Assembly (NCBI GenBank): GCA_963764165.1 | Contig: CAVXRD010000002.1 | Location: 2,432,001-2,496,000, forward strand | DNA length: 64,000 nucleotides | From: an uncultured Verrucomicrobiae bacterium | Lineage (GTDB): Bacteria > Verrucomicrobiota > Verrucomicrobiia > Limisphaerales > Palsa-1400 | Reading direction: 5' to 3' | Shown: one piece after another, positions 1 through 64,000 of the stretch | Numbering within the stretch: the stretch's first letter is position 1 | How the letters are laid out: every line of letters begins with the position of its first letter | The notes under the pieces: generated by a model | What the model was told of the DNA's origin: nothing | Database searches by the model: none | What the model saw: only the letters and a program-made list of their open reading frames with translations | Program-made: the position numbers and the translations under genes

Positions 1-1
1 A

Positions 2-3000
2 GGCGGGAAGCCGTCCGTTTCCTTTGTTTTGTTCTGGGCTGCGAGCCCGTTTACATCGACCAACCAGGCGACGGGCTCGTCTTCTCCGCTGACAACCTAT
101 TACGACATTCTGAAGGGCCTGCCCAGCGGCACGTATTATTTCGGCGTGGTTGGTTACGATGCGGCGGGCAACGCCAGCCCGCTTTCGGCGCTCGTCTCGG
201 TTGCTTATGACGCTACGCCGCCCGCGTTGACCGTAGCCTTCGGGTCGCCGTCACCGGTGGGTCCGTCCGCGTTGACCGTGACGTTGCAATCAAGCAAGGC
301 ATTGGCGGTTTTGCCCACTTTGACCATCCAACCTTCCGGCGCGACTTCGCCGGTTTTGCTGAGTCTCACGAACGTCGCCCTAAACACATGGCAGGGCGTG
401 TTCACAATTACTCCTGCAACACCGTCCGGTCCCGCTGCGGTGATAGGCAGCGCGCAGGATTTGGCTGGAAATACATTTAACGGCGCTCCCTCCGGGCCGC
501 TGTTGGTCATCGATACGACCCCTCCCACCGCAGCGATCTTCACCATTCCCGTCACACCGATCCAGACCACCAACAGCACCAATGTCACCGTCAATTTGAC
601 GCTCACGAAGTCGGTCGGTGCTGGAACGCTGCCGACTCTGGTTTTCACCCCGCCCGTCGGCACAAACGTGCCGGTGACGCTGGCCGGCGCTGGCAGCAAT
701 TGGAATGGCGGCTTGCTGGTGACGCCATCGATGGGCACTGGCGTTGGGCACTTTACCTTTACCGCCCAAGACTCCCTCGGCAATGTGGGGACGAACATCA
801 CTTTGGGCGGCCAGTTGGAACTCTACGACACTGCTACTGCACCCCCTCCAACTGCGCCGACCAATTTGGCTGCCGTCAGTCTTGCGGGCGGTTATGTGAG
901 CCTGAGTTGGAACATCGCCAGCAACGCGCAAATTTACCGCGTTTACCGTGAGGCGGGAACAAACTTCGGCCAGCCCGTTCTGGTTCTGGATAACATCGTG
1001 AGCAACGGCGTTTTGGATCTGCCACCCGTCGACGGCGCATACAGTTACGGGGTGAGCGCAAGCCGGTTGGGTTCGGAGAGCGGAGTTTCCAATGTCGTCA
1101 TCGGTATTTCCGATCGCACTCCGCCGCCTGCTCCAACGAATGTGGCAGCCGCCTTGGCGGCGAGCGGCGTAAGCATCACCTGGCAGGAGCCAGCCGGAGA
1201 GACACCGGACCATTACGTGGTCTATCGCAATGGCGTCTCCATCGCCTCCGTGGCCTCGATTGCACCCGTCGTGGACTTTCCGCCCACCGGAACAAACACC
1301 TACATCGTGGCGGCAGTGGACGCAGTGGGAAATCAAAACGCCAGTTCCCCCGCAGTGCTCACTTTGCTGGTTGGCCCTGTGGCAAATCTCTCGGTGGTGC
1401 AAACGCCGGGCGAAGCGACCGTCCTGAGCTGGAGCCTCTCCGATCCAAAAACAGCCGGATACAATCTTTATCGCAATGGCGTCAAGCAGAACACCGCAAT
1501 CCTCACCTCGACGAAATACACGGATACGCTACCGCTGTCAGATCTGACCCAATACGGTGTGACCGCCGTCAACGGAAGCGGCCAGGAAAGCCCAGCCCGG
1601 CTGGTGAATGTTGCGCCAGTGTCACTCGGCCTTCTTGTGAACTCCGGCGGATTTGGCAGCAACGGGCCCGTTTCCAGGGATTACTTCGATCAATATCAGG
1701 CCATCATCTCGAATCTCAGTTCCTCCGCCACTCTGCCTGTGTCTAAAATCCAATTGACTCGCGGCATTCACGGCTTGCAGACGCTGGTTGTCGCCCAAAA
1801 CCTTTCGACAAATTTGCCTGCCGGCGGAGTCATGCAACCGCTCGTCACAGTTGCCGAACCCAACGTGCTGGCCGCGCAATCTGTCGAGTTGGTTGTCTCG
1901 GAACAAACCGATAGCGAGGGCAGCAGTGTCAGTTATCAGCAAAATTTCCAATTCTCACCCAGCGGTGTCGCGGTCACTGAAATCGCTGTCACCGCCGATG
2001 CGCTGCCTTTGGCTGGCGGCTTGACGGATTTCCAAGTGCAAGTCTTCAATCGCTCTTATGTTGACATGGAGTTCATCGTCTCCCGCGCCTATGGCGGGCA
2101 GCCCGGGGATTTCTACATTTCTGTGCAGAATAGCCTGGGCCAGGAAGTCAGCCGCACGCCTTACCAAGGCTCGCCGCCCGGCACTACCTTCGGACCGGAT
2201 GGCTCGGGCTATGTGACCATTGGCGCGGGCAGCTCCACCAGTTTCACTGTTCCCGGTGTCCTTGTTCCCGCAGCCATGACGGGAGCAACGAATGTCACCT
2301 TTGAAGCCGTGGCCAGCGTCGTTTACAGCCAGTACGGCACGACCAACCAAGTTGCGGGCGGGCCGCTTTCGGGAACCACGGTTTCTTCCAGTTTGGCCGT
2401 TCCGCCTTATGTCGGCACCGCCAAGACGGACAAATCGACCTACGTGAATGACACGCCGATTCAGATTAGCGGGCAGGCGATCAGCACTTCCACGGGCCTG
2501 CCTGTTCCCAACGCCGCGCTCAACATCGGTTTCGGCGCGGGCGGATTCACCTGGTTCATTCCCGTGACCACCGATGCCAATGGCAACTACCAATATACGT
2601 TCACCCCTCCGCCAGGTTTCGGTGGCAACCTGGATATTTGGGCGGCCAACCCGGCGATCGTAGATCAACTCTACCAAGCCCCCGTCATCGTCTACCGGCT
2701 TTATTGCACCCCAAGTTCGGGCGACATCACCATGTCCAAGAACGACACCGTCAACTTTTCCATTCAACTCCTCAACCCTGGGGACGTGGCCTTGGGAGGT
2801 TTTTCAGTTTCCTGCGCGGCGTATCAGGAATCGGGCACAAATGAGGTGCCGGTTAATACCGTGAGCGGCTCAAGTTCCGGCGCCTCGAGTTTTGCGTTGG
2901 GACCGGGGCAGCGGCAAAGCCTCGAGTTCCAGCTATCCGCCGGGCCGAGCGCGCCGAACACCGTCCTTGTTGTTTACACGATCAGTTCCGCCGCCGGCGC

Positions 3001-4834
3001 CAGCACGACCTTCACGGGCACGGTGACCTTGCTGCCGGCGGTGCCATTGCTCACGGTCACTCAGCCCGATAGCGGCTATCTCCAAGTCAGCGTTAACCGG
3101 GGCCAGCAGTTAAGCGGGCAAGTGACTGTCCAGAATACCGGCCTGAAGGCCCTTCAAGGTGTTACACTGACGCCGCCAACCAACGTCACATGGATGCAAG
3201 TGAATCTGCCGGTGTCCGCCGATGGGCTTATTCACCTTCCCGATTTGGATGTTGGCCAGACTGCGACCTTCGGCGTTGTCTTTTCGCCGCCGACCAATGC
3301 GCCCCTGGCTTTCGTTCAGGACACCATTACCATCCAAGGGACGAATTCGACGACGTCCTTCCCGGTGAATCTATACGCGCTGGTCACCTCCGATTTGACA
3401 GGGGCCGTCCAGTTCTATGTGAATGACTTTCTCGGCGCGGTGGTTCCCAACGCGGCGGTCATCCTTCACAACAATGTGTTGTTCAACCAGCCCTCCACTG
3501 TCTACACCGATACGAATGGGCTGGTCACTGTCACTAACTTGCAGGAAGGCACGTGGAACTGGCAGGTAAACGCCTCTGGTTGTTCCGGCGCCGTCGGGAC
3601 GGTCAATATCGTCTCCGACCAAACTGCGTATCAGCCCGTCACGATGGTGCGAAGCCTGGTTTCCATTACATTTAGCGTCGTCCCTGTTCCCTTCTCCGAT
3701 GTTTATGAAATCCAGGTAAATCAAGTCTTTCAGACGCACGTCCCAGGGGGAGTTTTGGTTCTGGATCCGCCCACGGTGAACTTTTCAAATACTACCGCAG
3801 GCTTCTCCGCCAACTTTACAGTGAACGTTGAGAATTATGGCCTCATCGAGATGACCGGTGTTACACTTCAGTCCTCCCAGAATAACGGTTTCCAAGTCAC
3901 ACCCTTAATCTCTTACATTCCCGTGATCCTTCCCATGCAATCGGTCAGTGTGCCTTTCTCGCTCACCAGCACAAACGCCACTTCCAGCGGGCCTGGGCCG
4001 CATGAGCAGGGCGATTTCGGCCCCTTTGTGCCGATGACCGGGTGTGGCAATGGTGTGCCACCCCAAGTCGCGGCGTTGATGGAGAATTTTGTGAATGGCT
4101 CGACAACGTGTTATTTCGGGAACCCCTACCAAACTGCCGCCGTGGTGATCACAACCTGCTTCGCCCAGATTTTCGGAGCCGATCCGTTGGGGTTGGTGGA
4201 CAGCGCCGCGGAAGGAGCTTTGCTTGGGTCGGCCTTGAGCGCGGCCCTCCAATGTGGCGCACTCGGAGGCGGAGGAGGGGAAATTACCACGAGCGGCGGT
4301 GGAGGTGGTGGAGGTGGAGGCGGGGGCGCCGATGATCCTGATGTGCTCCCACAATCCGGCACCGAAGAAGGCTGCTTCCCCGGCGACACTCTCGTTTTGA
4401 TGGCCGATGGCTCCAGCAAGCCCATCTCAGCCATCCGCATGAACGACGTGGTCCGCAGCGGGCCGAAGCCGGGAAACCTCGCCGTGGTTCGCGGGATTTA
4501 TGGAATGACCGCACCGCGCCAGCGGCAAATTCAATTCAACCGTTCCGGCACCAATGTGCTGCGGCAGGTCGCTGCCACACCCGAGCATCGTTTTTGGCTG
4601 GACGGCAAGGGCTGGGTCTCCGCCGGGAAAATCGCTGTCGGCGATTGGCTCTTTGTTGACACCGGAGAACGCGTGGAAGTCAGCGCCATTCAGGACGTCG
4701 CCGCCAAGGCTCAAGTTTACACCTTGGGGCTTTCAGGCGACGGGGCTTTCTACGCCAACGGCGTCCTGGTTAGCCATTTGTGCGGCAAAATTCCCGGCTA
4801 TTCCGCACTCAAACCGCTGGGGGCGAACCAATGA
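2..4834 (+). CDS. Giant surface/secreted protein (5'-partial): fibronectin-III/Ig-like repeats, carboxypeptidase-regulatory-like domains, Gly-rich linker, C-terminal Hint domain
   Basis: Frame is open from base 2 (GGKPSVSFVLFW...), so the gene starts upstream. FnIII-type motifs (YYFGVVGYDAAGNAS, PTAPTNLAA..LSW..YRVYR, YNLYRNG). Poly-Gly, then G-CFPGDTLVLMADGSSKPI...TPEH...YANGVLVSH (Hint, 4373-4777). Confidence 0.85.
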   Translation, partial: GGKPSVSFVLFWAASPFTSTNQATGSSSPLTTYYDILKGLPSGTYYFGVVGYDAAGNASPLSALVSVAYDATPPALTVAFGSPSPVGPSALTVTLQSSKALAVLPTLTIQPSGATSPVLLSLTNVALNTWQGVFTITPATPSGPAAVIGSAQDLAGNTFNGAPSGPLLVIDTTPPTAAIFTIPVTPIQTTNSTNVTVNLTLTKSVGAGTLPTLVFTPPVGTNVPVTLAGAGSNWNGGLLVTPSMGTGVGHFTFTAQDSLGNVGTNITLGGQLELYDTATAPPPTAPTNLAAVSLAGGYVSLSWNIASNAQIYRVYREAGTNFGQPVLVLDNIVSNGVLDLPPVDGAYSYGVSASRLGSESGVSNVVIGISDRTPPPAPTNVAAALAASGVSITWQEPAGETPDHYVVYRNGVSIASVASIAPVVDFPPTGTNTYIVAAVDAVGNQNASSPAVLTLLVGPVANLSVVQTPGEATVLSWSLSDPKTAGYNLYRNGVKQNTAILTSTKYTDTLPLSDLTQYGVTAVNGSGQESPARLVNVAPVSLGLLVNSGGFGSNGPVSRDYFDQYQAIISNLSSSATLPVSKIQLTRGIHGLQTLVVAQNLSTNLPAGGVMQPLVTVAEPNVLAAQSVELVVSEQTDSEGSSVSYQQNFQFSPSGVAVTEIAVTADALPLAGGLTDFQVQVFNRSYVDMEFIVSRAYGGQPGDFYISVQNSLGQEVSRTPYQGSPPGTTFGPDGSGYVTIGAGSSTSFTVPGVLVPAAMTGATNVTFEAVASVVYSQYGTTNQVAGGPLSGTTVSSSLAVPPYVGTAKTDKSTYVNDTPIQISGQAISTSTGLPVPNAALNIGFGAGGFTWFIPVTTDANGNYQYTFTPPPGFGGNLDIWAANPAIVDQLYQAPVIVYRLYCTPSSGDITMSKNDTVNFSIQLLNPGDVALGGFSVSCAAYQESGTNEVPVNTVSGSSSGASSFALGPGQRQSLEFQLSAGPSAPNTVLVVYTISSAAGASTTFTGTVTLLPAVPLLTVTQPDSGYLQVSVNRGQQLSGQVTVQNTGLKALQGVTLTPPTNVTWMQVNLPVSADGLIHLPDLDVGQTATFGVVFSPPTNAPLAFVQDTITIQGTNSTTSFPVNLYALVTSDLTGAVQFYVNDFLGAVVPNAAVILHNNVLFNQPSTVYTDTNGLVTVTNLQEGTWNWQVNASGCSGAVGTVNIVSDQTAYQPVTMVRSLVSITFSVVPVPFSDVYEIQVNQVFQTHVPGGVLVLDPPTVNFSNTTAGFSANFTVNVENYGLIEMTGVTLQSSQNNGFQVTPLISYIPVILPMQSVSVPFSLTSTNATSSGPGPHEQGDFGPFVPMTGCGNGVPPQVAALMENFVNGSTTCYFGNPYQTAAVVITTCFAQIFGADPLGLVDSAAEGALLGSALSAALQCGALGGGGGEITTSGGGGGGGGGGGADDPDVLPQSGTEEGCFPGDTLVLMADGSSKPISAIRMNDVVRSGPKPGNLAVVRGIYGMTAPRQRQIQFNRSGTNVLRQVAATPEHRFWLDGKGWVSAGKIAVGDWLFVDTGERVEVSAIQDVAAKAQVYTLGLSGDGAFYANGVLVSHLCGKIPGYSALKPLGANQ

Positions 4835-7800
4835 ATACCAAGATGGCACAAATCATTTCGTCCAAACCCATGAACGTTCGCACTCAATGTCGATTTGGTT
4901 CCCTAGGTCGCGGGATTGCGGCCATCGGGCTGATGTTGCTAAGCGCGCTGCTGCCCAAGACGGCGTCCGCCCAAGAGCAATTCCAAGGCCTTTGCTCCGA
5001 AATCAAAATGGAGATTTCGCAGCAACTCACCCTCGAACGGGTCGGATTCCAGGCGACTCTGACCATCACCGACAACGATCCGACGGATCCGATCACCGGT
5101 TTTGCGGCCAACCTGACCTTTGAAAACCCGGCCCTTTCCACCAATGGGACAGTGAATGATTCATCGAGCCTTTTCTTCGTCCAACCCCCGACCCTTCAGG
5201 GCATTTCCGCGATCGACGGCACGGGCGTCATTCAGCCCGGTGAAACCGCTACCATCACTTGGTTCATCATTCCGACGGTCAACGCTGGAGGCACTACACC
5301 GAACGGCACCGTATACAATGTCGGCGGCTCGCTGGGCGGATCTCTGGCGGGCGTGCAGCTTCCCGCCTCCGTGTTAAGTGTCATTCCCGCGCCCATCACG
5401 GTTTATCCAGACGCTCAATTGCAAATCACGTATTTCCAGCCGCGCGACGTGATCGCTGCGAATCCCTTCACGCTCGGTGTTGTGCAAAGCCCGGTTCCAT
5501 TTACCTTCGGCGTTCTGGTTCAGAACGTCGGCTATGGGGCCGCCAACAGCATCACTATCGCTTCGCAGCAACCGCAAATTGTGGAGAATAAACAGAACCT
5601 GCTGATCGTAGCCCAACTGCTCGGCTCGCGTGTGAACGATTCACCGCTCTCCAACGCCGACCTCACGGTCAACCTCGGCAACCTCCAACCCGGGCAGGCC
5701 ACCAAGGGCGCTTGGGACATGATCACGACGCTGTCCGGCACGTTTCTTTCGGTAAGCGCGACCTATACTCACTCGAGCGCTTTGGGCGGCGCGGAAACGT
5801 CGCTTATCAAATCGGTGAATGCGTATCTCTTCCTCCACGAAGTTCTGGATGACCAGCCAGCCCGTGACAGTGTCCGCGATTTTCTGGCCGACACAACCGG
5901 CACGCTGGATAACATTGGCAACCTCATGCCGGATTCCCTTTGGGAAAGCCAGGGAAACGTATTCCCTGTTATTGACGTCACGAATGCGACTGTCATCGGC
6001 TCCAGCCCGGTGCAGGTCACTCTCAACTCCATAAATACTGATTGGACTTACGTCCGGGTCGACGACCCGCAGCAGGCCAAATTGCCCATCGCCAGTGTCG
6101 TCCGCTCAGACAGCAAAGTTCTCAACACGAACAATTATTGGACTAGCATTCATTACGAACCGACGAATAACTTCGAGCACTTCTATCTCAACATATTTGA
6201 CTTGGTAAATCCTGGAACCTACACCTACACCGTGACCTACGGCACGCCGCCGGTGAGCACGAATCCGCCAGTGACCGAGCTGTTGTTTGCCGGCCCGTCC
6301 ACCTTCACCAACGGAGTATATTATGTGACGCCCGCCACCCAGCTCTACTTCCTATCCCAGGATGTCACCCCGGTAAGTATTTTCTACAGCTTGGATGGAG
6401 CCGCGTTTGCGCCGGGTTATCCGTTCACGCTGCCAACGCCCGGTGTCCACCAGATTACCTATTACGCGACCGAAGCAAGCGGCCTTCGCGAGACAAATCA
6501 AACGGCACTGGTAGCGCTTCCCGGTGTCGCTGCTTTGGGATTTGCAAACTTCACTTTGCCCTCCGCGCCGTTCTTCGCTCCCGGCGCGGCACTGTCCGTT
6601 CGTCCGTCCGTTTTGCCCATCACATTCCAGGCCCTCCTTGATCCAATTCCTATCAATGCCGAGGTTGACATATTCCAAGGCGTGGTCGGATGGGCAACGG
6701 TGGCGGGAATTCCATCGTCTCCCACTGCCAGCACCACCGCCAGCCTCGTTATCGGAGGCCAGAACGTGGATTATTACTCTTATCAACTGAACGGAGGAGC
6801 TTGGAGCGCGGACCAACCGGTTGCCACACCGCTAAGTCTGTCCGGCTTGCCGTCTGGCACCAACGTCGTATCGGTTCAGGGCCGTTCCCAATACGGATCC
6901 TACATGAACCCGTCGAACGCAGTTACCGCGTCATGGGTTGTCTCTCCATCCGCGCCGCCGACGCTCGTAACCGGCGCGCCAGCCACACCCACCCAAAGCA
7001 AGCAGGCAGAGCTAATCGTAGGAGGAACGGGAGTGGCTGGTTATAGCTGGACCGTTGACAACAGTTATTATTTCCCGGAAACCCCCGTTTCTACTCCATT
7101 AGTCGTGAGCAATCTGGGAGTTGGCCCGCATGTGCTCAGCGTTATTGGCGATTCTTCACAATTCAGCCAGGGCACCAACGACCCGACTACTGTTGATTGG
7201 ACAGTCAATCCCCTTTACGGCTACGACCAGAGCGCGCTCGTGCCGGTTCAGAGTGTCGACTTCACCAACATTGGCAGCGGCCCGATCACCTATGATTGGA
7301 ATGGCAAGAACACTGCGGGCGTCATCCAAACCCCGGGCTGGTATACCGTGCGAGTGACGTTAACCGATCCGAACGGGGACACGAACTTCGTGATCGGGCT
7401 GGCGCAGATCGAAGGGCTGTCCGGCACCAACGTCGTCCTGGCGGGCACTGTCCGCGGCCCGCAGAGTCCTTTCGCCCGCGGACGCTGGGCTGTCTGGCAG
7501 GACCAAAGCAGCGGCAATTGGGCTGTGTATGCCCAGGATCTTACGCTGAGCAACGCGCCGATTATCCCCGTCAGCGGCAATACGCTGAGCCAGCAGAATC
7601 CCAAAACCGATGGACGTTACGTCGTCTGGCAGGCGCGCCAGACTAACGGGAATTGGGACATCTTTCTCAACGATCTGAGCGGCACCAATGGCCCCGTGGC
7701 GATCACCTCGACGCCCGCCACGGATGAAGTCAGCCCCGCGATTGACTGGCCGTGGTTAGTTTATCAAGCGCGCCCGACTGGCAGCACGACCGCGCCCTGG

Positions 7801-8877
7801 CAGCTCTATGCGCTGAACCTCGCCACCGAGCAAACGATCCACGTCTCTCCGTCGAGCGCGGACGAGATTGCCCCCGATGTCCAAGCTGGCCGTGTCGTCT
7901 GGCAGGATTGGCGAGACGCGGGCCCGGGCGAAGTTTATTTCCAAAACTTGGAGAATAACATTTTCCAGCGCATTACGACGAATACCTTTGGCCAATACAG
8001 CCCGACGATTTACGGCAATTGGATTGCATGGCAGGACAATCGCAACGGAGAGTCGGACATTTACGGGTTCAATTTGTTGTATGGACACGAAGTCCGCATC
8101 ACGAGTGGTCCTGAGGACGACTTGCAACCCCGCTTGGAAGGCCCCTGGCTCATTTACGCCGAGGACTCGCTTGGCGCGGGCACCGGCAATGCCAAACTCA
8201 TCAGTTTGCCCAGCATGATTTCAGTGCCTGTGACGCGGACGCCGACGCTCAAATCCTCGCCAGCCTTGGCCGATGGCCGCGCCGTCTGGCAGGAAACTGT
8301 TAGCAACCAGTCGTCCGTTGTCTCCGCCGCCCTCCCGTCGCTGCAAGCGGTGTTCCAAAACCAGAACACCGTTGCCGTCACACCGGGGATGGTCGCCAAC
8401 GCGCAAAATGCTTTCGGCTTGTTGGCGCTTTGGGGAAGCAACGGCGTCCAATCCGTGACTGCCTACACGGAACTGTTGCCAACGGTTGTCGCACAAACCG
8501 CCTCCATTTCCAACGGAGTGCCGAGCGGCGCGAATTTAAATTTGGTCGCGGGATCGTTCCTTTGGATTCAATTCAACGGCCAGCAAGTGCTTGACCTCGG
8601 AGTCAACAACAGCACGCCGCTGAACTTCGCGGCCGGTGCCAACGTATTTGGCTTCACTGGTTTTCCAGATGCTTACACCGCGTATCAACTCCTGCTGCAG
8701 ATTGGGCTGGGCAATGCGCAATCCGTGCGCATGCTCGACGCCCAATCGGGCCGCTGGCGCGTGGCGCAAGTGAAAGCCGGCGCCTTGGCCGGGGACGACT
8801 TTGCGATTCCGAACGTGGCCGTGCTCATGTTGACTGTCACCAATCCCGTCAATCAATTTGTTCCGCAAGCACAATAA
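4831..8877 (+). CDS. Large secreted protein with Ig-like/FlgD-like domains and a TolB-like beta-propeller repeat region
   Basis: ATG at 4831 overlaps the upstream stop (ATGA). Signal-like segment IAAIGLMLLSALLPKTASA-Q; WNGKN..G...PGWY (FlgD-Ig-like); repeated VWQD/WQDNRNGESDIY propeller blades. Confidence 0.8.
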   Translation: MNTKMAQIISSKPMNVRTQCRFGSLGRGIAAIGLMLLSALLPKTASAQEQFQGLCSEIKMEISQQLTLERVGFQATLTITDNDPTDPITGFAANLTFENPALSTNGTVNDSSSLFFVQPPTLQGISAIDGTGVIQPGETATITWFIIPTVNAGGTTPNGTVYNVGGSLGGSLAGVQLPASVLSVIPAPITVYPDAQLQITYFQPRDVIAANPFTLGVVQSPVPFTFGVLVQNVGYGAANSITIASQQPQIVENKQNLLIVAQLLGSRVNDSPLSNADLTVNLGNLQPGQATKGAWDMITTLSGTFLSVSATYTHSSALGGAETSLIKSVNAYLFLHEVLDDQPARDSVRDFLADTTGTLDNIGNLMPDSLWESQGNVFPVIDVTNATVIGSSPVQVTLNSINTDWTYVRVDDPQQAKLPIASVVRSDSKVLNTNNYWTSIHYEPTNNFEHFYLNIFDLVNPGTYTYTVTYGTPPVSTNPPVTELLFAGPSTFTNGVYYVTPATQLYFLSQDVTPVSIFYSLDGAAFAPGYPFTLPTPGVHQITYYATEASGLRETNQTALVALPGVAALGFANFTLPSAPFFAPGAALSVRPSVLPITFQALLDPIPINAEVDIFQGVVGWATVAGIPSSPTASTTASLVIGGQNVDYYSYQLNGGAWSADQPVATPLSLSGLPSGTNVVSVQGRSQYGSYMNPSNAVTASWVVSPSAPPTLVTGAPATPTQSKQAELIVGGTGVAGYSWTVDNSYYFPETPVSTPLVVSNLGVGPHVLSVIGDSSQFSQGTNDPTTVDWTVNPLYGYDQSALVPVQSVDFTNIGSGPITYDWNGKNTAGVIQTPGWYTVRVTLTDPNGDTNFVIGLAQIEGLSGTNVVLAGTVRGPQSPFARGRWAVWQDQSSGNWAVYAQDLTLSNAPIIPVSGNTLSQQNPKTDGRYVVWQARQTNGNWDIFLNDLSGTNGPVAITSTPATDEVSPAIDWPWLVYQARPTGSTTAPWQLYALNLATEQTIHVSPSSADEIAPDVQAGRVVWQDWRDAGPGEVYFQNLENNIFQRITTNTFGQYSPTIYGNWIAWQDNRNGESDIYGFNLLYGHEVRITSGPEDDLQPRLEGPWLIYAEDSLGAGTGNAKLISLPSMISVPVTRTPTLKSSPALADGRAVWQETVSNQSSVVSAALPSLQAVFQNQNTVAVTPGMVANAQNAFGLLALWGSNGVQSVTAYTELLPTVVAQTASISNGVPSGANLNLVAGSFLWIQFNGQQVLDLGVNNSTPLNFAAGANVFGFTGFPDAYTAYQLLLQIGLGNAQSVRMLDAQSGRWRVAQVKAGALAGDDFAIPNVAVLMLTVTNPVNQFVPQAQ

Positions 8878-8883
8878 AAGAAT

Positions 8884-9660
8884 ATGCATTTCAAATCTCT
8901 TTGCCTTCTTCGTTTGCCTATGTTGTGCGTGCTGGGATGCGGCGCCGCGCTGTCGCTCTCCGCTGCTTCCGTCGCTGACCTCCAGCGCCGGATGGATCAA
9001 AACGAAAAGCTTACCGTCATTGACGTGCGTTCCCCCGCCCTTTTCGCTCGCGGCCACATTCCTGGAGCGATTAACGTCCCCGCCTCCGTCTGCCCGCTGC
9101 GCAGTTTCCCGAAACTTGGAAAAATCGTGGTCTACGGTGGCGGCCTTGGACGCGAGAACGTCGAGGAGGCAGCAAAGGCGCTGGGAGCCAAGCCGGGCAT
9201 CGCCGTTGAAACCCTTGACGGCGGCTACGCCGCGTGGGAAAGCGCGCACGCCATGACCACCGCCACGCGCGGCTTTCATGCGGAGAACCTCAACTACATC
9301 ACTTACGCCGAATTGAAACGGGCCAAGCTCTCGGAGGTTTACCTGGTTGACCTGCGCAAGCCGCACACGAAAGCAGACGCCGGAAGCATCGCGCCCTCTA
9401 CCGCTCCTCTCACTGATTTGAGCGTTGAATTTCCCGGCGCGCACCTCGGCCCATCCGTCCCAGCCCCGTCGGCTGGCTCCGATTCACTGGTTGTCCTGAT
9501 CGACAATGGGGATGGGGAAACAGCGCGTGACGCGGCTCGCAAACTGAAAGCGGGCGGCGCTAAACGCTATGTCATTCTCGTCGGGGGCGAATTGTCGCTG
9601 GCGCGCAAAGGCCAGCCTGGTCTGCAGCGCACAGGTGCTCAAAAAATTTCTCAGCCCTAA
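8884..9660 (+). CDS. Exported rhodanese-like domain protein lacking the active-site Cys
   Basis: VIDVRSP..FARGHIPGAINVP and LDGGYAAW rhodanese signatures; active loop reads VVYGGG; second degenerate domain (LVDLR...VLIDNGDG); N-terminal signal-like peptide. Confidence 0.75.
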   Translation: MHFKSLCLLRLPMLCVLGCGAALSLSAASVADLQRRMDQNEKLTVIDVRSPALFARGHIPGAINVPASVCPLRSFPKLGKIVVYGGGLGRENVEEAAKALGAKPGIAVETLDGGYAAWESAHAMTTATRGFHAENLNYITYAELKRAKLSEVYLVDLRKPHTKADAGSIAPSTAPLTDLSVEFPGAHLGPSVPAPSAGSDSLVVLIDNGDGETARDAARKLKAGGAKRYVILVGGELSLARKGQPGLQRTGAQKISQP

Positions 9661-9679
9661 CCTTTCCCCTTCATCCGGC

Positions 9680-9697
9680 CCGCCAGCGGTCTGGCGG
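9680..9697. terminator. Possible terminator hairpin between convergent genes
   Basis: CCGCCAG-cggt-CTGGCGG perfect 7-bp stem between stops at 9660 (+) and 9748 (-); no clear U-tract. Confidence 0.3.
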
Positions 9698-9747
9698 TCG
9701 CAAGGTCATGTTTTGCGCTTACCGTTTATCGCCTTGCCCGCGTTTTC

Positions 9748-11220
9748 TCACTTCTTGACAGCTTTCATTTCCTCGGCCGTGGCCGCGCGCGGCCAGACCA
9801 TATCCCGCCCACGGGCGAAACCGGGCATGTCTGCGCCCCTCGGCGTCGGATCACCGCCGTCGTCGATGCCGTCCTTGCCAATGGAGTAAAGCAGAAAAGT
9901 TCCATCGGCGTTCAGTTTGTAGCGCAAGCTTTTCCCATCTTGATAATCGATCGGGATGCTTTTTAGATGCGCTGGAACCATCTCTGCCAGCGTCGCGGGA
10001 TACTTGTGCTGCGCCCGCTTGCAGCGCTCCAAGGCAATCGCGGCCGCTGCCAGGCTCGCTTCCGTTCTCGCCAGAGCCTGGCCGGCCAGAAAGTTTTCCT
10101 CGAGATCGATGAGGCTGGCCAGGTTTTTTCTTCCCTCCCAGTTGGTCTTCAAGGCTGCCGCGCTTTCCTTCAATTTTCCTGGATCGTGGCTGGCATCGAT
10201 CAACATTTGCATCTTCTCAAGATAAATGCGCTCATCGTCGTAAGACCAAATCCAGCACCATCCCCAATACCGCGGATACGATGTGATGGCGTCTTTGATT
10301 CCTTCCTTCGAATTCAAAAGAAAACTATTCCAAACCTCCTTGCCTTCCTTGACCTCCTGGCCATCGAGCCATTGGGCCATGCCTTCCCGGGATTGGCGCG
10401 CTCCCTCGAAATACCGATTGATGCCGGCTCTCTCGATGGTAATCGTTTTTGAGACGTCCAATGACTCGATCTCGTTTTCCCACTCCCTCTGCAACGCTTC
10501 CAACTGCTGTTCATTCCAGCACTCCCCTTGCAGCCCCTCCCATGTCGAGGTCATAACGGAACCAACCATGCCGCGGCAGAAAATCTGGTTGATCATCAGC
10601 GGATTTGCGCCCGTCAATTCGGTCAGGCGGAGGCCGTTTATGATTTGATCAAGAGCTTCGTCATTGCTCCCTTGATGGAGATTCAGCAGCGCCATCGCGC
10701 AGAGAGCCTGGACCGCTTCTCTCACGTTCGAAAGCTGCAGCAAAGGCTGGTTCGGCGAAGCTTGATCCTGCGGCATGACATCGCCCATGAAGTGGACTCC
10801 GCCACCGGCGGCGAGCTGCCCCACACGATTTGGAGTCATTCCCTGGGCTTTTACTTTTTTGACAAAGCCCGGCCAGACGTTCGTCGGCGGCTTTGGCCCC
10901 GGCCCCGGCGACTCCTCCATGCATTCCTCCTCCTTCCACGCCACGCGCGCCACGCCCGGCTTGATGACGTGCATTCCGTGGGGAATCGGATCCCAATTCC
11001 AAATGCTCGCGAGCAGCGTCAAAAATTCGCCTGTATTTGTGCTGTCGCCGGACGGCTTTGAAACAAATTCTTCAATGTTTAGTTTTTCGCCCTTCGCGAT
11101 GAGTTGCTTTCGATAGGCGTTCAATCTCGCTTGAGCGCGCCAGCGCATGGTGAAAGGAATCAAGACGATGATGGCCACCACAACCACCACCAGCAGCCAG
11201 AATTTTCGTTTTCTTGACAC
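9748..11220 (-). CDS. Hypothetical membrane-anchored protein with pseudopilin-like C-terminal motif
   Basis: N-terminal TM (FWLLVVVVVAIIVLIPF); C-terminal AAIALER...YPATLAEMVP..L..IPIDY..G..LRY....FLLYSIGKDGIDDGG, resembling GspG-like tails. Confidence 0.7.
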   Translation of the reverse strand: MSRKRKFWLLVVVVVAIIVLIPFTMRWRAQARLNAYRKQLIAKGEKLNIEEFVSKPSGDSTNTGEFLTLLASIWNWDPIPHGMHVIKPGVARVAWKEEECMEESPGPGPKPPTNVWPGFVKKVKAQGMTPNRVGQLAAGGGVHFMGDVMPQDQASPNQPLLQLSNVREAVQALCAMALLNLHQGSNDEALDQIINGLRLTELTGANPLMINQIFCRGMVGSVMTSTWEGLQGECWNEQQLEALQREWENEIESLDVSKTITIERAGINRYFEGARQSREGMAQWLDGQEVKEGKEVWNSFLLNSKEGIKDAITSYPRYWGWCWIWSYDDERIYLEKMQMLIDASHDPGKLKESAAALKTNWEGRKNLASLIDLEENFLAGQALARTEASLAAAAIALERCKRAQHKYPATLAEMVPAHLKSIPIDYQDGKSLRYKLNADGTFLLYSIGKDGIDDGGDPTPRGADMPGFARGRDMVWPRAATAEEMKAVKK

Positions 11221-11225
11221 GATTT

Positions 11226-12089
11226 CTACGCGTTCAGAAAATAGGATCTCTGCTTTTCGCTGATGGGCATTTGCAATTTATCCATCACCTTCAGCATGTC
11301 TTCCCACACCTTGCGTTTCTCGCCCAGGGCCTGGTTTCGCAAGAGGTAGGAGGGATGAAATGTCGGCATCAAAGGCGTTCCCCGGAAATCCTGAAAATTG
11401 CCGCGCATTTTTGTTATTCCTCCGGCGATTCCGAGCAAGCCCTCCAAAGCTGTCCCTCCCAAGGCAACCAAAACCTTCGGCCGGATCAGCTCGATTTGTT
11501 CCAGCAAAAATGGACTGCATGTCGCCATTTCGGTAGTGGTCGGTTTGCGATTTCCGCTTGTCTGCCCCGGCGTGTCCGGGCGGCATTTCAGAATGTTCGC
11601 GATGTAAACTGTCTCACGGCTCAGGCCCATGGTCTTGATGATGCGTGTCAACAGTTGGCCTGCCGCGCCCACGAACGGTTCGCCCTGGACATCTTCATCC
11701 GCGCCCGGCGCTTCCCCGACGAACATGAGTTGCGCGTGAATATCGCCGACGCCAAAAACGACGTTTTTCCTGCTTGATACGAGGTGCGGGCACTTGACGC
11801 ACGCCATCACGCGTTCTTTCAAGGAAGCCATGGCAGCAGCAGCATGCTGGACAAGCGCCGGCGGTTTTAGTTCCGTGGGGAGTGGTGGCACAATGGCTGC
11901 CACCAGTGGCGCCGTGGGCTGCGGAAGGAGCTCTGGCGCGGGCTTTGCAATCGCAACTTCGGCGCGCGGCGGAGGGCCGCTAAGCATGCGCAGCGTTTCT
12001 TTTTCAACAGGGATAAAGCGGACGCCCGAATGCCTCAGCGCCAGCAGATGCCGCTCGGTTGAATCAAGGACGCGTTGAAAATCATTCAT
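11226..12089 (-). CDS. udg: Uracil-DNA glycosylase, family 4 (Fe-S)
   Basis: [45 protein letters not shown] motifs. Confidence 0.92.
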
Positions 12090-12224
12090 CTCCGTGAGTG
12101 TAATGATCCGCGCGCAACGGACACGACTATCTTGTTAATTGTTGCTCACCGGTAATTCACAACGCACATGGGTCCTATATGCCCTATACGTCCTATCTCC
12201 CCGGCCTTGCCGCGCCTCCCAAAA

Positions 12225-13334
12225 TCAACTCAGCCGCATCGGCATGACCACGTAAAGAAACGGGCCGTTTATCTTCAGCACTCCCGGACTCAACTCGTCG
12301 ATCAATTCCAGAAAAACTTCGTCGTCTGTCAACGCCGTTAGCGGCTCTACCAAATACGCCGGATTGAAGGCGATGGCCATGTCCTTGCCCTTGTAATTGA
12401 TGGCCAGACTCTCGCGGGCTTCGCCAACTTCCGGCGAATTCGCCGTGATGGCCAGGTTGTTTCGCGTGATGGAAACTTTGATGGAGTTTGCCTTGTCGCT
12501 GGTCATGATTTGCGCGCGCCGCGTGGCGGCCAGCAATTCTTCGCGGGGCAATGCGATGCGTTCCTTGGCTTCGCTCGGAATGACCTGGCGGTAATTCGGG
12601 TAATTGCCTTCCACCAATTTCGAAATAATCAAAATCGTGAAGCCCTTGTCATCCTTGAGCGTGAACGAAGCGTGGTTCTCCACGTAGCAAATTTCAATAT
12701 CCCCCTTGTCGCCGAGCAGACGGGACAATTCGTTGACTGTCTTGGTCGGAATGATGAATTCGCCCTGGCTCGTTTCGGGAATATCGACTTCCTCATCGAC
12801 CAGCGCTAGGCGGCGTCCGTCCGTGGCGACCATCGTTATCTTGTGTTCCTTGAGGCTGATGAAAATTCCATTGAGGACGTAGCGTGATTCGTCGCTCGAT
12901 ATGGCGAAGCCGGTTTTCTTCAGCATCCCGCGGAATTTCTCCTGCGGCAGCGTGATTTTCTTGTCTTCCTTGAGCGGGCTGACCGGCGGAAATTCGTCCG
13001 CGCTCAGTCCATTGATTTTGTAAAACGACGCGCCCGCCCGGATGCTGCTGGCGTTTTTCTCATCCACTTCCAATTCGATTTCCGGGCTGGCCAGCTCTTT
13101 GATGATGCTGAAAAAGCGTTTGACTGGAATCGTGGTTGCGCCCTTCTTTTTTACATTGGCCTCGACCGAACAGGAGACGCTCACGTCCAAATCCGTGGCG
13201 ATCAATTCCAATTTATTGTCGCCCGCCTTCAAAAGAACGTTCGACAAAATCGGCAGCGTGGTCCGGCTGCTGACGATATTTTGCACTGATTGCAAACCGT
13301 GAATCAGTTGATCTTTCGCGACGGTCAGATTCAT
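12225..13334 (-). CDS. dnaN: DNA polymerase III beta sliding clamp
   Basis: 369 aa from MNLTVAKDQ; TTLPILSNVL, ATDLD, DESRYVLNG, VATDGRRL, EGNYPNY and C-terminal YVVMPMRL. Confidence 0.97.
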   Translation of the reverse strand: MNLTVAKDQLIHGLQSVQNIVSSRTTLPILSNVLLKAGDNKLELIATDLDVSVSCSVEANVKKKGATTIPVKRFFSIIKELASPEIELEVDEKNASSIRAGASFYKINGLSADEFPPVSPLKEDKKITLPQEKFRGMLKKTGFAISSDESRYVLNGIFISLKEHKITMVATDGRRLALVDEEVDIPETSQGEFIIPTKTVNELSRLLGDKGDIEICYVENHASFTLKDDKGFTILIISKLVEGNYPNYRQVIPSEAKERIALPREELLAATRRAQIMTSDKANSIKVSITRNNLAITANSPEVGEARESLAINYKGKDMAIAFNPAYLVEPLTALTDDEVFLELIDELSPGVLKINGPFLYVVMPMRLS

Positions 13335-13339
13335 GCGTT

Positions 13340-13560
13340 CTTTAATATACTCTTTTCTCTTAGAGAGAAACACTATTATTAAGGGTTGTGAATAATGCAA
13401 GCTTTCGACGCAAGCGGCTTGAAACAAACTGGTTACAGAGCATTGAAATTGTGAAGATCAGCGCGGGTCGAAAAGTGAAAACGGGAAAAGCCCGAGTTAT
13501 TGGCACACGGCACATTTTATTCACAGGCAATTCAATAGCCACGAGCCTGCTTAATCACAT
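13340..13560. promoter_or_regulatory. DnaA-box cluster plus AT-rich stretch upstream of dnaN (candidate oriC or DnaA-controlled promoter)
   Basis: TGTGAATAA at 13387-13395 and TTATTCACA at 13517-13525 both match TTWTNCACA; near matches at 13450-13458 and 13551-13559; AT-rich 13341-13396. Confidence 0.6.
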
Positions 13561-14677
13561 TTCCGAAAATCCCCTCCGCCGCCAGAACTTCTTCCATGGT
13601 GGAATCGCGGCCGAGGGAAAATCGAACGAGTGAACTGGCCAGACTTTTTTCAATGCCGAGCGCGAGCATGACATGCGAAGGCGTCAAAGCGCCGGACGCG
13701 CAGGCGGAGCCGCTCGAAGCGCACACTCCTTCCAAATCGAGCCCGGCCAAAAGCGTCGCGCTGTCACAGTCCGTCACTGTGAAGGCAACGGTGTTTGACA
13801 GGCGCGAGGAAAACGAACCGCGCAATTGAACACCCTCCACTGATTTGCTGAATTCAATTAAATGAGCCGTCAGTCTTCTCAACGGTTCTTCGGGAAAAAC
13901 CGGTGGTGTTATGAATCGCTCGACAGTTTCCGTCAGGCCAATGATGGCGGAGACGTTTTCAGTTCCCGCGCGGCGTTCGTTTTCGTGCGCCCCGCCAAAA
14001 ATAATCGAATGCGGTTGAAGCGGCGATTTGACGTAGAGTGCTCCAGCGCCTTTCGGACCGTGAAGCTTGTGCGCGCAAAACGTGACGAGGTCCGCATTGA
14101 ATTGGGCAATGCCAGCAAACGGAACTTTGCCAAAAGATTGCGAGGCATCCGTGTGAAAATAAATCCCGCGCTCACGGCAGATGGCTCCAAATTCCGCAGT
14201 TGGCTGGATAGTGCCCGTTTCGTTATTGGCGGACATCAGCGAAACCAAAGTCGTGTCCGGGCGAATCGACTCTCGTAAATCATCGGGAGAAATCAGGCCC
14301 TCAGCATTTACCGGCAAGTAGGTGACCTTGAAATTCTCGTATTTGGCCAGATACTCGAAGCAGTGCAAAACCGCGTGGTGCTCGATCGTCGATGTGATGA
14401 GATGACGGCCCTTTTCCCTCAGCAATCGGGCGGTGCCGAAAATGGCGAAATTGTCGCTTTCGGTTCCTCCGCTGGTAAAAACAACCTCGCTTGGCTTGCA
14501 TTTCCAAACCACGGAAACACGATCGCGCGCGTCGTCCAACAAGGCGCGGGCGCGGCGGCCAATGTGATGCGTGCTGGACGGATTTCCATAAATCTCGTCC
14601 AGAAACGGCGCCATCGCATCGCGAACCCGCGCGTCCAGCGGAGTCGTCGCATTGTAATCAAAATAAATCGTTTTCAA
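13532..14677 (-). CDS. iscS: Cysteine desulfurase (IscS/NifS family, PLP-dependent)
   Basis: IYFDYNATTP, FTSGGTESDN, EHHAV, ANNETGTIQP, HTDASQ, AHKLHGPKG, RAGTEN, SSGSAC; TTG start. Confidence 0.92.
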   Translation of the reverse strand: MKTIYFDYNATTPLDARVRDAMAPFLDEIYGNPSSTHHIGRRARALLDDARDRVSVVWKCKPSEVVFTSGGTESDNFAIFGTARLLREKGRHLITSTIEHHAVLHCFEYLAKYENFKVTYLPVNAEGLISPDDLRESIRPDTTLVSLMSANNETGTIQPTAEFGAICRERGIYFHTDASQSFGKVPFAGIAQFNADLVTFCAHKLHGPKGAGALYVKSPLQPHSIIFGGAHENERRAGTENVSAIIGLTETVERFITPPVFPEEPLRRLTAHLIEFSKSVEGVQLRGSFSSRLSNTVAFTVTDCDSATLLAGLDLEGVCASSGSACASGALTPSHVMLALGIEKSLASSLVRFSLGRDSTMEEVLAAEGIFGNVIKQARGY

Positions 14678-14678
14678 G

Positions 14679-14704
14679 GTAGGGACGCCTCGTCGAGGCG
14701 TCCG
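14679..14704 (+). repeat. REP-like palindrome with GTAG head
   Basis: GTAG-GGACGCCTCG-TCGAGGCGTCC hairpin in the 38-bp gap between two genes. Confidence 0.5.
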
Positions 14705-14715
14705 GGCGGAGGATC

Positions 14716-15858
14716 TCAGACCGACGAAGAGTGGGTCAAAACCAAATCCCGATCCGGATCAATTCCCCATTCTTTCCCCACCGCTTCCAAATCAGGCGAC
14801 ATGCCCCAGCGGTCGGCCTCGGCCGCCGTGGTATGGCTGCGATTGGCTCCTTTGAGCGCCATGCAACCACGGTTGTTGCCTATATCCGCGAGATGCGCCA
14901 CTTCATCCGCTGTCAACGTCACATCGGGCAGCGCTGCCAGTTCGTCTGTTTTTTCTTCGACGCTTTTTTCGGCATTCGTTTCTTGAATCAATGTCGGCAC
15001 AACGGATTTAACGGGCGCCTGCGACAAATTCCAAATGCAGGCTAATTGCAGCGGCGTAAGGCCATATTTCTCGGCGACGGGGCGCATCTGATCCAATTTC
15101 ACATTGCCCGCCTCAATCCAACCAGGCGGACGAAAAGCGCGGTGATCCTGCGCGCCAAATTTGTGGCCAGCTTTGACGTCGTCGTGAAAGACGCCGCCGT
15201 AATCCACCACGCGCGTGATCAAATTAATATCATATTTGACAGCCGCGGGCAGCACGAGCTGGCCGGGCCACGGTTCGAGCGGATTGAGAATGATCATCGC
15301 CCAATCCAGCAGCGGCCCGAACCGCTCGAAACACAAAATCATGTCCAGCGTAAAACCGTTGGCGGGGCCGGGCGCGATGCCGATGCGCTCCGTCAGACCC
15401 GCTTCAATGAGCCTGCTCATGCCGTCCCAAACGCGGTCGCTGCTGTAACCAGTGGAATCGGGATTGTGCAGCAGCAGAACATCAAATTTGTCAGCGCCGC
15501 AGCGCTCCAAAGATTTCTCGGTGGCCATGCGCAGGTAATCCGCAAATTCCGGCGGCTGGCGAAGCTGGGGATCGGAAAAGCGCGGATAGCCGCGCGAACC
15601 TTGCCGGGCGCCTTTGTAAAAATCATGGCCAATAGCGCCAGCCAGACAATATTCAGAGCGCGGAATTCCCGCCAGCGCGCGGCCAAGCAAGGAATCCGCC
15701 GCGCCCGCGCCGTAAACATCCGCCGTCAGGAAGGTGCGGATGCCGCGATCAAAAGCATGGCGAACCAGCATCGTCCAGCGTTCGTCCGAGAGCGGCTCGC
15801 CGTAATTCATAAAGCGCCCGCCGTTCCAGGCGCCGAAGGCAGTCCTCGTAATGTCCAT
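14716..15858 (-). CDS. Aldo/keto reductase
   Basis: AFGAW, TADVYGAG.ADSLLGRAL, EKSLERCG.D.FDVLLLHNPD; start MDITRT chosen because TAAACT lies 7 nt upstream (alternative start 15900). Confidence 0.85.
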   Translation of the reverse strand: MDITRTAFGAWNGGRFMNYGEPLSDERWTMLVRHAFDRGIRTFLTADVYGAGAADSLLGRALAGIPRSEYCLAGAIGHDFYKGARQGSRGYPRFSDPQLRQPPEFADYLRMATEKSLERCGADKFDVLLLHNPDSTGYSSDRVWDGMSRLIEAGLTERIGIAPGPANGFTLDMILCFERFGPLLDWAMIILNPLEPWPGQLVLPAAVKYDINLITRVVDYGGVFHDDVKAGHKFGAQDHRAFRPPGWIEAGNVKLDQMRPVAEKYGLTPLQLACIWNLSQAPVKSVVPTLIQETNAEKSVEEKTDELAALPDVTLTADEVAHLADIGNNRGCMALKGANRSHTTAAEADRWGMSPDLEAVGKEWGIDPDRDLVLTHSSSV

Positions 15859-15971
15859 GCCGGAAAGTTTAAGCGCGGGCGGCGCGGTTGCAAACGGCAT
15901 TTTGCGGTGCTATACCGCAGGCGGCGCATTCAGTTTATGGCACAACCAAATACCCAGGGGAATAAGTCTGA

Positions 15972-16118
15972 TTCTCTCGCCCCGCCCGCGGGGAGAGGGT
16001 TAGGGAGAGGGGAACTTGGCAAAGGATATAATCTCAGACGATTGCGAAACGGACGGCGTCGAGAGGAATTTATGGGGCACCCTCTCTCCTTCCCTCTCCC
16101 TGCCTTGCAGGGCGAGAG
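15972..16118. repeat. BoxC/CIR-like inverted-repeat element (MITE-like)
   Basis: Left arm CTCTCGCCCCGCCCGCGGGGAGAGGGTTAGGGAGAGGGG; right arm CCCTCTCTCCTTCCCTCTCCCTGCCTTGCAGGGCGAGAG is an imperfect reverse complement; ~65-nt spacer. Confidence 0.6.
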
Positions 16119-16207
16119 CGACCACTCGTCTGCCTGCCGAGGGTTCTTCGTTCTTCAGTCTTGCCAAAAACTGAGATGCAGCCTGGCGCTGGCGATTCAA
16201 AAGCCGA

Positions 16208-19012
16208 ATGACCTTCCTTCCAATTGTTGACAGAGAGTTGCGCGAGACATCGCGGCGCGCGGCGACCTATTGGCTGCGGTGCCGGGTGGCCTTCCTCTCG
16301 ATTCTGGTGGGCGGCATCGGGTATGGCGTCAATTTCATCTATCCACCACTAAAGCTGGGGACGTTTCTTTTCTGGGGCCTTTCCGGTGTATCGATGCTGT
16401 TCTGTTTGTTCGCGGGCCGGCGCTCGACGGCGGATTGCCTGAGCCAGGAGAAGAGGGAGGGAACGCTCGGTTTGTTATTCTTGACGGATTTGAAGGGTTA
16501 CGACGTCGTCTTTGGCAAAATGGTGGGGACATCCATTTCGGCGTTTTATGCGCTCTTGACGATTCTCCCGGTCACGGCGGTGGCGCTGCTGGCGGGCGGG
16601 GTGGCCAAGGGCGAATTATGGCGGATGGCGCTCGTGTTGGTGAATGCGTTTTTCCTTTCGCTGGCCATCGGCATTTTTGCATCGTCCGTCAGCCGGCAGT
16701 ATCGGACGGCCATGGCCACGAACTTCTATGTGATGCTGATGGTCATGGGGGTTGCGACCGTGCTCACCTTCGTTTACAAAGCGGCGCCGGAGCCGCTCAA
16801 GTATTCGAGCCCCATCTACACCTTCATGCTTTGTTCCGAAAGAGTCTACAATGCGCAGGTGGTGGACTTTTGGAGATCGCTCGCGGCGACTCACGCCATC
16901 GCCTGGATGTTGACAGCGCTCGCGTGCTGGATCGTGCCAAGAACATGGGGCGACAAGCAGCCCAAACCCGCGGCGAAGAGGAGAAGTGTGCGAGAACTCG
17001 CGCGGACGTTGAATTACGGCTCGCGTGAAAAGTGCGTTGAATTTCGGAAGCGCGCCCTGGATATCAACGCCTATTTCTGGATGGCGGCCAAGGCGCGCTT
17101 GAAACCCGCGCAAGTGTGGGCCTTCCTCTTTCTCGCCGGCGTATGGTGGGCGGACGCACGATGGCGCGGCGGAGTTTTAATCATGAACTCCGAAATTCTC
17201 ATCTCCGCCGGCCTGGTGATCAATGGCACGCTGAGATTGTGGATTTTGACCGAGGCTGGGCAGGCCATGTTTGAAGATCGGAAGGGTGGCACGTTCGAAC
17301 TCATACTCGTGACGCCTCAGACAGTGCGCGACATTGTGCGCGGGCAATGGCTGGCCCTGCGCCGCCAATTTCTCTGGCCGCTGGTGGTTGTGACCTTGGT
17401 TGAACTGGAGTTCATGCGGCGTCTCCGAGGCTCGGAAGTTTATCTCTTCGGCGCGGCGGGATTAATCGTATTATGGGCCGACAGCGCCGCCATTGGATGG
17501 GTCGCGATGAATGCAGCCATGCGCCAAAAGACCCAAACGAAGGCGCTTGTCTTCACCCTCACGAGAATTCTCATTTTCCCATGGGCCCTGTTCACGATCG
17601 CCGTCTTGTCAATAGAATTGCTGCGGGAGGCGGAAATAATTCATTGGGATCTTGGAGAAAGAGCTGCCGTTTGTCTGTGGCTCGGATTGAGTGTGGGATT
17701 GGATTTAGTTTACGGCGCGGCCGCGCGCTGGCGTTTGCTCAAGGATTTTAGATCGCTCGCCCTGCCATCGGCTTATGGGGAGCCGCCCCGTCAGCCGGTC
17801 CGCGAATTTTTGAAATGGTTTTGGCGCGCCATCATTGAAAGAATGGCGCGAAGGATTCCCGCCCGGTGCAAGAAACTGGTTCTGGCGACCGGAGTCGCGG
17901 GGGCCGTGCTGGCGGTGGTGATGCTCGTGATGTGGCTGTTCGAGCCAGGGTATCCTTCAGCGGTGGAGATTGCGTTGTTGAACAACAACGGGCCGTTAAG
18001 AGTTTTCCCGGGCGGCGACAGCGGAGTTTTTTTCATTCTGCCTGATGGATCGCTGTGGCAATGGGGCAAACCCGGCGCTCCCCAATCAAAAAGGAGCGCG
18101 GCCCCGGAACAAGTCGGCGAGGATCGCGATTGGGAGAAAGTCGTGGCTGCGGGAACTCATTGTGTGGGGCTGCGAACGAACGGGACGCTGTGGGCGTGGG
18201 GTTTTAGCTTGGGCCTTTATTTCCCGGAGCCATTCGAGTTCAACAAGGAGAATGATTGGACGGATGTCGGGGTTTCGGCGCACAGCGTCATTGCTGTCAA
18301 CAGGGGAGGCAGGGCATGGGCGTGGAGCGGACCGCTTGTCGGCGACGCGCACGAGACCAACCGGCGCGCCTCTTACCTCGGTGACCGCTGGCTTCATGTG
18401 CATGGCGAGGACACCCCGGCGGGGCTGCGCACGAATGGAACGTTATGGATTGTTCACTCCGCGAACGCAGTGACACGGGTGGGAGCGGCGTCCAATTGGG
18501 TTGCGATAGAACCGGATGGCCTTTGCAGAAATCGCGATGGCGAACTTTTCGGCCCCATTCAACAAAGGGCGGGATTGGGCTACGGCGCCGACGTTGGTGG
18601 ATTAGTAAGCAAAAAGACCCCGGGCTACTACCGGCAAGCATCCCAATCGGCCTGGCTGCGGGCGGAAATTCATGGCAACGGAACTTTATGGGGCGCTCAA
18701 GGTTCGCCGGGGAAGCCGGCGGGAGCCGCCACCCAATTGGGCAAAAGGCAGGATTGGGTTGCCGTGTGGACAGTAAAAGCAACGGGATTTGGCATGACCG
18801 CTGACGGAACGGTGTGGACCTGGGGCCAGCAATTTGACAAGGATCCCGTCCGCATGAACGGATCCTTTTTAAGTGTTCTGCGTTACCGTTGGGCGGGCGC
18901 ACGGCTGGCATTTCCGGCCGGCGCCTCCGCGCAAATCCTGGCGGTGTGCGAAAAACCCCGGCCGCTTTTCAAAATGGAACCGCTGTCGACACAGGGGATG
19001 TGGATACATTAG
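16208..19012 (+). CDS. ABC-2-type permease (two modules) fused to a C-terminal RCC1-like beta-propeller
   Basis: IVDRELR...SQEKREGTLGLLFLT and EDRKGGTFELILVTP permease motifs; many TM segments; C-terminal LPDGSLWQWG, LRTNGTLWAWG, TADGTVWTWG repeats. Confidence 0.75.
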   Translation: MTFLPIVDRELRETSRRAATYWLRCRVAFLSILVGGIGYGVNFIYPPLKLGTFLFWGLSGVSMLFCLFAGRRSTADCLSQEKREGTLGLLFLTDLKGYDVVFGKMVGTSISAFYALLTILPVTAVALLAGGVAKGELWRMALVLVNAFFLSLAIGIFASSVSRQYRTAMATNFYVMLMVMGVATVLTFVYKAAPEPLKYSSPIYTFMLCSERVYNAQVVDFWRSLAATHAIAWMLTALACWIVPRTWGDKQPKPAAKRRSVRELARTLNYGSREKCVEFRKRALDINAYFWMAAKARLKPAQVWAFLFLAGVWWADARWRGGVLIMNSEILISAGLVINGTLRLWILTEAGQAMFEDRKGGTFELILVTPQTVRDIVRGQWLALRRQFLWPLVVVTLVELEFMRRLRGSEVYLFGAAGLIVLWADSAAIGWVAMNAAMRQKTQTKALVFTLTRILIFPWALFTIAVLSIELLREAEIIHWDLGERAAVCLWLGLSVGLDLVYGAAARWRLLKDFRSLALPSAYGEPPRQPVREFLKWFWRAIIERMARRIPARCKKLVLATGVAGAVLAVVMLVMWLFEPGYPSAVEIALLNNNGPLRVFPGGDSGVFFILPDGSLWQWGKPGAPQSKRSAAPEQVGEDRDWEKVVAAGTHCVGLRTNGTLWAWGFSLGLYFPEPFEFNKENDWTDVGVSAHSVIAVNRGGRAWAWSGPLVGDAHETNRRASYLGDRWLHVHGEDTPAGLRTNGTLWIVHSANAVTRVGAASNWVAIEPDGLCRNRDGELFGPIQQRAGLGYGADVGGLVSKKTPGYYRQASQSAWLRAEIHGNGTLWGAQGSPGKPAGAATQLGKRQDWVAVWTVKATGFGMTADGTVWTWGQQFDKDPVRMNGSFLSVLRYRWAGARLAFPAGASAQILAVCEKPRPLFKMEPLSTQGMWIH

Positions 19013-19013
19013 T

Positions 19014-22000
19014 TTAGCTGCCCGTTGCGGTCGGACGTTTCAACATTCCATTGGTTTCAATGAGTCCGCCTCCCTGCACGAGCCGGGTCATCTCGGCATC
19101 GATAACAATCCGGAGTTGCGGGCTGGTTACTTTGAATCCAAGCATTCTGGCCAGAGCGGGCGGGATTTCCTTCCGGCTCGCTCCGCGCGAGATGTCTATC
19201 ACCAAAAAAATGCCCGCCCGGATTTCCGCGGGCGCAATCATCTCGGGCTTCCGCAATTCGGCGGAGGAAACCAATTCGCGGTTGCGGACGGTGACTGTTT
19301 GATTGACGACGCCTAGGAAATTGTTTTCCTGAGCGCATTTATTCGTCATCACGAGCGACCGGATGCCACTGGCGACGGCGTCCTGCACGCGGGCTCCCGC
19401 CCGGCTTAAGCCCCAGAGAATCCTCACACGATTCGTCACTTCCTCCGCATGCACCGGCCCTTCGATTTCAATAATTTTGAAAATGATTTGGGCCATATCG
19501 TTTGCGGAAACCAAATGGGGATCGATATGGCTGGGCACGGGTATGACGGCTTCGCGATAAGCAACGGCGGCTTCTTGCAGCGCGGGGCTATCCGATGCCG
19601 GCGGGGTGTCGCGCTCAACCGCTTCGCCGACGTGCCCTGCTGTGCGTATTTCCGCCGCCGCAGGTTTCTCAATCGCCAATTCGGCGATGATTTCCTCGGC
19701 GCGCAGGGCCGCATCGGCGATTTTGCGCAATTGCTCGGCGGGCCGCTGAAACCAATCGGTGCTCCAGATGCGATGCATGATCCAGCCGTGATCCTCAAGC
19801 ACAGCCTGGCGCAGGCGGTCGCGATCCCGCGCGGAGCGGGACGAATGGTAGGACGCGCCATCGCACTCGATGCCAAGCACGTAGCGGCCCGGCGTTTTCT
19901 TGTCCACCAAGGCAAGGTCAATGAAAAATCCGGCGATGCCGACTTGTGTGTGAACCTCGTATCCAAGTGTTTGAGCGGCGCGGCGGACGGATTCCTCGAA
20001 TGGCGATTGTTCCTCAAGCCCCGAGGCCGCCGCGGTGGCCAGCCGCCCGGTTTGCGCGAACGCCAGATACGTCTTCAGCGCCGCGACGCCCCTTCCACCA
20101 GCGCGGGCGAGATCAATGTCATCCGCGGCAATAGACGAGAATATCTCGCAGCATTTCTTGGCGCGGGAAATAAGCACGTTGAGCCGCCGTTCGCCGCCTT
20201 CCGCGCCCAGCGGCCCGAAACGCATGGCAAGATAGCCGTGCGCATCGCGGCCGTATCCGACAGAAATGAAAATCACATCGCGCTCATCCCCCTGGACGTT
20301 TTCGAGATTCTTGACAAAGAATGGCTCGGTGGGATGCGCGGCAAAGAACGCTTCCGTGTCGGGATTTTCGCGCCGCAGCAATTCGAGTTCGTCGTGAATC
20401 GCCTGCCGCTGGCGCACGGAAAAAGCGGCCACTCCGAGTGAAAGCGCGGGATGATTTCTCGCATGATCGATGACGGCCCGTCCCACCGCGCGCGCTTCAA
20501 TTCGGTTGGCGCCCGTCGCGCCGCTGTCAAACACACCATCGGCGATGTGATGGAGTTTCAGGCCGAATTCCCCGGCGGCCGAATAGGGGCTGGGCACGAC
20601 GAACAGGCGGTCTTCGTAAAACTCGTGGTTCGACACGGCAATCAACGAATGATGACGGCTCCGGTAATGCCATCTCAGCATTTTCTCCGGCAAACCGCGC
20701 GCCCGGCAAAGTCCAAGGATGCTTTCGATATCCTGGGCTTGCGCAACGCCATGGGTGTCCTGCTCGTCAAGTTCATCGGGAGACTCGGTTGTCAGCCGGG
20801 TGAAGAATTGCGTTGGCGGAAGCTGCTTGCTGTCGCCGACCACGACAATTTGCTTGCACCGCGCCACCGCGCCCAGCGCATCCACCGGCTGAACCTGGCT
20901 GGCCTCGTCGATCACGAGCAAATCGAACTCGGCCGCCCCGGGCTCAAGAAACTGCGCGACCGAAAGCGGGCTCATCATAAAGACCGGTTTGATGGCTTGA
21001 ACAACCGCGCCGGCATCTCGCAGCAATTTTCGAACGGTGCGATGGCCGCGCTTTCTTTCCATCTCGGCTTTGACGATGCCGGCCGCGCCCACGCCTGTGT
21101 TCGGCGGCGGCATTCGTTCAAAATGCGCCAGGAGCGTCCGATACTTCGCGAGCGAAATCCTGTCAGTGTCCAGCCGCCGGAAGTCAGTGACATGCTGCTG
21201 GTGCAAGTCTCCGTCGAACTGGCCCAGCGCGGGCTTTTTCCTTACAATGTCGCGAAGAAGCTGGCCGAAATAAATCCGGTCAAAACACACCAACACGTCT
21301 TTTGTCCCGGCGCGTCCATCCTCGAGAAGCTCGACCAGGCTCGACATTCCCTTGGCGCGGGCGGCTTTGGCGCGGAGGAAATAATTGTTCCACGGACACA
21401 AACTGTCGGAATTCGCCAGCCACATCGCGAACCGCTCCGCCAGCGAATCAAACAGGACCGCCTCAACGGTGCTGGCTCCAAAGGCCGCACCGCAATCCAG
21501 GCAAAGTTCCTGGACCAGTCCGTTCAGCTTTTCAATGGCGGCCGCTTGTCGAGCCCGCAGTTCCGTGGTCAATGCCGCGATTTTGGCCTGGTCGGTTACG
21601 GTGGCAAACATCTCCCGGAATCCGCCGCCGAGGCCCGCCTCATTCTGGCGGCGAACCCAGTCAAGTATGGACTGCGCCTGCTTCCAATCCGTCGCTTCCT
21701 GCCGCCACTGGACGCCGAAGGCGGCGGCGCCGAGAGTCTCGCTGGCGCGGATTTTCCGGAGGCACTCCTGGGCCTCCACCAGCAGATCAATCAGCGCGAG
21801 ACGCTCGGGGAAGGCTTTGGGCAGCTCGCCCGTCACGACGCCGCGGAGATGGGCCATCGCCTTGCGGTACTCGCCGCTCAGGAATCGAAAAAGCGAACGG
21901 CCGTGGGCGGCAATTTGCAGGCGCGCCGGGGATGAATCCATCTCGAGCGCCTTGGGAATGACCTGGCTGCCCAGCCGTTCGCGGATGCCAATAAATTTTT

Positions 22001-23783
22001 TCCCGAGCGCGACGAGATCTTCAAGCCCGCCCATGCCCGCGTTCCAAACGCCGTTGCAGAGGGCGTGCTTGTCCAGTTTGGGAGCCTGCGCCACATAATC
22101 GCCGATGATTTGCTGCTCTTCAGTCTCGGCGAGGTTGACCGGGGCGGGTTGGCCCATTTCTGTAGCCAACTTCACGGAGATTCCGCGCAGAGCCTTCAAC
22201 GCGCGGTCAGCCTCGCGAATGCGATTCAGCAGCGGTTCAATGTCAATGTTTAGAATGGTTTCCCGCTGGACGCCGCGCCATGGATGCTTTACCGGCAAAC
22301 CGATTTGCTCAATGCGCTGGGCCAATTCCGTCACCAGCGCCCGATGCGTCGCACGGTGATCGTTGGTCCATTGCTCCAATCCTTCAAAGCTCAGACCGGC
22401 GGCTTGCAGTCCGCTTTTCTCCAGCGCCGCGCAGTGCCCGATCACTTGGAACGGAGTCAGGCCGCTGGCCTCGTGTTTCTCGTGAAGGGAATGGGCGTGG
22501 TCGTTCAGGACCGTTCGTTTGTCTTCCAGCTTTGAGACAAGCCCGTCGGGATGGAGCGGGCGCGGGCGGCCAAGTTTCCACGTTCGCCCAATTTCCTCGA
22601 TGACGACGCGCTTGTTTGATTTGTTGCTGTGCAGTTCCAGCGCCAGCGCCCCGAGGCCTTCGCGCTCAAGCCTTCGTTTGACAACCTCAAGCGCGGCCAG
22701 TTTTTCGGCGACGAACAAAACTCGTTTTCCCGCCAGCACCGCCGTGGCGATGATATTTGTGATGGACTGGCTTTTGCCTGTACCCGGCGGGCCTTGAATG
22801 ACCAGGCTCCGGCCCGCGCGAACCGCTTCGATGGCAAGCGTTTGTGTTCCGTCGGCATCAACGACGTGGTCGAGATGGGAAGCCGGAACGAGCTGATCAA
22901 TGTCCACGTCGTCCGCGAAGAGCGGTTCCGAACTCGGGAATCCATCTTGCAGAAGGCCGCTTACGAAGGGCTGCTTGAGCAGCATGTCCGGGTTGGGCCA
23001 GTTCCGGGCATCCAAGTCCCGATACATTAAAAACTTTGCGAACGAGAAAAATCCCAGCGTCATCTCGTTCTCTGAAACTTCCCAGTTCGGCGCTTTGGCG
23101 GCGGCCGCCCGCACCGCCGCAAAATAGTTTGACGGGTTGAGGCTCTCCTCGTCAGGGAAGGCGGGCAGGTCGACGTCAAAATCCTTTTTGAGCCGCGCGC
23201 GAAGCGACAAATTTTCTTCAATATCGTCGCCATTATATTTGACAAGAAATCGGTCCGTGGCGCTTTTTCGGCTCAGCGCCACCGGGATCAATAACAGCGG
23301 CGCGTAACGGGGGCTTCCCGCATCCGCCGCCTCGAACCATTTCAAATGCCCGAGGACGAGATAGAGAACATTGACACCCTGCTCCTCGATCATCGCCCGG
23401 GCGTCGTGATGCAAATCAAACAGCCGCCGCTGAAGGCCTTCGGGAGAAAGTGATGTCTGCAAGCGCGAATCAACATGCCGCCTGGCCAATCCCGTTTTGT
23501 CATCCTTCGCTTCATCCGGTTGAGGCAGGCCGGCTTCATCGGAATCCTCGTCTGTCCGTTTCGAGCTTGACTGCCGTGTTGAGCTTGAAGGGCGCCCGGG
23601 CGCGAAACTGAAGGACTTCTCCTCGGTTACGAGCAGCCGAAAAACCTCCGTGCTCAATTCGTCTCGGATTTGAATGATGCGGGCGGAAGGGGAATCGACA
23701 GGAATCGAGAGAAGGCGATTGCGCGTGGACAGGTCAAGAAGCTCGGTCCGGCTCTTGTTCAAAAGCTCTTCGGTGGTGAGCAT
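19014..23783 (-). CDS. DUF4011 - SF1 (UPF1-like) helicase - Vsr-like/PD-(D/E)xK nuclease - DUF3320 protein (Hhe-like putative anti-phage protein)
   Basis: LLDLSTRNRLL (DUF4011-type start), QGPPGTGKSQ, DEASQ, GDSKQLPP, HYRS, NVQGDERD, RRLNVLISRA, then IDLA...IECDG.SYHS...RDRDRLRQ..LE..GW...RIWSTDW. Confidence 0.85.
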   Translation of the reverse strand: MLTTEELLNKSRTELLDLSTRNRLLSIPVDSPSARIIQIRDELSTEVFRLLVTEEKSFSFAPGRPSSSTRQSSSKRTDEDSDEAGLPQPDEAKDDKTGLARRHVDSRLQTSLSPEGLQRRLFDLHHDARAMIEEQGVNVLYLVLGHLKWFEAADAGSPRYAPLLLIPVALSRKSATDRFLVKYNGDDIEENLSLRARLKKDFDVDLPAFPDEESLNPSNYFAAVRAAAAKAPNWEVSENEMTLGFFSFAKFLMYRDLDARNWPNPDMLLKQPFVSGLLQDGFPSSEPLFADDVDIDQLVPASHLDHVVDADGTQTLAIEAVRAGRSLVIQGPPGTGKSQSITNIIATAVLAGKRVLFVAEKLAALEVVKRRLEREGLGALALELHSNKSNKRVVIEEIGRTWKLGRPRPLHPDGLVSKLEDKRTVLNDHAHSLHEKHEASGLTPFQVIGHCAALEKSGLQAAGLSFEGLEQWTNDHRATHRALVTELAQRIEQIGLPVKHPWRGVQRETILNIDIEPLLNRIREADRALKALRGISVKLATEMGQPAPVNLAETEEQQIIGDYVAQAPKLDKHALCNGVWNAGMGGLEDLVALGKKFIGIRERLGSQVIPKALEMDSSPARLQIAAHGRSLFRFLSGEYRKAMAHLRGVVTGELPKAFPERLALIDLLVEAQECLRKIRASETLGAAAFGVQWRQEATDWKQAQSILDWVRRQNEAGLGGGFREMFATVTDQAKIAALTTELRARQAAAIEKLNGLVQELCLDCGAAFGASTVEAVLFDSLAERFAMWLANSDSLCPWNNYFLRAKAARAKGMSSLVELLEDGRAGTKDVLVCFDRIYFGQLLRDIVRKKPALGQFDGDLHQQHVTDFRRLDTDRISLAKYRTLLAHFERMPPPNTGVGAAGIVKAEMERKRGHRTVRKLLRDAGAVVQAIKPVFMMSPLSVAQFLEPGAAEFDLLVIDEASQVQPVDALGAVARCKQIVVVGDSKQLPPTQFFTRLTTESPDELDEQDTHGVAQAQDIESILGLCRARGLPEKMLRWHYRSRHHSLIAVSNHEFYEDRLFVVPSPYSAAGEFGLKLHHIADGVFDSGATGANRIEARAVGRAVIDHARNHPALSLGVAAFSVRQRQAIHDELELLRRENPDTEAFFAAHPTEPFFVKNLENVQGDERDVIFISVGYGRDAHGYLAMRFGPLGAEGGERRLNVLISRAKKCCEIFSSIAADDIDLARAGGRGVAALKTYLAFAQTGRLATAAASGLEEQSPFEESVRRAAQTLGYEVHTQVGIAGFFIDLALVDKKTPGRYVLGIECDGASYHSSRSARDRDRLRQAVLEDHGWIMHRIWSTDWFQRPAEQLRKIADAALRAEEIIAELAIEKPAAAEIRTAGHVGEAVERDTPPASDSPALQEAAVAYREAVIPVPSHIDPHLVSANDMAQIIFKIIEIEGPVHAEEVTNRVRILWGLSRAGARVQDAVASGIRSLVMTNKCAQENNFLGVVNQTVTVRNRELVSSAELRKPEMIAPAEIRAGIFLVIDISRGASRKEIPPALARMLGFKVTSPQLRIVIDAEMTRLVQGGGLIETNGMLKRPTATGS

Positions 23784-24094
23784 ATGGCCATTGGTCTCGC
23801 GCCGCGCAGTATACCGATCAAGCCGCCGACATCAACCCAGACCTTTGAAATTAAACAGAAGGAAAGTCGAGAGAACAGGGAAAGATGCGCAAACGAAGGA
23901 GGGCAGGTGTGAGGCAAAATTCTTCATCCCGCGTTGTCTTCCAGCGCCTACGGCGCTTCGGTGATCCTGGATTTTCCCGCGCGCCTGGCAATTCTTCCCG
24001 CGCCTGTCCATTTCCTGGATACTCTGACGGGGGAAACAATGCTCAATGAAGAATTTTTCTCACACTCCGGGCGGCCATGCCCCTCACATTCCAA

Positions 24095-24124
24095 TTGACA
24101 AATGTTGTGCAGAAGGAATAACAT
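24095..24124 (+). promoter_or_regulatory. Sigma70-type promoter, probably giving a leaderless mRNA
   Basis: TTGACA (24095-24100), 18-nt spacer, TAACAT (24119-24124), then 6 nt to ATG 24131. Confidence 0.55.
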
Positions 24125-24130
24125 CCGCCC

Positions 24131-25003
24131 ATGGCAGCACTGGCCTCCGTTCCATTTTATCGCAAAAACCGCGGCTTTACCTTGATTGAGCTCTTGGTGG
24201 TCATCGCCATCATCGCCATTCTCGCCGCTTTGCTCCTGCCGTCTCTAGCCCACGCGAAGACCCAGGCGCAGGGCGTTGGCTGCATGAACAATTCCAAGCA
24301 ACTTACCCTGGCGTGGCGGCTTTATACGGACGACAACCGGCAAATACTGCCTTTTGGGTATTCTGCGACCGCTTTCCCGACCGAAGTTTGGTCCGGGCCG
24401 TCCGGGGCACCCTTGGACGAAAGCGAAAATTTAACCGACACGGGAAATTGGGATCCGATCGACACCATCGAGAAAGGCTGCATCTGGCCGTATTGCGCGA
24501 AATCGTTGGGAATTTGGCGTTGCCCAGCCGACACTTCGATCGGCCAAAACCCGCAGGGGCAGAAGGTGCCGAGGCCTCGCAGTTACTCGATGTGCAACTG
24601 GGTTGGCGGCGATGGTGATTCCCCTAGCGACGGCTACAAAAATGGCTGGGGTGCCGCCGTGCCATTCACTGTAGTCCGCAAGATGAGCGATTTCATAACG
24701 CCGGCACAGACATTTGTGCTGCTGGATGAGCAGGAACGATCGATGAATGACGGCTTTTTTTGCGTGCAGATTACGGACTGGACAGATACTCCGAACAGCA
24801 GCGAGGAAATTTACGATTACCCGGCGTCAAGGCACAATAACGCTTGCGGCTTTGCTTTTGCGGACGGTCATTCGGAAAACCATCAGTGGAAAGAATCCAA
24901 GATTCTTACCCCCCCGACTCCTATCGCCTCCCAGGCAGTTCCCAACAGCAAAGACTTCTTCTGGCTGCAATTGCACACGACGGTGACGCCCGTAAAGCTC
25001 TAA
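24131..25003 (+). CDS. Prepilin-type N-terminal methylation protein with H-X9-DG motif (DUF1559-like)
   Basis: [29 protein letters not shown]....CMNN.KQL; C-terminal [14 protein letters not shown]. Confidence 0.9.
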
Positions 25004-25047
25004 GTCGCGAAGCGCGGTAGCGCGTCGATAGGCGTCCCTCAGACACG

Positions 25048-26769
25048 CTACATCGGCTCTCCAGACACATCAAATCTTTCAAAGACCCCACCGAGCATTC
25101 GGATGGCAAACCCAATTTCCACCGCCAGCGCCAGCGCGGCCGCCAATGCTCCGGCGACTATTCCAATGGCCGTGAAGCCGAGCGTTTTTGCTCCGAAAAG
25201 GAATCCGCAAAAAAGGGCCGCTGGCAAAATAATCCCCAGCACGAGGGCGAATATCTGGCCGATCATTAGCACAAGCCGCTGGCCCATCGTTTCAAATCCG
25301 CGCGGCGCGTCCCTGCCCGTTTGAATCCAGGCGGGAAAGAAAAGCACGAAGGCGTTTGGCGTCACAATCGCCAGCAGATCGATGAACGGCAGCACCATCG
25401 CCGCTCCCAGTGTGATGCCTAGTCGGAGCGACATCGGGATGACGTGCCCCTCAACTTCACCAGGGCAGAAAACAAGCGCATAGGCCAGCAGAGCCCATTG
25501 CACCGAAGCCAGCATCGCGGCGGGAGCGAGCACCTCCCCAAGGACAATCTGCCAGCCGGGCATCGGCAGCAATTTGAGGACGTCGGAGGATTTTAAGTCC
25601 TGCCGAAAATCGCATCGGAGCAATTGCGGCCCGGAGAAGAGCGTCAGCGAAAGAACGACCCCGAGAAGCTGGAAGATGAACGGTCCCATGCCGCCGCTGT
25701 CGGCAAAGACCGTCTTCATCACCACGCCGCCAACCACCGCAATTCCTAATAGAAACAGCCAGAGGCGAAATGTCACATACTGCCCGGCGCTGATGAGGTT
25801 TTTCCAGAATATGGCCACCGACGGATGACCGAGCGGGCGCAGCGCAAACGGCGCGCGGGCCGCCTTTTTCAATGCGCGAACCGGGCCGCCCTGGGCCGCG
25901 CGGGCTTCCCGGTGTTCCGCCACCCGCCGCGCTTGTTCGATGCTGCCTTCTTCAAAGGCGTAATCGGCGCGCATCACCCAGACGTAATGGAGAAACCAAA
26001 TCGCCGCCGCCGGCCCCAGCGCAATGAAGAATTGCGCGAAAGTCGTGGAGAAATACGGCGCGATGATCAATCGAAACGGGGCCAGCAAATATGGCAGCGG
26101 GCCGGCGTTCATCACCTGGCCAAGGTAATCCTGGAACCATTTGCCTGCGTTCCCCTTCATGTCCGCTGGAGGAAGGGGCATCGTGTATTTGGCCCACAAA
26201 AATATCACCGCCACCACCACCGCCAGAATTCCAAAAATCACCAGCCGCCGTTTCTTCGGCGTCATCCCGCGATCCATCAGCATGCCGATGGTGACCGAGC
26301 TTGCGTTGGTGTGCATGCTTAACACCGAGATTCCCACAAACCACCCCAGCGTTCGCGTAATGAAATGCCCGCTCGTCGCGCCATGCCGCACCAGGGTCAC
26401 GAACAGCGCGCCAAAAAGCATCGTTACCTGCGAGCCGAATAATTTGAAGCGAATCAACTGCTTGCGCGTAAAGGGCGCGGGAAAAAGCAGGGCAATTTCC
26501 GCCTCGGAGAAACCGAGTCCGCTTCGCTTCTGTGGCAGCAGCCACGACAACAGCACAACGATCAACAGGGCGAACGCCGAAAGCGTTTCCGTCAGGGCCG
26601 TCGGGGCGTTCGCCTTGCGAATCGCCAGAAAATAGCCGACGTAGAAATAAAAATACGCCCCGCCTGCGATGGCGCCTATCATGTATTTAGGCTGGCGCAG
26701 GCGGCGGAGGCGGAAGGCAAGCCGGTTGCGCCACGATTGATACTGGTAATACCAGAGCGCGTTGAACAT
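25048..26769 (-). CDS. Putative ABC exporter permease
   Basis: Many TM segments, FSEAEIALLFPAPFTRKQLIRFKL motif; start overlaps the stop of the ATPase gene. Confidence 0.8.
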   Translation of the reverse strand: MFNALWYYQYQSWRNRLAFRLRRLRQPKYMIGAIAGGAYFYFYVGYFLAIRKANAPTALTETLSAFALLIVVLLSWLLPQKRSGLGFSEAEIALLFPAPFTRKQLIRFKLFGSQVTMLFGALFVTLVRHGATSGHFITRTLGWFVGISVLSMHTNASSVTIGMLMDRGMTPKKRRLVIFGILAVVVAVIFLWAKYTMPLPPADMKGNAGKWFQDYLGQVMNAGPLPYLLAPFRLIIAPYFSTTFAQFFIALGPAAAIWFLHYVWVMRADYAFEEGSIEQARRVAEHREARAAQGGPVRALKKAARAPFALRPLGHPSVAIFWKNLISAGQYVTFRLWLFLLGIAVVGGVVMKTVFADSGGMGPFIFQLLGVVLSLTLFSGPQLLRCDFRQDLKSSDVLKLLPMPGWQIVLGEVLAPAAMLASVQWALLAYALVFCPGEVEGHVIPMSLRLGITLGAAMVLPFIDLLAIVTPNAFVLFFPAWIQTGRDAPRGFETMGQRLVLMIGQIFALVLGIILPAALFCGFLFGAKTLGFTAIGIVAGALAAALALAVEIGFAIRMLGGVFERFDVSGEPM

Positions 26770-27557
26770 TACCGCAGATCCTTTTCGTCGGCGGTGGCGC
26801 GGAAGAAGGCTTCCTCGAGATTTCCGCCGCCGCTTTCCTTTGAAAACCGCTCGCGCACTTCGGCCAGCGTTCCGTCAATAATTTTATTGCCCTTCTTCAG
26901 AATCAAAACGTGCGAGCAAATCTCCTCCAGCAAATGCAGCAGGTGCGAACTGATCAAGATGGCCGCGCCGTCTCGCGCCCGCTTCAAGATGGAATCCTTC
27001 ATGCGCCGAATGCCGATGGGATCCAGCCCGGTCAGCGGCTCATCGAAGAAAATAACCTTGGGCGAGTGAATGAATCCGCAGGCGATGGCCAGCTTTTGTT
27101 TCATGCCGCGCGAAAGCTCGTTCGGCAATTTGTCCGCCTTGTCGGCGATCTCCAGTTCTTCCAGCAAAGGCCGGGCCATGGATTCAAAATCCGCCACTCC
27201 GTAGACGCGGGCCATGAAATTCAAATGCTGCATCACTGTCAAGTAATCGAACAGCTTGGGCTCGTCCGAGAAAAACGCCAGCAGCCGCTTTGCTTCGACA
27301 GGTTGTTTGGCGACGTCGAAACCGCAGATGCGCACGACGCCGCGAGTCGAAGGGATGATGCCGGCCAGGCAGCGAAGGGTGGAAGTTTTGCCCGCGCCAT
27401 TGGGCCCCACCAGCCCGATCACTTCACCGGGGCGCACGGAAAAGGAGAGATCGTTCACCGCCGTGAAGTCACCATAAACCTTGGTCAGATTGGAGACTTC
27501 GATTTGGGGTGGAACGACGGCAGCGGCAGGGAGCGGCGGTGGCGGCGCGATTTCCAT
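26769..27557 (-). CDS. ABC transporter ATP-binding protein
   Basis: GPNGAGKT, LSRGMKQK, FFDEPLTGLDP, SSHLL; start MEIAPPP supported by TGC-TATTGT 7 nt upstream. Confidence 0.93.
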   Translation of the reverse strand: MEIAPPPPLPAAAVVPPQIEVSNLTKVYGDFTAVNDLSFSVRPGEVIGLVGPNGAGKTSTLRCLAGIIPSTRGVVRICGFDVAKQPVEAKRLLAFFSDEPKLFDYLTVMQHLNFMARVYGVADFESMARPLLEELEIADKADKLPNELSRGMKQKLAIACGFIHSPKVIFFDEPLTGLDPIGIRRMKDSILKRARDGAAILISSHLLHLLEEICSHVLILKKGNKIIDGTLAEVRERFSKESGGGNLEEAFFRATADEKDLR

Positions 27558-27668
27558 GCCCCGCACAATAGCAGTGTCAGCAGAACGGACAAGCCTGAAA
27601 GGTGGGAACGCCACACCGGAGTGCAGAACAAAATTGTTGGGATTTTGGGAGATTTGTCCGGAAGCGTG

Positions 27669-27750
27669 TTAACAGAAGGAAACGAAGCGAAGGAAGGGGT
27701 AACGAATGAGTGCCTGCCCTTCTTCGTAACCTTCGTTTCCTTCTGTTCAA
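27669..27750. repeat. Intergenic inverted repeat (AACAGAAGG family)
   Basis: AACAGAAGGAAACGAAG at 27671-27687 and its exact reverse complement at 27731-27747; related sequences near 23853 and 35881-36014. Confidence 0.7.
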
Positions 27751-27808
27751 TATTTCTGCCGTTCTAAACCTGCTTGCGGCGGAGTCAAAAGAATGGCTCA
27801 ATAAACGC

Positions 27809-29191
27809 GTGAATTCTGAAGAATTTTTGCTGCGCGCGCCTCGCGTCGTGCCGCCGCTTGAGCCGGGATTTCGCCCGGCCGCGCTCGCCTGCCGGGCCTT
27901 CGCTGCCGCGGCCACGGTGCCGGTCGATATCGCTGTCGAACAGGCGGATGGTTCCGTGTTTCATTTTCCAAAAAAGATTCTCGCCGCCGATCATCCCGCC
28001 GCCGCCGGCAATTTTGTTTACCTCGAGAGGCTGATCAAATTCCTGCTCTGGTCGCGCGGCGGATTTCGCGTCTATTTCAACGGGCCGGCGGAACTTGGCT
28101 CGCAGCTCGACCGGTATTACAAGGAAACGGCCACCGGGAAATTTGATGCGAACATCATGGGCGACCGCATTTACGAGCGCCCGTTTGAAGTCGTCACCAC
28201 GGCGAATATCCCGCCGGCCCACGCCACCACCACGCCGCAGGGCCGTCATTGGGAGGGCTGCCGCATCGGCTTCGACCTCGGCGCCAGCGACCGCAAGGCC
28301 GCCGCCGTCAAAGATGGCCAGACGATTTTTTCCGAGGAAGTGGTGTGGGATCCGGTTCCCCAAAAAGATCCGCAATGGCACTTCGACCAGATCATGGATT
28401 CGCTCAAGCGCGCGGCGGCCCACCTTCCCCGCGTCGACGCCATCGGCGGAAGCTCGGCGGGCGTGTATGTCAATAATCGCGTGCGGGTGGCCTCGCTTTT
28501 CCGGGGCGTGCCGGCGGAATTGTTCAACACGCGTGTCAATACTCTTTTCTTTGAATTGAAGAAGGCTTGGGGCGGAATTCCGTTTGAAGTCGTCAATGAC
28601 GGCGAAGTCACCGCGCTGGCTGGCTCGATGACGCTGGGCAAGAATTCCGTGCTCGGCATCGCGATGGGTTCCAGCCTCGCGGCCGGATTCGTCACGCCGG
28701 AGGGCAACATCACCTCGTGGCTCAACGAGCTGGCGTTTGTGCCGGTCGATTACGCGCCCGGCGCCGCGGTGGATGAATGGTCAGGCGACCGCGGGTGCGG
28801 CGCGCTCTACTTCTCGCAGCAGTGTTTGGGGCGGTTTCTTCCGGCGGCGGGAATCGAAGCGCCGCCCGGCCTGGGATTGCCGGAGAAATTGAAGCACGTC
28901 CAAAAATTGATGGAGCAGGGCGATGCGCGGGCGGAGAAAATTTATCAGACCATCGGCGTTTGTTTTGGCTATGCGGTCGCGCACTTCGCGGAATTTTACG
29001 ATTGCGAACACGTTCTAGTGCTCGGCCGCGTCACGACGGGCCGGGGCGGCGACGTGATTCTGGAGCAGGCGCGGCACGTGTTGAGCGTTGAATTTCCCGA
29101 ACTCGCCGGGCGCATCGCCTTTCATGTGCCTGATGAAAAAGACAAGCGCCACGGGCAGGCGGTCGCCGCCGCCAGCCTGCCGGCATTGTAA
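27809..29191 (+). CDS. ROK family protein (sugar kinase/regulator-like) with N-terminal extension
   Basis: IGFDLGASD, IGGSSAG, VVNDGEVTALAG, GIAMGSSLAAG, NELAF; GTG start at 27809 is inferred. Confidence 0.82.
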   Translation: MNSEEFLLRAPRVVPPLEPGFRPAALACRAFAAAATVPVDIAVEQADGSVFHFPKKILAADHPAAAGNFVYLERLIKFLLWSRGGFRVYFNGPAELGSQLDRYYKETATGKFDANIMGDRIYERPFEVVTTANIPPAHATTTPQGRHWEGCRIGFDLGASDRKAAAVKDGQTIFSEEVVWDPVPQKDPQWHFDQIMDSLKRAAAHLPRVDAIGGSSAGVYVNNRVRVASLFRGVPAELFNTRVNTLFFELKKAWGGIPFEVVNDGEVTALAGSMTLGKNSVLGIAMGSSLAAGFVTPEGNITSWLNELAFVPVDYAPGAAVDEWSGDRGCGALYFSQQCLGRFLPAAGIEAPPGLGLPEKLKHVQKLMEQGDARAEKIYQTIGVCFGYAVAHFAEFYDCEHVLVLGRVTTGRGGDVILEQARHVLSVEFPELAGRIAFHVPDEKDKRHGQAVAAASLPAL

Positions 29192-29236
29192 AATATAAAA
29201 CATAAGCCAAACAAACATCCAACCAGGCCAAATCCT

Positions 29237-29773
29237 ATGATGAAACAATGTTTCGCTGTTCTCCTGCTCTGTGCCGCCGCCGCCTTCAACGCCGCGGCGG
29301 ACGAAAAGCCAGCGCTCAATCCCCATCTTGCGATGCTCGAGCCGCTGCTGGGGAAAACGTGGAAGGGAGCTTTCGCAAATTCCAAACCCGAAAAGCCGGT
29401 GGTGGATGTCATTCGTTGGGAGCGCGCGCTCAACGGGCAAGCCGTGCGCACGTTGCATTCCATCAATGACGGCGTTTACGGCGGCGAAACGATGTTTGTC
29501 TGGGTCGAGAAAAAGCAGGCGGTCACTTATTACTATTTTACCACGGAAGGCTTCATGACCACCGGAACGATCGAGTCCAAGGACGGCCATTTCATCACCA
29601 GCGAAAAGGTCATCGGCGATGCCGATGGCATCACCGAAGTCCGCAGCACGAGCGAGATTTCGCCGGACGGAAAATTCCACGTCCTGGCCGAGTATTGCAA
29701 AAAGGGCAAGTGGGTGCTCGGGCATGAAGTGACCTACTCGGTGGATTCGTCGGCCACGGTGGTCTTTAGGTAA
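29237..29773 (+). CDS. Exported hypothetical protein
   Basis: Signal peptide MMKQCFAVLLLCAAAAFNAAA-D; beta-rich mature part; same strand as both neighbours. Confidence 0.7.
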   Translation: MMKQCFAVLLLCAAAAFNAAADEKPALNPHLAMLEPLLGKTWKGAFANSKPEKPVVDVIRWERALNGQAVRTLHSINDGVYGGETMFVWVEKKQAVTYYYFTTEGFMTTGTIESKDGHFITSEKVIGDADGITEVRSTSEISPDGKFHVLAEYCKKGKWVLGHEVTYSVDSSATVVFR

Positions 29774-29778
29774 ACCTT

Positions 29779-29808
29779 GGCAGGGCGAGACTCCGTCGAG
29801 CCCTGCCA
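29779..29808. repeat. REP-like hairpin
   Basis: TGGCAGGGC-GAGACTCCGTCGA-GCCCTGCCA inverted repeat in a short intergenic gap. Confidence 0.5.
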
Positions 29809-29821
29809 CTAAATAGATTTT

Positions 29822-30682
29822 ATGAATCCCTACGGCAAATTTGTTTCGGACATCGCCAACCTCGTCAGCGAGGGAAAATCTTTGCCGCTTGGCGGCTTCG
29901 CGCCGCTGCCGCGGCCGGCCATCGCTCCCGATGCCCCCACGGTCCTCTTTTTTGCTCCCCACCCGGACGACGAAACGATCAGCGGCGGACTCGCCTTGCG
30001 CCTGCTGCGCGAGGCGAAATGGAACGTCATCAACATCGCCATCACGCTTGGCCGATTGAAGGAACGAAAGCCGGGACGCCTTGAGGAATTAAGGAATGCC
30101 TGCAACTTTTTGGGCTTCGGATTGGAAGTCGCCTCGCCGGAAGGCTTCGACGGAGTGACAGCTGCCACGCGGTCCAAAGACCCCGCCGCGTGGGGGCAGA
30201 TGGTCAAGATAACCGCCGCCATTTTGGAGAAGCACAAGCCGAAAGCCATCTTTCTGCCGCATGAATTGGATTGGAACGGCACGCATATCGGCACGCATTT
30301 TCTGGTCATGGATGCGCTCAAGGCCACCAAGGGCGTTGAATGCCATTTGATTGAAATGGAATTCTGGGGCCAAATGCAAACGCCCAATCTGCTGGTCGAA
30401 TACACCAGGGAAATTGTGGCCGATCTTGTGGCGGCGACGTCTTTCCATATTCTGGAAGTGAAACGCAATCCATATCACCTCCTGAATCCCGCGTGGATGA
30501 TGGACAATGTCCGGCGGGGGGCGGAACTGGTGGGCGGGCAGGGCGGAGCTGCGCCGTCGTTTGAATTCGCGCAAGTATTCCGCCTCCGCAAATGGAGCGG
30601 CAGTCAATTTGAAGATTGTTTGACAAAGGGGCGATTTTCCCCGGCCAGCGAAGATCCCTCGGCGATTTTTGCAGTCTCATAG
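29822..30682 (+). CDS. PIG-L/LmbE family N-acetyl-sugar deacetylase
   Basis: FAPHPDDETISGG, R..EL..AC..LGF, PHELDWNGTH. Confidence 0.88.
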   Translation: MNPYGKFVSDIANLVSEGKSLPLGGFAPLPRPAIAPDAPTVLFFAPHPDDETISGGLALRLLREAKWNVINIAITLGRLKERKPGRLEELRNACNFLGFGLEVASPEGFDGVTAATRSKDPAAWGQMVKITAAILEKHKPKAIFLPHELDWNGTHIGTHFLVMDALKATKGVECHLIEMEFWGQMQTPNLLVEYTREIVADLVAATSFHILEVKRNPYHLLNPAWMMDNVRRGAELVGGQGGAAPSFEFAQVFRLRKWSGSQFEDCLTKGRFSPASEDPSAIFAVS

Positions 30683-30970
30683 CAAAGCGCCCCCCTTCGG
30701 CCGCCACCCGACGCGGTCAATCCGAAAAACAACGGCTTATTGGTTCCATGCTGTTTTCAACGGCGTGCGGATCCTCTGCGCGCTCATCTTCTTTGCGCGA
30801 AAGTCCTTTCCCTATGGCAGGCCGTTGGCAATGCGTGTGATGCGTCTTGAGCCGCCGGCGCGGCGGTAGGGCATTTCCCGGTGGGCGAAGTCCGCATGGA
30901 ACCAGCGCATTCCTCTGCTACCTTGTTGAGCAGCCCAAAAAAGCAGCACATCAAGGAGAATTATCTAGTT

Positions 30971-32188
30971 ATGACACGAACACTTCAAGTTATCGCGGGA
31001 ACGGTCGCCGCCTCGATCGTCGGCCTTGCAGCTTCGGCCCAGGAAATGCCCAATTCCCCAACGGATGCGCGAGGAGATCGCCGCACCGACGTGACGAACC
31101 CTCGGCATCAAGGCCGGCTCAACGAAGCGGCCAAGGCGAGCGATGTTATCGGAATGCCTGTCACCAATGACCAGGGCGACAAGCTCGGCAAAATCAAAGA
31201 AGTCGCCATTGATTTGCAATCTGGACGCATCACTGAGGTCATCCTCGCCACCGGCGGGATGGCCGGGGTGGGTGACACTTACACGGCGCTGCCCCCGTGC
31301 TTGCTGCATAGTGACTCCGAGCGCAAACACTTCTTTTTGAACGCGGACAAGGAGAAGGTGAAAAACGCTCCCAAATTTGAATTTTCCCAGTGGGCGAACC
31401 AGGGATCGGCCGAACGCCTCAAAGCGGAATACGCCTATTACGGCGAGGAGGCCAAGGGCCAATCCATTGACTCCTCGGAGATTCCCGATGCGCGCCTGAC
31501 CCAAGTGCAAAGAGCCAGCAAACTGCTGGGCGACTCGGTCAGGAATGGCCAAAACGAAAAGGTCGGCAAGCTCGATAATTTGCTGCTGGATCTTCCTTCC
31601 GGCCGCGTGGTGGCTGCCATTGTTTCCTCTGGCGGATTTTTGGGCATGGATGGCGAATTGAGCGCCGTTCCGCCCTCCGCTCTCCGATACGTTGCGGATC
31701 AAAATACACTTCAGATCAACGCCTCCAAAGAAATGTTAAGCAGCGCGCCACATTTCAAGAGTGATCAATGGCCCGACTTCAGCCAGCCGGGTTACGCTGT
31801 CGGCGTCTACAGCGCCTATCATGCCGATCCTTATTTCACGACGAATGCTTCTCGTGACGGCGCCCGTGACGCTTCCCACGACGTCGATGACACCGCCCAA
31901 AATGTCCGCGACCGCGACAACCGGACGGTGACGCCTCTGGATCAAGGCAACAGCAAATCAGATATTAGCACCACCGCGCAAATTCGGAAGCAGGTCGTTT
32001 CCTCAAAAGACATGTCCACCGACGCCAAGAATGTGAAAATCATCACGATGAATGGCCGCGTGACCCTGCGCGGGCCAGTCAAGACCGAAGACGAGAAGCG
32101 CGCCATTGGCGACATCGCGAATAGGGTCGCCCGCCCTGAGAACGTGGACAACCAGATCGAGGTCAAAATTCGCAACACCAATAACTGA
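30971..32188 (+). CDS. Exported protein with two PRC-barrel domains and a C-terminal BON domain
   Basis: Signal peptide; ASDVIGMPVTNDQGDKLGKI..V.ID..SG and ASKLLG..VRN.QNEKVG (PRC); TAQIRK...VKIIT.NGRVTLRGPV...VDNQI (BON). Confidence 0.85.
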   Translation: MTRTLQVIAGTVAASIVGLAASAQEMPNSPTDARGDRRTDVTNPRHQGRLNEAAKASDVIGMPVTNDQGDKLGKIKEVAIDLQSGRITEVILATGGMAGVGDTYTALPPCLLHSDSERKHFFLNADKEKVKNAPKFEFSQWANQGSAERLKAEYAYYGEEAKGQSIDSSEIPDARLTQVQRASKLLGDSVRNGQNEKVGKLDNLLLDLPSGRVVAAIVSSGGFLGMDGELSAVPPSALRYVADQNTLQINASKEMLSSAPHFKSDQWPDFSQPGYAVGVYSAYHADPYFTTNASRDGARDASHDVDDTAQNVRDRDNRTVTPLDQGNSKSDISTTAQIRKQVVSSKDMSTDAKNVKIITMNGRVTLRGPVKTEDEKRAIGDIANRVARPENVDNQIEVKIRNTNN

Positions 32189-32228
32189 ATTAAACTTCCT
32201 CACAACTCATCAACGAAAGTTAATAAAT

Positions 32229-32810
32229 ATGTCAAAGAAATCCGTATTCTGCATCGCAAACTCCCGAAGCCAGGCCGATCTCATTGTGGATCAGCTTAAG
32301 TTCGCCAACTTTTCCAATAACGATATTTCGGTGTTGTTCCCCGACAAAGACACGACCCGTGATTTTGCGCACGAGAAGAACACCAAGGCTCCCGAAGGAA
32401 TCGCCACCGGCGCAGGCACAGGCGGCGTCCTGGGCGGAGCGCTCGGATGGGTGGCGGGCATTGGCGCATTGGCCATACCCGGAGTGGGGCCGTTCATCGC
32501 AGCCGGCCCCATTATTGCCGCTTTGAGCGGCGCCGCGGTCGGCGCAGCCGTCGGCGGCATCGCGGGTGGATTGATCGGCCTCGGCATTCCCGAGATCGAA
32601 GCCAAGCGTTATGAGGGCAAAGTCAAGGAAGGCAATCTCCTTCTCTCCGTGCATACCGAGAACTCGGATGAAATCAAGCTGGCCAAGGACATCTTCACCA
32701 AGGCTGGCGCGCAAGATATTTGCACCACTGGCGAAGCCTCGACGCCCAAAGACGCGAAAGCCGATGCCCGCGCTTCACGCACCGACAAAGTCCTTGTCGA
32801 GACTCCTTAA
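32229..32810 (+). CDS. General-stress-protein-like membrane protein (Gly-zipper)
   Basis: F..NDISVL, EGIATGAGTGGVLGG.LG...GIGALAIPGVGPFIAAGP, LIGLGIPEIEAKRYE. Confidence 0.75.
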   Translation: MSKKSVFCIANSRSQADLIVDQLKFANFSNNDISVLFPDKDTTRDFAHEKNTKAPEGIATGAGTGGVLGGALGWVAGIGALAIPGVGPFIAAGPIIAALSGAAVGAAVGGIAGGLIGLGIPEIEAKRYEGKVKEGNLLLSVHTENSDEIKLAKDIFTKAGAQDICTTGEASTPKDAKADARASRTDKVLVETP

Positions 32811-32884
32811 TTCCATGGGGGATTGCGGTTGACATGAAGATCCGCAATCCCTTTGCGGGGTTACCAATCCATCCCTGTTTAAAC

Positions 32885-32917
32885 GGAGCGCGGCTGTGTC
32901 GAAGACCAGCCGCAGCC
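32885..32917 (+). repeat. REP-like element, copy 1
   Basis: GGAGCGCGGCTGTGTCGAAGACCAGCCGCAGCC, near-identical to the copies at 36859 and 36963. Confidence 0.7.
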
Positions 32918-33114
32918 GCTTCGAAACGAGAAACGCCTTCACAAGATTTTCGACCAGCCAACCGCCGCTCCGCGGATTTGATATTTTTTAAATGATCGCC
33001 ACAAACAAGATTTGGCCCCCATTTCCCGCGCGCCCCAGAATTTCAAAATTGTAATTGACGCTAATTGCCGGGGAATTTCTTCCACGAATGAAATCAGGGA
33101 TGCCGGATCTGGAA

Positions 33115-34995
33115 CTAAATCGAGATCTGGCGCCCAATTTCCACCACGGAATCCGAGGGCAGCCGGAGGTATTCACTCAAATGCGTGGAATTGCGCTGCA
33201 TCGCGACAAAGCACGACGCCAGCCATTTCGACGGGCCTCTGCGGCTTTCGCTGGAGATAATGGTCTCATGGCCCACGTAATAGGTAACGTCAGAAAGATC
33301 GATGCTGCATCCGCCCGCGCACGCTTGCCGGAGCAATTCTGGAAGATCAGGCCGTTCCATAAATCCATAGTGAGCCGACGCGCGCCAAAATTGAGGGGCC
33401 AGCTCCTTCAAGGCCAGACGGTCACCTTCGCTGACCCACGGGCTGGATTCCGTGTCCACTGTCACGACGAATAGGCGCTGGTGAAGCGCCCGGCTGTGCC
33501 CGACGTGCCACACCATCAAGGGGGGAACATCTTCTCTGGTGCGAGTGAGAAACACCGCCGTTCCCGGCACCCGCGGAATTTGCTTTTGCTCAAGCTCGGC
33601 CATGAATGTCCCAATCGGAACGACCGAGTCCTGAAACTTTGCCGATACCACTTTCGCTCCATGATGCCAGACAAGCATAATTCCATAAGCCAATCCCGCC
33701 AGCAGGAGCGGCACATAGCCGCCAGCGGCGATCTTGGAGGAATTGGCGGCGAAAAATGTAATGTCAACAGTAATGAAAACGCCCGCGATTGCGCCCGCGC
33801 GAAAGACGCCCCAGCCCCAGATTTCGCGCATCGCGATAAAGAGCAGCGCGGAAGTCGCCAGCATCGTGCCGGAGACGGCGATGCCGTAGGCTGCCGCAAG
33901 ATTGTCCGACTTGCGGAAGGCGAGCGCCAGCCCGCAGGTGACAAGCATGAGAGTCCAGTTGACGGCCCCGACATAAATTTGCCCGTAGCCCTCGGCCGAG
34001 GTCTGGGTGACCTTCAGGCGCGGCAGCCAGCCGAGCTGGATGGCCTGGCGGGTCATCGAAAACGCTCCGGTGATGATCGACTGGCTGGCGATAATCGTGG
34101 CAACGGTGGACAGCACCACGACCGGAATGAGCAATGCCGACGGGCAAAGCCGATAGAAAATATTGTCGGAAGTCGGCGCCCCCTCGAGCACCAATGCAGC
34201 CTGGCCGGCGTAGTTCAGAACGAGGCTTGGAAAGACCACGCCTGACCAGGCAAGCCGGATGGGCCGCGCACCGAAGTGTCCCATGTCTGCGTAAAGCGCC
34301 TCCGCGCCGGTGACGCACAGGAAGACGCCGCCCAGGGCCAGAAACCCTTTCAGCCCGCTTGAGTGCAAATAAGAAAATCCATAGATTGGGTTCAGCGCGA
34401 GAAGAACCGATGGATGCCTCGATATCCCCCAAATTCCCAGGAGCGCGATCGTCACGAACCAAGTGAGCATAATTGGCCCAAACGCCCTGCCAATCCGCGC
34501 CGTGCCCTGCGGCTGAATTAAAAACAACGCGACCAGAATGGCGACGGTGGAGGGAAGAACATAGCGTGAGAACGAAGGCGCCACGATGTTCAGCCCCTCC
34601 AGCGCGGACAGCACGGAAATTGCGGGCGTGACTGCGCCATCGCCGTAAATCAGCGCCGCTCCGAGAAGTCCAAGCGCGACGATGACGGGCCGAGGCTTGA
34701 GTTTGACACCCAGCAGTGACATAAGGGCGAGGATGCCGCCCTCGCCGTCATTGTCGATGCGCATGGCAAACGAAACATACTTGACAGTGGTGACGATGAT
34801 CAGGGTCCAGATGATCAGCGACAAGGTTCCAAGAAGAACGACTCGATCAGGCTTGCCACCGGTCAGCGCAAGCACGGTCTTGAGCGTGTAAAGCGGGCTT
34901 GTTCCAATATCGCCGAAAACCACGCCCAAGGCGGACAGGCCCAGCAGCCAGAGGCTCCCTTTGTGTTCAGGCCGGTTTCCGGTCTTGGAAATCAT
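33115..34995 (-). CDS. kup: KUP/HAK/KT potassium transporter
   Basis: LGVVFGDIGTSPLY, DNDGEGGILAL, YGDGAVTPAISVLSA, TGAEALYADMGHFG, YGQIYV, AAYGIAV, VEIGRQI. Confidence 0.96.
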   Translation of the reverse strand: MISKTGNRPEHKGSLWLLGLSALGVVFGDIGTSPLYTLKTVLALTGGKPDRVVLLGTLSLIIWTLIIVTTVKYVSFAMRIDNDGEGGILALMSLLGVKLKPRPVIVALGLLGAALIYGDGAVTPAISVLSALEGLNIVAPSFSRYVLPSTVAILVALFLIQPQGTARIGRAFGPIMLTWFVTIALLGIWGISRHPSVLLALNPIYGFSYLHSSGLKGFLALGGVFLCVTGAEALYADMGHFGARPIRLAWSGVVFPSLVLNYAGQAALVLEGAPTSDNIFYRLCPSALLIPVVVLSTVATIIASQSIITGAFSMTRQAIQLGWLPRLKVTQTSAEGYGQIYVGAVNWTLMLVTCGLALAFRKSDNLAAAYGIAVSGTMLATSALLFIAMREIWGWGVFRAGAIAGVFITVDITFFAANSSKIAAGGYVPLLLAGLAYGIMLVWHHGAKVVSAKFQDSVVPIGTFMAELEQKQIPRVPGTAVFLTRTREDVPPLMVWHVGHSRALHQRLFVVTVDTESSPWVSEGDRLALKELAPQFWRASAHYGFMERPDLPELLRQACAGGCSIDLSDVTYYVGHETIISSESRRGPSKWLASCFVAMQRNSTHLSEYLRLPSDSVVEIGRQISI

Positions 34996-35164
34996 TTTCT
35001 AGATACTGAATGAGTTTAGCGCGGCTTGGCGAGAGAAACGATGGTGCGTTCTGCCCGTGACGGGCGGTTTGGCAGCCCTGCTCTTGAGGGGGAAAACAAC
35101 CCAGCTCTTTCCAGGCGGAAATTCTCCCCAATGGTTTTCCATCGCCCGCGGGCTACGTTGGACG

Positions 35165-35827
35165 ATGATTGAGGCGTTTATTTTTGATGTGGACGGCACG
35201 TTGATAGACTCGAATGAGTTTCACGCCAAGGCTTGGGAAAAAGCATTCGCCGCCCACGGAAAGGAAATTCCGATGCAAAAAATCCGCCCCCATCTTGGGA
35301 AAGGCTCGGACCAACTGCTTCCCGAATTCCTCGATAAGAAAGAAATGGAGAGGCTTGGAAAAGCCATTTCCGAAATGCGCGCGGAGATTTTTAAGCGCGA
35401 GTATTTGCCCCAGGTGCGCCCCTTCCCAGGAGTGCGCGAGCTGTTCAAGAGAATTCGCGAAGCCGATCGGCGCATCGCCTTGGCGTCGTCGTCCAAAAAG
35501 GAGGAGGTCGAGGAATATAAAACCATCGCGCAGATTGAAGATTTGGTGGAGCAATCCACCTCCTCGGATGACGCCGAGGAATCCAAACCAGAGCCCGATA
35601 TCTTTCAAGCGGCCATGGGCCTCCTCAGAAACCCGCCCGCGCACAAAGTGTTGGTGGTCGGGAATACGCCGCATGACGCCGTGGCGGCGACCCGGGCCAA
35701 GCTGGCTGTTATCGGCGTCTTATGCGGGGGATTCTCGGAAAAGGTTTTGCGAGCCAGCGGCTGTCGAGCCATTTATCAGGATCCGGCGGATTTGTTGGCC
35801 AACTTGGAAAAAATCTTGAAAGGTTGA
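35165..35827 (+). CDS. HAD-superfamily hydrolase
   Basis: IFDVDGTLIDS, LASSS, SKPEPDIF, VGNTPHD (motif IV). Confidence 0.88.
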   Translation: MIEAFIFDVDGTLIDSNEFHAKAWEKAFAAHGKEIPMQKIRPHLGKGSDQLLPEFLDKKEMERLGKAISEMRAEIFKREYLPQVRPFPGVRELFKRIREADRRIALASSSKKEEVEEYKTIAQIEDLVEQSTSSDDAEESKPEPDIFQAAMGLLRNPPAHKVLVVGNTPHDAVAATRAKLAVIGVLCGGFSEKVLRASGCRAIYQDPADLLANLEKILKG

Positions 35828-36365
35828 GCTGCGGGACAAGGGTCAAACCCATTTCGCCGAGAAAGCTCCGCCCGGGCTGTTTTCTTCGTGATCTTTGTAA
35901 CCTTGTTGTTAAAGGTCCTTCTTTTGAGATTGCCAACGGCATCGCGCGCGAAGGTCTTGCCGGTCAACCCGAAGCCGCAAGAGGATTGAACAACAAGCAG
36001 GCAAAGGCCACGAAGTGGCAATGGCGTTGAAGCCACTTTTCTGTTCCTCCTCCGCGCCCTCCTCCCCTCTGCGCGATTGCTTTTAATGCCACGATGGAAC
36101 CAGTCGGGACAGCATCCGCGCATCGTCAACCTCAGTCAGACGATAAGAATGTTCGCGCAGAGAAACTCAAGAGGCAAATCATACTCCACTATAATGGAGA
36201 CAGGATTGCGGCCTTCTTGCAAAAAGCGAGGCAGTTTCCGCGAAGGCCGTGCACACTGCCCGCCAAGAACACCAATAAGCCCCCTCTCACAGGGAGAGAT
36301 CACGCGGAGTGCGCTGGCATCAAACTTGCAGAGGTTCTAATGGCCCCCGGAACAATAATATAATT

Positions 36366-36758
36366 ATGAATCAATACAAAAATCCTACTTGGTGGACGAA
36401 AGAAAATGACTCGGCTTGGGAACGGACCAAAGCGGCTTTCAAGCGCGATTGGGACCAAACGAAGCATGACGTGGGCGGCGATGAGCCAGATACCAATCAG
36501 AATGTCTCGGACACTGTCAAACAAGCGTCCGGCAAAGAAGCCATTCCGCCGCGTGGCGTGCCCAACTATGACGATGTGGAGCCGGCTTACCGTTTCGGTT
36601 ACGGAGCCCGCTCGCAATATGGGAAGAAATATCCGAAATGGAGTCCTGAGCTTGAAGCGGAATTGCGCCGCGACTGGGCCAGCACCTATCCCGACCACGC
36701 CCAAACCTGGGACGAGGACGCGGAATACGTTCGTTCCGGCTGGGATTACAAGAACTAG
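36366..36758 (+). CDS. Small hydrophilic hypothetical protein (stress-cluster type)
   Basis: Coherent ORF MNQYKNPTWW...PAYRFGYGA...W...E.ELRRDW after an AT-rich leader. Confidence 0.7.
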   Translation: MNQYKNPTWWTKENDSAWERTKAAFKRDWDQTKHDVGGDEPDTNQNVSDTVKQASGKEAIPPRGVPNYDDVEPAYRFGYGARSQYGKKYPKWSPELEAELRRDWASTYPDHAQTWDEDAEYVRSGWDYKN

Positions 36759-36858
36759 TTTGCGCTGGCCGGTTCTGGCGCGCCCCCGACAAAAAAGAAT
36801 TCGCCGGTGGGCGCCGGAACCGGGTGTGATTGGAAGTGGGTGATCGCGCAGGCCGATA

Positions 36859-36994
36859 GGCGCGGCTGTGTCAAAGGCCAGCCGCAGCCATTCTCAAACA
36901 GCCGAAAACGATTTTGTTGCGGGCATCACCAAAAAATACATCAACTCGCCGCTTGGTTCGAAGCAGCGGCTGGTTTTCGACACAACCGCGCGCC
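36859..36994. repeat. REP doublet (REPIN-like) between convergent genes
   Basis: GGCGCGGCTGTGTCAAAGGCCAGCCGCAGCC (36859-36889) plus inverted copy GCAGCGGCTGGTTTTCGACACAACCGCGCGCC (36963-36994). Confidence 0.7.
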
Positions 36995-37076
36995 GCTTCA
37001 GGCATAATCGGCTGTAATCTCACTTGCGTCTCACCCATTTTTAATCATATCCGCCGGAACCCGCGATATAGATTCC

Positions 37077-37268
37077 TTATGAATCCGTATTATCCGGCTT
37101 CGGTGGTTCGGGCGCTTTTGCGGCCGTGCCCTTTCGTTTGAGAACAGCCAGTCGCAACAAGTATTCTATCTGGCCGTTGACGCTGCGGAGCTCATCCTGC
37201 GCCCAGGATTCCAATTCATTCCAGAGCGCCGGATCGATTCGCAATAAGAACGGTTTCCGTTCCGCCAT
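37077..37268 (-). CDS. Arc-like ribbon-helix-helix DNA-binding protein
   Basis: [35 protein letters not shown]; directly downstream of an SPFH gene. Confidence 0.85.
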
Positions 37269-37280
37269 AACGTCAATGCG

Positions 37281-38186
37281 TCAATGATAAAGAGTTCCCG
37301 TGTTGATGACCGGGTGCGCTTCCGATTCGCCGCATAACACCACCATCAGGTTGCTCACCATCGCCGCTTTGCGCTCGTCGTCCAGCACGACGACATGCTT
37401 TTCCGCGAGGCTCTTCAGCGCCAGGTCCACCATGGAAACAGCGCCTTGCACAATCTTTTGCCGGGCCGCGATGACCGCCTCGGCCTGCTGCCGGCGCAGC
37501 ATGGCTTGCGCGATTTCCGGCGCGTAGGAGAGATTGGTCAGGCGCGCTTCGTCCACCGTCACGCCAGCCTTGGCCAGGCGCTGGTCCAATTCTTCCCGCA
37601 GCGATTTGGAAACGTCGTCCACATTCGTGCGCAATGTCGGTTCATTATCCTCGCCGTTGTCGTAGTTGTAGGCGCTGGCCAGGTGCCGCAGGGAAGTTTC
37701 GCTCTGCGTGTGAACGTATTGCTCGTAATGATCGACGTCGAATGTCGCCTGGGCCGTGTCCGCGACGCGCCACACGACGACGGCGGCGATTTCGATCGGA
37801 TTGCCTTTCTTGTCGTTGACCTTGAGTTTGTCGACATTCAAGGTGCGGGCGCGCAAGGATATTTTCGGCGCTTTGGTGTAAAATGGATTGGCCCAATGGA
37901 AACCGCTTTCGCGCGCGGTGCCCTTGTACTTTCCGAATAGCAAGAGGACACGCGCTTCATTTGGTTGCAGCGTGAAATATCCTCCCAAGGCCGCCAGACC
38001 CGCCGCATAGGCGAAGCCATACCCCACCAGTGCCACCCACCATGGATGCTGGCCGTGCTCAATAATATAATGAATAGAAAACCAGAGCACCGTGCCCATA
38101 TACACCAGATGAATCGGCACCACCAGCCAGCCGTTGGGAGGGCTCATGACCCTTTCGGGCGTCGAAACGGACTTTGTTGTGTTCAT
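37281..38186 (-). CDS. SPFH/band-7 domain membrane protein
   Basis: Two TMs, LQPNEARVLLLFGKY.GT, KVNDKKGNPIEIAAVVVW, LSYAPEIAQAMLRRQQA. Confidence 0.92.
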   Translation of the reverse strand: MNTTKSVSTPERVMSPPNGWLVVPIHLVYMGTVLWFSIHYIIEHGQHPWWVALVGYGFAYAAGLAALGGYFTLQPNEARVLLLFGKYKGTARESGFHWANPFYTKAPKISLRARTLNVDKLKVNDKKGNPIEIAAVVVWRVADTAQATFDVDHYEQYVHTQSETSLRHLASAYNYDNGEDNEPTLRTNVDDVSKSLREELDQRLAKAGVTVDEARLTNLSYAPEIAQAMLRRQQAEAVIAARQKIVQGAVSMVDLALKSLAEKHVVVLDDERKAAMVSNLMVVLCGESEAHPVINTGTLYH

Positions 38187-38203
38187 AAATACCTTTCTAT
38201 GTT

Positions 38204-38233
38204 TGATATTTAAGTGATATCATAGTGATTTCA
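38204..38233. promoter_or_regulatory. Putative operator for the RHH regulator
   Basis: TGATAT, TGATATCA and TGATTTCA at 38204, 38215 and 38226 (11-bp period), just upstream of the SPFH start. Confidence 0.55.
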
Positions 38234-38334
38234 AATTACAAAGCAAGGATCTTGTTTGTAATCGGGTGGGGGACGATCCTGATGGGGTGGGTATGCCCGG
38301 AATTTGGCCCTTCTGGCTGGAGGTTGTTAAGAAA

Positions 38335-38414
38335 TGTAGCGGGTGTGTAGCGCCTTTGTAGCGTGTTTGTAGCGGTTTATTTCGTTGATAATCAACGATG
38401 TAGCGGGTATAGCG
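38335..38414. repeat. Phased TGTAGCG heptamer array with central palindrome
   Basis: TGTAGCG at 38335, 38346, 38357, 38368; palindrome TCGTTGAT-A-ATCAACGA at 38382-38398; TGTAGCG at 38399 and TATAGCG at 38408. Confidence 0.85.
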
Positions 38415-38464
38415 GCTTTTTCGAGATCATACCTATTTCATGCCTATTCGATGCCGTCCCGGTT

Positions 38465-40948
38465 TCATCTTGCATCAGCGGGAGCGAGGATCATTACGGC
38501 CCAAGGTTTGAGGCTGACCGAAGCCCGGCCATGCCGCACTTCGACTGCCGGGACTGCACGGGGTATGGGCTCAATTTGAGGACGACCATCTCGAGTGGTG
38601 GGTGCGGTGCGGATGGCTGCCTGTGCCGCATCCAACCAGTCAATGAGGCGTGCGTTTCTGCCGACTTGAGCGCTCGATAGGTCAACCGACTGGCACTTGT
38701 CACTGCGATTCACGAGCACATAGACATGCTCGTCTCCCAAGTCACGGGAATATGCCAGGAGGTTGCGTGCGTCGTCCGCCAACACGGTGTGAAAAAAGCC
38801 GCTGTGCAATGCTGCCAGACGCCGATGCAATGCAATCAGCCGCGCGTAGCAGTCGAACAGATCCTGCTTGAACTGCACTTCCGGATCGTCGTAAGGCTGC
38901 AGGTCCTTCCAGATCATCGGCTGGCGGTCATCGGGGTCTGTTCCACCCCACATGCCCACTTCGTCGCCGTAATAAACCATCGGCGAGCCTGCGCAGGTCA
39001 TCTGCACGGCAATCGACTGCTTCATGCGGGCCCATTCCAGGTCGTTGGGCTTGGAGGTGTTGTAATTGCCCCGGCCTCGGCGGCCTGCATCGCTCTCGGC
39101 GGGGAGCGGCCGGTCGGCATTAACGAAGCTTGATGCCCATCGCTCGGTGTCATGGCTGTCCACCAGATTCATTTGGTCCAGCGCAATCTGGAACGGATAC
39201 AGCATGATCATTTGCTGAAGGCGCTGGGCGAAAACGCTGGCGGAAATTGCCGAGTTGGACCGATTGACAAAGAATTCTCTCAGCGCATTGGCAAATGGAT
39301 ACTGCATGGTTGCGTCCCAGGCATCACCGCCGAGATAGCTGAAGGCTGGCGTCCAGATTTCGCCAGTTATAAAGGCATCGGGCTTGATGGATTTGACCAG
39401 GTTGCGGTAGGTGACCCAGAAAACACGCGGCACGTTCTGCGCGTAATCAAGACGGAAACCATCCACGCCGCGCGAGGGATCGCCATCAGGCGCCAGCCAA
39501 CGTTTGGTGACGTTCAGGACGAAATCTCTCGGGCCGGGAGCCAGGCCCGTCTCCGGGTCCTTCTTGAATTCGGGCATGTTGCCATTGATGGAATCGCCAA
39601 AGCTCATCCACGACAGCGGATCCCAATTCGTGACGGTGTACCAGTCCGCATACTTGGAATTGCGGCCGTTTTGTTTCAAGTCCAGGAACGGGAAGAACTG
39701 CGTGCCGGAGTGATTGAAGACGCCATCGATGACTACCTTGAAACCTTGCCGATGCGCCTCAGCTACGAAGTCCAGGAACAGCTTGTCCGACTTCGTCCAT
39801 GTCCACGTCGCCGGATCTTCGGTTTCGCCCGACGGTTGACTGCTGTCGGCGGCAATGCCGAAATGATCGTCCACATGGCGATAATCGGTAGTGTCATACT
39901 TGTGCGCGCTGGGTGATTTGAAGATCGGGTTCAAGTAGATGCACGTCACGCCGAGGCTCCGGAGATACGGCAATTCCGATTCAATCCCCTGAATGTCGCC
40001 ACCGTAGCGGCGGTTGTTGCCGTTCCCTCGGCCTCCACGTCTGCCGCGAGCCCCATTCGCAGGAGCCGGTGGCGACCATTGAGCCGTCCACGATGTGACG
40101 TTGGCGGGATCATTGGACGTGCTGCCATTGCGGAAACGTTCCGGGAAAACCTGGTACCACACGGCTTGCTGCGCCCAGTCCGGCGTATTGAAGGAGGGCT
40201 GCATCGCGCCTTGCCACGCATGCCTGCGGGCCTGGGCCTGTGAAGTGTAGCATTGGCCGCTCGCGTAATAACATTTCGTCCGGCCAGCCTGCAGTTCGAA
40301 AAAATAACTCAAATTCGTCGTCTGGCTGAGGACAACGCCGGCGAAGTAGCTGATTCCTACGCGTGTCTCGACGGGATACAGATCGTCGCGCCGCCAGTGT
40401 TTCCCGGCCAGCGAATACACCGCTGCGCTGGAGAGGTTTCCCGCCTGGGCTCCAAAAGCAATTCGGACTTCATTCGTCGAAATCGGATCAAAGTAACGGA
40501 TGTTGCCCGGCACATGATGCAGCCCGGCCATGGCGATCTTCCCTGATTGAACCTGGGGCAGGTTGCGTCCGTCCGGCCCCACAATGACGGCCGAGTTATG
40601 GCCCCAGATTCCGTTGGATTCCTCTATATCGGCTTCGCTGTGGCTGGCGCTGTCATTGACCCAAGCACCATCGACGTAAAACCTGTAGGCGCAAGGCCCC
40701 TCGGCGAGCTTTACGTAGCCAACAAAGCGGTCTGCGCCTTCTGCAACCATTGGATTGGCGGTCTGCGACCATTTGTTAAAATCTCCACCCACGGCAACTC
40801 GATGCGGTGAATTGGTCGAGGGCGGATTGTACTCGAAGCGATGCGTGTAAAATCCCGGCTCCGCCGCCGGCACATCCACAGGCGCGGGCGCCGCTGCCGC
40901 CTGCACGGACGGCTGAACCTGCGGACTACCCGCGAGGCTGATCGCCAT
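38465..40948 (-). CDS. GH13 alpha-amylase family (neopullulanase/cyclomaltodextrinase-like) enzyme with N-terminal glycogen-binding module
   Basis: VAVGGDFNKWS...YRFYVDGAW (CBM48-like); WYQVFPERF.NG, GGDIQGI, YLNPIF, HKYDT, DGVFNH, DGFRLD, GEIW, DSHD, YYGDEVG. Start uncertain (40948 or ~41050). Confidence 0.9.
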   Translation of the reverse strand: MAISLAGSPQVQPSVQAAAAPAPVDVPAAEPGFYTHRFEYNPPSTNSPHRVAVGGDFNKWSQTANPMVAEGADRFVGYVKLAEGPCAYRFYVDGAWVNDSASHSEADIEESNGIWGHNSAVIVGPDGRNLPQVQSGKIAMAGLHHVPGNIRYFDPISTNEVRIAFGAQAGNLSSAAVYSLAGKHWRRDDLYPVETRVGISYFAGVVLSQTTNLSYFFELQAGRTKCYYASGQCYTSQAQARRHAWQGAMQPSFNTPDWAQQAVWYQVFPERFRNGSTSNDPANVTSWTAQWSPPAPANGARGRRGGRGNGNNRRYGGDIQGIESELPYLRSLGVTCIYLNPIFKSPSAHKYDTTDYRHVDDHFGIAADSSQPSGETEDPATWTWTKSDKLFLDFVAEAHRQGFKVVIDGVFNHSGTQFFPFLDLKQNGRNSKYADWYTVTNWDPLSWMSFGDSINGNMPEFKKDPETGLAPGPRDFVLNVTKRWLAPDGDPSRGVDGFRLDYAQNVPRVFWVTYRNLVKSIKPDAFITGEIWTPAFSYLGGDAWDATMQYPFANALREFFVNRSNSAISASVFAQRLQQMIMLYPFQIALDQMNLVDSHDTERWASSFVNADRPLPAESDAGRRGRGNYNTSKPNDLEWARMKQSIAVQMTCAGSPMVYYGDEVGMWGGTDPDDRQPMIWKDLQPYDDPEVQFKQDLFDCYARLIALHRRLAALHSGFFHTVLADDARNLLAYSRDLGDEHVYVLVNRSDKCQSVDLSSAQVGRNARLIDWLDAAQAAIRTAPTTRDGRPQIEPIPRAVPAVEVRHGRASVSLKPWAVMILAPADAR

Positions 40949-41000
40949 CCCAACTGCGAGCAGCCTCGCCCCGCCATGCCAGAGGTCATGGTCTCGGGAT

Positions 41001-42971
41001 TTAAGAGTCCAGGTGCAGAAGCTGCTCCCGAACGATGGACGCAATTTCATCATTGTCGGACAGACTGGGAGCAAGGATGCTTCGCAACCGGGTTCCGACC
41101 AATTCGAGGCTATCAATAGGCTCATTGAAAACCGTTTCCAATGCCAAAGGCGACACATGGCCAAACGTCGAGCAGTAGCTATGCGATCCGCAACCGGGGA
41201 ATATTCGCAAAATCGTGGCGATGGCCTCAAGCCAGAGTTCAAAGCTGATTTTATCGCGGGCTTGCGCAGGCGTCTCCCCTGAGCCGGCCAGAAAATGAGG
41301 GCTGATTAAATCCAGCAGGCGCGGCTGTTGCTTTGTTAAGGCCAGGAGCCGTTGCGCTGCGTCTCCCTTGAAAGGTTCGCTCCCCAGCAGGCGCGCCAGG
41401 CTGAGAACTTCGTCCAGGATGACGGGCAGATTGGTGGTGGAATTGGAAAGCAATGCGCGAACGGCGATCACGCCGACCGAGAATAAATCGCACGGTGAAC
41501 TCAGCAAAGGCCAGACTTCATACGGTGAGCGCGGGAAAGCTGTGCCCATGGCCCGCTTGAGGACTGCCAGGGTGCTGTCGCTGATTTTGGTTGGAATCGT
41601 CCGGAAACGCACTTCGCGGCTGCGAGAGCTGGTTGATTCGCTTGTGTAAACATGCGCATACAATTCCAGCCGCTCTTGCGCCAATGGCAGGCGAAACCAA
41701 AGCAAATCGTGGGGATCTAATGCCACATAATCTTCAGCCACAAGGCGTCCATCGAGCACCACCCCGTCGGTTTCGGCGGCCAGGCCACGGATGAATACGC
41801 TGCCCACGCCGGAAGATTGGGCGGCCAGCCCCTCCGGCAGGTAGGGCGAGGGCTCCGCCGAGCCCATGCGAATAAAGTAGCGCTGCTGGGTTGACGTGAT
41901 ATGGAGCGGAAAAGCCTGGCTGGGCTTGAGCAGCTTGCACTTTGCCGCCCACAGTGCCGGAAACAATTCGTTGGCTTCCGGCAGCGAAACGCAGAAGCTG
42001 GCGGGCGAAATGTTAAGCAGCGGCAATTGGTGAACTCGTATGCAATCCTGGACTTCGCGCATCATGTCCACTATGGCCGCCAGCTTCAGATAAAAAATCT
42101 CATTCAAGCGATCAGCGTGATCGCCGCCGCCAAAGCGCAAGAAAGGCAAGCCGCGGGCGCGCGAGGACCACTCTTCAAGACGTATATATGCTTTGACACC
42201 GAGCAGCCGCGTGGCCCAGGAATTGGCGCGGCCCGCATCCCATGGCTTTCCCTCAAGCACCTGGAAATAATCCTCCAATTCCAATGCATGAAACCGGCTT
42301 GCCTGAATCAATCCGGCGCACGGGTTAAAAACCACTGCCTCGGGGGCGCCGTCCTTCATCCGGTCCTTTGGCTGCACGTGTGAATTGGAAGGCGCCTCTT
42401 CCGTAAGGGCCAGGAAATTTGGGTGGCCGGCCCCGCCATCGAATAGATAGCGGTGCGGCGATTTCGTGTAGGCCGGGAGATTGCAGGACTCGAGCACGCC
42501 ATCATCCTTGCAAAGGCGCCAAGCCGAGCTTGTCACGGAGGCGAAACCTGCGCTATTGATGCGCCGGGGCTGGATAAGCAGGGGGCTTGGATTGGACGTT
42601 TCCAAGCCTGTTGTGAAGACAACATCGGGGCAGCGGGAAACACGGTCTTCGAATTCTTTGCGCCATCGCTGGTCGAAAGACGTGTTGGTCAATTGGCCCC
42701 GATAGTTGATCAACTCGGTATTGCGGAAATCAAGGGTTTGCACCCAAATCTCAAGCCAGTCAACGATCCGGCCGGACGCATCGGTGATCGCTCCCAGATA
42801 GACGCTGGCGCCGGGGATCTCGCGCAGGAGAACAAACCAATTTCCCAACGGGTCCGGCTCCGATCGGACCAGGACGCACATGGAGAGCGCGCCGACGCAA
42901 TCCGGTTGGATCGGCGCCAAAGAACAGCCTGACTCAGGCGGCAGGCGCTGCATCGAGTTTCCACTATCCAT
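41001..42971 (-). CDS. Hypothetical protein with degenerate protein-kinase-like motifs, divergent from the T6SS-like cluster
   Basis: Long ORF; LPLLNISPASF resembles a catalytic-loop position, SPYLPE resembles the APE region, CDLFSVGVI resembles subdomain IX. The fold is an inference; start uncertain (43007/42971/42953). Confidence 0.6.
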   Translation of the reverse strand: MDSGNSMQRLPPESGCSLAPIQPDCVGALSMCVLVRSEPDPLGNWFVLLREIPGASVYLGAITDASGRIVDWLEIWVQTLDFRNTELINYRGQLTNTSFDQRWRKEFEDRVSRCPDVVFTTGLETSNPSPLLIQPRRINSAGFASVTSSAWRLCKDDGVLESCNLPAYTKSPHRYLFDGGAGHPNFLALTEEAPSNSHVQPKDRMKDGAPEAVVFNPCAGLIQASRFHALELEDYFQVLEGKPWDAGRANSWATRLLGVKAYIRLEEWSSRARGLPFLRFGGGDHADRLNEIFYLKLAAIVDMMREVQDCIRVHQLPLLNISPASFCVSLPEANELFPALWAAKCKLLKPSQAFPLHITSTQQRYFIRMGSAEPSPYLPEGLAAQSSGVGSVFIRGLAAETDGVVLDGRLVAEDYVALDPHDLLWFRLPLAQERLELYAHVYTSESTSSRSREVRFRTIPTKISDSTLAVLKRAMGTAFPRSPYEVWPLLSSPCDLFSVGVIAVRALLSNSTTNLPVILDEVLSLARLLGSEPFKGDAAQRLLALTKQQPRLLDLISPHFLAGSGETPAQARDKISFELWLEAIATILRIFPGCGSHSYCSTFGHVSPLALETVFNEPIDSLELVGTRLRSILAPSLSDNDEIASIVREQLLHLDS

Positions 42972-43183
42972 CCGGTTGTCAGTAACGGAAAGAGTGGGCG
43001 ATTGCAAAACAAATTAGGGAATCCCCCCGCTTGCATTCAAGACTGGGCTGATTGTCTGTCAAGAAGGAATAATAGCCGCTTCTTCCCCGCGAATCATCTC
43101 GTGGCATGCGCCTGCGCCAGAAGCGTTGGACTCGCTGGGAACCAATGCGCACCCAATGCCCCGGAACAAACAATTGCTTTAGC

Positions 43184-43211
43184 TTGACTCGGGATGCGGG
43201 TTTCATATTAT
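43184..43211 (+). promoter_or_regulatory. Sigma70-type promoter of the tssJ-like gene
   Basis: TTGACT (43184-43189), 16-nt spacer, TATTAT (43206-43211), 26 nt before ATG 43238. Confidence 0.5.
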
Positions 43212-43237
43212 CGGCGGTCGGAAAACCTTTAATTGAC

Positions 43238-43744
43238 ATGAAATCAACAAATTGCAAATTTCCTTGTCTCGTGACGGTCGTGCTGGCAGCTCTCCTTGGT
43301 GCTGGTTGTAAAACGCCCCTTCCCAAGCCTTTAACGCTTCAGATTAAAAAGACGGCGACAGGCTCGGTAGATGTTGATGTGGTTGGAGTCCAGCCGAGCG
43401 ACAAAGACCAATTAGCCAGCATGAAGCCCGATCAGTGGTGGATGCAGCCGCCCAACGACATCATCCGCAAAGGGTACGGTGACATGATGGTCACCACTAA
43501 TTTTAAGGATGGTGACACTTGGGTCATTGATCCAACCAACCCCATTTGGAGCAAGTGGTTGGGCGCGGGAGTTAAGGAGTTGATGGTCATCGCCGATCTG
43601 GATCGCGTGCATTTCAACGACAACTCTGATACGCGCCGGAAATTTGTCACCCTGTCGCCTTCCGCATGGCCGAAGGATCGGCGAGTCGAGATCCAGGTGC
43701 AGGACGGCCGGGTGTGGGTGATGACGCCAGAAGTCGCTAAATAG
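43238..43744 (+). CDS. Lipoprotein, TssJ-like
   Basis: Lipobox LLGAG-C; SVDVDVVGV...QLASMKPDQWW resembles the xVxVDxV...L..M....WF pattern of TssJ-type lipoproteins; 168 aa; heads a cluster containing tssKLM. Confidence 0.6.
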   Translation: MKSTNCKFPCLVTVVLAALLGAGCKTPLPKPLTLQIKKTATGSVDVDVVGVQPSDKDQLASMKPDQWWMQPPNDIIRKGYGDMMVTTNFKDGDTWVIDPTNPIWSKWLGAGVKELMVIADLDRVHFNDNSDTRRKFVTLSPSAWPKDRRVEIQVQDGRVWVMTPEVAK

Positions 43745-43822
43745 CTGGCGTCTTCATGACTGGCGCGCGGATATTGGGGCGGGTCTGCGCGCGGCGGCAC
43801 TCCACCTCCTCCCAAACACACC

Positions 43823-46780
43823 GTGCCAACTTTCGGAGAATATGAAACTATTGGCGAACCGGTTGCCTCGCAGGAAGATGCCGGCCACCAGTCAACCGTC
43901 TGGATAGCGAAGAAAAGCGGCCCTCAGGACGGGCGGTTCTACGCTGTTAAAGTCTTCACTCCACAGCAAGATTCCAAACCCCGCCCCGGCGGCCAATTGG
44001 AAGCGGATCTGGGGCTGGAGTTTCTCGAAGGGGTCAAGCTGGTCAAAAAGGCGCAAGGCGCCCAGCCGCAGTGGCTCACGCCGATCTATGGCTTCGCGCG
44101 CACTCCCGACGGACAGAGCGCCTGGTATGCAACCGACTTCTACGGCGATGCTGCCTCCCGGCTTTCGCGTTCGGCGCAGTCTTATATTTCCCGGGGCGGC
44201 AGGGTGGATGGGCCAGCCCTGCGGCGGATAGTTTACAGCATTGTGTCCGGATGTCTGTCTTTGCAGCGGTCTCGCGGTTATTCTCATGGCAATCTCAAGC
44301 CGGGCAACATTTTTCCTGTGGGCCGGCCACGTCCCTTGCGCAAGACGAATTTTCATCTGGCGGACGCCGCTGCGGTGGCCCCGGCCCAATTGGCTGGCGT
44401 GCGGCCTTCGGATCGCCAGACAGTCGACAAATTGCTCCAGCAAACAATTGAAGCCCGGGACTTGCGAGCCGTGGGAGAGTTGATTCTGCAATTGGTCGAA
44501 GGGCGGTTGGTGGCGAATAGCGACGATATTGATTATCCCATTCCCAACTCTGGAGCCTGGGAGCGTCTCGGCAAGGAACGGGAGGCATGGCGCACCCTGT
44601 GCAATCGGCTGATCGATCCTCAATTGTCGATTGAACAAGTCAACCTCGACCTCCTGGAAAGGCAGTTTCGCCCAAGCATTATCGATAACCAATTGCCGGT
44701 GATTATTGGCACGGTTTTCGTTGCCGCCCTCCTGGCTGGAGGAGGCTACCTGGGATGGAAGTCTTACGTTAAACACAAGGAAGAGATTGCGCGCAATGAT
44801 TCCCAGAAATACACGAATGCGCTGGAGCGGGCGAATACTGCGCTAGCCTCCAATGAACTTGACAGGGCGCTGGTTGCGGCGACCGAGGCCGAAACAATTA
44901 GGCCGGGGGATTCCGCCGCGGGAAATATTATAAGCCAGGTCAAGGAAGCGAAGAAGAAAACTACGGCCGCCGAGGCCGAGAGAGTTTATTCAGCGTCGAT
45001 GACCAAAGGGAATGCGGCTTTGGTAAAGTCCAATTTCCTAGTGGCGATTTCCGAATTCCAGAATGCGTTGAAGATCAAGGAGGGTGATCCTGATGCGGCG
45101 GCGGGCCTCAATGCAGCGCAAAAGGGGAGCGCGTATAACGACGCAGTCGCGGACGCCCGAAAAGCGCTGGAGTCGGGCGATTTCAACAGCGCGCAACAGG
45201 CGGCAGACAAAGCCAGAGGGATCAGGCCGAGCGGCGCCGAGGTCACTGAACTCGACAATCAGATAAAGGCCGATCGGCAAAAGGCTGCGGACTACGCTAT
45301 AGCACAGGGCAAGCTCAAGGAGGCCAATGAGTTAAAGAAGTTAGCTAACGCTCTTGCGCGGGCGAAGAAAGCGCTAGAGGCGAATGAACTTTCCGATGCC
45401 CTTGCCGCGGCGACCGAGGCCGAAACCATTAGGCCGGGGGATTCCGCCGCGGGAAATCTCATAAGCCAGATCAAGGAAGCGCAGAACAAGGAAGCAAAGA
45501 AGAAAACTACGGCCGCCGAGGCCGAGAGAGATTATTCTGCGTCAATGACCAAAGGGAATGCGGCTTTGGTAAAGTCCAATTTCCCAGTGGCGATTTCCGA
45601 ATTCCAGAATCCTGATGCGGCGGCGGGCCTCAATGCAGCGCAACAGGGGAGCGCGTATAACGATGCAGTCGCGGACGCCCGAAAAGCGCTGGAGTCGGGC
45701 GATTTCAACAGCGCGCAACAGTCGGCGGACAAAGCCAGACGGATCAGGCCGAGCGGTGCCGAGGTCACTAAACTCAACAATCAGATAATGGCCGATCGGC
45801 AAAAGGATGCGGACTATGTCGAAGCTATGAGCCGAGGAGAGGCCGCCTTGAAAAAATTCGAATACACGGCGGCGATTTCAAATTTCATCAATGCTGTGGC
45901 CTTGAACTATAAGCAAGATAATGCCAAAGCGCAGACCCAGCTTGAGAAGGCCAAAGATTCAGGGTGCGCTCATTTTGTCGAGCTCGGCCGAAGTGCGTTG
46001 CTCTCGGGTAATTCAGCCAAAGCGCTGGAGTATGCTTTGGAAGCCCAGAAATTTAAGGCGACCAGCCCCGAGGCAAGCAAACTCATTAATGATATCAATA
46101 GTCCACCGATACCGCCCGCGCCAATAACCAATGTAATTGCCGTAAATCCGCCGACTACAAATCCACCGCCCGCCCCAGTTGGCGCTCCTTTTGCGACCAA
46201 TATGATCGGAATTGATTTTCTATGGGAACCAACCATTGCAAAATATGTCGCCGCAACGGAACTTTCTCACCAACAATATACAAAGTTGTGCCAGGAAGCC
46301 GGCAAGAACCCCCAGCAGCAAGATGAGCCGGTGAGGCCCTACCAACCAGAGAAATTCGCCTCCCAGAAATTCGCGAAGCAATTTGCAGCCGACCTTGATG
46401 CTTTCGCTTTTTCCAAGACAAAGTGCCACCTGCGTCTGCCCTCGCTGGCGGACTACTGCACCTTGGCTGAAGTGGATATCAATGGCAATAAGCCGCATAT
46501 TTTGGATTTCGACAAAAAGAAAGATGATAAGGAGTTGGTTGAGTTCGCGACGCCCGATCCCGCAGACGTTAATTCTGGCCCAACGAATGATTATCATGGC
46601 TTGATATACTTGATTGGTAACGTCGCCGAATGGACGAGCGATTACGAAAACCCGTTTGGCAGTAGCTATGCGCACATCGGAAGTTCTGCCAAAATCACCC
46701 TGCTTCGAAAACCAAGTCCCGCCGAAACCGTTGGCGTTCGGTTGATTCTGGAACCCGAGCCGCAACAAGCACGAAATTAG
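43823..46780 (+). CDS. Ser/Thr pseudokinase - TM - TPR-like repeats - FGE-sulfatase-like domain (PpkA-like/TagR-like fusion)
   Basis: YAVKVF, HGNLKPGNI, LADAA, DLRAVGEL; TM VIIGTVFVAALLAGGGYLGW; helical repeats; C-terminal TNMIGIDF..ATELSHQQY..LRLPS..PTNDYHGL..LIGNVAEW..VGVRL. Confidence 0.8.
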   Translation: MPTFGEYETIGEPVASQEDAGHQSTVWIAKKSGPQDGRFYAVKVFTPQQDSKPRPGGQLEADLGLEFLEGVKLVKKAQGAQPQWLTPIYGFARTPDGQSAWYATDFYGDAASRLSRSAQSYISRGGRVDGPALRRIVYSIVSGCLSLQRSRGYSHGNLKPGNIFPVGRPRPLRKTNFHLADAAAVAPAQLAGVRPSDRQTVDKLLQQTIEARDLRAVGELILQLVEGRLVANSDDIDYPIPNSGAWERLGKEREAWRTLCNRLIDPQLSIEQVNLDLLERQFRPSIIDNQLPVIIGTVFVAALLAGGGYLGWKSYVKHKEEIARNDSQKYTNALERANTALASNELDRALVAATEAETIRPGDSAAGNIISQVKEAKKKTTAAEAERVYSASMTKGNAALVKSNFLVAISEFQNALKIKEGDPDAAAGLNAAQKGSAYNDAVADARKALESGDFNSAQQAADKARGIRPSGAEVTELDNQIKADRQKAADYAIAQGKLKEANELKKLANALARAKKALEANELSDALAAATEAETIRPGDSAAGNLISQIKEAQNKEAKKKTTAAEAERDYSASMTKGNAALVKSNFPVAISEFQNPDAAAGLNAAQQGSAYNDAVADARKALESGDFNSAQQSADKARRIRPSGAEVTKLNNQIMADRQKDADYVEAMSRGEAALKKFEYTAAISNFINAVALNYKQDNAKAQTQLEKAKDSGCAHFVELGRSALLSGNSAKALEYALEAQKFKATSPEASKLINDINSPPIPPAPITNVIAVNPPTTNPPPAPVGAPFATNMIGIDFLWEPTIAKYVAATELSHQQYTKLCQEAGKNPQQQDEPVRPYQPEKFASQKFAKQFAADLDAFAFSKTKCHLRLPSLADYCTLAEVDINGNKPHILDFDKKKDDKELVEFATPDPADVNSGPTNDYHGLIYLIGNVAEWTSDYENPFGSSYAHIGSSAKITLLRKPSPAETVGVRLILEPEPQQARN
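44876..45816 (+). repeat. Intragenic duplication of a TPR-like block
   Basis: 44876-45296 is repeated near-identically at 45407-45816, with a 24-nt deletion and a 15-nt insertion in copy 2. Confidence 0.9.
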
Positions 46781-46986
46781 CCGTGAGATCGATGGTCAAT
46801 AAGACAGATGCGCAGTCATTTGTAAAAAAGAGGACAAAACACTTGACGCCTCTCAGGGAATTCTACTACAAAAGCATCGTCTTCAGGATGATGTGCGTTG
46901 AGCAAGCACTGTCGCGGGTGTGACCGTAATATCCTGACGGTCAAGAATTAGCTGTTATGGGGCAACAGAGCAGAATAAGTCTAAAA

Positions 46987-49900
46987 ATGAAAAAACTACA
47001 TTTCAAGATCCTGGCTGTTTCAACGTTAGTTCTTGCCCCATCGGTATTTGCCAATCCTTTGGGGGGTATCGTTGCCAGCGGTAATGCCGCCATTCATCCC
47101 AGCGGGAGTCTTCTGACGATTACCCAAACCACGCCCACGGCCATCATCAACTGGAGTTCTTTCAACATTGGGGCGGGTCAGTCTACCATCTTCCAGTTCA
47201 CCGGCGCGGCCGGGGCCAATTCCTCGGTGCTCAACCGAGTCAATTCAACTAGCCCATCGGTTATTTCAGGTTTGCTGGAATCTACTTTCGGCCCCAAAGG
47301 GGCAATCGGCGGCACGGTGTTGGTGCTAAATCCTAATGGCATCCTTTTTAGCTCCACCGCAACTGTCAACGTCGGCAACCTGACCGCTTCTACTCTGGGC
47401 ATTTCGGATAGCGCGTATCTCAAGGGGGGAACCTTGTCGTTGGCCGGCGGTTCGACCGCTCCGGTCGTCAACGAAGGTTACCTTCATGCCTCGGGCGATA
47501 TTTTCCTGATTGCCAACAGTGTCCAGAACTCAGGTGCGATTGATGCCGGCAACACGGCGGGTCTAGCGGCCGGCAACAGTGTCACTCTCATGCAATCGGG
47601 TTTGGAGCGTCTCACTGTCAATGCCAGCCAGCCGGGCGGCGCGTCCACGGGCGTGAATAACACCGGCGCCATCCAGACGGCGGTGGCGGATCTGGCGGCC
47701 GCGGGAGGCAATATCTACGCGCTAGCCATTAATAATGGCGGCGTCGTGCGCGCCACCACTGTAACGGAATCGGGCGGACACATTTATCTGCAAGGCAATG
47801 GCGGCAAGGTTGTCAACTCCGGCACCTTGGATGCCTCGGCCACCAAGGGCGCGGGTGGCGCCGTTGAAGTCACCGGTGGCAATGTTTCTTTGACAAGCAG
47901 CAGCGTCATCAACGCCAGCGGCCCTTCCGCCGGCGGCACGGTGCTGGTGGGCGGTGGCTCCCACGGGACGGATTCATCGATTCCCGATGCCACTGCGACG
48001 ACGGTGGCCGCGGGCGCCACGATCAATGCCAGCGCCACCGCCGACGGCAACGGCGGCAACGTGGTTGTTTGGGGAAACAGCGATACCTTTGCGGGAAACG
48101 TTACCACCAAGGGCGGGGTTTCCGGGGGTAATGGCGGTCATGTGGAGGTTTCAGGGGATACGCTCGGTTTTAAGGGCATGGTTACCACAACTGCGCCCAA
48201 GGGCAGTTCAGGTATGTTGCTGCTGGATCCGGTTGACGAAACGATTGACAACAATCCTGCCGACGTAGGTGCTACTCAATGGAGCACTCTCATCGCCCAG
48301 AACACGCCTCAAACGATCACGGCCAACCATTTGACTCTTGAGGCCACACTGGGTGGCTCTCCTTCCGTTGATTTGGCTTCTGCCCAAAATTACACCTTTA
48401 TTGCGGAATCGACTCTCGTAGACACGGCGATTATAAAAAACACCCAAGCTACTTCTTCGACGACTCTGAGCCTTCAAAGCGGCGGCTCGATGACAATTAG
48501 CGGGGCAATCAACCTCGGCCCGACCGGGGGCACTCCGGTGGGCACAATAAGTTTGATGAGCGCTGGCAACGTTAGCATCGGAGCCGACCTGGCCGCTTCC
48601 ACTGTCAGCGTCCAATCCGGCTCCACGGGCCTGGGCGGGAACATTTCCTGGGCAGCCAACAACTTGACAGTCTCCGCTGACACCCAGATTTACCAGGCCG
48701 GCGACGCTGGCAGCACCACGTCATACGCGGATCTCAGCGGCAATGTGAGCGGGCACGCTCCCCAGTTCTTGAACGCGGCGGGCAACGACATACCATCATC
48801 GTTTGTATTCGAGCAAGACGCCGCTATTGGTGGGGCGGGCCAGACGCCGCTCCCGGCGATCACTCAGTTTGGCCCTTCGAGCAGCCCTGTCAGCAGCTTG
48901 GTCAATGCCTCGGCGAACCCAATGGCCTACACCGTCCAATCTGACGGAGGCGACGTAACGCTGGCAAGTGGCGTAGGGGCAAATGTGGCGGGGAGTGCCT
49001 TGACGTTGAACGCAAACGGAACAGTCAATCTCAATGACAGTCTCAATTTAGCGTCCCTCGGTGTCACTGGCCCGAGCATTAACTTCAACGGCGGCAGCGT
49101 GACCACGGTCGGTGGACAGATTTATAGCGGTGCGTCCACTTTGGTCAGCGACGAGGTCAATACTGGCACGACAATCAACTACACCGGGACAGTCGACGGG
49201 GGTTTCAGCCTGAAGGATATCGGCTCGACCACCTTCGGCGAAGCAGTGGGCGGGACGGCACCCCTAGCCTCGGTGACGGACACCGGAACGACGGCGATCA
49301 ACGGGGGGAGCGTGGCGACGAGCGGGGCGCAAACTTACAATGATCTAGTGACACTGGGAGCCAACACTGCATTGAACAGCGGGACCATTGAACTGGCCGG
49401 AGTGGCGGGAGCGGGCTTCAATTTGACGTTGAACAACACGGGCGCGGCGACCTTGAACGGAGTGGAGAGCGGGATCGGCACCCTGACGGCCTCAGCTAGC
49501 GCAGGCGCCTCGCTGACCGTGGACAACACAATTTCGGCCGGATCGCTGGTTGACAATCAAACCACGACGCTGAATGGCACGGGCGGCAGCGAGACCATCA
49601 CCACGACAGGCGGCGACCAGAATTACACTAAGACAGTGACGCTAGGAGCAAACACGACGCTGAACAGCGGGACCATTGAACTGGCCGGAGTGACGGGGGC
49701 AGGCTTCAATTTGACGTTGAACAACACGGGCGCGGCGACCTTGAACGGGGCGGAGAGCAGCGTCGGCACCCTGACGGCCTCGGCCAGCCCAAGTGCCTCG
49801 CTGACCGTGGATAACACAATTTCGGCCGGATCGGTGGTTGACAATCAAGCCACGACGCTCAACGGCACGGGCGGCAGCGAGACAATAACCACCACGGGCG

Positions 49901-52900
49901 GCGACCAGGATTACACCAAGACAGTGACCTTGGGTGCCAACACGACGCTGAATAGCGGGACCATTGAACTGGCCGGGGTAACGGGTGCAGGCTTCAATTT
50001 GACGTTGAACAACACGGGCGCGGCGACCCTGAACGGAGCGGAAACCGCCGTCGGCACCCTGACGGCCTCAGCCAGCCCGGGTGCATCGTTGACGGTGGAC
50101 AACACAATTTCGGCTGGATCGCTGGTTGACAATCAAACCACGACGCTGAATGGCACGGGCGGCAGCGAGACCATCACCACGACAGGCGGCGACCAGAATT
50201 ACACCAAGACAGTGACGCTAGGAGCAAACACGACGCTGAACGGCGGGACCATTGAACTGGCCGGAGTGACGGGGGCAGGCTTCAATTTGACGTTGAACAA
50301 CACGGGCGCGGCGACCTTGAACGGGGCGGAGAGCAGCGTCGGCACCCTGACGGCCTCGGCCAGCCCAAGTGCCTCGCTGACCGTGGATAACACAATTTCG
50401 GCCGGATCGGTGGTTGACAATCAAGCCACGACGCTCAACGGCACGGGCGGCAGCGAGACAATAACCACCACGGGCGGCGACCAGGATTACACCAAGACAG
50501 TGACCTTGGGTGCCAACACGACGCTGAATAGCGGGACCATTGAACTGGCCGGGGTAACGGGTGCGGGCTTCAATTTGACGTTGAACAACACGGGCGCGGC
50601 GACCCTGAACGGAGTGGAAACCGCCGTCGGCACCCTGACGGCCTCAGCCAGCCCGGGTGCATCGTTGACGGTGGACAACACAATTTCGGCTGGATCGCTG
50701 GTTGACAATCAAACCACGACGCTGAATGGCACGGGCGGCAGCGAGACGATCACCACGACAGGCGGCGACCAGGATTACACCAAGACAGTAACGTTGGGAG
50801 CCAATACGGTGTTGGGTGGTGCTACCATTGAACTTTCCGGAGTGACGGGGGCAGGCTTCAATTTGACGTTGAACAACACGGGCGCGGCGACCTTGAACGG
50901 GGCGGAGAGCGGCGTCGGCACCCTGACGGCCTCAGCCAGCCCAAGTGCCTCGCTGACTGTGGATAACACAATTTCGGCCGGATCGGTGGTTGACAATCAA
51001 GCCACGACGCTCAACGGCGCAAGCGGCAGCGAGACCATAACCACCACGGGCGGCGACCAGGATTACACCAAGACAGTGACCTTGGGTGCCAACACGACGT
51101 TGAATAGCGAGACTATTGAACTGGCTGGCGTGGCTGGGGCAGGCTTCAATTTGACGTTGAACAACACGGGCGTGGCGACATTGAACGGAGCGGAGAGTGG
51201 GTTGGGGGCTTTGACCGCCAACGGCACTGGAAGCTTGGTGGTGAACAACACGATTGCCGGAGCGTCGGTGAGCGACAACGAAATCACGGCGCTGAGTGGC
51301 GGCAGCGTGGCGACGACAGGAACGCAGACCTACAGTGACGCCGTGACATTGGGAGCCAATGATGTGCTGACCAGCACCGGGACGGGAGTGGCTGGAAACA
51401 TCACGTTTGCCTCGCCTGTGAATGGAGCCGACAGCCTGACGGTGAACACATCTGGAACTACGACCTTTAGCGGGGCGGTGGCTGTTCAGAGCCTGACAGT
51501 GGACCAGAGCGACACCCTTGGAAGCATTGCTTTGAATGGCGGGGCAGTCACGACCACGACCGGGCAGACGTATGACGCTGCGGTGACGTTGGGAGCCAAC
51601 ACAGTGTTGAAGGATACAGGAACTGGAGCGATCACGTTTGGCCCGTCGGCGACGATAACAGGGACGAGCGAGACGCTGGACGTGGAAACCACAGGAGCCA
51701 CGGCGGCAACCTTTGGGGGGGCGGTGAATGTTCAGAGTCTGACAGTAGAGCAGAGTGACACCCTCGGAAGCATTGCTTTGAATGGCGGATCGGTCACGAC
51801 CACGGCCGGCGGGCAGACGTATGGCGGCGCGGTGACTCTGGGCGGAAACACTGCGGAAACTTTGACAGCCGGAACAGTAACCTTCGGCGGGCCGGTGAGC
51901 GAGGCGAGCGGCCAGAACAATAACCTGACGGTCGGCGGCGCGCTAATCGTTAACGGCGGCAGTGTCAACACCGGCACAGGCAATCAAACTTATGGCAGCA
52001 CCGTGACTGGCAGTGGTGATGTGGCGCTCACCGGGGGCGCCTTGCAGGTCACTGGCGCCTTCACCGCGCCAAACGGAACTCTTACGGCAAACGGCGCGCT
52101 GACCGCAGGGAATATCGTATCTGCCCAAAATGTCGGTCTGACCACAGCCACTATTGCTGGCGATTTAACCGCGACGACAGGAAGCGTCGGTTCAAGCGGG
52201 ACGATCAGCGCACAAAACATTTCAGCCAGTCAAGCCATCGACGTGGGTGGCATTGGCAACAGCGGTAATGTCACTGCCGGAACGAGCGTAACTGTGAACG
52301 GTTCAGCCAACTTGACTGGAGCGCTGACAGCCACCGCGGGCAGTGTGGCCACTGGTAATGTAAATGCGGCGTTGATTACCGCCGCGACCGGGGTATCGGT
52401 GAACGGGAACGCCACCGTTACCGGCGCAATCTCCTCAACGACTGGCAATTTAGCCGTCGGCGGGGCCAACAACACAGTTCAAGCTGGCTCGGTCACAGCC
52501 ACGGCAGGCAGCGTGAGTTTGACAGGAACAACGACCACGGGAGCTGTCACCGCAGGCGAGAATGTCAATTTGACTGGCACCACCACGGCGACAACGATTA
52601 GCACCGGATCCAGCGGAAGCATCGCGTCAAGCGGTGGAAATCTGACGGCCAGCGCTTTGATGGCTGGCGAGGGAATTACAACCGGGAACGCGAACGTCAG
52701 CGGCGTGATCAATGCCGGCAATGGCGGATTGTCCGCACCGGGCGCCACAATCAGCGCCTCGTCCATCTCGGCTGGAACCAGCGTTACGACCGGGAACGTC
52801 ACCGCAGGCTCCATTGCGGCGGGAACAGGGGTGACAGTGGCCGGGAACGCCACCGTTACCGGCGCAATCTCCTCAACGACTGGCAATTTAGCCGTTGGCG

Positions 52901-54261
52901 GGGCCAACAACTCGGTTCAAGCTGGCTCGGTCACAGCCACGGCAGGCAGCGTGAGTTTGACAGGAACAACGACAACGGGTGCCGTGACCGCTGGCGAGAA
53001 TATCAATTTGACCGGCACCACCACGGCGACAACGATTAGCACCGGATCCAGCGGAAGCATCGCGTCAAGCGGTGGAAATCTGACGGCCAGCGCTTTGATG
53101 GCTGGCGAGGGAATTACAACCGGGAACGCGAACGTCAGCGGCGTGATCAATGCCGGCAATGGCGGATTGTCCGCACCGGGCGCCACAATCAGCGCCTCGT
53201 CCATCTCGGCTGGAACCAGCGTTACGACCGGGAACGTCACCGCAGGCTCCATTGCGGCGGGAACAGGGGTGACAGTGGCCGGGAACGCCACCGTTACCGG
53301 CGCAATCTCCTCAACCGCTGACAATATAACCGTCGGCGGGGCCAACAACACAGTTCAAGCGGCCTCGATCACCGCCCCGGGAGGCAGCGTGAATTTGACA
53401 GGGACGACGACCACGGGAATCGTCCACGCTGGCGGGAATGTGAATTTGACCGGCAGCACCACGGCGACCGCGATCAGCGCCGGATCCAGCGGAAGCGTCA
53501 CGTCAAGCGGTGGAAGTCTGGCTGCGAGTTCCATCGCGGCGGGAAGAGGGGTGTCAGTGGCCGGGAACGCTACCGTTACCGGCGCAATCTCCGCAACGGC
53601 TGGCAACGTAGTCCTCGGCGGGGCCAATAGCATAGTCCGTGCTGGTTCGATCACCGCCTCATCGGGCAATGTGAATTTGACAGGAACAACGACGATCGGC
53701 AACACCGCCGCCAGCGGGAGTATCAATGCGAACGGCGCGGAGAACCTCACCGGAGTGGTGCATGCCGGAAGCGGCCCCCTGAGCTTGGACAATGTGACGG
53801 TTACAGGCTCTGCGACGCTGGAATCGGGTGCCAGCGGCAATAGTCCAATCACAATCAATGGAAATCTGACGACGCAAAAGGGCTCGACGTTGCAAATCGA
53901 CAATCCTTTAACGATCGATGGCACCGTCGACGCTGCGGGCACCACGACCACGCTTACGCCATTCATTACATTAAATAGCACGGTCGCACCGACATTTAAT
54001 TTCAATCTCCAGCAAGACCTTGTGGTGGCTGGCGCGCCAGGACCGCACCTCACAGTCATCGGCAACGGGCACACGTTCACATATGAGGACATCAACTTGA
54101 ACCAAATCGGCGAATTCGCTGAAGACTCTCTGGGTGAACTGGGGCCGCGCATCAGACGGGGCCAGGCGGCAAAGGTTGAAGTCAAGCCTGGCCAGGGAAA
54201 ACAATATCCGGCGATGATTCCGGAACTGAGCAGTTTCCCATCCTACCCGGGCAACCGATGA
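46987..54261 (+). CDS. Two-partner secretion passenger TpsA (filamentous haemagglutinin/HMW1-like beta-helical protein)
   Basis: Signal peptide MKKLHFKILAVSTLVLAPSVFA-NPLGG; TPS domain INWSSFNI, VLNRV, LNPNGILF; GGHVEVSG, LLLDP; long G/T/S/N/A-rich repeats. Confidence 0.93.
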   Translation: MKKLHFKILAVSTLVLAPSVFANPLGGIVASGNAAIHPSGSLLTITQTTPTAIINWSSFNIGAGQSTIFQFTGAAGANSSVLNRVNSTSPSVISGLLESTFGPKGAIGGTVLVLNPNGILFSSTATVNVGNLTASTLGISDSAYLKGGTLSLAGGSTAPVVNEGYLHASGDIFLIANSVQNSGAIDAGNTAGLAAGNSVTLMQSGLERLTVNASQPGGASTGVNNTGAIQTAVADLAAAGGNIYALAINNGGVVRATTVTESGGHIYLQGNGGKVVNSGTLDASATKGAGGAVEVTGGNVSLTSSSVINASGPSAGGTVLVGGGSHGTDSSIPDATATTVAAGATINASATADGNGGNVVVWGNSDTFAGNVTTKGGVSGGNGGHVEVSGDTLGFKGMVTTTAPKGSSGMLLLDPVDETIDNNPADVGATQWSTLIAQNTPQTITANHLTLEATLGGSPSVDLASAQNYTFIAESTLVDTAIIKNTQATSSTTLSLQSGGSMTISGAINLGPTGGTPVGTISLMSAGNVSIGADLAASTVSVQSGSTGLGGNISWAANNLTVSADTQIYQAGDAGSTTSYADLSGNVSGHAPQFLNAAGNDIPSSFVFEQDAAIGGAGQTPLPAITQFGPSSSPVSSLVNASANPMAYTVQSDGGDVTLASGVGANVAGSALTLNANGTVNLNDSLNLASLGVTGPSINFNGGSVTTVGGQIYSGASTLVSDEVNTGTTINYTGTVDGGFSLKDIGSTTFGEAVGGTAPLASVTDTGTTAINGGSVATSGAQTYNDLVTLGANTALNSGTIELAGVAGAGFNLTLNNTGAATLNGVESGIGTLTASASAGASLTVDNTISAGSLVDNQTTTLNGTGGSETITTTGGDQNYTKTVTLGANTTLNSGTIELAGVTGAGFNLTLNNTGAATLNGAESSVGTLTASASPSASLTVDNTISAGSVVDNQATTLNGTGGSETITTTGGDQDYTKTVTLGANTTLNSGTIELAGVTGAGFNLTLNNTGAATLNGAETAVGTLTASASPGASLTVDNTISAGSLVDNQTTTLNGTGGSETITTTGGDQNYTKTVTLGANTTLNGGTIELAGVTGAGFNLTLNNTGAATLNGAESSVGTLTASASPSASLTVDNTISAGSVVDNQATTLNGTGGSETITTTGGDQDYTKTVTLGANTTLNSGTIELAGVTGAGFNLTLNNTGAATLNGVETAVGTLTASASPGASLTVDNTISAGSLVDNQTTTLNGTGGSETITTTGGDQDYTKTVTLGANTVLGGATIELSGVTGAGFNLTLNNTGAATLNGAESGVGTLTASASPSASLTVDNTISAGSVVDNQATTLNGASGSETITTTGGDQDYTKTVTLGANTTLNSETIELAGVAGAGFNLTLNNTGVATLNGAESGLGALTANGTGSLVVNNTIAGASVSDNEITALSGGSVATTGTQTYSDAVTLGANDVLTSTGTGVAGNITFASPVNGADSLTVNTSGTTTFSGAVAVQSLTVDQSDTLGSIALNGGAVTTTTGQTYDAAVTLGANTVLKDTGTGAITFGPSATITGTSETLDVETTGATAATFGGAVNVQSLTVEQSDTLGSIALNGGSVTTTAGGQTYGGAVTLGGNTAETLTAGTVTFGGPVSEASGQNNNLTVGGALIVNGGSVNTGTGNQTYGSTVTGSGDVALTGGALQVTGAFTAPNGTLTANGALTAGNIVSAQNVGLTTATIAGDLTATTGSVGSSGTISAQNISASQAIDVGGIGNSGNVTAGTSVTVNGSANLTGALTATAGSVATGNVNAALITAATGVSVNGNATVTGAISSTTGNLAVGGANNTVQAGSVTATAGSVSLTGTTTTGAVTAGENVNLTGTTTATTISTGSSGSIASSGGNLTASALMAGEGITTGNANVSGVINAGNGGLSAPGATISASSISAGTSVTTGNVTAGSIAAGTGVTVAGNATVTGAISSTTGNLAVGGANNSVQAGSVTATAGSVSLTGTTTTGAVTAGENINLTGTTTATTISTGSSGSIASSGGNLTASALMAGEGITTGNANVSGVINAGNGGLSAPGATISASSISAGTSVTTGNVTAGSIAAGTGVTVAGNATVTGAISSTADNITVGGANNTVQAASITAPGGSVNLTGTTTTGIVHAGGNVNLTGSTTATAISAGSSGSVTSSGGSLAASSIAAGRGVSVAGNATVTGAISATAGNVVLGGANSIVRAGSITASSGNVNLTGTTTIGNTAASGSINANGAENLTGVVHAGSGPLSLDNVTVTGSATLESGASGNSPITINGNLTTQKGSTLQIDNPLTIDGTVDAAGTTTTLTPFITLNSTVAPTFNFNLQQDLVVAGAPGPHLTVIGNGHTFTYEDINLNQIGEFAEDSLGELGPRIRRGQAAKVEVKPGQGKQYPAMIPELSSFPSYPGNR
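49335..51200 (+). repeat. Tandem 288-nt (96-aa) repeats in tpsA, about 6.5 copies
   Basis: Unit VTLGANTTLNSGTIELAGVTGAGFNLTLNNTGAATLNG...GGDQ.YTK; shadow ORFs recur every 288 nt. Confidence 0.95.
52405..53700 (+). repeat. Tandem 438-nt (146-aa) repeats in tpsA, two full copies plus shorter derivatives
   Basis: GGGAACGCCACCGTTACCGGCGCAATCTCC at 52405, 52843, 53281 and a variant at 53563. Confidence 0.9.
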
Positions 54262-54279
54262 TTGGGCTTAATCCAAGCT

Positions 54280-56181
54280 ATGATAAAATTCAAATCTCAC
54301 TTGGCCCATGCGGCTATTTTGGTTGCATGCGGCTTCCTGACAACATTTCTCGCACCCAATCGCCTTTTTGGCCAGACCAATAGCATGGGAGGGGGGCACG
54401 GCTTGCCCGAAGGCAATCCGATAACAAAATTGCGTGGAATAATTATTTTGCCCACTTATGCGCAGGCAGCCTCCGGCGCGGGGGTAACTGGACCCGGCGG
54501 CGTTGCGGAGCGGGTCCAGCGGAAAATTCAGCAGATCACAGACCCAAAGATCACAAATGCGGTCGGGATTGTCGTGGTCGCCCCGGAATTTCTCAGCACC
54601 AGCGAGTTTATCCGCCGGTTGCAGCCATTCCTGGATAAGCCACTTACCGATGCCAGTCTGGCAGCGATACAATTCCGGATTCGGGACTATTGCAAGTCGC
54701 ACGGTCATTTGATCGTCGACGTGATTACCCCGGAGCAGGATGTTGTCAACCAAGTCATCCGCATTGCCGTGGTGGAGGGCGAATTGGCGCACCTTAAGGT
54801 TACCCAGCTTGGCAAGCGCTGGTTTGCCGATTCAATCCTAATCAAGGGAGCGGACTTCAAGACAAACGCGCCCGTTCTCGAGGGCCAATTGAACAGCGGG
54901 CTGGTTTGGGTCAACAATAATACCTACCAGAGCCTCGGGGTGGACGCCTTTAGCGGAACGTTTCGCGACGTGAGCGCCAGTTTCTCGCGAGGGGAGGATA
55001 TTGGCCACACGGATATTGACCTGCGCGCGCAGGAACGGTTCCCATTGCGTGTATTTGCCGGCTACGATGATTCAGGGATCACGGCCATCGGCGAGGACCA
55101 GTTTTTCGGCGGACTGACATGGGCCAACGCGTTTGGCTTGGATCACCGCGCCTCATACACATACCTGACGGATGCCAATCTGAATCGCCTGCAGCAGCAT
55201 AGCGGCAGTTACGCGATTCCATTGCCCGGCCACCAGCTCTTTACGATCTACGGAGCCTTCGCGAACTTGAACCCAGACTTTTCTGACATTCCCGAGGCAA
55301 GCAATCTGAGGCAGAAGGGTCAATATTACCAGTTGACAGCGCGTCATCTGCTCGCGCTTCCGTCGCTGGGGAATTACGATCATTCGCTGACATTTGGTTT
55401 TGACTACAAGAACACCGATACGCCGCTGTTGTTTACGGCTTCAACCGCGTCGACCATTTTGCAAACGAATCGTGTCCAGGTAAATCAGTTCAGCCTCGAA
55501 TATGCCGGGCGTCTCAAGGACCATTTCGGAACGACTGGCTTCAATTTGCAGGGCGTCTACAGCCCGGGCGGTTTGACTGAAAATGACGACACTGCCGAGT
55601 ATGACACGTTTCGGCGGGGAACGACCGCGCATTACTTATATGGACGGGCCGTGCTTCAGCGCGAGACATTGCTGCCACTCAGCCTCCCGGGGTCGATGGG
55701 TTCCATCGAGCCGCGGAAATTCACATGGTTTTTCAAGGCCTCTGGTCAGTTTACGGACAATCGTCTGATAACGACAGAGCAGCTCGGCCTGGGCGGTTTT
55801 GACACGGTAAGAGGCTACGACGAGCGAATCGTGGAAGGTGATTTCGGTTATTTGATAAACAACGAATTGCGCGCGCCGCGAATTAAGCTTGGCAATCTGA
55901 CGCGGCAGGCCAATCACCAGGACTGGATGCAGGCGGTGCTTTTTTGCGATTATGGATCGGCTTACAACCAGCGCGCGAATTCCGCCCTGTTGGAGTCCTA
56001 TCATCAGGAGTTGACTTCCCTGGGTGTGGGTTTGCGTTATGAAGTGGCGGATAACTTGCGTTTTCGATTTGATTATGGATTTCAACTCTCGCGGTCCTAC
56101 GCGACCACCGCGCCGGACGCCACTTCGTTGGGCAAGCAGCCTTCATCTCGCGCCAATTTCGGCGTTGAGTTGAGTTTTTGA
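54280..56181 (+). CDS. TpsB transporter (ShlB/FhaC/HecB family, Omp85 superfamily)
   Basis: Signal peptide; POTRA-like region (Y...GH....VITPEQD....IRIAVVEG); GYDDSG; LGGFDTVRGYDE loop motif; C-terminal Phe. Confidence 0.93.
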   Translation: MIKFKSHLAHAAILVACGFLTTFLAPNRLFGQTNSMGGGHGLPEGNPITKLRGIIILPTYAQAASGAGVTGPGGVAERVQRKIQQITDPKITNAVGIVVVAPEFLSTSEFIRRLQPFLDKPLTDASLAAIQFRIRDYCKSHGHLIVDVITPEQDVVNQVIRIAVVEGELAHLKVTQLGKRWFADSILIKGADFKTNAPVLEGQLNSGLVWVNNNTYQSLGVDAFSGTFRDVSASFSRGEDIGHTDIDLRAQERFPLRVFAGYDDSGITAIGEDQFFGGLTWANAFGLDHRASYTYLTDANLNRLQQHSGSYAIPLPGHQLFTIYGAFANLNPDFSDIPEASNLRQKGQYYQLTARHLLALPSLGNYDHSLTFGFDYKNTDTPLLFTASTASTILQTNRVQVNQFSLEYAGRLKDHFGTTGFNLQGVYSPGGLTENDDTAEYDTFRRGTTAHYLYGRAVLQRETLLPLSLPGSMGSIEPRKFTWFFKASGQFTDNRLITTEQLGLGGFDTVRGYDERIVEGDFGYLINNELRAPRIKLGNLTRQANHQDWMQAVLFCDYGSAYNQRANSALLESYHQELTSLGVGLRYEVADNLRFRFDYGFQLSRSYATTAPDATSLGKQPSSRANFGVELSF

Positions 56182-56230
56182 CGAGGTGATAGCTGGTCTC
56201 GAATGGGCAAACGTTTGACTGCAGATATCC

Positions 56231-57148
56231 ATGTCGCGACTCAGCGAACAAGAATCAAAACAAGTTAATGATCTAGCCTCTCGCCTGCGGTTGATTCAGG
56301 CGGATAGCGCTTTTGCATCAGCGGAAAAGCGGCGGGATTATCTTCAGGAAGAACTCGCCCGATCGGTGAATACGGTGTCCGGGGCCGCGCGCAAAGACTT
56401 CCTGGCCGCGTTGTTGTGCCGATTCCCTGTCGGGGGCCAGATTCTCCAAGCCAAACCCGCTGCCGCCGCCGTACCTGCTCCGCCTTCGCCCCCGCCTCCG
56501 CCTTTGACTTCGGACGAATTGCTGGAAAAGTTCATTGCCAGCGCCAGTCAATTGCCAGCCGACAGGCGGGCTGCCTTCTCAGAACGGCTTGGCCGGGCCG
56601 GATTTGCGTGGGCCGATAAGGCGGCCATTGAACTCGATGTTGGCTCTGAATTGCGGCAACGACTCGGCCTGAAGCCCGAGCAAAAAGTGAAATTGACGCG
56701 CTTAGTCCAAGTGGTGATTCTCCTGGCTGAACGCGTGTCCCAGCTCGAGCAAGCCACTTTCAAGACCTGGGGCGAATTGAAAAAAGCAGGCCAGGCCAAG
56801 CGTTCCGCCGAATTTCGAGCAGCCGCAGCCCTGTATTTAGCGGGCGAGGACGACTCATTGGAGGCGCTTATGCAGGGCTTGGTTGCGCTGGTGGCGGCCC
56901 TGCAGGCTGCGATGCTGCGCGCCACCGTCGAGTTTGAGCGGGAATTGATCGTTCGCCTGGGGCCCCAGCAGATCGAGAATTTGGTGACCGAAGAGGGTGG
57001 CGTCGGATTTCTCAAGAATAAAGGGGAGCGGTTGTGGAAAAAATACGCTGAATTGGCCGCGGATTTTACAACCCCGGGAGTCATTGATCGGCAAGTGAAA
57101 GACCTTTATGTGAAGACCGTGGAGGCTGCCATGCGGGGCAACCGGTAA
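56231..57148 (+). CDS. TagH/Fha C-terminal-domain-like protein without an FHA domain
   Basis: LQAAMLRA....ELIVRLGPQQIE......GFLKNKGERLWKKYAEL resembles the helical C-terminus of TagH; directly upstream of tssK; no FHA motif visible. Confidence 0.55.
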   Translation: MSRLSEQESKQVNDLASRLRLIQADSAFASAEKRRDYLQEELARSVNTVSGAARKDFLAALLCRFPVGGQILQAKPAAAAVPAPPSPPPPPLTSDELLEKFIASASQLPADRRAAFSERLGRAGFAWADKAAIELDVGSELRQRLGLKPEQKVKLTRLVQVVILLAERVSQLEQATFKTWGELKKAGQAKRSAEFRAAAALYLAGEDDSLEALMQGLVALVAALQAAMLRATVEFERELIVRLGPQQIENLVTEEGGVGFLKNKGERLWKKYAELAADFTTPGVIDRQVKDLYVKTVEAAMRGNR

Positions 57149-57154
57149 TTCCGT

Positions 57155-58516
57155 ATGCAAATCCATTGGCACGAAGGTCTGTTCCTGCAGCCGCACCACT
57201 TGCAAACAATGCAGAGGGATGCAATGCAGGAGATCCGAACGCTGAGGTCGTTGATTTTTCCCTTCAGTTTCGGGATCGTGGAGAGCAGGCTTTCTTACGA
57301 TGATTTGGCGGACGGGCGAATTCGCTACGAACGCCTGCGGGCCGTCATGCCCAGCGGATTGGAGGTTTCATTTCCAGACGACGCCTCCCTTCCGGCGCTG
57401 GACATCAAGGCCGAATTAGCTCGCAGTTCCAGCGCATTTGAAGTGCTTCTGGCGGTTCCGCTCTGGGCGAAAAACCGGGCCAACTCATTTCGAACCGGGG
57501 ATCGTCCCGATCCGCGGGTCAAATTGCTTTATGTTCCGTCTGAGACGGCTCAGGTCATGGACGAGAATACGGGGGACAATCCGCAGACCATAATTGTGCG
57601 CAAGGTAAATGCGCGCATCGCCGTCAAAGGGGATGACTTGTCGGATATGGAGTGGCTGCCTCTGCTGCGTGTGCAGCGCGCGACCGGCGCCGAGAATGCC
57701 AAGGCCCAGCCGGATCCGGAGTTTGTCCCTCCATCGCTTCTCTTGTGCTCCGCACCCATTCTGCACGAAATGATGCGCGAGCTGGTTGCCCAGCTCAACG
57801 CCTGCCGCAAGGATTTGCGCATCAAGGTGGCGACGGGCGGGCTGGCATTGGAGATGAAATGGGAATTAACCATGAAGCTCGCCACGCTCAACAGAGTGTG
57901 CGGGAGTTTGCCCGCGCTGGTCGACGAGGGCAAAGCGCCGCCGTTTGCGATTAACCTTCGATTGCGTGAATTGCTGGGTGAACTGGTTGCCTTGCAGCCG
58001 CAAAAGACCACCTTCGAGTGCGAGGCTTATGATCACCTTAACCCTTACCGTTCCTTCAAGGAGCTGGACCAAAAGATCAGGGAGTTGATTCGAGTGACCA
58101 AAGGCACGCCTCCCAAAACCGTTCTTTTTACCGGCAACCCGGGGCTGTTGCGGGCGGAGTTGCAGCCGGCGGACTTCAGCACTCCCACCGCCTACTATTT
58201 GGGGGTGCAAACCCAGGCCGACCGAACCAAACTGGCCCTCTACCTTAGCGACGGCAACAAGTTCAAGCTGATGCCGCGCAGCATGGAGCAAGTGGCCATC
58301 CTTGGGCTGGAGCTCAAAGAGGAGAATTACCCGCCGCTGGATTTGCCTGCGGTCAATAATTTGATTTATTTCCGCCTCGTTCCCTCCAGCAATGTGCGCC
58401 GCTGGGATCAAATGCGGCAGGACAACGCCGTATCCTTGGTTTGGAACAACGCGGAGTTTAATTTGAGCGGAGCCACGTTTACCCTGTACATGATTCTTCC
58501 CTCGGGGGCCGTATGA
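57155..58516 (+). CDS. tssK: Type VI secretion baseplate subunit TssK
   Basis: IHWHEGLFLQPHHLQ, FSFGI, AVMPSG, DPEFVPPSL, YDHLNP..SF, PP.DLP....LIYFRL. Confidence 0.9.
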   Translation: MQIHWHEGLFLQPHHLQTMQRDAMQEIRTLRSLIFPFSFGIVESRLSYDDLADGRIRYERLRAVMPSGLEVSFPDDASLPALDIKAELARSSSAFEVLLAVPLWAKNRANSFRTGDRPDPRVKLLYVPSETAQVMDENTGDNPQTIIVRKVNARIAVKGDDLSDMEWLPLLRVQRATGAENAKAQPDPEFVPPSLLLCSAPILHEMMRELVAQLNACRKDLRIKVATGGLALEMKWELTMKLATLNRVCGSLPALVDEGKAPPFAINLRLRELLGELVALQPQKTTFECEAYDHLNPYRSFKELDQKIRELIRVTKGTPPKTVLFTGNPGLLRAELQPADFSTPTAYYLGVQTQADRTKLALYLSDGNKFKLMPRSMEQVAILGLELKEENYPPLDLPAVNNLIYFRLVPSSNVRRWDQMRQDNAVSLVWNNAEFNLSGATFTLYMILPSGAV

Positions 58517-59205
58517 AGCTGCTGGATAATTACGAAGCGCTCTTTCAATACATGTGCCTGTTGAGCCGCATCGCCAAGGCCCGGCCCGAGGCGCATCCGG
58601 AGTATGCCCAGGTTCGCGCGGATATCAGGGCGTTGCTCGAGGATCTTGAGCGCGGCGCGGCCGCCGATGTGCGGCTATCCAACCAGATCAAGCGCCTGGA
58701 GCTGCCGGTGGTCTTCTTTATTGACAACATCATTTGCACCAGCAAGCTGAAATTTGCCCAGCAGTGGGCCGGTGCGCGCCTGGCCATTGAGAAACGCAAC
58801 GAACTGGCCGGTGACGAGCGGTTTTTCGATTTTGTGACACAAGACCTGCCAGACACAAGCGAAGAGGCGGCTGAGCGGCTGGCAGTCTATTACACCTGCT
58901 TTGGCCTTGGATTCACCGGCATGTACGTGTCGCAGCCCAAAGAGATACGCAACTTGCAGGAGCAGATTTTTCCGCGCATCCGCCAATGGGCCGATTCGGA
59001 TCGGGTGCGAATCAGCGAAGAAGCCTACAAGCCCACCGACACGCGGACTCTGACCGAACCGGCCAGCAACAAAATCATCTTTGTGGCGATTCTCTTTGTA
59101 TTTCTGTGCTTGGCCAGCCTGCTGATTTATTGCGGGCTTTATCGCGAGGCCTCTTCGGACCTTAGCCAGTCGATAAAAGCAATCAAAACACACGCGCAAC
59201 CCTAG
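58513..59205 (+). CDS. tssL: Type VI secretion membrane subunit TssL (DotU family), no OmpA-like domain
   Basis: LPVVFFIDNII....W...RLA.....LAGDERFF, AVYYTCFGLGFTGMY, C-terminal TM; ATGA overlap with tssK. Confidence 0.88.
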   Translation: MKLLDNYEALFQYMCLLSRIAKARPEAHPEYAQVRADIRALLEDLERGAAADVRLSNQIKRLELPVVFFIDNIICTSKLKFAQQWAGARLAIEKRNELAGDERFFDFVTQDLPDTSEEAAERLAVYYTCFGLGFTGMYVSQPKEIRNLQEQIFPRIRQWADSDRVRISEEAYKPTDTRTLTEPASNKIIFVAILFVFLCLASLLIYCGLYREASSDLSQSIKAIKTHAQP

Positions 59206-59223
59206 TTGCGGCACCGCGATATC

Positions 59224-62200
59224 ATGGACGACGACTCCAAAACGAATTCAATCATAAAAATGGGCCTGTGCGGCCTGGGACTGGGCGTGCTGGCGCCGTT
59301 GGCGATATTGCACAATACCACCGGCCTTTGGATAGCATTGGGCATTCTCGTGCTGGGACTTCTTCTGTTCGGAGGTTACTTCCTGTGGAAACGAGCGGCC
59401 GCCAACAGAGAAAGCACGAATTTCAGGCAAGGGTTGGAAGATGTCACAGGGGCTCCCAAAACGGTCAGTGACCCGCAACAGCGGGCCAAGCTGGACGACG
59501 TGCGGCGCAAGTTCCAAAAGGGGCTCCAAGAGTTCAAGAGCCGCGGCAAAGACATCTACAAGCTCCCTTGGTTTGTCATCATCGGCGAATCCGGCTCGGG
59601 AAAGACCGAAGCCATCCGTCATTCGGGCATCGATTTTCCGCCCGGCTTGCAGGAGGAGCTGCAAGGCTCCGGCGGCACCATCAACATGGACTGGTGGTTC
59701 ACCAACCGCGGCATTATTCTTGACACTGCGGGGGCCATGATTTTCCGTCATGAGGCGCTCACCGGCAAAGGCGACTGGCAGCCCTCCTCCGAATGGCGCG
59801 AGTTTCTAAAGCTGCTCAAAAAATCGCGGCCGCAATGCCCGATCAACGGCCTGATGCTGGTTCTCTCGACCGAGAGCTTAATCAAGGATTCGGCGGATCT
59901 CATTGCAAGGAAGTCGAGCATACTCGCCCAGCAGCTGGATTTGATCCAGCGGACGCTGGACGTGCGGTTTCCGGTTTACATGCTGGTAACCAAGAGCGAT
60001 TTGATGGAGGGCTTCCGCGAGTTTTCCGACAGCATATCCGATCCGCTCATGCAGCATCAGATGTTCGGCTGGTCAAACCCGGACCCGTTGGACGCGCCGT
60101 TCCGGCCTGATTTGATCGAGCAGCATTTGGAGGCAGTGGCCGAAAAAGTCCGGCGGCGGCGCCTGGCGCTGCTGCGCGAATCAAGCGCGGGCGATACTCA
60201 GTTGTTTTTTCGCTCGTCCAGCGGAGCGCCCCGGGCTTCAGACGGGACGGATTCGCTGTTCGCTTTGCCGGCGAGCATAAAACGCCTGGCCCCGCGCTTG
60301 CGCCGCTACTTGGAGACAATTTTTGTCGCCGGAGAATGGTCCGCCAAGCCGGTTTTTTTGCGCGGCGTTTACTTTACATCATCCATGCGCGAGGGATCGG
60401 CGCTGGACGAGGCGCTGGCCCTGGCTTCCGGGCTGCCGTTGGACCAACTGCCCGAGGCCCGCGAGAGAGAGAGCAAGGCCTTTTTCTTGAGAGACTTGTT
60501 TCACGAAAAAATATTTCGCGAAAGCGGCCTTGTCACGCGGGCCACCAACACCCTGAGAATGCTTCGGCAAAAGCAATTGCTCATTTTCGGCTCGGTGGCC
60601 TTGGCGCTGTTGCTGGTGCTGGTGTTCGCCTGGTTCGGCTACAGGAATCTGCAAGACACCGTCGGGCGCGAAGCAAGCTATTGGAAGGCGGGAACGACGA
60701 ATTGGACGGACGGACACTGGGATCCAGGCAGCCTCGTTGAAGCAGGCACTGCGAATCCGCTCCTATATAGTCTGGCGGCCCAAAAGCGCATTCCTGGACC
60801 GGACTTGCCGGTGGTTGATTACTACAGCAATCTGTTTAGCAAAGTGTCCACCGACCTCGCTGTGAGCTGGATTTTTGGCCCTTTCACCATGTTCGATGTC
60901 GGGGAGATCAAAAAGGATCGTCCGCTGGCGGCGAGCATTCTCTTTGAACGAGGGTTGCTCGAACCGCTGGTGGATAAAACGCGGAAAAAAATGGCCAGCC
61001 TGCCGAATTCACGCCCCGCGCCCGATGATAAGTCAGACGTGGCCCGTCACCGCGATGCGCTGCGGGCGCTGATGAGGCTGGAGACCGACCGGTTCGCGAT
61101 GGGATCGACCAAAACGACCAACGTCCAGGAGTACCTCCACGATTTCGTTACCTATTTAACCGAGAAAGAATACCAGCCCGAGCCTGTGCTGGCGGATTTA
61201 TCTGTCAAGGCCTTCTCGACTTGGCCGCCACCGTCGATTGTGCTTACCAATGGCACGAACCTGGCCAACAATCCGGCTATCAACCGGGGGTTGGAGGCGT
61301 TCCGGCGCGCAAATCAAAAAAACGAGAGCAACATCGTAGCCAAAGTGATCGCTCTTAACACTTTTGTTGATCAGCTTGACAGTTATAGGAAGGTGGAAAA
61401 GGACTGGCTGGCCGCGCCAGCCGAGCCGTGCGACATGGCGAAGGCGGCAAACCGTACGGTCGAGGGGGCGCGATTGGCGCTGCTCCAGACGAGCAACACC
61501 ATGGCTGGCACAAATACCATTGGCGCCATGTACCAACGCTTGCAGGCGGAGGCCGAAGCTGCTTCGGGCTCCTCGTTTTCCGATATTACATCCAACGTGC
61601 CACCCGCTTTCAGGGACAAACAAATCTTCGTTGAAATCGCCGGCAAGTTGAAGGGTTTTGCCACCGAGGCAAAAAGGAGCGTCGAAACCAATTATCAGGC
61701 CCGGCAAACAGTGTCCTCAGATTTGGATCGCGATTTGCTAGGGAGCGGAGGCTTCGACAAGCCAGCCTACCAGAACCGCCAGAGGCTATACCAGGACGTT
61801 TGTGATTTGCTCAGCAACAACGTTACGGTCACAGACGCGCTCATCGGCGATCAATGGCGGGAATTTAAGAAGATTGACGCCAATGTGGCTGTTCTTAGCA
61901 ATGACCTGGTAAGCTATCGCGGTCCGTTGAAGGAGGAGGTATTGGGGGCCTGCAACAAGCTCTCGGCGGACAAGATTCTGCTGTTGCAAGATACATTTGT
62001 GGCCCAGTATTTGCGGATCGTCAAAGCTGGGCTTAGCAACTTGACGATGGGTGGCTACGCCACCGTAGAACAAGCGAGCAACGCCGCTGTTTGGTTTACA
62101 CGGATTGCAAAAGACCTCGCGGTAACTGAACCGTTGGGAAAGCAAGCTGCTCAAGTTCTACCCCTAAAGCCGCTTTTGGACGCTTCCGTGGAGGCGGCCT

Positions 62201-62793
62201 TGATTCAACAGGCCGGTTTCCCGGTGCGCCTCATCAATACCGGCAGGACGATGGGCGCGGCAGACTTAAAAATCCTTCAGGCTTTTGCTTCGGGCCTTGG
62301 AACGGAGTTGGGAGGCGCCACGCGTGCCAACTATGCAAAGATTGCCTCGGATTTGCTTGAGCAGGACGTGCCGATTCAGGGAACGCTCTCTTTTGTGACC
62401 CCTTCAAATAACGAGGAGGATATTAAATTGGTCGCACAATATAAATTGCTTCTGGCCTCCCCTGCCGACCTGACTGCTGAGAGCGCGGTTGGTGCCTGGA
62501 AGGACGACCTCTTGGTGTCGGGGGAGCATGTTCTTCTATCCTCTAAAATTGATTCACCTCTATTCATCCCGGTGCAATATCAGCATTCGCGTAACGACAC
62601 CTTCACAAAGATCGTGTCATTTCAAGATTGGGGATTTATCCGGTTGATCAATTACTATAAGGGGAAGCCGAGCGCGGGTGGGAAAGTTTGGTCCATCGAA
62701 ATTCCCAGTTCAGACCCTTCGACTAAAGGCACTTGGCATTTTCGGCTTGAATTCAGCAAGCCGCTCCCAACCTTGGACGAATGGCCGAAGTAA
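59224..62793 (+). CDS. tssM: Type VI secretion membrane subunit TssM (IcmF family)
   Basis: Two N-terminal TMs, YKLPWFVIIGESGSGKT, MDWWF, LDTAG, PINGL, RFPVY..VTKSDL..GF, LRGVYFTS, FFLRDLF, third TM, C-terminal QDWGFIRL. Confidence 0.92.
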   Translation: MDDDSKTNSIIKMGLCGLGLGVLAPLAILHNTTGLWIALGILVLGLLLFGGYFLWKRAAANRESTNFRQGLEDVTGAPKTVSDPQQRAKLDDVRRKFQKGLQEFKSRGKDIYKLPWFVIIGESGSGKTEAIRHSGIDFPPGLQEELQGSGGTINMDWWFTNRGIILDTAGAMIFRHEALTGKGDWQPSSEWREFLKLLKKSRPQCPINGLMLVLSTESLIKDSADLIARKSSILAQQLDLIQRTLDVRFPVYMLVTKSDLMEGFREFSDSISDPLMQHQMFGWSNPDPLDAPFRPDLIEQHLEAVAEKVRRRRLALLRESSAGDTQLFFRSSSGAPRASDGTDSLFALPASIKRLAPRLRRYLETIFVAGEWSAKPVFLRGVYFTSSMREGSALDEALALASGLPLDQLPEARERESKAFFLRDLFHEKIFRESGLVTRATNTLRMLRQKQLLIFGSVALALLLVLVFAWFGYRNLQDTVGREASYWKAGTTNWTDGHWDPGSLVEAGTANPLLYSLAAQKRIPGPDLPVVDYYSNLFSKVSTDLAVSWIFGPFTMFDVGEIKKDRPLAASILFERGLLEPLVDKTRKKMASLPNSRPAPDDKSDVARHRDALRALMRLETDRFAMGSTKTTNVQEYLHDFVTYLTEKEYQPEPVLADLSVKAFSTWPPPSIVLTNGTNLANNPAINRGLEAFRRANQKNESNIVAKVIALNTFVDQLDSYRKVEKDWLAAPAEPCDMAKAANRTVEGARLALLQTSNTMAGTNTIGAMYQRLQAEAEAASGSSFSDITSNVPPAFRDKQIFVEIAGKLKGFATEAKRSVETNYQARQTVSSDLDRDLLGSGGFDKPAYQNRQRLYQDVCDLLSNNVTVTDALIGDQWREFKKIDANVAVLSNDLVSYRGPLKEEVLGACNKLSADKILLLQDTFVAQYLRIVKAGLSNLTMGGYATVEQASNAAVWFTRIAKDLAVTEPLGKQAAQVLPLKPLLDASVEAALIQQAGFPVRLINTGRTMGAADLKILQAFASGLGTELGGATRANYAKIASDLLEQDVPIQGTLSFVTPSNNEEDIKLVAQYKLLLASPADLTAESAVGAWKDDLLVSGEHVLLSSKIDSPLFIPVQYQHSRNDTFTKIVSFQDWGFIRLINYYKGKPSAGGKVWSIEIPSSDPSTKGTWHFRLEFSKPLPTLDEWPK

Positions 62794-62811
62794 GCGTTTA
62801 CCAGCCCCATT

Positions 62812-64000
62812 ATGAAAGGCTTTTTAAACAAACTAGGCGGCACGGCGGGAAACCTGGGTGGGCCGCGCCTGGCGCTGGCGGCGTTTGGCAAGCACCCAGG
62901 CTGGCCCGATTTTATGCCGGGCATTGGCGTGGACACTGAATTGCTCGTCGGAATCGAGCAAACGCTTTACAGAGGTGGCATACGCGGACAGATTTCCTCC
63001 GGCGCCTGGGAGAAACTTGATGCGGAAAAGCGCCAGGATGGTTTTGACCATGTCTTTGCGTGGTTTCAGAACGGACAGATGGTTCTCGGACTCCTGTGGT
63101 CTTCAAAGGATCAAGCCGGGCGCGCCAAATATCCGATGGCCCTTTGCATCGACGGTGGGGCAATGCCGGCGAAATTCATGCTGGCCGAATTGCTTCCGGG
63201 CATGACGGCGCTCCGGCAGGCTTGCAAATCGGCCACGACCGTGGAGCAGGTGACTGAGCTGTGCCGTTCAGCCCAGGAGCAATTGCGCGGCAAGGGTGCG
63301 GCTGAATCGGAAAAGGCGCCCGAGCCGCCGCCGCTCAGCGACCGTCGCCGCTTTCTGGAACATCCAGACTTCGGCCCGGACAAAATCGGTTTGTTGCGTC
63401 TGACGCATGAATTAAGCGGCCAGTTTGATCTCAGTGGCGGCGATCAGGCATCGGCGCCAGCGTCGCGCTCGTTGCATTTGCGGGTGCCGCTCGCGGCGGC
63501 GCCACCCGAAACGGCTCTACTCGTGTGGCCGGCTTTTCTGCGCGCCGCAGTGGGGGCGGCTCCTTCGATAGTATTGCTTTATCGCGACGGCGCGGCGTGG
63601 CTGGACGTCATCGTCGGCCCGCCCCAGGCCGATGATTTCTTTTGTCTCCAGGCGGGTGTAAAAGCGCTGCCGTTGGTGACCCAAATCCCGTTTGAACTGA
63701 CCGGGGAGAGCAGGCAGTTGCTCCCCAAAATCGAGGCGCGATTCCTGGGGCAGGTGCAACCCCAATCGCAGTCCCTCTCGCCGCCTGCCGCCCCGGCCTC
63801 GCCAAAACTGTCGCCCTCGGTTCCACCGCCGGCTTCTCCGGTGGACGGCGGAACTCCAAAATCATCAAAATCACAATTCATTGCCATCGGAGGGGCGATC
63901 GGCGCTTTGGTGCTGGCGGGCGGACTCTACCTGGCAATTCACGCTGTCCATCAGAAAGAGACAGCGGTGGCCGGCCTGCGAGAAAAGGAACGATTGTTGG
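62812..64000 (+). CDS. TagF-like protein with Pro-rich linker and transmembrane helix (3'-partial; absent from the ORF track)
   Basis: Translated by hand from ATG 62812 with no stop to the window end: AFGKHPGWPDF and LWSSKDQAGRAKYPM resemble the TagF GK.P..GDF and S.D..GR.FP motifs; TM FIAIGGAIGALVLAGGLYLAI at 63877-63939. Confidence 0.72.
   Translation, partial: MKGFLNKLGGTAGNLGGPRLALAAFGKHPGWPDFMPGIGVDTELLVGIEQTLYRGGIRGQISSGAWEKLDAEKRQDGFDHVFAWFQNGQMVLGLLWSSKDQAGRAKYPMALCIDGGAMPAKFMLAELLPGMTALRQACKSATTVEQVTELCRSAQEQLRGKGAAESEKAPEPPPLSDRRRFLEHPDFGPDKIGLLRLTHELSGQFDLSGGDQASAPASRSLHLRVPLAAAPPETALLVWPAFLRAAVGAAPSIVLLYRDGAAWLDVIVGPPQADDFFCLQAGVKALPLVTQIPFELTGESRQLLPKIEARFLGQVQPQSQSLSPPAAPASPKLSPSVPPPASPVDGGTPKSSKSQFIAIGGAIGALVLAGGLYLAIHAVHQKETAVAGLREKERLL

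Follow-up and report, generated by a model that had tools for sequence, protein, structure and literature searches.

Why do the genes of a two-partner (type Vb) secretion system, tpsA and tpsB, lie among the genes for the membrane complex of a type VI secretion system (T6SS)? An earlier note on this 64,000-nucleotide stretch of DNA (hereafter the window) had offered two answers: that the TssJKLM core is repurposed without a contractile tail to position, anchor or gate a giant adhesin, or that the adhesin is the contact sensor of a divergent T6SS. We re-called the open reading frames and found the same gene order and gaps in the co-directional run, all on the plus strand. It starts with the gene of the 168-aa outer-membrane lipoprotein TssJ (43238..43744) and, after 78 nt, that of a 985-aa protein made of a PpkA-like pseudokinase, a TM helix, a stalk of helical repeats and an FGE-sulfatase (TagR-like) domain (43823..46780). 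A gap of 176 nt precedes tpsA (46957..54261), which is followed by tpsB (54280..56181), a tagH/fha-like gene (56231..57148), tssK (57155..58516), tssL (58513..59205), tssM (59224..62793) and the 5' part of a tagF-like gene (62812..64000), with gaps from tpsA onward of 18, 49, 6, -4, 18 and 18 nt. Divergent from tssJ, on the minus strand and outside the region covered by the earlier note, is the gene of a cytoplasmic 668-aa kinase-fold protein (41001..43007).

The composition of tpsA (GC/GC3 0.60/0.69) and tpsB (0.55/0.65) does not stand out from that of the neighbouring tss genes, which span GC 0.53-0.61 and GC3 0.61-0.71. In line with the earlier note, no repeat scar was seen around the pair: neither the 20 largest of 49 direct repeat families listed nor the 25 longest of 34 inverted pairs listed contains one that links both flanks. 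The 176-nt gap before tpsA leaves space for a separate promoter, which counts against the explanation that we favour below; no promoter was called in it, and in our scan promoter and terminator counts were equal to the shuffle level. A look for RNA sequencing runs listed none.

The window itself contains no tail genes, as had been noted, and these genes adjoin its end instead. Reading past 64 kb, a check that the earlier note had asked for, revealed intact tail, baseplate and spike genes (coordinates on locus L001, whose base 1 is window position 62500, and L002, whose base 1 is 18000 bases beyond the window end). The tagF-like gene ends at L001:2799 on the plus strand with an FGE domain (E 2.7e-11) and is followed by tssA (L001:2806-3834, ImpA_N E 4.5e-26), a methyltransferase gene on the minus strand (L001:3854-5416), tssB (L001:5577-6110, VipA E 5e-57), tssC (L001:6119-7606, VipB E 6e-138), hcp (L001:7713-8198, Hcp E 2e-39), tagJ (L001:8218-9063, ImpE E 5e-46), tssE (L001:9099-9593, gp25 E 1e-12), tssF (L001:9586-11499, TssF E 1e-207), tssG (L001:11463-12479, TssG E 4e-95) and clpV (L001:12491-15196, TIGR03345 1244 bits). 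Beyond these come LysM, Ntox46-like and pesticin-like reading frames (L001:15206-17417; Pesticin E 3e-9, LysM and Ntox46 under the cut-off), vgrG (L001:17455 to L002:720, VgrG E 3e-208) and a PAAR gene (L002:2782-3078, E 1.4e-24). The full tail module begins 1.3 kb past the window end, and all its genes from tssA to PAAR are at most about 21 kb past it; every tail gene searched for is single-copy in the genome and located there. The 13 core genes and PAAR thus stand within one 44-kb cluster that has the make-up of subtype i: TssJ, TssL and TssM; TssEFGK with VgrG and PAAR; and Hcp, TssB, TssC, TssA and ClpV. Judged by its gene content, the locus is a complete T6SS from a Verrucomicrobiota lineage. 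That TssJKLM works without a contractile tail in this genome, the main reading of the earlier note, could draw on the lack of tail genes in the window and on the divergence of the periplasmic half of TssM (see below), but it is refuted by the intact genes directly downstream and we regard it as next to impossible here.

We then considered the proteins encoded by tpsA and tpsB. TpsA (2434 aa) is predicted to be a Thr/Gly/Ala-rich filament, with a TPS domain on its N-terminal 348 aa (PF05860 E 4.3e-23; TIGR01901 E 1e-15), a signal peptide judged by eye, 96-aa (x6.4) and 146-aa (x2.6) repeats and a composition devoid of Cys; from composition and repeats its passenger would be beta-helical. No toxin family matched the full protein and no toxin tip could be recognised. 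The Omp85 family transporter TpsB carries a POTRA domain (POTRA_2 E 3e-6) and a ShlB barrel (E 1.5e-23), and as a query it found no second copy in the genome. An N-terminal TPS domain on TpsA and an adjacent TpsB with POTRA and barrel are what defines a type Vb system. An identity as CdiA/CdiB/CdiI was rejected, since TpsA ends in no toxin domain and tpsB begins 18 nt after tpsA. When 26 C-termini of TpsA proteins from T6SS-adjacent loci were compared, no common motif appeared.

Looking at the membrane complex, the G-C lipobox of TssJ is invariant in all 15 aligned rows. The structure model (pLDDT 85) finds SciN/TssJ 3rx9 (E 1e-5) and 6hs7_F (Z 12.2, rmsd 2.9 over 121 residues) as best folds, so that the gene called tssJ-like in the earlier note is predicted to encode a protein with the TssJ fold. 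TssK (PF05936 E 2.6e-52, TIGR03353 E 9e-63) and TssL (DotU, PF09850 E 2e-25, one C-terminal TM) are readily recognised. TssM (PF14331 E 3e-53, three TMs) has a canonical cytoplasmic half and a divergent periplasmic half: the TIGR03348 match is restricted to residues 27-477, of 26 C-terminal homologues two show a faint IcmF_C match (E 0.049 or worse), and the C-terminus gave no significant match against PDB sequences or one canonical TssM. A predicted complex of TssJ, the TssM C-terminus and TpsB scored 0.00, a value obtained without folded controls and counted neither for nor against binding.

The accessory proteins also depart from the usual pattern. In the FGE kinase, Asn stands in place of the catalytic Asp in the window copy and in the majority of the 14 rows aligned, two of which keep the Asp; the protein has one TM (293-311), and its FGE domain, at E 1e-3 in the window copy, reaches E 1e-9 to 1e-16 in homologues. 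The TagH-like protein corresponds to the C-terminal domain only (T6SS_FHA_C weak, E 0.003), a domain matched in 9 of 18 homologues, none of which matched an FHA family. The tagF-like gene (828 aa in full) would encode a TagF-like domain, a TM, a stalk and an FGE domain; its label is the weak point of our gene assignments, as it is based on position and on faint TagF_N matches, found in two homologues (E 0.013 and 0.19) when ten were scanned. The 668-aa protein has no Pfam or NCBIfam match, most of its neighbours in the ESM Atlas, at 0.94-0.95, are protein kinases, and homologues at 28-54% are found within or beside T6SS genes in many loci; its presumed catalytic-loop region contains no HRD motif in any of 10 rows. 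The locus thus has neither the active kinase with catalytic Asp nor the FHA domain on TagH that mark a threonine phosphorylation pathway, and no PppA phosphatase was found among the cluster ORFs scanned. Altogether, the regulatory relay appears to have lost its kinase activity and its phosphothreonine reader.

Is the location of tpsAB peculiar to this genome? As the earlier note had suggested, we looked at the same place in relatives, counting the 30 related loci in which the DNA 5' of the tagH-like gene is in view; loci with too little DNA there (L007=G286, L008, L009, G164, G175, G402 and G156) and 20 more distant loci (L017-L036) were left out of the count. The position holds tpsAB in 13 loci, across several families and down to TssK identities of 31-33%. 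In another 13 it holds an unrelated cassette (its Ig end alone is visible in three), composed of a 10-stranded outer-membrane barrel, which folds like OpcA/omptin (2vdf, Z 21.6, rmsd 3.1, 210 residues), and a protein with propeller and Ig/PKD repeats. The remaining four, among them the same-genus genome G027, have neither cassette, and no third kind was seen between the kinase gene and tagH. In L017-L036 no cassette is visible 5' of tagH; two of these 20 loci carry tpsB-tpsA after tagF instead. Because the position is empty in 4 of 30 loci and shows no cassette in L017-L036, the adhesin is dispensable.

We next measured the distribution of both cassettes in a sample of 400 genomes of the order, 28 with a T6SS and 372 others. 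TpsB occurs in 9/28 T6SS genomes vs 29/372 others, and the alternative barrel in 9/28 vs 3/372, which makes the barrel nearly limited to T6SS genomes (9 of 12); no sampled genome has both (0/400). The occurrence of TpsB outside T6SS genomes (29/372) counts against the explanation favoured below. Of the further TpsB places fetched, 19/20 are among unrelated genes, and in G055, G114 and G175 TpsB is on a different contig from tssK. On the TssK tree a single clade of barrel loci as against tps loci was rejected (p-AU 1.8e-90, 12 vs 10 rows), and at least four cassette changes are needed. Tree distances of TssK and TpsB are correlated (rho 0.69, 14 genomes; 0/5000 permutations as high), a correlation that shared host ancestry alone could produce, kin not being independent. 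A T6SS-specific TpsB clade was not retained: the T6SS-adjacent TpsBs need 9 changes, and 47/500 shuffles gave as few.

These data bear on the possibility that tpsAB was inserted recently and in this strain only, or that it is a CdiA/CdiB toxin pair whose place in the cluster is fortuitous. G027, a genome of the same genus without tpsAB at this position, speaks for it. The shared position in 13/30 loci of several families, the neighbour-like composition, the co-divergence of TpsB with TssK and the lack of flank-joining repeats among those listed led us to reject a recent insertion, and TpsA has no toxin domain, no Cys and no space for an immunity gene behind tpsA; we consider either version very improbable. 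The earlier note had named a full tail module downstream together with a strain-specific tpsAB as one outcome that would overturn its proposal: the tail module is there, and the strain-specificity is not.

What, then, does the pair do beside a complete T6SS? The explanation that we find probable, with some reserve, is that this is a TssJLM-type contractile T6SS in which one position, immediately 5' of tagH-tssKLM, is reserved for an exchangeable surface adhesin that provides target contact. The gene set, the position, its conservation, the co-divergence of TpsB and TssK and the repeated replacement by an unrelated cassette are directly observed. TpsA would cross the inner membrane via Sec and be exported by TpsB, which would retain it as a long filament, and tpsAB would be co-transcribed with tssKLM. 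By analogy with TasL, the filament would grip neighbour cells, upon which the T6SS would fire lysozyme-type and other effectors. Because the kinase has no catalytic Asp and TagH no FHA domain, assembly may be steered without phosphorylation, presumably by the two inner-membrane proteins whose stalks would extend TagR-like FGE domains toward the outer membrane. An adhesin serving a divergent T6SS at cell contacts, the second answer of the earlier note, fits the comparative data, which suggest that the means of grabbing a neighbour is built into this weapon and can be exchanged. A rather unlikely alternative is that the adhesin serves biofilm formation or surface attachment and shares the operon and regulation of the T6SS with no part in contact or firing. 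TpsAB does prosper alone in entire families of the order, empty positions and separated copies exist, and the longer intergenic gap beside the position may simply tolerate insertions. Such a passenger would hardly account for two unrelated cassettes, each an outer-membrane barrel with a long surface protein, sharing one position to the exclusion of any other kind seen there, for the near restriction of the barrel to T6SS genomes, or for the distant tpsBA at a different place within two Opitutaceae clusters.

A rival explanation is a physical link, in which TssJLM and the TagH-, TagF- and pseudokinase-FGE proteins position, anchor or gate the adhesin, or read its engagement, as a tail-independent module. 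We judge this unlikely, and equally unlikely its corollary that the module feeds the T6SS in this genome and would be all that remains in G125. The genome G125 (a MAG of 380 contigs, 98% complete, 2% contamination) has tpsA>tpsB>tagH-like>tssL>tssM>tagF-FGE, with kinase-FGE and tssJ next on the opposite strand, all open frames between sugar-related genes on both sides. There tssK is gone from its place, 22 nt separating the tagH-like and tssL frames, and TssK, TssB, TssC, TssF and VgrG were not found in this non-closed MAG; two Hcp-domain genes are located elsewhere, with N-terminal extensions resembling signal peptides. The tail-less machine of the earlier note may thus exist in G125, in one MAG. 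G420 likewise has tpsAB-tagH-tssKLM-tagF-tssA plus tssJ-kinase, with TssC, VgrG, TssF and Hcp without match, and in Legionella co-opted TssL/TssM homologues are reported to place another secretion system (10.1101/315721). Against the link, there is one good case, and since clusters are often divided into membrane and tail halves on separate contigs, a MAG can miss one half. G420 retains tssK and tssA, and of the two genomes G125 alone comes with a completeness figure; in G125 the tail may have been lost recently, before decay, and its TssM is on a long branch (0.99). One docking site for two unrelated barrels is also hard to picture, and the TpsA C-termini share no motif.

TssM was found in 18 of 281 genomes searched, of which G125 and G025 alone had no tail matches; the G025 TssM, at 25% identity, is on a 3-kb contig. 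A metagenome scan with the G125 TssM gave one locus, 100% identical to that of G125 with the same tagH-tssL junction, which probably does not come from a separate organism. G322, a 70% complete genome with frameshifted genes and no tail matches, was not counted as tail-less, since its congener G299 has TssC. Nor did TssL of G125 look relaxed, as might follow the loss of TssK: it keeps 70%/61% of conserved positions, a share as low as is also seen in divergent loci that have a tail (53 rows). As a tentative extension, which we think rather unlikely, the T6SS membrane complex, the FHA-less TagH and the two stalked FGE proteins would form a contact module around an exchangeable outer-membrane adhesin that determines which targets are recognised and reports engagement with no phosphorylation step. 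The module would be useful enough to persist in G125 after loss of tail and TssK, as a tail-less TssJLM-T5bSS machine that uses its two-partner adhesin for placing or sensing.

Few factors are known by which a T6SS locates its target and keeps hold of it (TasL, TslA/OmpA, TagQRST, TssW). These genomes offer a natural swap experiment: one position holds either of two unrelated adhesin-like cassettes or none, which would allow cassette type to be related to the range of targets. They also provide a description of T6SS architecture in the mostly uncultured Verrucomicrobiota, for which our search, with subscription papers mostly outside it, found no paper; nor did it find literature on T6SS with two-partner secretion in Verrucomicrobia, or a functional study either of such a pair encoded among T6SS genes or of TssJLM combined with one in the absence of a tail. 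Should G125 prove to have no tail, the T6SS membrane complex would have been co-opted in a further case next to that of Legionella DotU/IcmF, here with a type V system.

The statement that no described system has this layout was too strong. According to the accessible parts of two reports (PMC6797930, PMC7777525), the XAC4112-XAC4125 region of Xanthomonas citri contains haemagglutinin/haemolysin genes and a putative type Vb transporter, XAC4114, with T6SS genes on both sides; these parts mention no functional link, exchangeable position or tail-less derivative, and the i3 clusters of X. citri have no TssJ, whereas the present one does. The cluster resembles TssJLM-type systems (subtype i) in uniting all 13 core components, PAAR, TagJ, TagH-like and TagF-like proteins and a PpkA-like membrane protein. 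It differs from them in several ways: family profiles miss TssJ and the periplasmic half of TssM, the kinase has no catalytic Asp and TagH no FHA, both the kinase and TagF carry a fused TagR-like FGE domain, methyltransferases and a further kinase-fold gene are conserved, and an adhesin cassette stands within the membrane-complex gene run. As in TagQRST-PpkA-Fha, TslA/OmpA and TssW-PpkA-Fha, where outer-membrane or periplasmic factors are described as placing the T6SS at contacts via a membrane kinase or TssM (PMC13584744, PMC12607579), such factors would act here, but the relay appears non-catalytic and the TagR-like domains are fused; TagQ, TagS/T and PppA were not seen among the genes of the cluster.

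In Legionella, DotU/IcmF are reported as TssL/TssM homologues kept without a contractile tail that place another secretion machine (10.1101/315721). This is a model for G125 and not for the present genome, which has its tail; unlike Legionella, G125 also retains TssJ and accessory proteins, and its membrane complex would work with a type Vb system. In the ixotrophy of Aureispira, as far as the accessible text describes it, a surface appendage catches and the T6SS kills (PMC12428579), a division of labour also proposed here; the Aureispira grappling hook is a T9SS substrate, and its T6SS an atypical variant with antennae. The proposed functional parallel is TasL of the Vibrio fischeri T6SS2, a cluster-encoded adhesin reported to be needed for killing in viscous medium (PMC9040878). 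Like TasL, TpsA would be a very large surface protein from a T6SS island proposed for killing contact. TasL is described as a lipoprotein with fibronectin-III-like repeats, whereas TpsA has a TPS domain, its own TpsB and no Cys, and unlike TasL it is swapped in relatives for an unrelated barrel/Ig pair. By this analogy, TpsA might act like TasL without being a TasL.

The co-directional run reported in the earlier note, from a tssJ-like gene through a pseudokinase gene, tpsA, tpsB, a tagH-like gene, tssK, tssL and tssM to a tagF-like gene, is real; ORFs, strands and gaps all agree. Profile searches identified a TPS domain in TpsA and POTRA and ShlB domains in TpsB, and gave strong family matches for TssK, TssL and the cytoplasmic half of TssM. 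The 168-aa lipoprotein had no match in the profile search; the top structural matches of its model, built from 15 homologues (pLDDT 85), were TssJ (3rx9, E 1e-5; 6hs7_F, Z 12.2, rmsd 2.9 over 121 residues). The cluster contains two altered regulators. The kinase is likely a pseudokinase, with Asn replacing the catalytic Asp, and its pseudokinase domain is followed by one transmembrane helix, a repeat stalk and an FGE-sulfatase (FGE) domain. The TagH-like protein consists of the C-terminal domain of Fha only (family match in 9 of 18 homologues), with no FHA match in any of the 18. The name tagF was given by position and has faint profile support; this protein runs beyond the window end, where a second architecture of transmembrane helix, stalk and FGE domain is found. 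As previously noted, no scar was seen beside tpsAB, here among the largest repeat families listed, nor did we find a composition shift there. Separately, window positions 41001-43007 (minus strand) encode a protein of 668 aa that has a kinase fold, a degenerate catalytic loop and no family match; its gene, an accessory one, is conserved within or next to T6SS clusters of this kind, both in this order and as far away as Opitutales and Planctomycetota.

The earlier note had proposed that a TssJKLM core without a contractile tail serves a giant TpsA adhesin. For the studied genome (G000; 7.0 Mb, 97% complete) this is wrong, because a full tail module follows just past the window end and the searched core genes are present in one copy each in the whole genome. 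The module comprises, in order, tssA, a methyltransferase gene, tssB, tssC, hcp, tagJ, tssE, tssF, tssG and clpV, followed by three candidate effector ORFs (LysM, Ntox46-like and pesticin-like), vgrG, two further ORFs and PAAR. Many such clusters keep a SAM methyltransferase gene, or two of them, between tssA and tssB (for example L001:3854-5416, minus strand, L001 being the fetched locus that starts at window position 62500, and L016:12683-14269 in another locus). In the stretch from L001:17455 to L002:2438 (L002 starts 18000 bases past the window end), VgrG carries a terminal acidic linker and a Gly/Ala/Ser-rich extension, and 3' of its gene lie a 337-aa ORF without assigned family and a DUF6931 ORF; the extended VgrG is possibly a specialised effector, and its neighbours immunity or adaptor genes. 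About 6 kb beyond the T6SS cluster, at L002:9429-12301, a membrane sensor-like ORF overlaps a Ser/Thr kinase ORF and precedes a sigma-factor-like ORF (labels assigned by eye); the sensor and kinase ORFs appear to be a single gene split over two frames.

We then turn to the DNA 5' of the tagH-like gene in relatives. Loci with TssK were gathered from the family (4 of 30 other genomes), a 400-genome order sample (22 genomes) and a genome collection (30 loci), and 30 loci from order members, or with TssK identity of 60-64%, were scored with this DNA in view, seven having been dropped for too short a flank. Whether tpsAB holds the same place in relatives had been put forward as a check, and it does so in 13 of the 30 loci: 12 are co-directional (2 of these with tpsB alone in view) and one is divergent, with tpsAB between tagH and tssA-B-C. 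In another 13 the position is filled by a second type of cassette, in which a small outer-membrane barrel precedes a propeller/Ig-repeat protein of ~800-1600 aa (both genes in view in 10, the Ig end alone in 3). Neither is present in four loci; the kinase gene abuts tagH in G027, a genome of the same genus, and in G154, and unrelated genes do so in G055 and G114. The constant core consists of the tagH-like gene, tssK, tssL, tssM and the tagF-like gene. The tpsAB position is conserved and exchangeable, and an adhesin-like cassette is long-standing inside this membrane-complex gene run. No cassette was seen 5' of the tagH-like gene in 20 more distant loci (Opitutales, Chthoniobacterales, Planctomycetota and others), two of which, from Opitutaceae, have a distant tpsB-tpsA after tagF.

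Some loci had peculiarities of their own. L011 is titled with an acidobacterial genus and groups among Verrucomicrobiota loci (TssK identity 63%), which may reflect a mislabel, a binning error or transfer. Several tss genes have in-frame stops or frameshifts (L042, L070 and L114, from G022, G322 and G397); these assemblies are few-contig or incomplete, and the broken frames may be sequencing errors rather than decay. Second, divergent sheath genes occur in several order genomes (L074:7903-9777, L111:10541-12505 and L080:8954-10363), two of them apparent TssB-TssC fusions of 625 and 655 aa.

TssK or TssC was found in 28 of the 400 order-sample genomes. In this sample, whose genomes are related and often incomplete, TpsB occurred in 9 of 28 T6SS genomes versus 29 of 372 others, and the barrel in 9 of 28 versus 3 of 372; none of the 400 had both, and for these related genomes we attach no weight to p-values. 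Loci with the two cassettes are intermixed in the TssK tree, requiring at least four changes among 12 barrel and 10 tps loci, and grouping the barrel loci apart from the tps loci was rejected (12 versus 10 rows, p-AU 1.8e-90); with all cassette states (55 rows) 10 changes were counted. TpsB and TssK distances correlate (rho 0.69, 14 genomes, three of them with TpsB on another contig; 0 of 5000 permutations), a correlation that shared host ancestry can explain in part. Against a strict link between TpsB and T6SS, the T6SS-adjacent TpsBs do not form one clade and TpsAB often occurs by itself; among 35 further TpsB places not already known to be adjacent, 20 were fetched, and 19 had no T6SS genes nearby.

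The alternative barrel was modelled with ten strands (pLDDT 91) and matches OpcA (Z 21.6), a Legionella porin (Z 21.6) and omptins (Z 19.4). It is present in 12 of 401 genomes, 9 with T6SS and the remaining 3 from one genus. It has a Pro-rich N-terminal linker and no Pfam match (examples in L010, L015, L043 and L045). Its Ig-repeat partner ends in a short aromatic-Arg motif, a candidate lineage-wide surface-sorting signal; since 123 of 6667 G000 ORFs of at least 200 aa share this ending (raw count), the partner probably uses a general surface-sorting route.

The twentieth TpsB place lies in G125 (98% complete, 2% contamination, 380 contigs). This compact locus (L096 and L106, G125:C54) contains tpsA, tpsB, a tagH-like gene, tssL, tssM and tagF-FGE, with kinase-FGE and tssJ on the opposite strand; all frames are open and sugar-related genes flank both sides. 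The tssK gene is missing from its usual place, and a whole-genome search found no TssK, TssB, TssC, TssF or VgrG. As TssK is a baseplate component, its disappearance along with the tail makes sense. Another contig has two orphan Hcp-domain genes in tandem (L107:2525-4017, minus strand, G125:C153); their N-terminal extensions resemble signal peptides and one product has the surface-protein motif of this lineage at its C-terminus, so that Hcp may have been reused as an exported protein. In G420, two contigs carry tpsAB-tagH-tssKLM-tagF-tssA and tssJ-kinase, and TssC, VgrG, TssF and Hcp had no match in this assembly without completeness estimate; against a tail-less reading, clusters in this order are often split into halves. 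TssM was present in 18 of 281 genomes searched, and in just two of these, G125 and the uninformative G025, were tail matches missing. The tail-less machine of the earlier note may thus exist in a relative, on one MAG.

We consider it probable that TpsA, displayed by TpsB, would form a filament by which neighbouring cells are caught and held for the T6SS, which is complete and has candidate antibacterial effectors. The barrel/Ig pair would do the same job in other lineages, and the cassette may therefore set prey range. Read from sequence, this contact-factor interpretation is a well-framed hypothesis. TagR, from the TagQRST pathway of Pseudomonas, belongs to the FGE family. The FGE domains found here, each at the tip of one of the two periplasmic stalks, resemble it and are natural candidates for sensing outer-membrane events.

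Other readings take the same gene order differently. That the adhesin is a co-regulated passenger of the T6SS is in our view unlikely; lone TpsAB copies and empty positions suit it, and the recurrence of two unlike cassettes at this one position speaks against it. It is in our view quite improbable that adhesin and membrane complex form a physical hybrid, the complex placing or reading the adhesin; G125 is its one good case, and two unrelated barrels would hardly share one docking site. G125 bears on a further, doubtful idea, that of an adhesin-centred contact module able to outlive the tail. An insertion or a CDI toxin is very hard to credit at an unscarred position occupied in 13 loci. A tail-less machine in G000 itself, suggested by the window alone, is scarcely conceivable beside its single-copy tail genes.

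The literature searched yielded no paper on this Verrucomicrobiota system. By its parts it is a T6SS subtype i member with a two-partner family member; it is not CDI and does not match the canonical phosphorylation pathway. In the portions available, outer-membrane factors are described as positioning the T6SS (TslA/OmpA and TssW-PpkA-Fha; PMC13584744, PMC12607579), TagR of TagQRST is listed as COG1262 (PMC13584744), and Legionella is described as having co-opted TssL/TssM without a tail (10.1101/315721). In Xanthomonas citri, a T6SS cluster includes haemagglutinin genes together with a putative type Vb transporter (PMC6797930, PMC7777525); the available parts of these papers give no functional link, and those of PMC6653060, PMC3838355 and PMC10778856 add none. 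As far as the accessible text goes, the predicted working of TpsA with the T6SS resembles that of Vibrio T6SS2 with TasL (PMC9040878), with a looser likeness to ixotrophy (PMC12428579).

Follow-up and report, generated by a model that had tools for sequence, protein, structure and literature searches.

Activation of type VI secretion systems (T6SS) is known mainly through the PpkA-Fha-PppA phospho-switch. Among the known systems most similar to the one described here is the threonine-phosphorylation pathway of the Pseudomonas H1-T6SS, Agrobacterium and Serratia (TagQRST-PpkA/TagE, PppA/TagG, Fha/TagH and TagF; PMC13584744), for which it is known that TagR carries an FGE domain binding PpkA (PMC13713981) and which TagF residues are required for Fha binding (PMC5995506). 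In the short Fha isoform of V. cholerae and the Fha condensates of Acidovorax, an FHA-free C-terminal helical domain promotes assembly without PpkA/PppA (PMC13389060; 10.1101/2023.12.21.572528). According to the main text of its description, the TSA-type T6SS of Acinetobacter keeps TagF, as does our locus, although FHA and an active pair of kinase and phosphatase are lacking; it has TagN, TagX, TslA, TsmK and TagZ and is without a pseudokinase or TagH remnant, and Planctomycetes, Verrucomicrobia, FGE and pseudokinases go unmentioned in this main text (10.64898/2025.12.08.692957). HER3 and JAK JH2 are Asn-type pseudokinases that bind ATP (PMC4718504), and the HGN/DPG and HGN/DYG motif types have been tabulated (PMC2754085).

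A T6SS cluster with a kinase-fold membrane protein

The window, by which we mean the whole stretch of 64,000 nucleotides from an uncultured Verrucomicrobiae bacterium that was analysed, contains the following features:

41001..42971, minus strand: X668, conserved soluble protein of 656 aa, no assigned family; possible second, more divergent kinase fold (a lead only)
43238..43744, plus strand: 168-aa lipoprotein, probable TssJ stand-in judging from its lipobox and position
43823-46780, plus strand: pseudokinase open reading frame, 985 aa
43823..44680, plus strand: pseudokinase domain, residues 1-286 (motifs, fold model, profile matches)
44699..44755, plus strand: one transmembrane helix, predicted by hydropathy scan, at pseudokinase residues 293-311
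44756..46780, plus strand: predicted periplasmic part of the pseudokinase, with helical TPR-like repeats and, at the C-terminus, an FGE-sulfatase-like (TagR-like) domain
46957..54261, plus strand: TpsA filamentous-haemagglutinin-like protein, variable cargo (TIGR01901 above cut-off)
54262..56181, plus strand: TpsB transporter, POTRA and ShlB/FhaC (PF03865 and PF08479 above cut-off)
56231..57148, plus strand: FHA-less TagH-like protein, 305 aa (bundle at residues 6-64, then a Pro linker and a helical middle part, with a T6SS_FHA_C-like end at about 195-280)
57155..58516, plus strand: tssK (PF05936 and TIGR03353 above cut-off)
58513..59205, plus strand: tssL, short form (PF09850 above cut-off)
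59206..62793, plus strand: tssM (PF14331 above cut-off; TIGR03348 E 1e-77, under cut-off)
62812..64000, past the window end, plus strand: 828-aa protein with a TagF-like domain, transmembrane helix, TPR-like repeats and FGE-like domain

Beyond the window lie tssA, a methyltransferase gene, tssB-C, hcp, tagJ, tssE-F-G, clpV and vgrG, and the T6SS-i core (TssA, B, C, Hcp, E, F, G, ClpV, VgrG, K, L and M) is encoded together, with Hcp, TssA and TssM scoring just or clearly under the NCBIfam cut-offs at strong E-values. As in the threonine-phosphorylation pathway, there is a membrane protein of kinase fold, a TagH-like protein beside tssK, a TagF encoded behind tssM and a link between an FGE domain and the kinase, whereas the catalytic Asp, DFG, the activation segment, FHA and PppA are lacking here, the FGE domain is part of the kinase-fold protein itself and frequently of TagF, and X668 and the methyltransferase are extra.

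For comparison, 80 loci from Verrucomicrobiota and Planctomycetota were collected with a TssK query, blind to the state of kinase or FHA. TpsA-like genes are present in only 7/80 loci, and other surface proteins fill the slot elsewhere. The lipoprotein gene is immediately 5' of the pseudokinase gene in most loci and its Cys24 is invariant in 19/19 homologues; the protein has no Pfam or NCBIfam match, and its alignment with two canonical TssJ is confined to the lipobox. X668 was found in 46/50 PVC genomes and in 15/15 TagH-like-positive genomes of the order; its ESM Atlas features reach 0.95 to Pkinase clusters and hhalign recovered the alphaF motif alone (probability 40), with no PDB sequence match and no significant comparison with the pseudokinase profile. 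The TagF-like protein matches TIGR03373 with an E-value of 0.086 and scores under cut-off; its homologues retain the TagF residues required for Fha binding, in the GK (57/58), DF (57/58) and SxDxxGR (S-x-D-x-x-x-R; 53/58) motifs (PMC5995506).

The kinase-fold protein is a conserved, probable pseudokinase

The first-pass annotation had described the 985-aa protein as a dead, PpkA-like kinase. Its catalytic loop at 44285-44308 is indeed HGNLKPGN, with HGN in place of HRD and the catalytic Asp replaced by Asn, DFG is absent with DAA at 44363-44371, there is no Gly-rich loop (GxGxxG) in the domain, and the AVK lysine (K43, 43949-43951) is retained, all as had been claimed; an abnormal activation segment that lacks APE had gone unmentioned. 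The kinase fold is real, despite Pfam and NCBIfam scans yielding zero kinase matches for this protein. The family profile matches ULK1 (E 3.6e-6) and StkP (E 4.6e-13), with NPR1 and TYK2 chains among its weak matches, profile-profile comparison with 13 kinases of the same genome gave a probability of 99.4, and a Foldseek search with the structure model (pLDDT 85.9) recovered MEK1 (E 3e-9).

In an alignment of the homologues, the catalytic Asp is replaced in 61/64 unique kinase-like domains, by Asn in 54, Lys in 4, and also by Ser, Gln or Ala, and is retained in the other three. None of the 64 has an intact DFG, one each has a GxGxxG or an APE-like motif, and the spacing from DFG-Asp to alphaF-Asp is 12-33 residues, whereas five canonical kinases encoded by this genome have 40-49. 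In contrast, the ATP/Mg-site Lys, Asn and Asp are retained in 60, 61 and 61 of the 64 domains, and the loss of catalysis is therefore putative, with residual activity possible. These are probably pseudokinases with a HER3/JAK-type ATP site, predicted to bind ATP-Mg. The family shares the Asn for Asp and the retained nucleotide-site Lys, Asn and Asp with HER3, JAK JH2 and the kinase-homology domains of receptor guanylyl cyclases, but it is bacterial, has no APE whatever and is linked to a secretion machine, and the resemblance probably reflects convergence.

EssB/YukC of the type VIIb system is likewise a membrane pseudokinase in an antibacterial secretion system, and phosphorylation-independent partner binding is predicted here as well. 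It belongs to another machine, however, and binds a degenerate FHA and not ATP, whereas in our family the ATP/Mg residues are retained and no FHA is left. Membership of the EssB/YukC family was rejected: the cluster is a T6SS without FHA, and lacks a type VII context and an FHA-bearing EssC, leaving only a similar way of working.

The label 'PpkA-like' was partly supported, and is true by architecture and position only. Hydropathy, Pfam and synteny give a PpkA/TagE-type layout, with a predicted topology of inner-membrane anchor and periplasmic domain, encoded by a gene of the T6SS cluster. FGE-like (TagR-like) domains end both the pseudokinase and many TagF-like proteins; in the window pseudokinase PF03781 is matched with an E-value of 1e-3, under cut-off, and it is present in 6/12 homologues tested. 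The tails of the pseudokinase and the TagF-like protein are paralogous (BLASTP, 28% over 405 aa, E 1e-26). On the other side, the family matches StkP, ULK1 and PknA better than PpkA (PpkA chain 5hnv, E 6e-7; StkP, 5e-13), and in a tree, which was built without PpkA itself, the pseudokinases form a long-stem clade apart from two proteobacterial T6SS-linked kinases.

The TagH-like protein has a helical bundle in place of FHA

The 305-aa protein encoded before tssK weakly matches T6SS_FHA_C (E 0.003, 17.8 bits, cut-off 23.7) and TIGR03354 (E 0.015), and its structure model is all-helical. The tpsB stop is only 49 nt upstream, which leaves no room for a hidden FHA. No FHA domain was found in any of 68 scanned TagH-like proteins or in another set of 20, while weak T6SS_FHA_C matches were obtained for 23/68 and 13/20, all 68 under the Pfam cut-off. 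Full-length TagH above cut-off was absent from 36 genomes, in contrast to V. cholerae, where the FHA-bearing long form of Fha is essential. The protein had been described as resembling only the helical TagH C-terminus; the lack of FHA stands and the C-terminal resemblance is weak, but residues 6-64 form a conserved three-helix bundle, and the FHA is replaced by this new module, not merely lost.

The gene is immediately 5' of tssK in 77/77 loci with upstream DNA (median gap 41 nt), and the order tagH-tssK-tssL-tssM-tagF is the same as in a Caballeronia cluster (L188) which has a kinase and a PP2C. The earlier view that writer and reader have both degenerated does not hold: the pseudokinase and the TagH-like protein are maintained by purifying selection, the kinase domain having a dN/dS of 0.07 and the TagH-like gene one of 0.13 in the single pair L058 and L059, compared to 0.11 for tssM.

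Distribution of the subtype and absence of a linked phosphatase

The FHA-less T6SS with a pseudokinase is a conserved subtype and not a case of local decay, and with no match in literature searches we regard it as a new variant of T6SS post-translational control. The matched loss proposed earlier is correct in that the losses of catalytic motifs, FHA and cluster phosphatase coincide across two phyla, but the pseudokinase and the TagH-like protein are not an obligate pair: 13/50 genomes with a TagH-like locus have no strong pseudokinase match. Six of these 13 form one TssK clade (support 0.84) in which the bundle is retained, and hence the bundle must also have another partner.

As had been stated for the window, no PppA-like phosphatase is present there, and small local profiles detected neither PP2C nor FHA in the window or the next 36 kb. 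The nearest FHA in the genome is about 156 kb away and every PP2C match is on other contigs. PP2C was also absent from the fetched loci, using a three-sequence profile which did detect the L188 phosphatase, and 27 genomes had none less than 47 kb from the locus. A CHASE2 kinase with intact HRD is encoded about 9 kb past vgrG; it adjoins an ECF-sigma-like gene, and unrelated genes separate it from the T6SS cluster. In other loci, intact HRD/DFG kinases are found 2-7 kb from cluster genes (L084, L085/L173 and L102/L177), and L102 has an HRN kinase-like gene next to X668.

Direct contact as a candidate gate for assembly

We lean, if only slightly, towards a model in which T6SS assembly is gated by direct binding and not by Thr phosphorylation, with the pseudokinase and the FHA-less TagH-like protein in the places of kinase and reader. 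The periplasmic FGE-like domains may sense an envelope or cell-contact cue and bring receptor molecules together into clusters, comparable to a PpkA fused to its activator TagR, and the pseudokinase domain, probably still binding ATP-Mg, may offer an allosteric docking site. Binding of the TagH-like protein would pull it away from the inhibitor TagF, after which its C-terminal helices could nucleate the TssL-TssM complex and baseplate, as with the Fha C-terminal domain in Vibrio and Acidovorax. Release and recapture by TagF would reset the system, making a phosphatase unnecessary.

Structure prediction weakly suggests that the pseudokinase binds the TagH-like protein. The complex scored 0.58 against 0.02 for the best control, a weak pass, with runs agreeing in at least 81% of contacts and a partner pLDDT of at least 73. 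Of solved complexes 116/157 attained the mark, as did 2/215 mismatches, and among those at the mark with scores of 0.60 or less there were only 18 solved complexes together with both mismatches, the range in which our score falls. Several observations speak against gating by direct contact: the genomes with a TagH-like locus and no strong pseudokinase match, the FHA-domain proteins of L103 and the kinase genes near other clusters, the three domains retaining Asp, the weak activity of HER3 and JAK2 JH2 despite Asn, and the TagH matches under cut-off. Furthermore, the FHA-less V. cholerae isoform alone cannot start assembly (PMC13389060), and the main text on the Acinetobacter system describes the same TagF loops acting without Fha (10.64898/2025.12.08.692957).

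A far wider proposal is a superphylum-wide swap of the T6SS phospho-switch, in which a HER3/JAK-like, ATP-binding membrane pseudokinase and X668 as a second, soluble pseudokinase would dock directly on the FHA-less TagH via the new helical module, opposed by the paralogous TagF-FGE receptor, with a PKMT-like methyltransferase giving the covalent mark that elsewhere comes from phosphorylation; taken whole, this is doubtful.

It is rather unlikely that the pseudokinase and the TagH-like protein serve only as permanent building blocks of the membrane complex and relay no signal, the former being an EssB/YukC-like hub derived from a generic PVC kinase, which would make the two losses independent and not matched. 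The family's lack of a specific link to PpkA fits this reading, as do the subclade without a pseudokinase, the lipoprotein too divergent for a TssJ call, which suits a rebuilt membrane complex, and the YukC hub itself, which binds FHA domains without phosphorylation (10.1101/2020.05.09.085852). Yet YukC is incapable of binding ATP, whereas the ATP/Mg residues are retained here, and the periplasmic tail is TagR-like, is duplicated on the inhibitor TagF and varies among lineages (TPR/FGE or Ig-like repeats), as with sensor inputs.

That phosphorylation is still in control, with either a weakly active HGN kinase or an unlinked genome kinase as writer and an unlinked FHA protein as reader, is unlikely. 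Such control would draw on the retained Lys, Asn and Asp of the ATP site, with HER3 and JAK2 JH2 being weakly active despite their Asn, and on the 25 Pkinase, 4 FHA and 3 PP2C matches in the genome; furthermore, genes for FHA-domain proteins lie between tagF and tssA in L103, and the L129 pseudokinase is preceded, in one fused protein, by a second kinase domain that has G-loop, DFG and HRN. However, there is no activation segment or APE for holding a substrate, FHA and PP2C genes do not track the locus, and no Thr column reaches 50% among 102 TagH-like sequences; one Ser column (74/102) is Ala in the window protein.

We think it very unlikely that the 305-aa protein is an unrelated helical adaptor in the TagH position with a convergent C-terminus. 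Under-cut-off Pfam matches for it and the 68 scanned proteins would fit, as would a fold search giving no informative match and a direct profile search of 552 ORFs, which found one canonical TagH (E 0.015) ranked under a sigma-54 regulator, a chance match. However, the weak matches always cover the same part of the PF20232 profile, 3/7 homologues carry a precomputed PF20232 label, the gene order is that of L188, and hhalign matched the C-terminus with that of canonical TagH (probability 67-81 and E 5e-5 to 1e-5, the comparison giving 81 having controls below 1), albeit over only about 80 columns and with the Pfam match below cut-off. Least probable of all is that methylation has replaced phosphorylation, the cluster enzyme, which carries a PKMT C-terminal domain, marking a component of the T6SS and the mark being read by the new bundle or by X668: PF10119 is present in 11/15 TagH-like-positive versus 4/286 other genomes of the order, two of these four having the gene beside hcp, and loci without a pseudokinase contain other methyltransferase types, but related genomes were counted as separate, the gene was not found in 4/15 positive genomes, and the substrate of the enzyme might be Hcp, a surface protein or a small molecule.

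A natural FHA-free and phosphatase-free version, maintained across Verrucomicrobiota and Planctomycetota, sets apart the roles that kinase and scaffold play without catalysis and makes them testable. It adds several unannotated families of T6SS accessory proteins (TagH-like, X668, the lipoprotein, TagF-FGE fusions and the methyltransferase), which standard models miss or score under cut-off. It also adds a bacterial family of membrane pseudokinases with a putative HER3/JAK-type ATP site and, after EssB/YukC, would be the second secretion system built around a pseudokinase.

Gene content of the type VI secretion cluster

From position 41001 onwards the window is taken up by a type VI secretion (T6SS) cluster, of which it contains the first half; the host genome has a size of 7.0 Mb and a completeness of 97%. 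The second half of the cluster lies on L001 and L002, the continuation past the window end. The genes are arranged as follows:

41001-42971, (-): X668, a 656-aa protein
next: lipoprotein
43823-46780, (+): 985-aa kinase-like protein (kinase-like domain, residues 1-286)
46957-56181: TpsA/TpsB two-partner secretion pair
56231-57148, (+): 305-aa TagH-like protein
next, up to the window end: tssK, tssL, tssM and a TagF-like fusion
past the window end: tssA
L001:6353-7915, (-), just beyond the window end: methyltransferase, carrying a MethyTransf_Reg domain and a PKMT C-terminal domain
next: tssB, tssC, hcp, tagJ, tssE, tssF, tssG, clpV and vgrG
L001:17705-19916 and L002:11-4437: predicted effector region, with a small ORF (weak Ntox46 match), a protein with a pesticin-like lysozyme domain, the VgrG, which has a C-terminal extension, and DUF6931

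The lipoprotein was considered as TssJ and could not be tied to it. Ahead of the cluster, at 30881-37000, are genes which we take to encode a PRC-barrel/BON-like protein, general-stress-like small proteins, a Kup-like potassium transporter and a HAD hydrolase. Related loci were gathered via TssK to escape circularity, the TagH-like alignment having no stretch conserved enough to serve as query; of the 545 confirmed matches the best 80 were used. These are labelled Verrucomicrobiota, Planctomycetota, Lentisphaeria or unclassified, with the nearest relatives of the window's TssK among them labelled Verrucomicrobiia or Limisphaerales. A TpsA/TpsB pair is present inside the T6SS operon in 7-8 of the 80 loci, and other loci have other large surface proteins in this slot, hinting at a link to adhesion or contact.

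The kinase-like protein: a conserved pseudokinase by sequence

The first-pass annotation described the 985-aa protein as a dead PpkA-like kinase, and the motifs it listed were all confirmed, with HGNLKPGN (44285-44308) as catalytic loop, DAA in place of DFG, no visible Gly-rich loop and a retained AVK lysine. A Pfam scan of the protein gave no kinase match, while the family profile of the domain matched ULK1 (E 3.6e-6), StkP (E 4.6e-13) and, in a profile comparison, 13 kinases from the same genome (probability 99.4), and the structure model (pLDDT 85.9) matched MEK1 (E 3e-9). Alignment of 64 unique domains, drawn from 68 matches, showed that the Asn of HGN is conserved in homologues: the catalytic Asp position holds Asn in 54, Lys in four, Asp in three, and Ser, Gln and Ala in one each, and the three domains with Asp have lost the next Lys and carry DP instead of DFG. 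An intact DFG motif is found in 0/64 domains, and GxGxxG and an APE-like motif in 1/64 each. The spacing between DFG-Asp and αF-Asp is 12-33 residues (median 17, window protein 33), compared with 40-49 residues in five canonical kinases (a further one was mis-matched at 122, and seven were not measurable). The ATP/Mg residues are mostly retained (β3 Lys 60/64, loop Asn 61/64, DFG Asp 61/64), the αC Glu is not, and the invariant residues concentrate in the C-lobe. HER3 and JAK JH2 are reported to share this residue pattern, with ATP bound and weak activity left in two cases (PMC4718504; motif tables for such pseudokinases in PMC2754085). With the catalytic motifs lost and the ATP/Mg residues kept, the sequence classes the 985-aa protein as a pseudokinase; its domain probably binds nucleotide and may have residual activity.

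The idea that this kinase has degenerated was not borne out, as the domain is maintained, with a dN/dS of 0.07 that is below the 0.11 of tssM (one pair of loci, L058/L059); this and the family conservation also rule out pseudogene decay confined to this locus. Beyond the domain, the protein has one predicted TM helix, TPR-like repeats and an FGE-sulfatase-like domain (FGE in 6/12 homologues); TagR, the PpkA activator, is described as binding PpkA through its FGE domain (PMC13713981). The layout of the system is as in the threonine-phosphorylation pathway (PMC13584744), and to that extent the name PpkA-like holds, but PpkA is outscored by several unrelated kinases in matches to the family, which forms its own clade on a long stem in a kinase tree with long branches and without PpkA itself. 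Giant fusions of zinc ribbon, TPR, pseudokinase and Ig-like repeats are found at L129:18155-21346, L180:10429-16998 and L124:17499-20582, with the L129 fusion having a second kinase domain ahead of the pseudokinase, in which G-loop and DFG are present and the catalytic Asp is also Asn.

The TagH-like protein lacks an FHA domain

In a set clustered at 50%, the profile of the 305-aa protein identified 849 representatives, and the top 150 among them span 189-430 aa. Its gene is directly 5' of tssK in 77/80 loci, and the contigs of the other three end at that point. Pfam searches detected an FHA domain in 0/68 TagH-like proteins (nine were omitted as previously scanned, split or cut). The first-pass annotation proposed a likeness to the TagH C-terminus, for which the evidence is mixed: comparison with four canonical TagH gave probabilities of 67 and 81 over residues 194-280 (controls <1), and T6SS_FHA_C matched 13/20 members of the first alignment and 23/68 proteins weakly, whereas all 68 stay below the Pfam cut-off and a direct profile search found one TagH at E 0.015, ranked below a chance match. 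The Caballeronia plasmid cluster (L188) has the identical order tagH-tssK-tssL-tssM-tagF, with phosphatase and kinase present. We judge TagH ancestry of the protein to be very probable. The annotation of the Caballeronia TagH (L188:9616-11973) starts too late, with the frame open for about 390 codons upstream and the FHA domain located there.

The TagH-like model consists entirely of helices, with a three-helix bundle at residues 6-64 that is the most conserved section (14 columns at ≥80%); the family alignment contains no conserved Thr, and structure searches with the model returned generic helical matches only. An FHA domain concealed upstream or by a wrong start call was ruled out by the 49-nt gap and longest-ORF scans. 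Canonical TagH elsewhere was found in none of 36 genomes, where the full-length TagH model (NCBIfam) gave no match above cut-off and 34 weak matches spanning the FHA end only. An FHA match in genome G317 proved to be on a different contig from its locus, L129.

Distribution of the losses

The first-pass annotation noted the absence of a PppA-like phosphatase from the window, and this extends to relatives: a small local profile, which did pick up the Caballeronia phosphatase, found no PP2C in the fetched loci, and with the Pfam model 16/27 genomes have PP2C genes, with 0 within 47 kb of the locus. The FHA and PP2C genes of the host genome are all far from the cluster, and no active kinase, FHA protein and phosphatase are encoded just downstream; a CHASE2 kinase lies ~9 kb beyond vgrG in a different gene context.

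Within the order (Limisphaerales), genuine TagH-like matches are present in 15/301 genomes, after removal of four of 19 raw matches (G041, G063, G101 and G169; weak, and short or Pro-rich), and the pseudokinase accompanies them in 14/15. It was found in 37/50 further genomes, picked mostly because it was absent from view in the fetched locus. Six of the 13 genomes lacking it form a single TssK clade (support 0.84), apart from which the two phyla are largely separate in the TssK tree. Many genomes are incomplete, yet L115, on a 5.2-Mb contig, also lacks the pseudokinase. The loci without pseudokinase retain the bundle and X668; three have a cNMP-binding protein behind X668 (L085:5422-6903, L092:4999-6429, L108:1584-3086), L102 has an HRN kinase-like gene adjoining X668, and the tagF-tssA interval of a Victivallales locus encodes two FHA-type proteins (L103:17106-20299), in a genome without a strong pseudokinase match. 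Intact kinases lie 2-7 kb away from three such loci, in kinase-rich genomes. From these loci it follows that FHA loss on TagH is universal in our sample and the pseudokinase common but dispensable, and that in a small number of lineages other inputs may have been adopted.

The cNMP-binding protein of L085 also has a methyltransferase-like domain, and MTS/DUF7059/DUF7782 methyltransferases are located 3' of tagF in L085 and L102. In genome G013 (L193-L195) the whole locus is present in a strongly divergent copy, with a 395-aa TagH-like ORF without FHA and an HGN pseudokinase whose ORF stops ahead of the tail.

Associated protein families

X668 is an unannotated family whose distribution matches this T6SS subtype almost exactly, being present in 46/50 genomes of the Verrucomicrobiota/Planctomycetota superphylum and in 15/15 TagH-like-positive versus 5/286 other genomes of the order; four of these five were examined, of which three have it amid T6SS genes and one as an orphan (G150, 5' of a 4951-aa ORF). 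None of the 120 homologues listed, out of 149, carries a Pfam label, there was no PDB sequence match, and comparison with the pseudokinase was not significant; language-model features and one motif suggest that X668 is possibly a second pseudokinase. The PF10119 methyltransferase is present in 11/15 TagH-like-positive versus 4/286 other genomes of the order, with two of the four copies adjoining hcp. In the TagF-like domains, the residues on which work in Agrobacterium and Pseudomonas found Fha binding to depend (PMC5995506) are retained in 57/58 and 53/58. These proteins reach at least 699 aa in 24/58, with FGE at the end in 6/7 long forms tested, and the TagF-like tail is paralogous to that of the window pseudokinase (E 1e-26).

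Proposed mechanism and relation to known systems

Anatomy, distribution and selection of the locus are observed; beyond these, we infer that a cue sensed by the periplasmic FGE-like domains would cluster the pseudokinase. Its nucleotide-bound domain would provide a docking surface, and it would compete with TagF for binding to the TagH-like protein, whose C-terminus would nucleate the membrane complex and baseplate, on the model of Fha of V. cholerae and Acidovorax, where the Fha C-terminal domain is reported to drive condensates and membrane association (PMC13389060, 10.1101/2023.12.21.572528). Because the FHA end is described as binding TssL in these systems, and an FHA-less isoform as unable to start assembly (same sources), the bundle has likely taken over the job of the FHA end. 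Complex prediction of the pseudokinase domain with the TagH-like protein scored 0.58 against 0.02 for the best control, with contact agreement between runs of at least 81% and partner pLDDT of at least 73; no interface is given. The mark set for this score is attained by 116/157 solved complexes and 2/215 mismatches, and at ≤0.60 by 18 solved complexes and both mismatches, so the prediction modestly raises the odds of binding.

Measured against the features that define PpkA and FHA-bearing TagH, the window's two proteins belong to neither. The use of a membrane pseudokinase resembles EssB/YukC (10.1101/2020.05.09.085852). A study of TagF in Acinetobacter reports clusters that have neither Fha nor TPP, its main text being silent on Verrucomicrobiota and Planctomycetota (10.64898/2025.12.08.692957), and full-text literature searches, which covered few subscription papers, found no earlier description of the system. 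The T6SS variant is real and conserved across two phyla, and represents a variation on the known post-translational control of T6SS.
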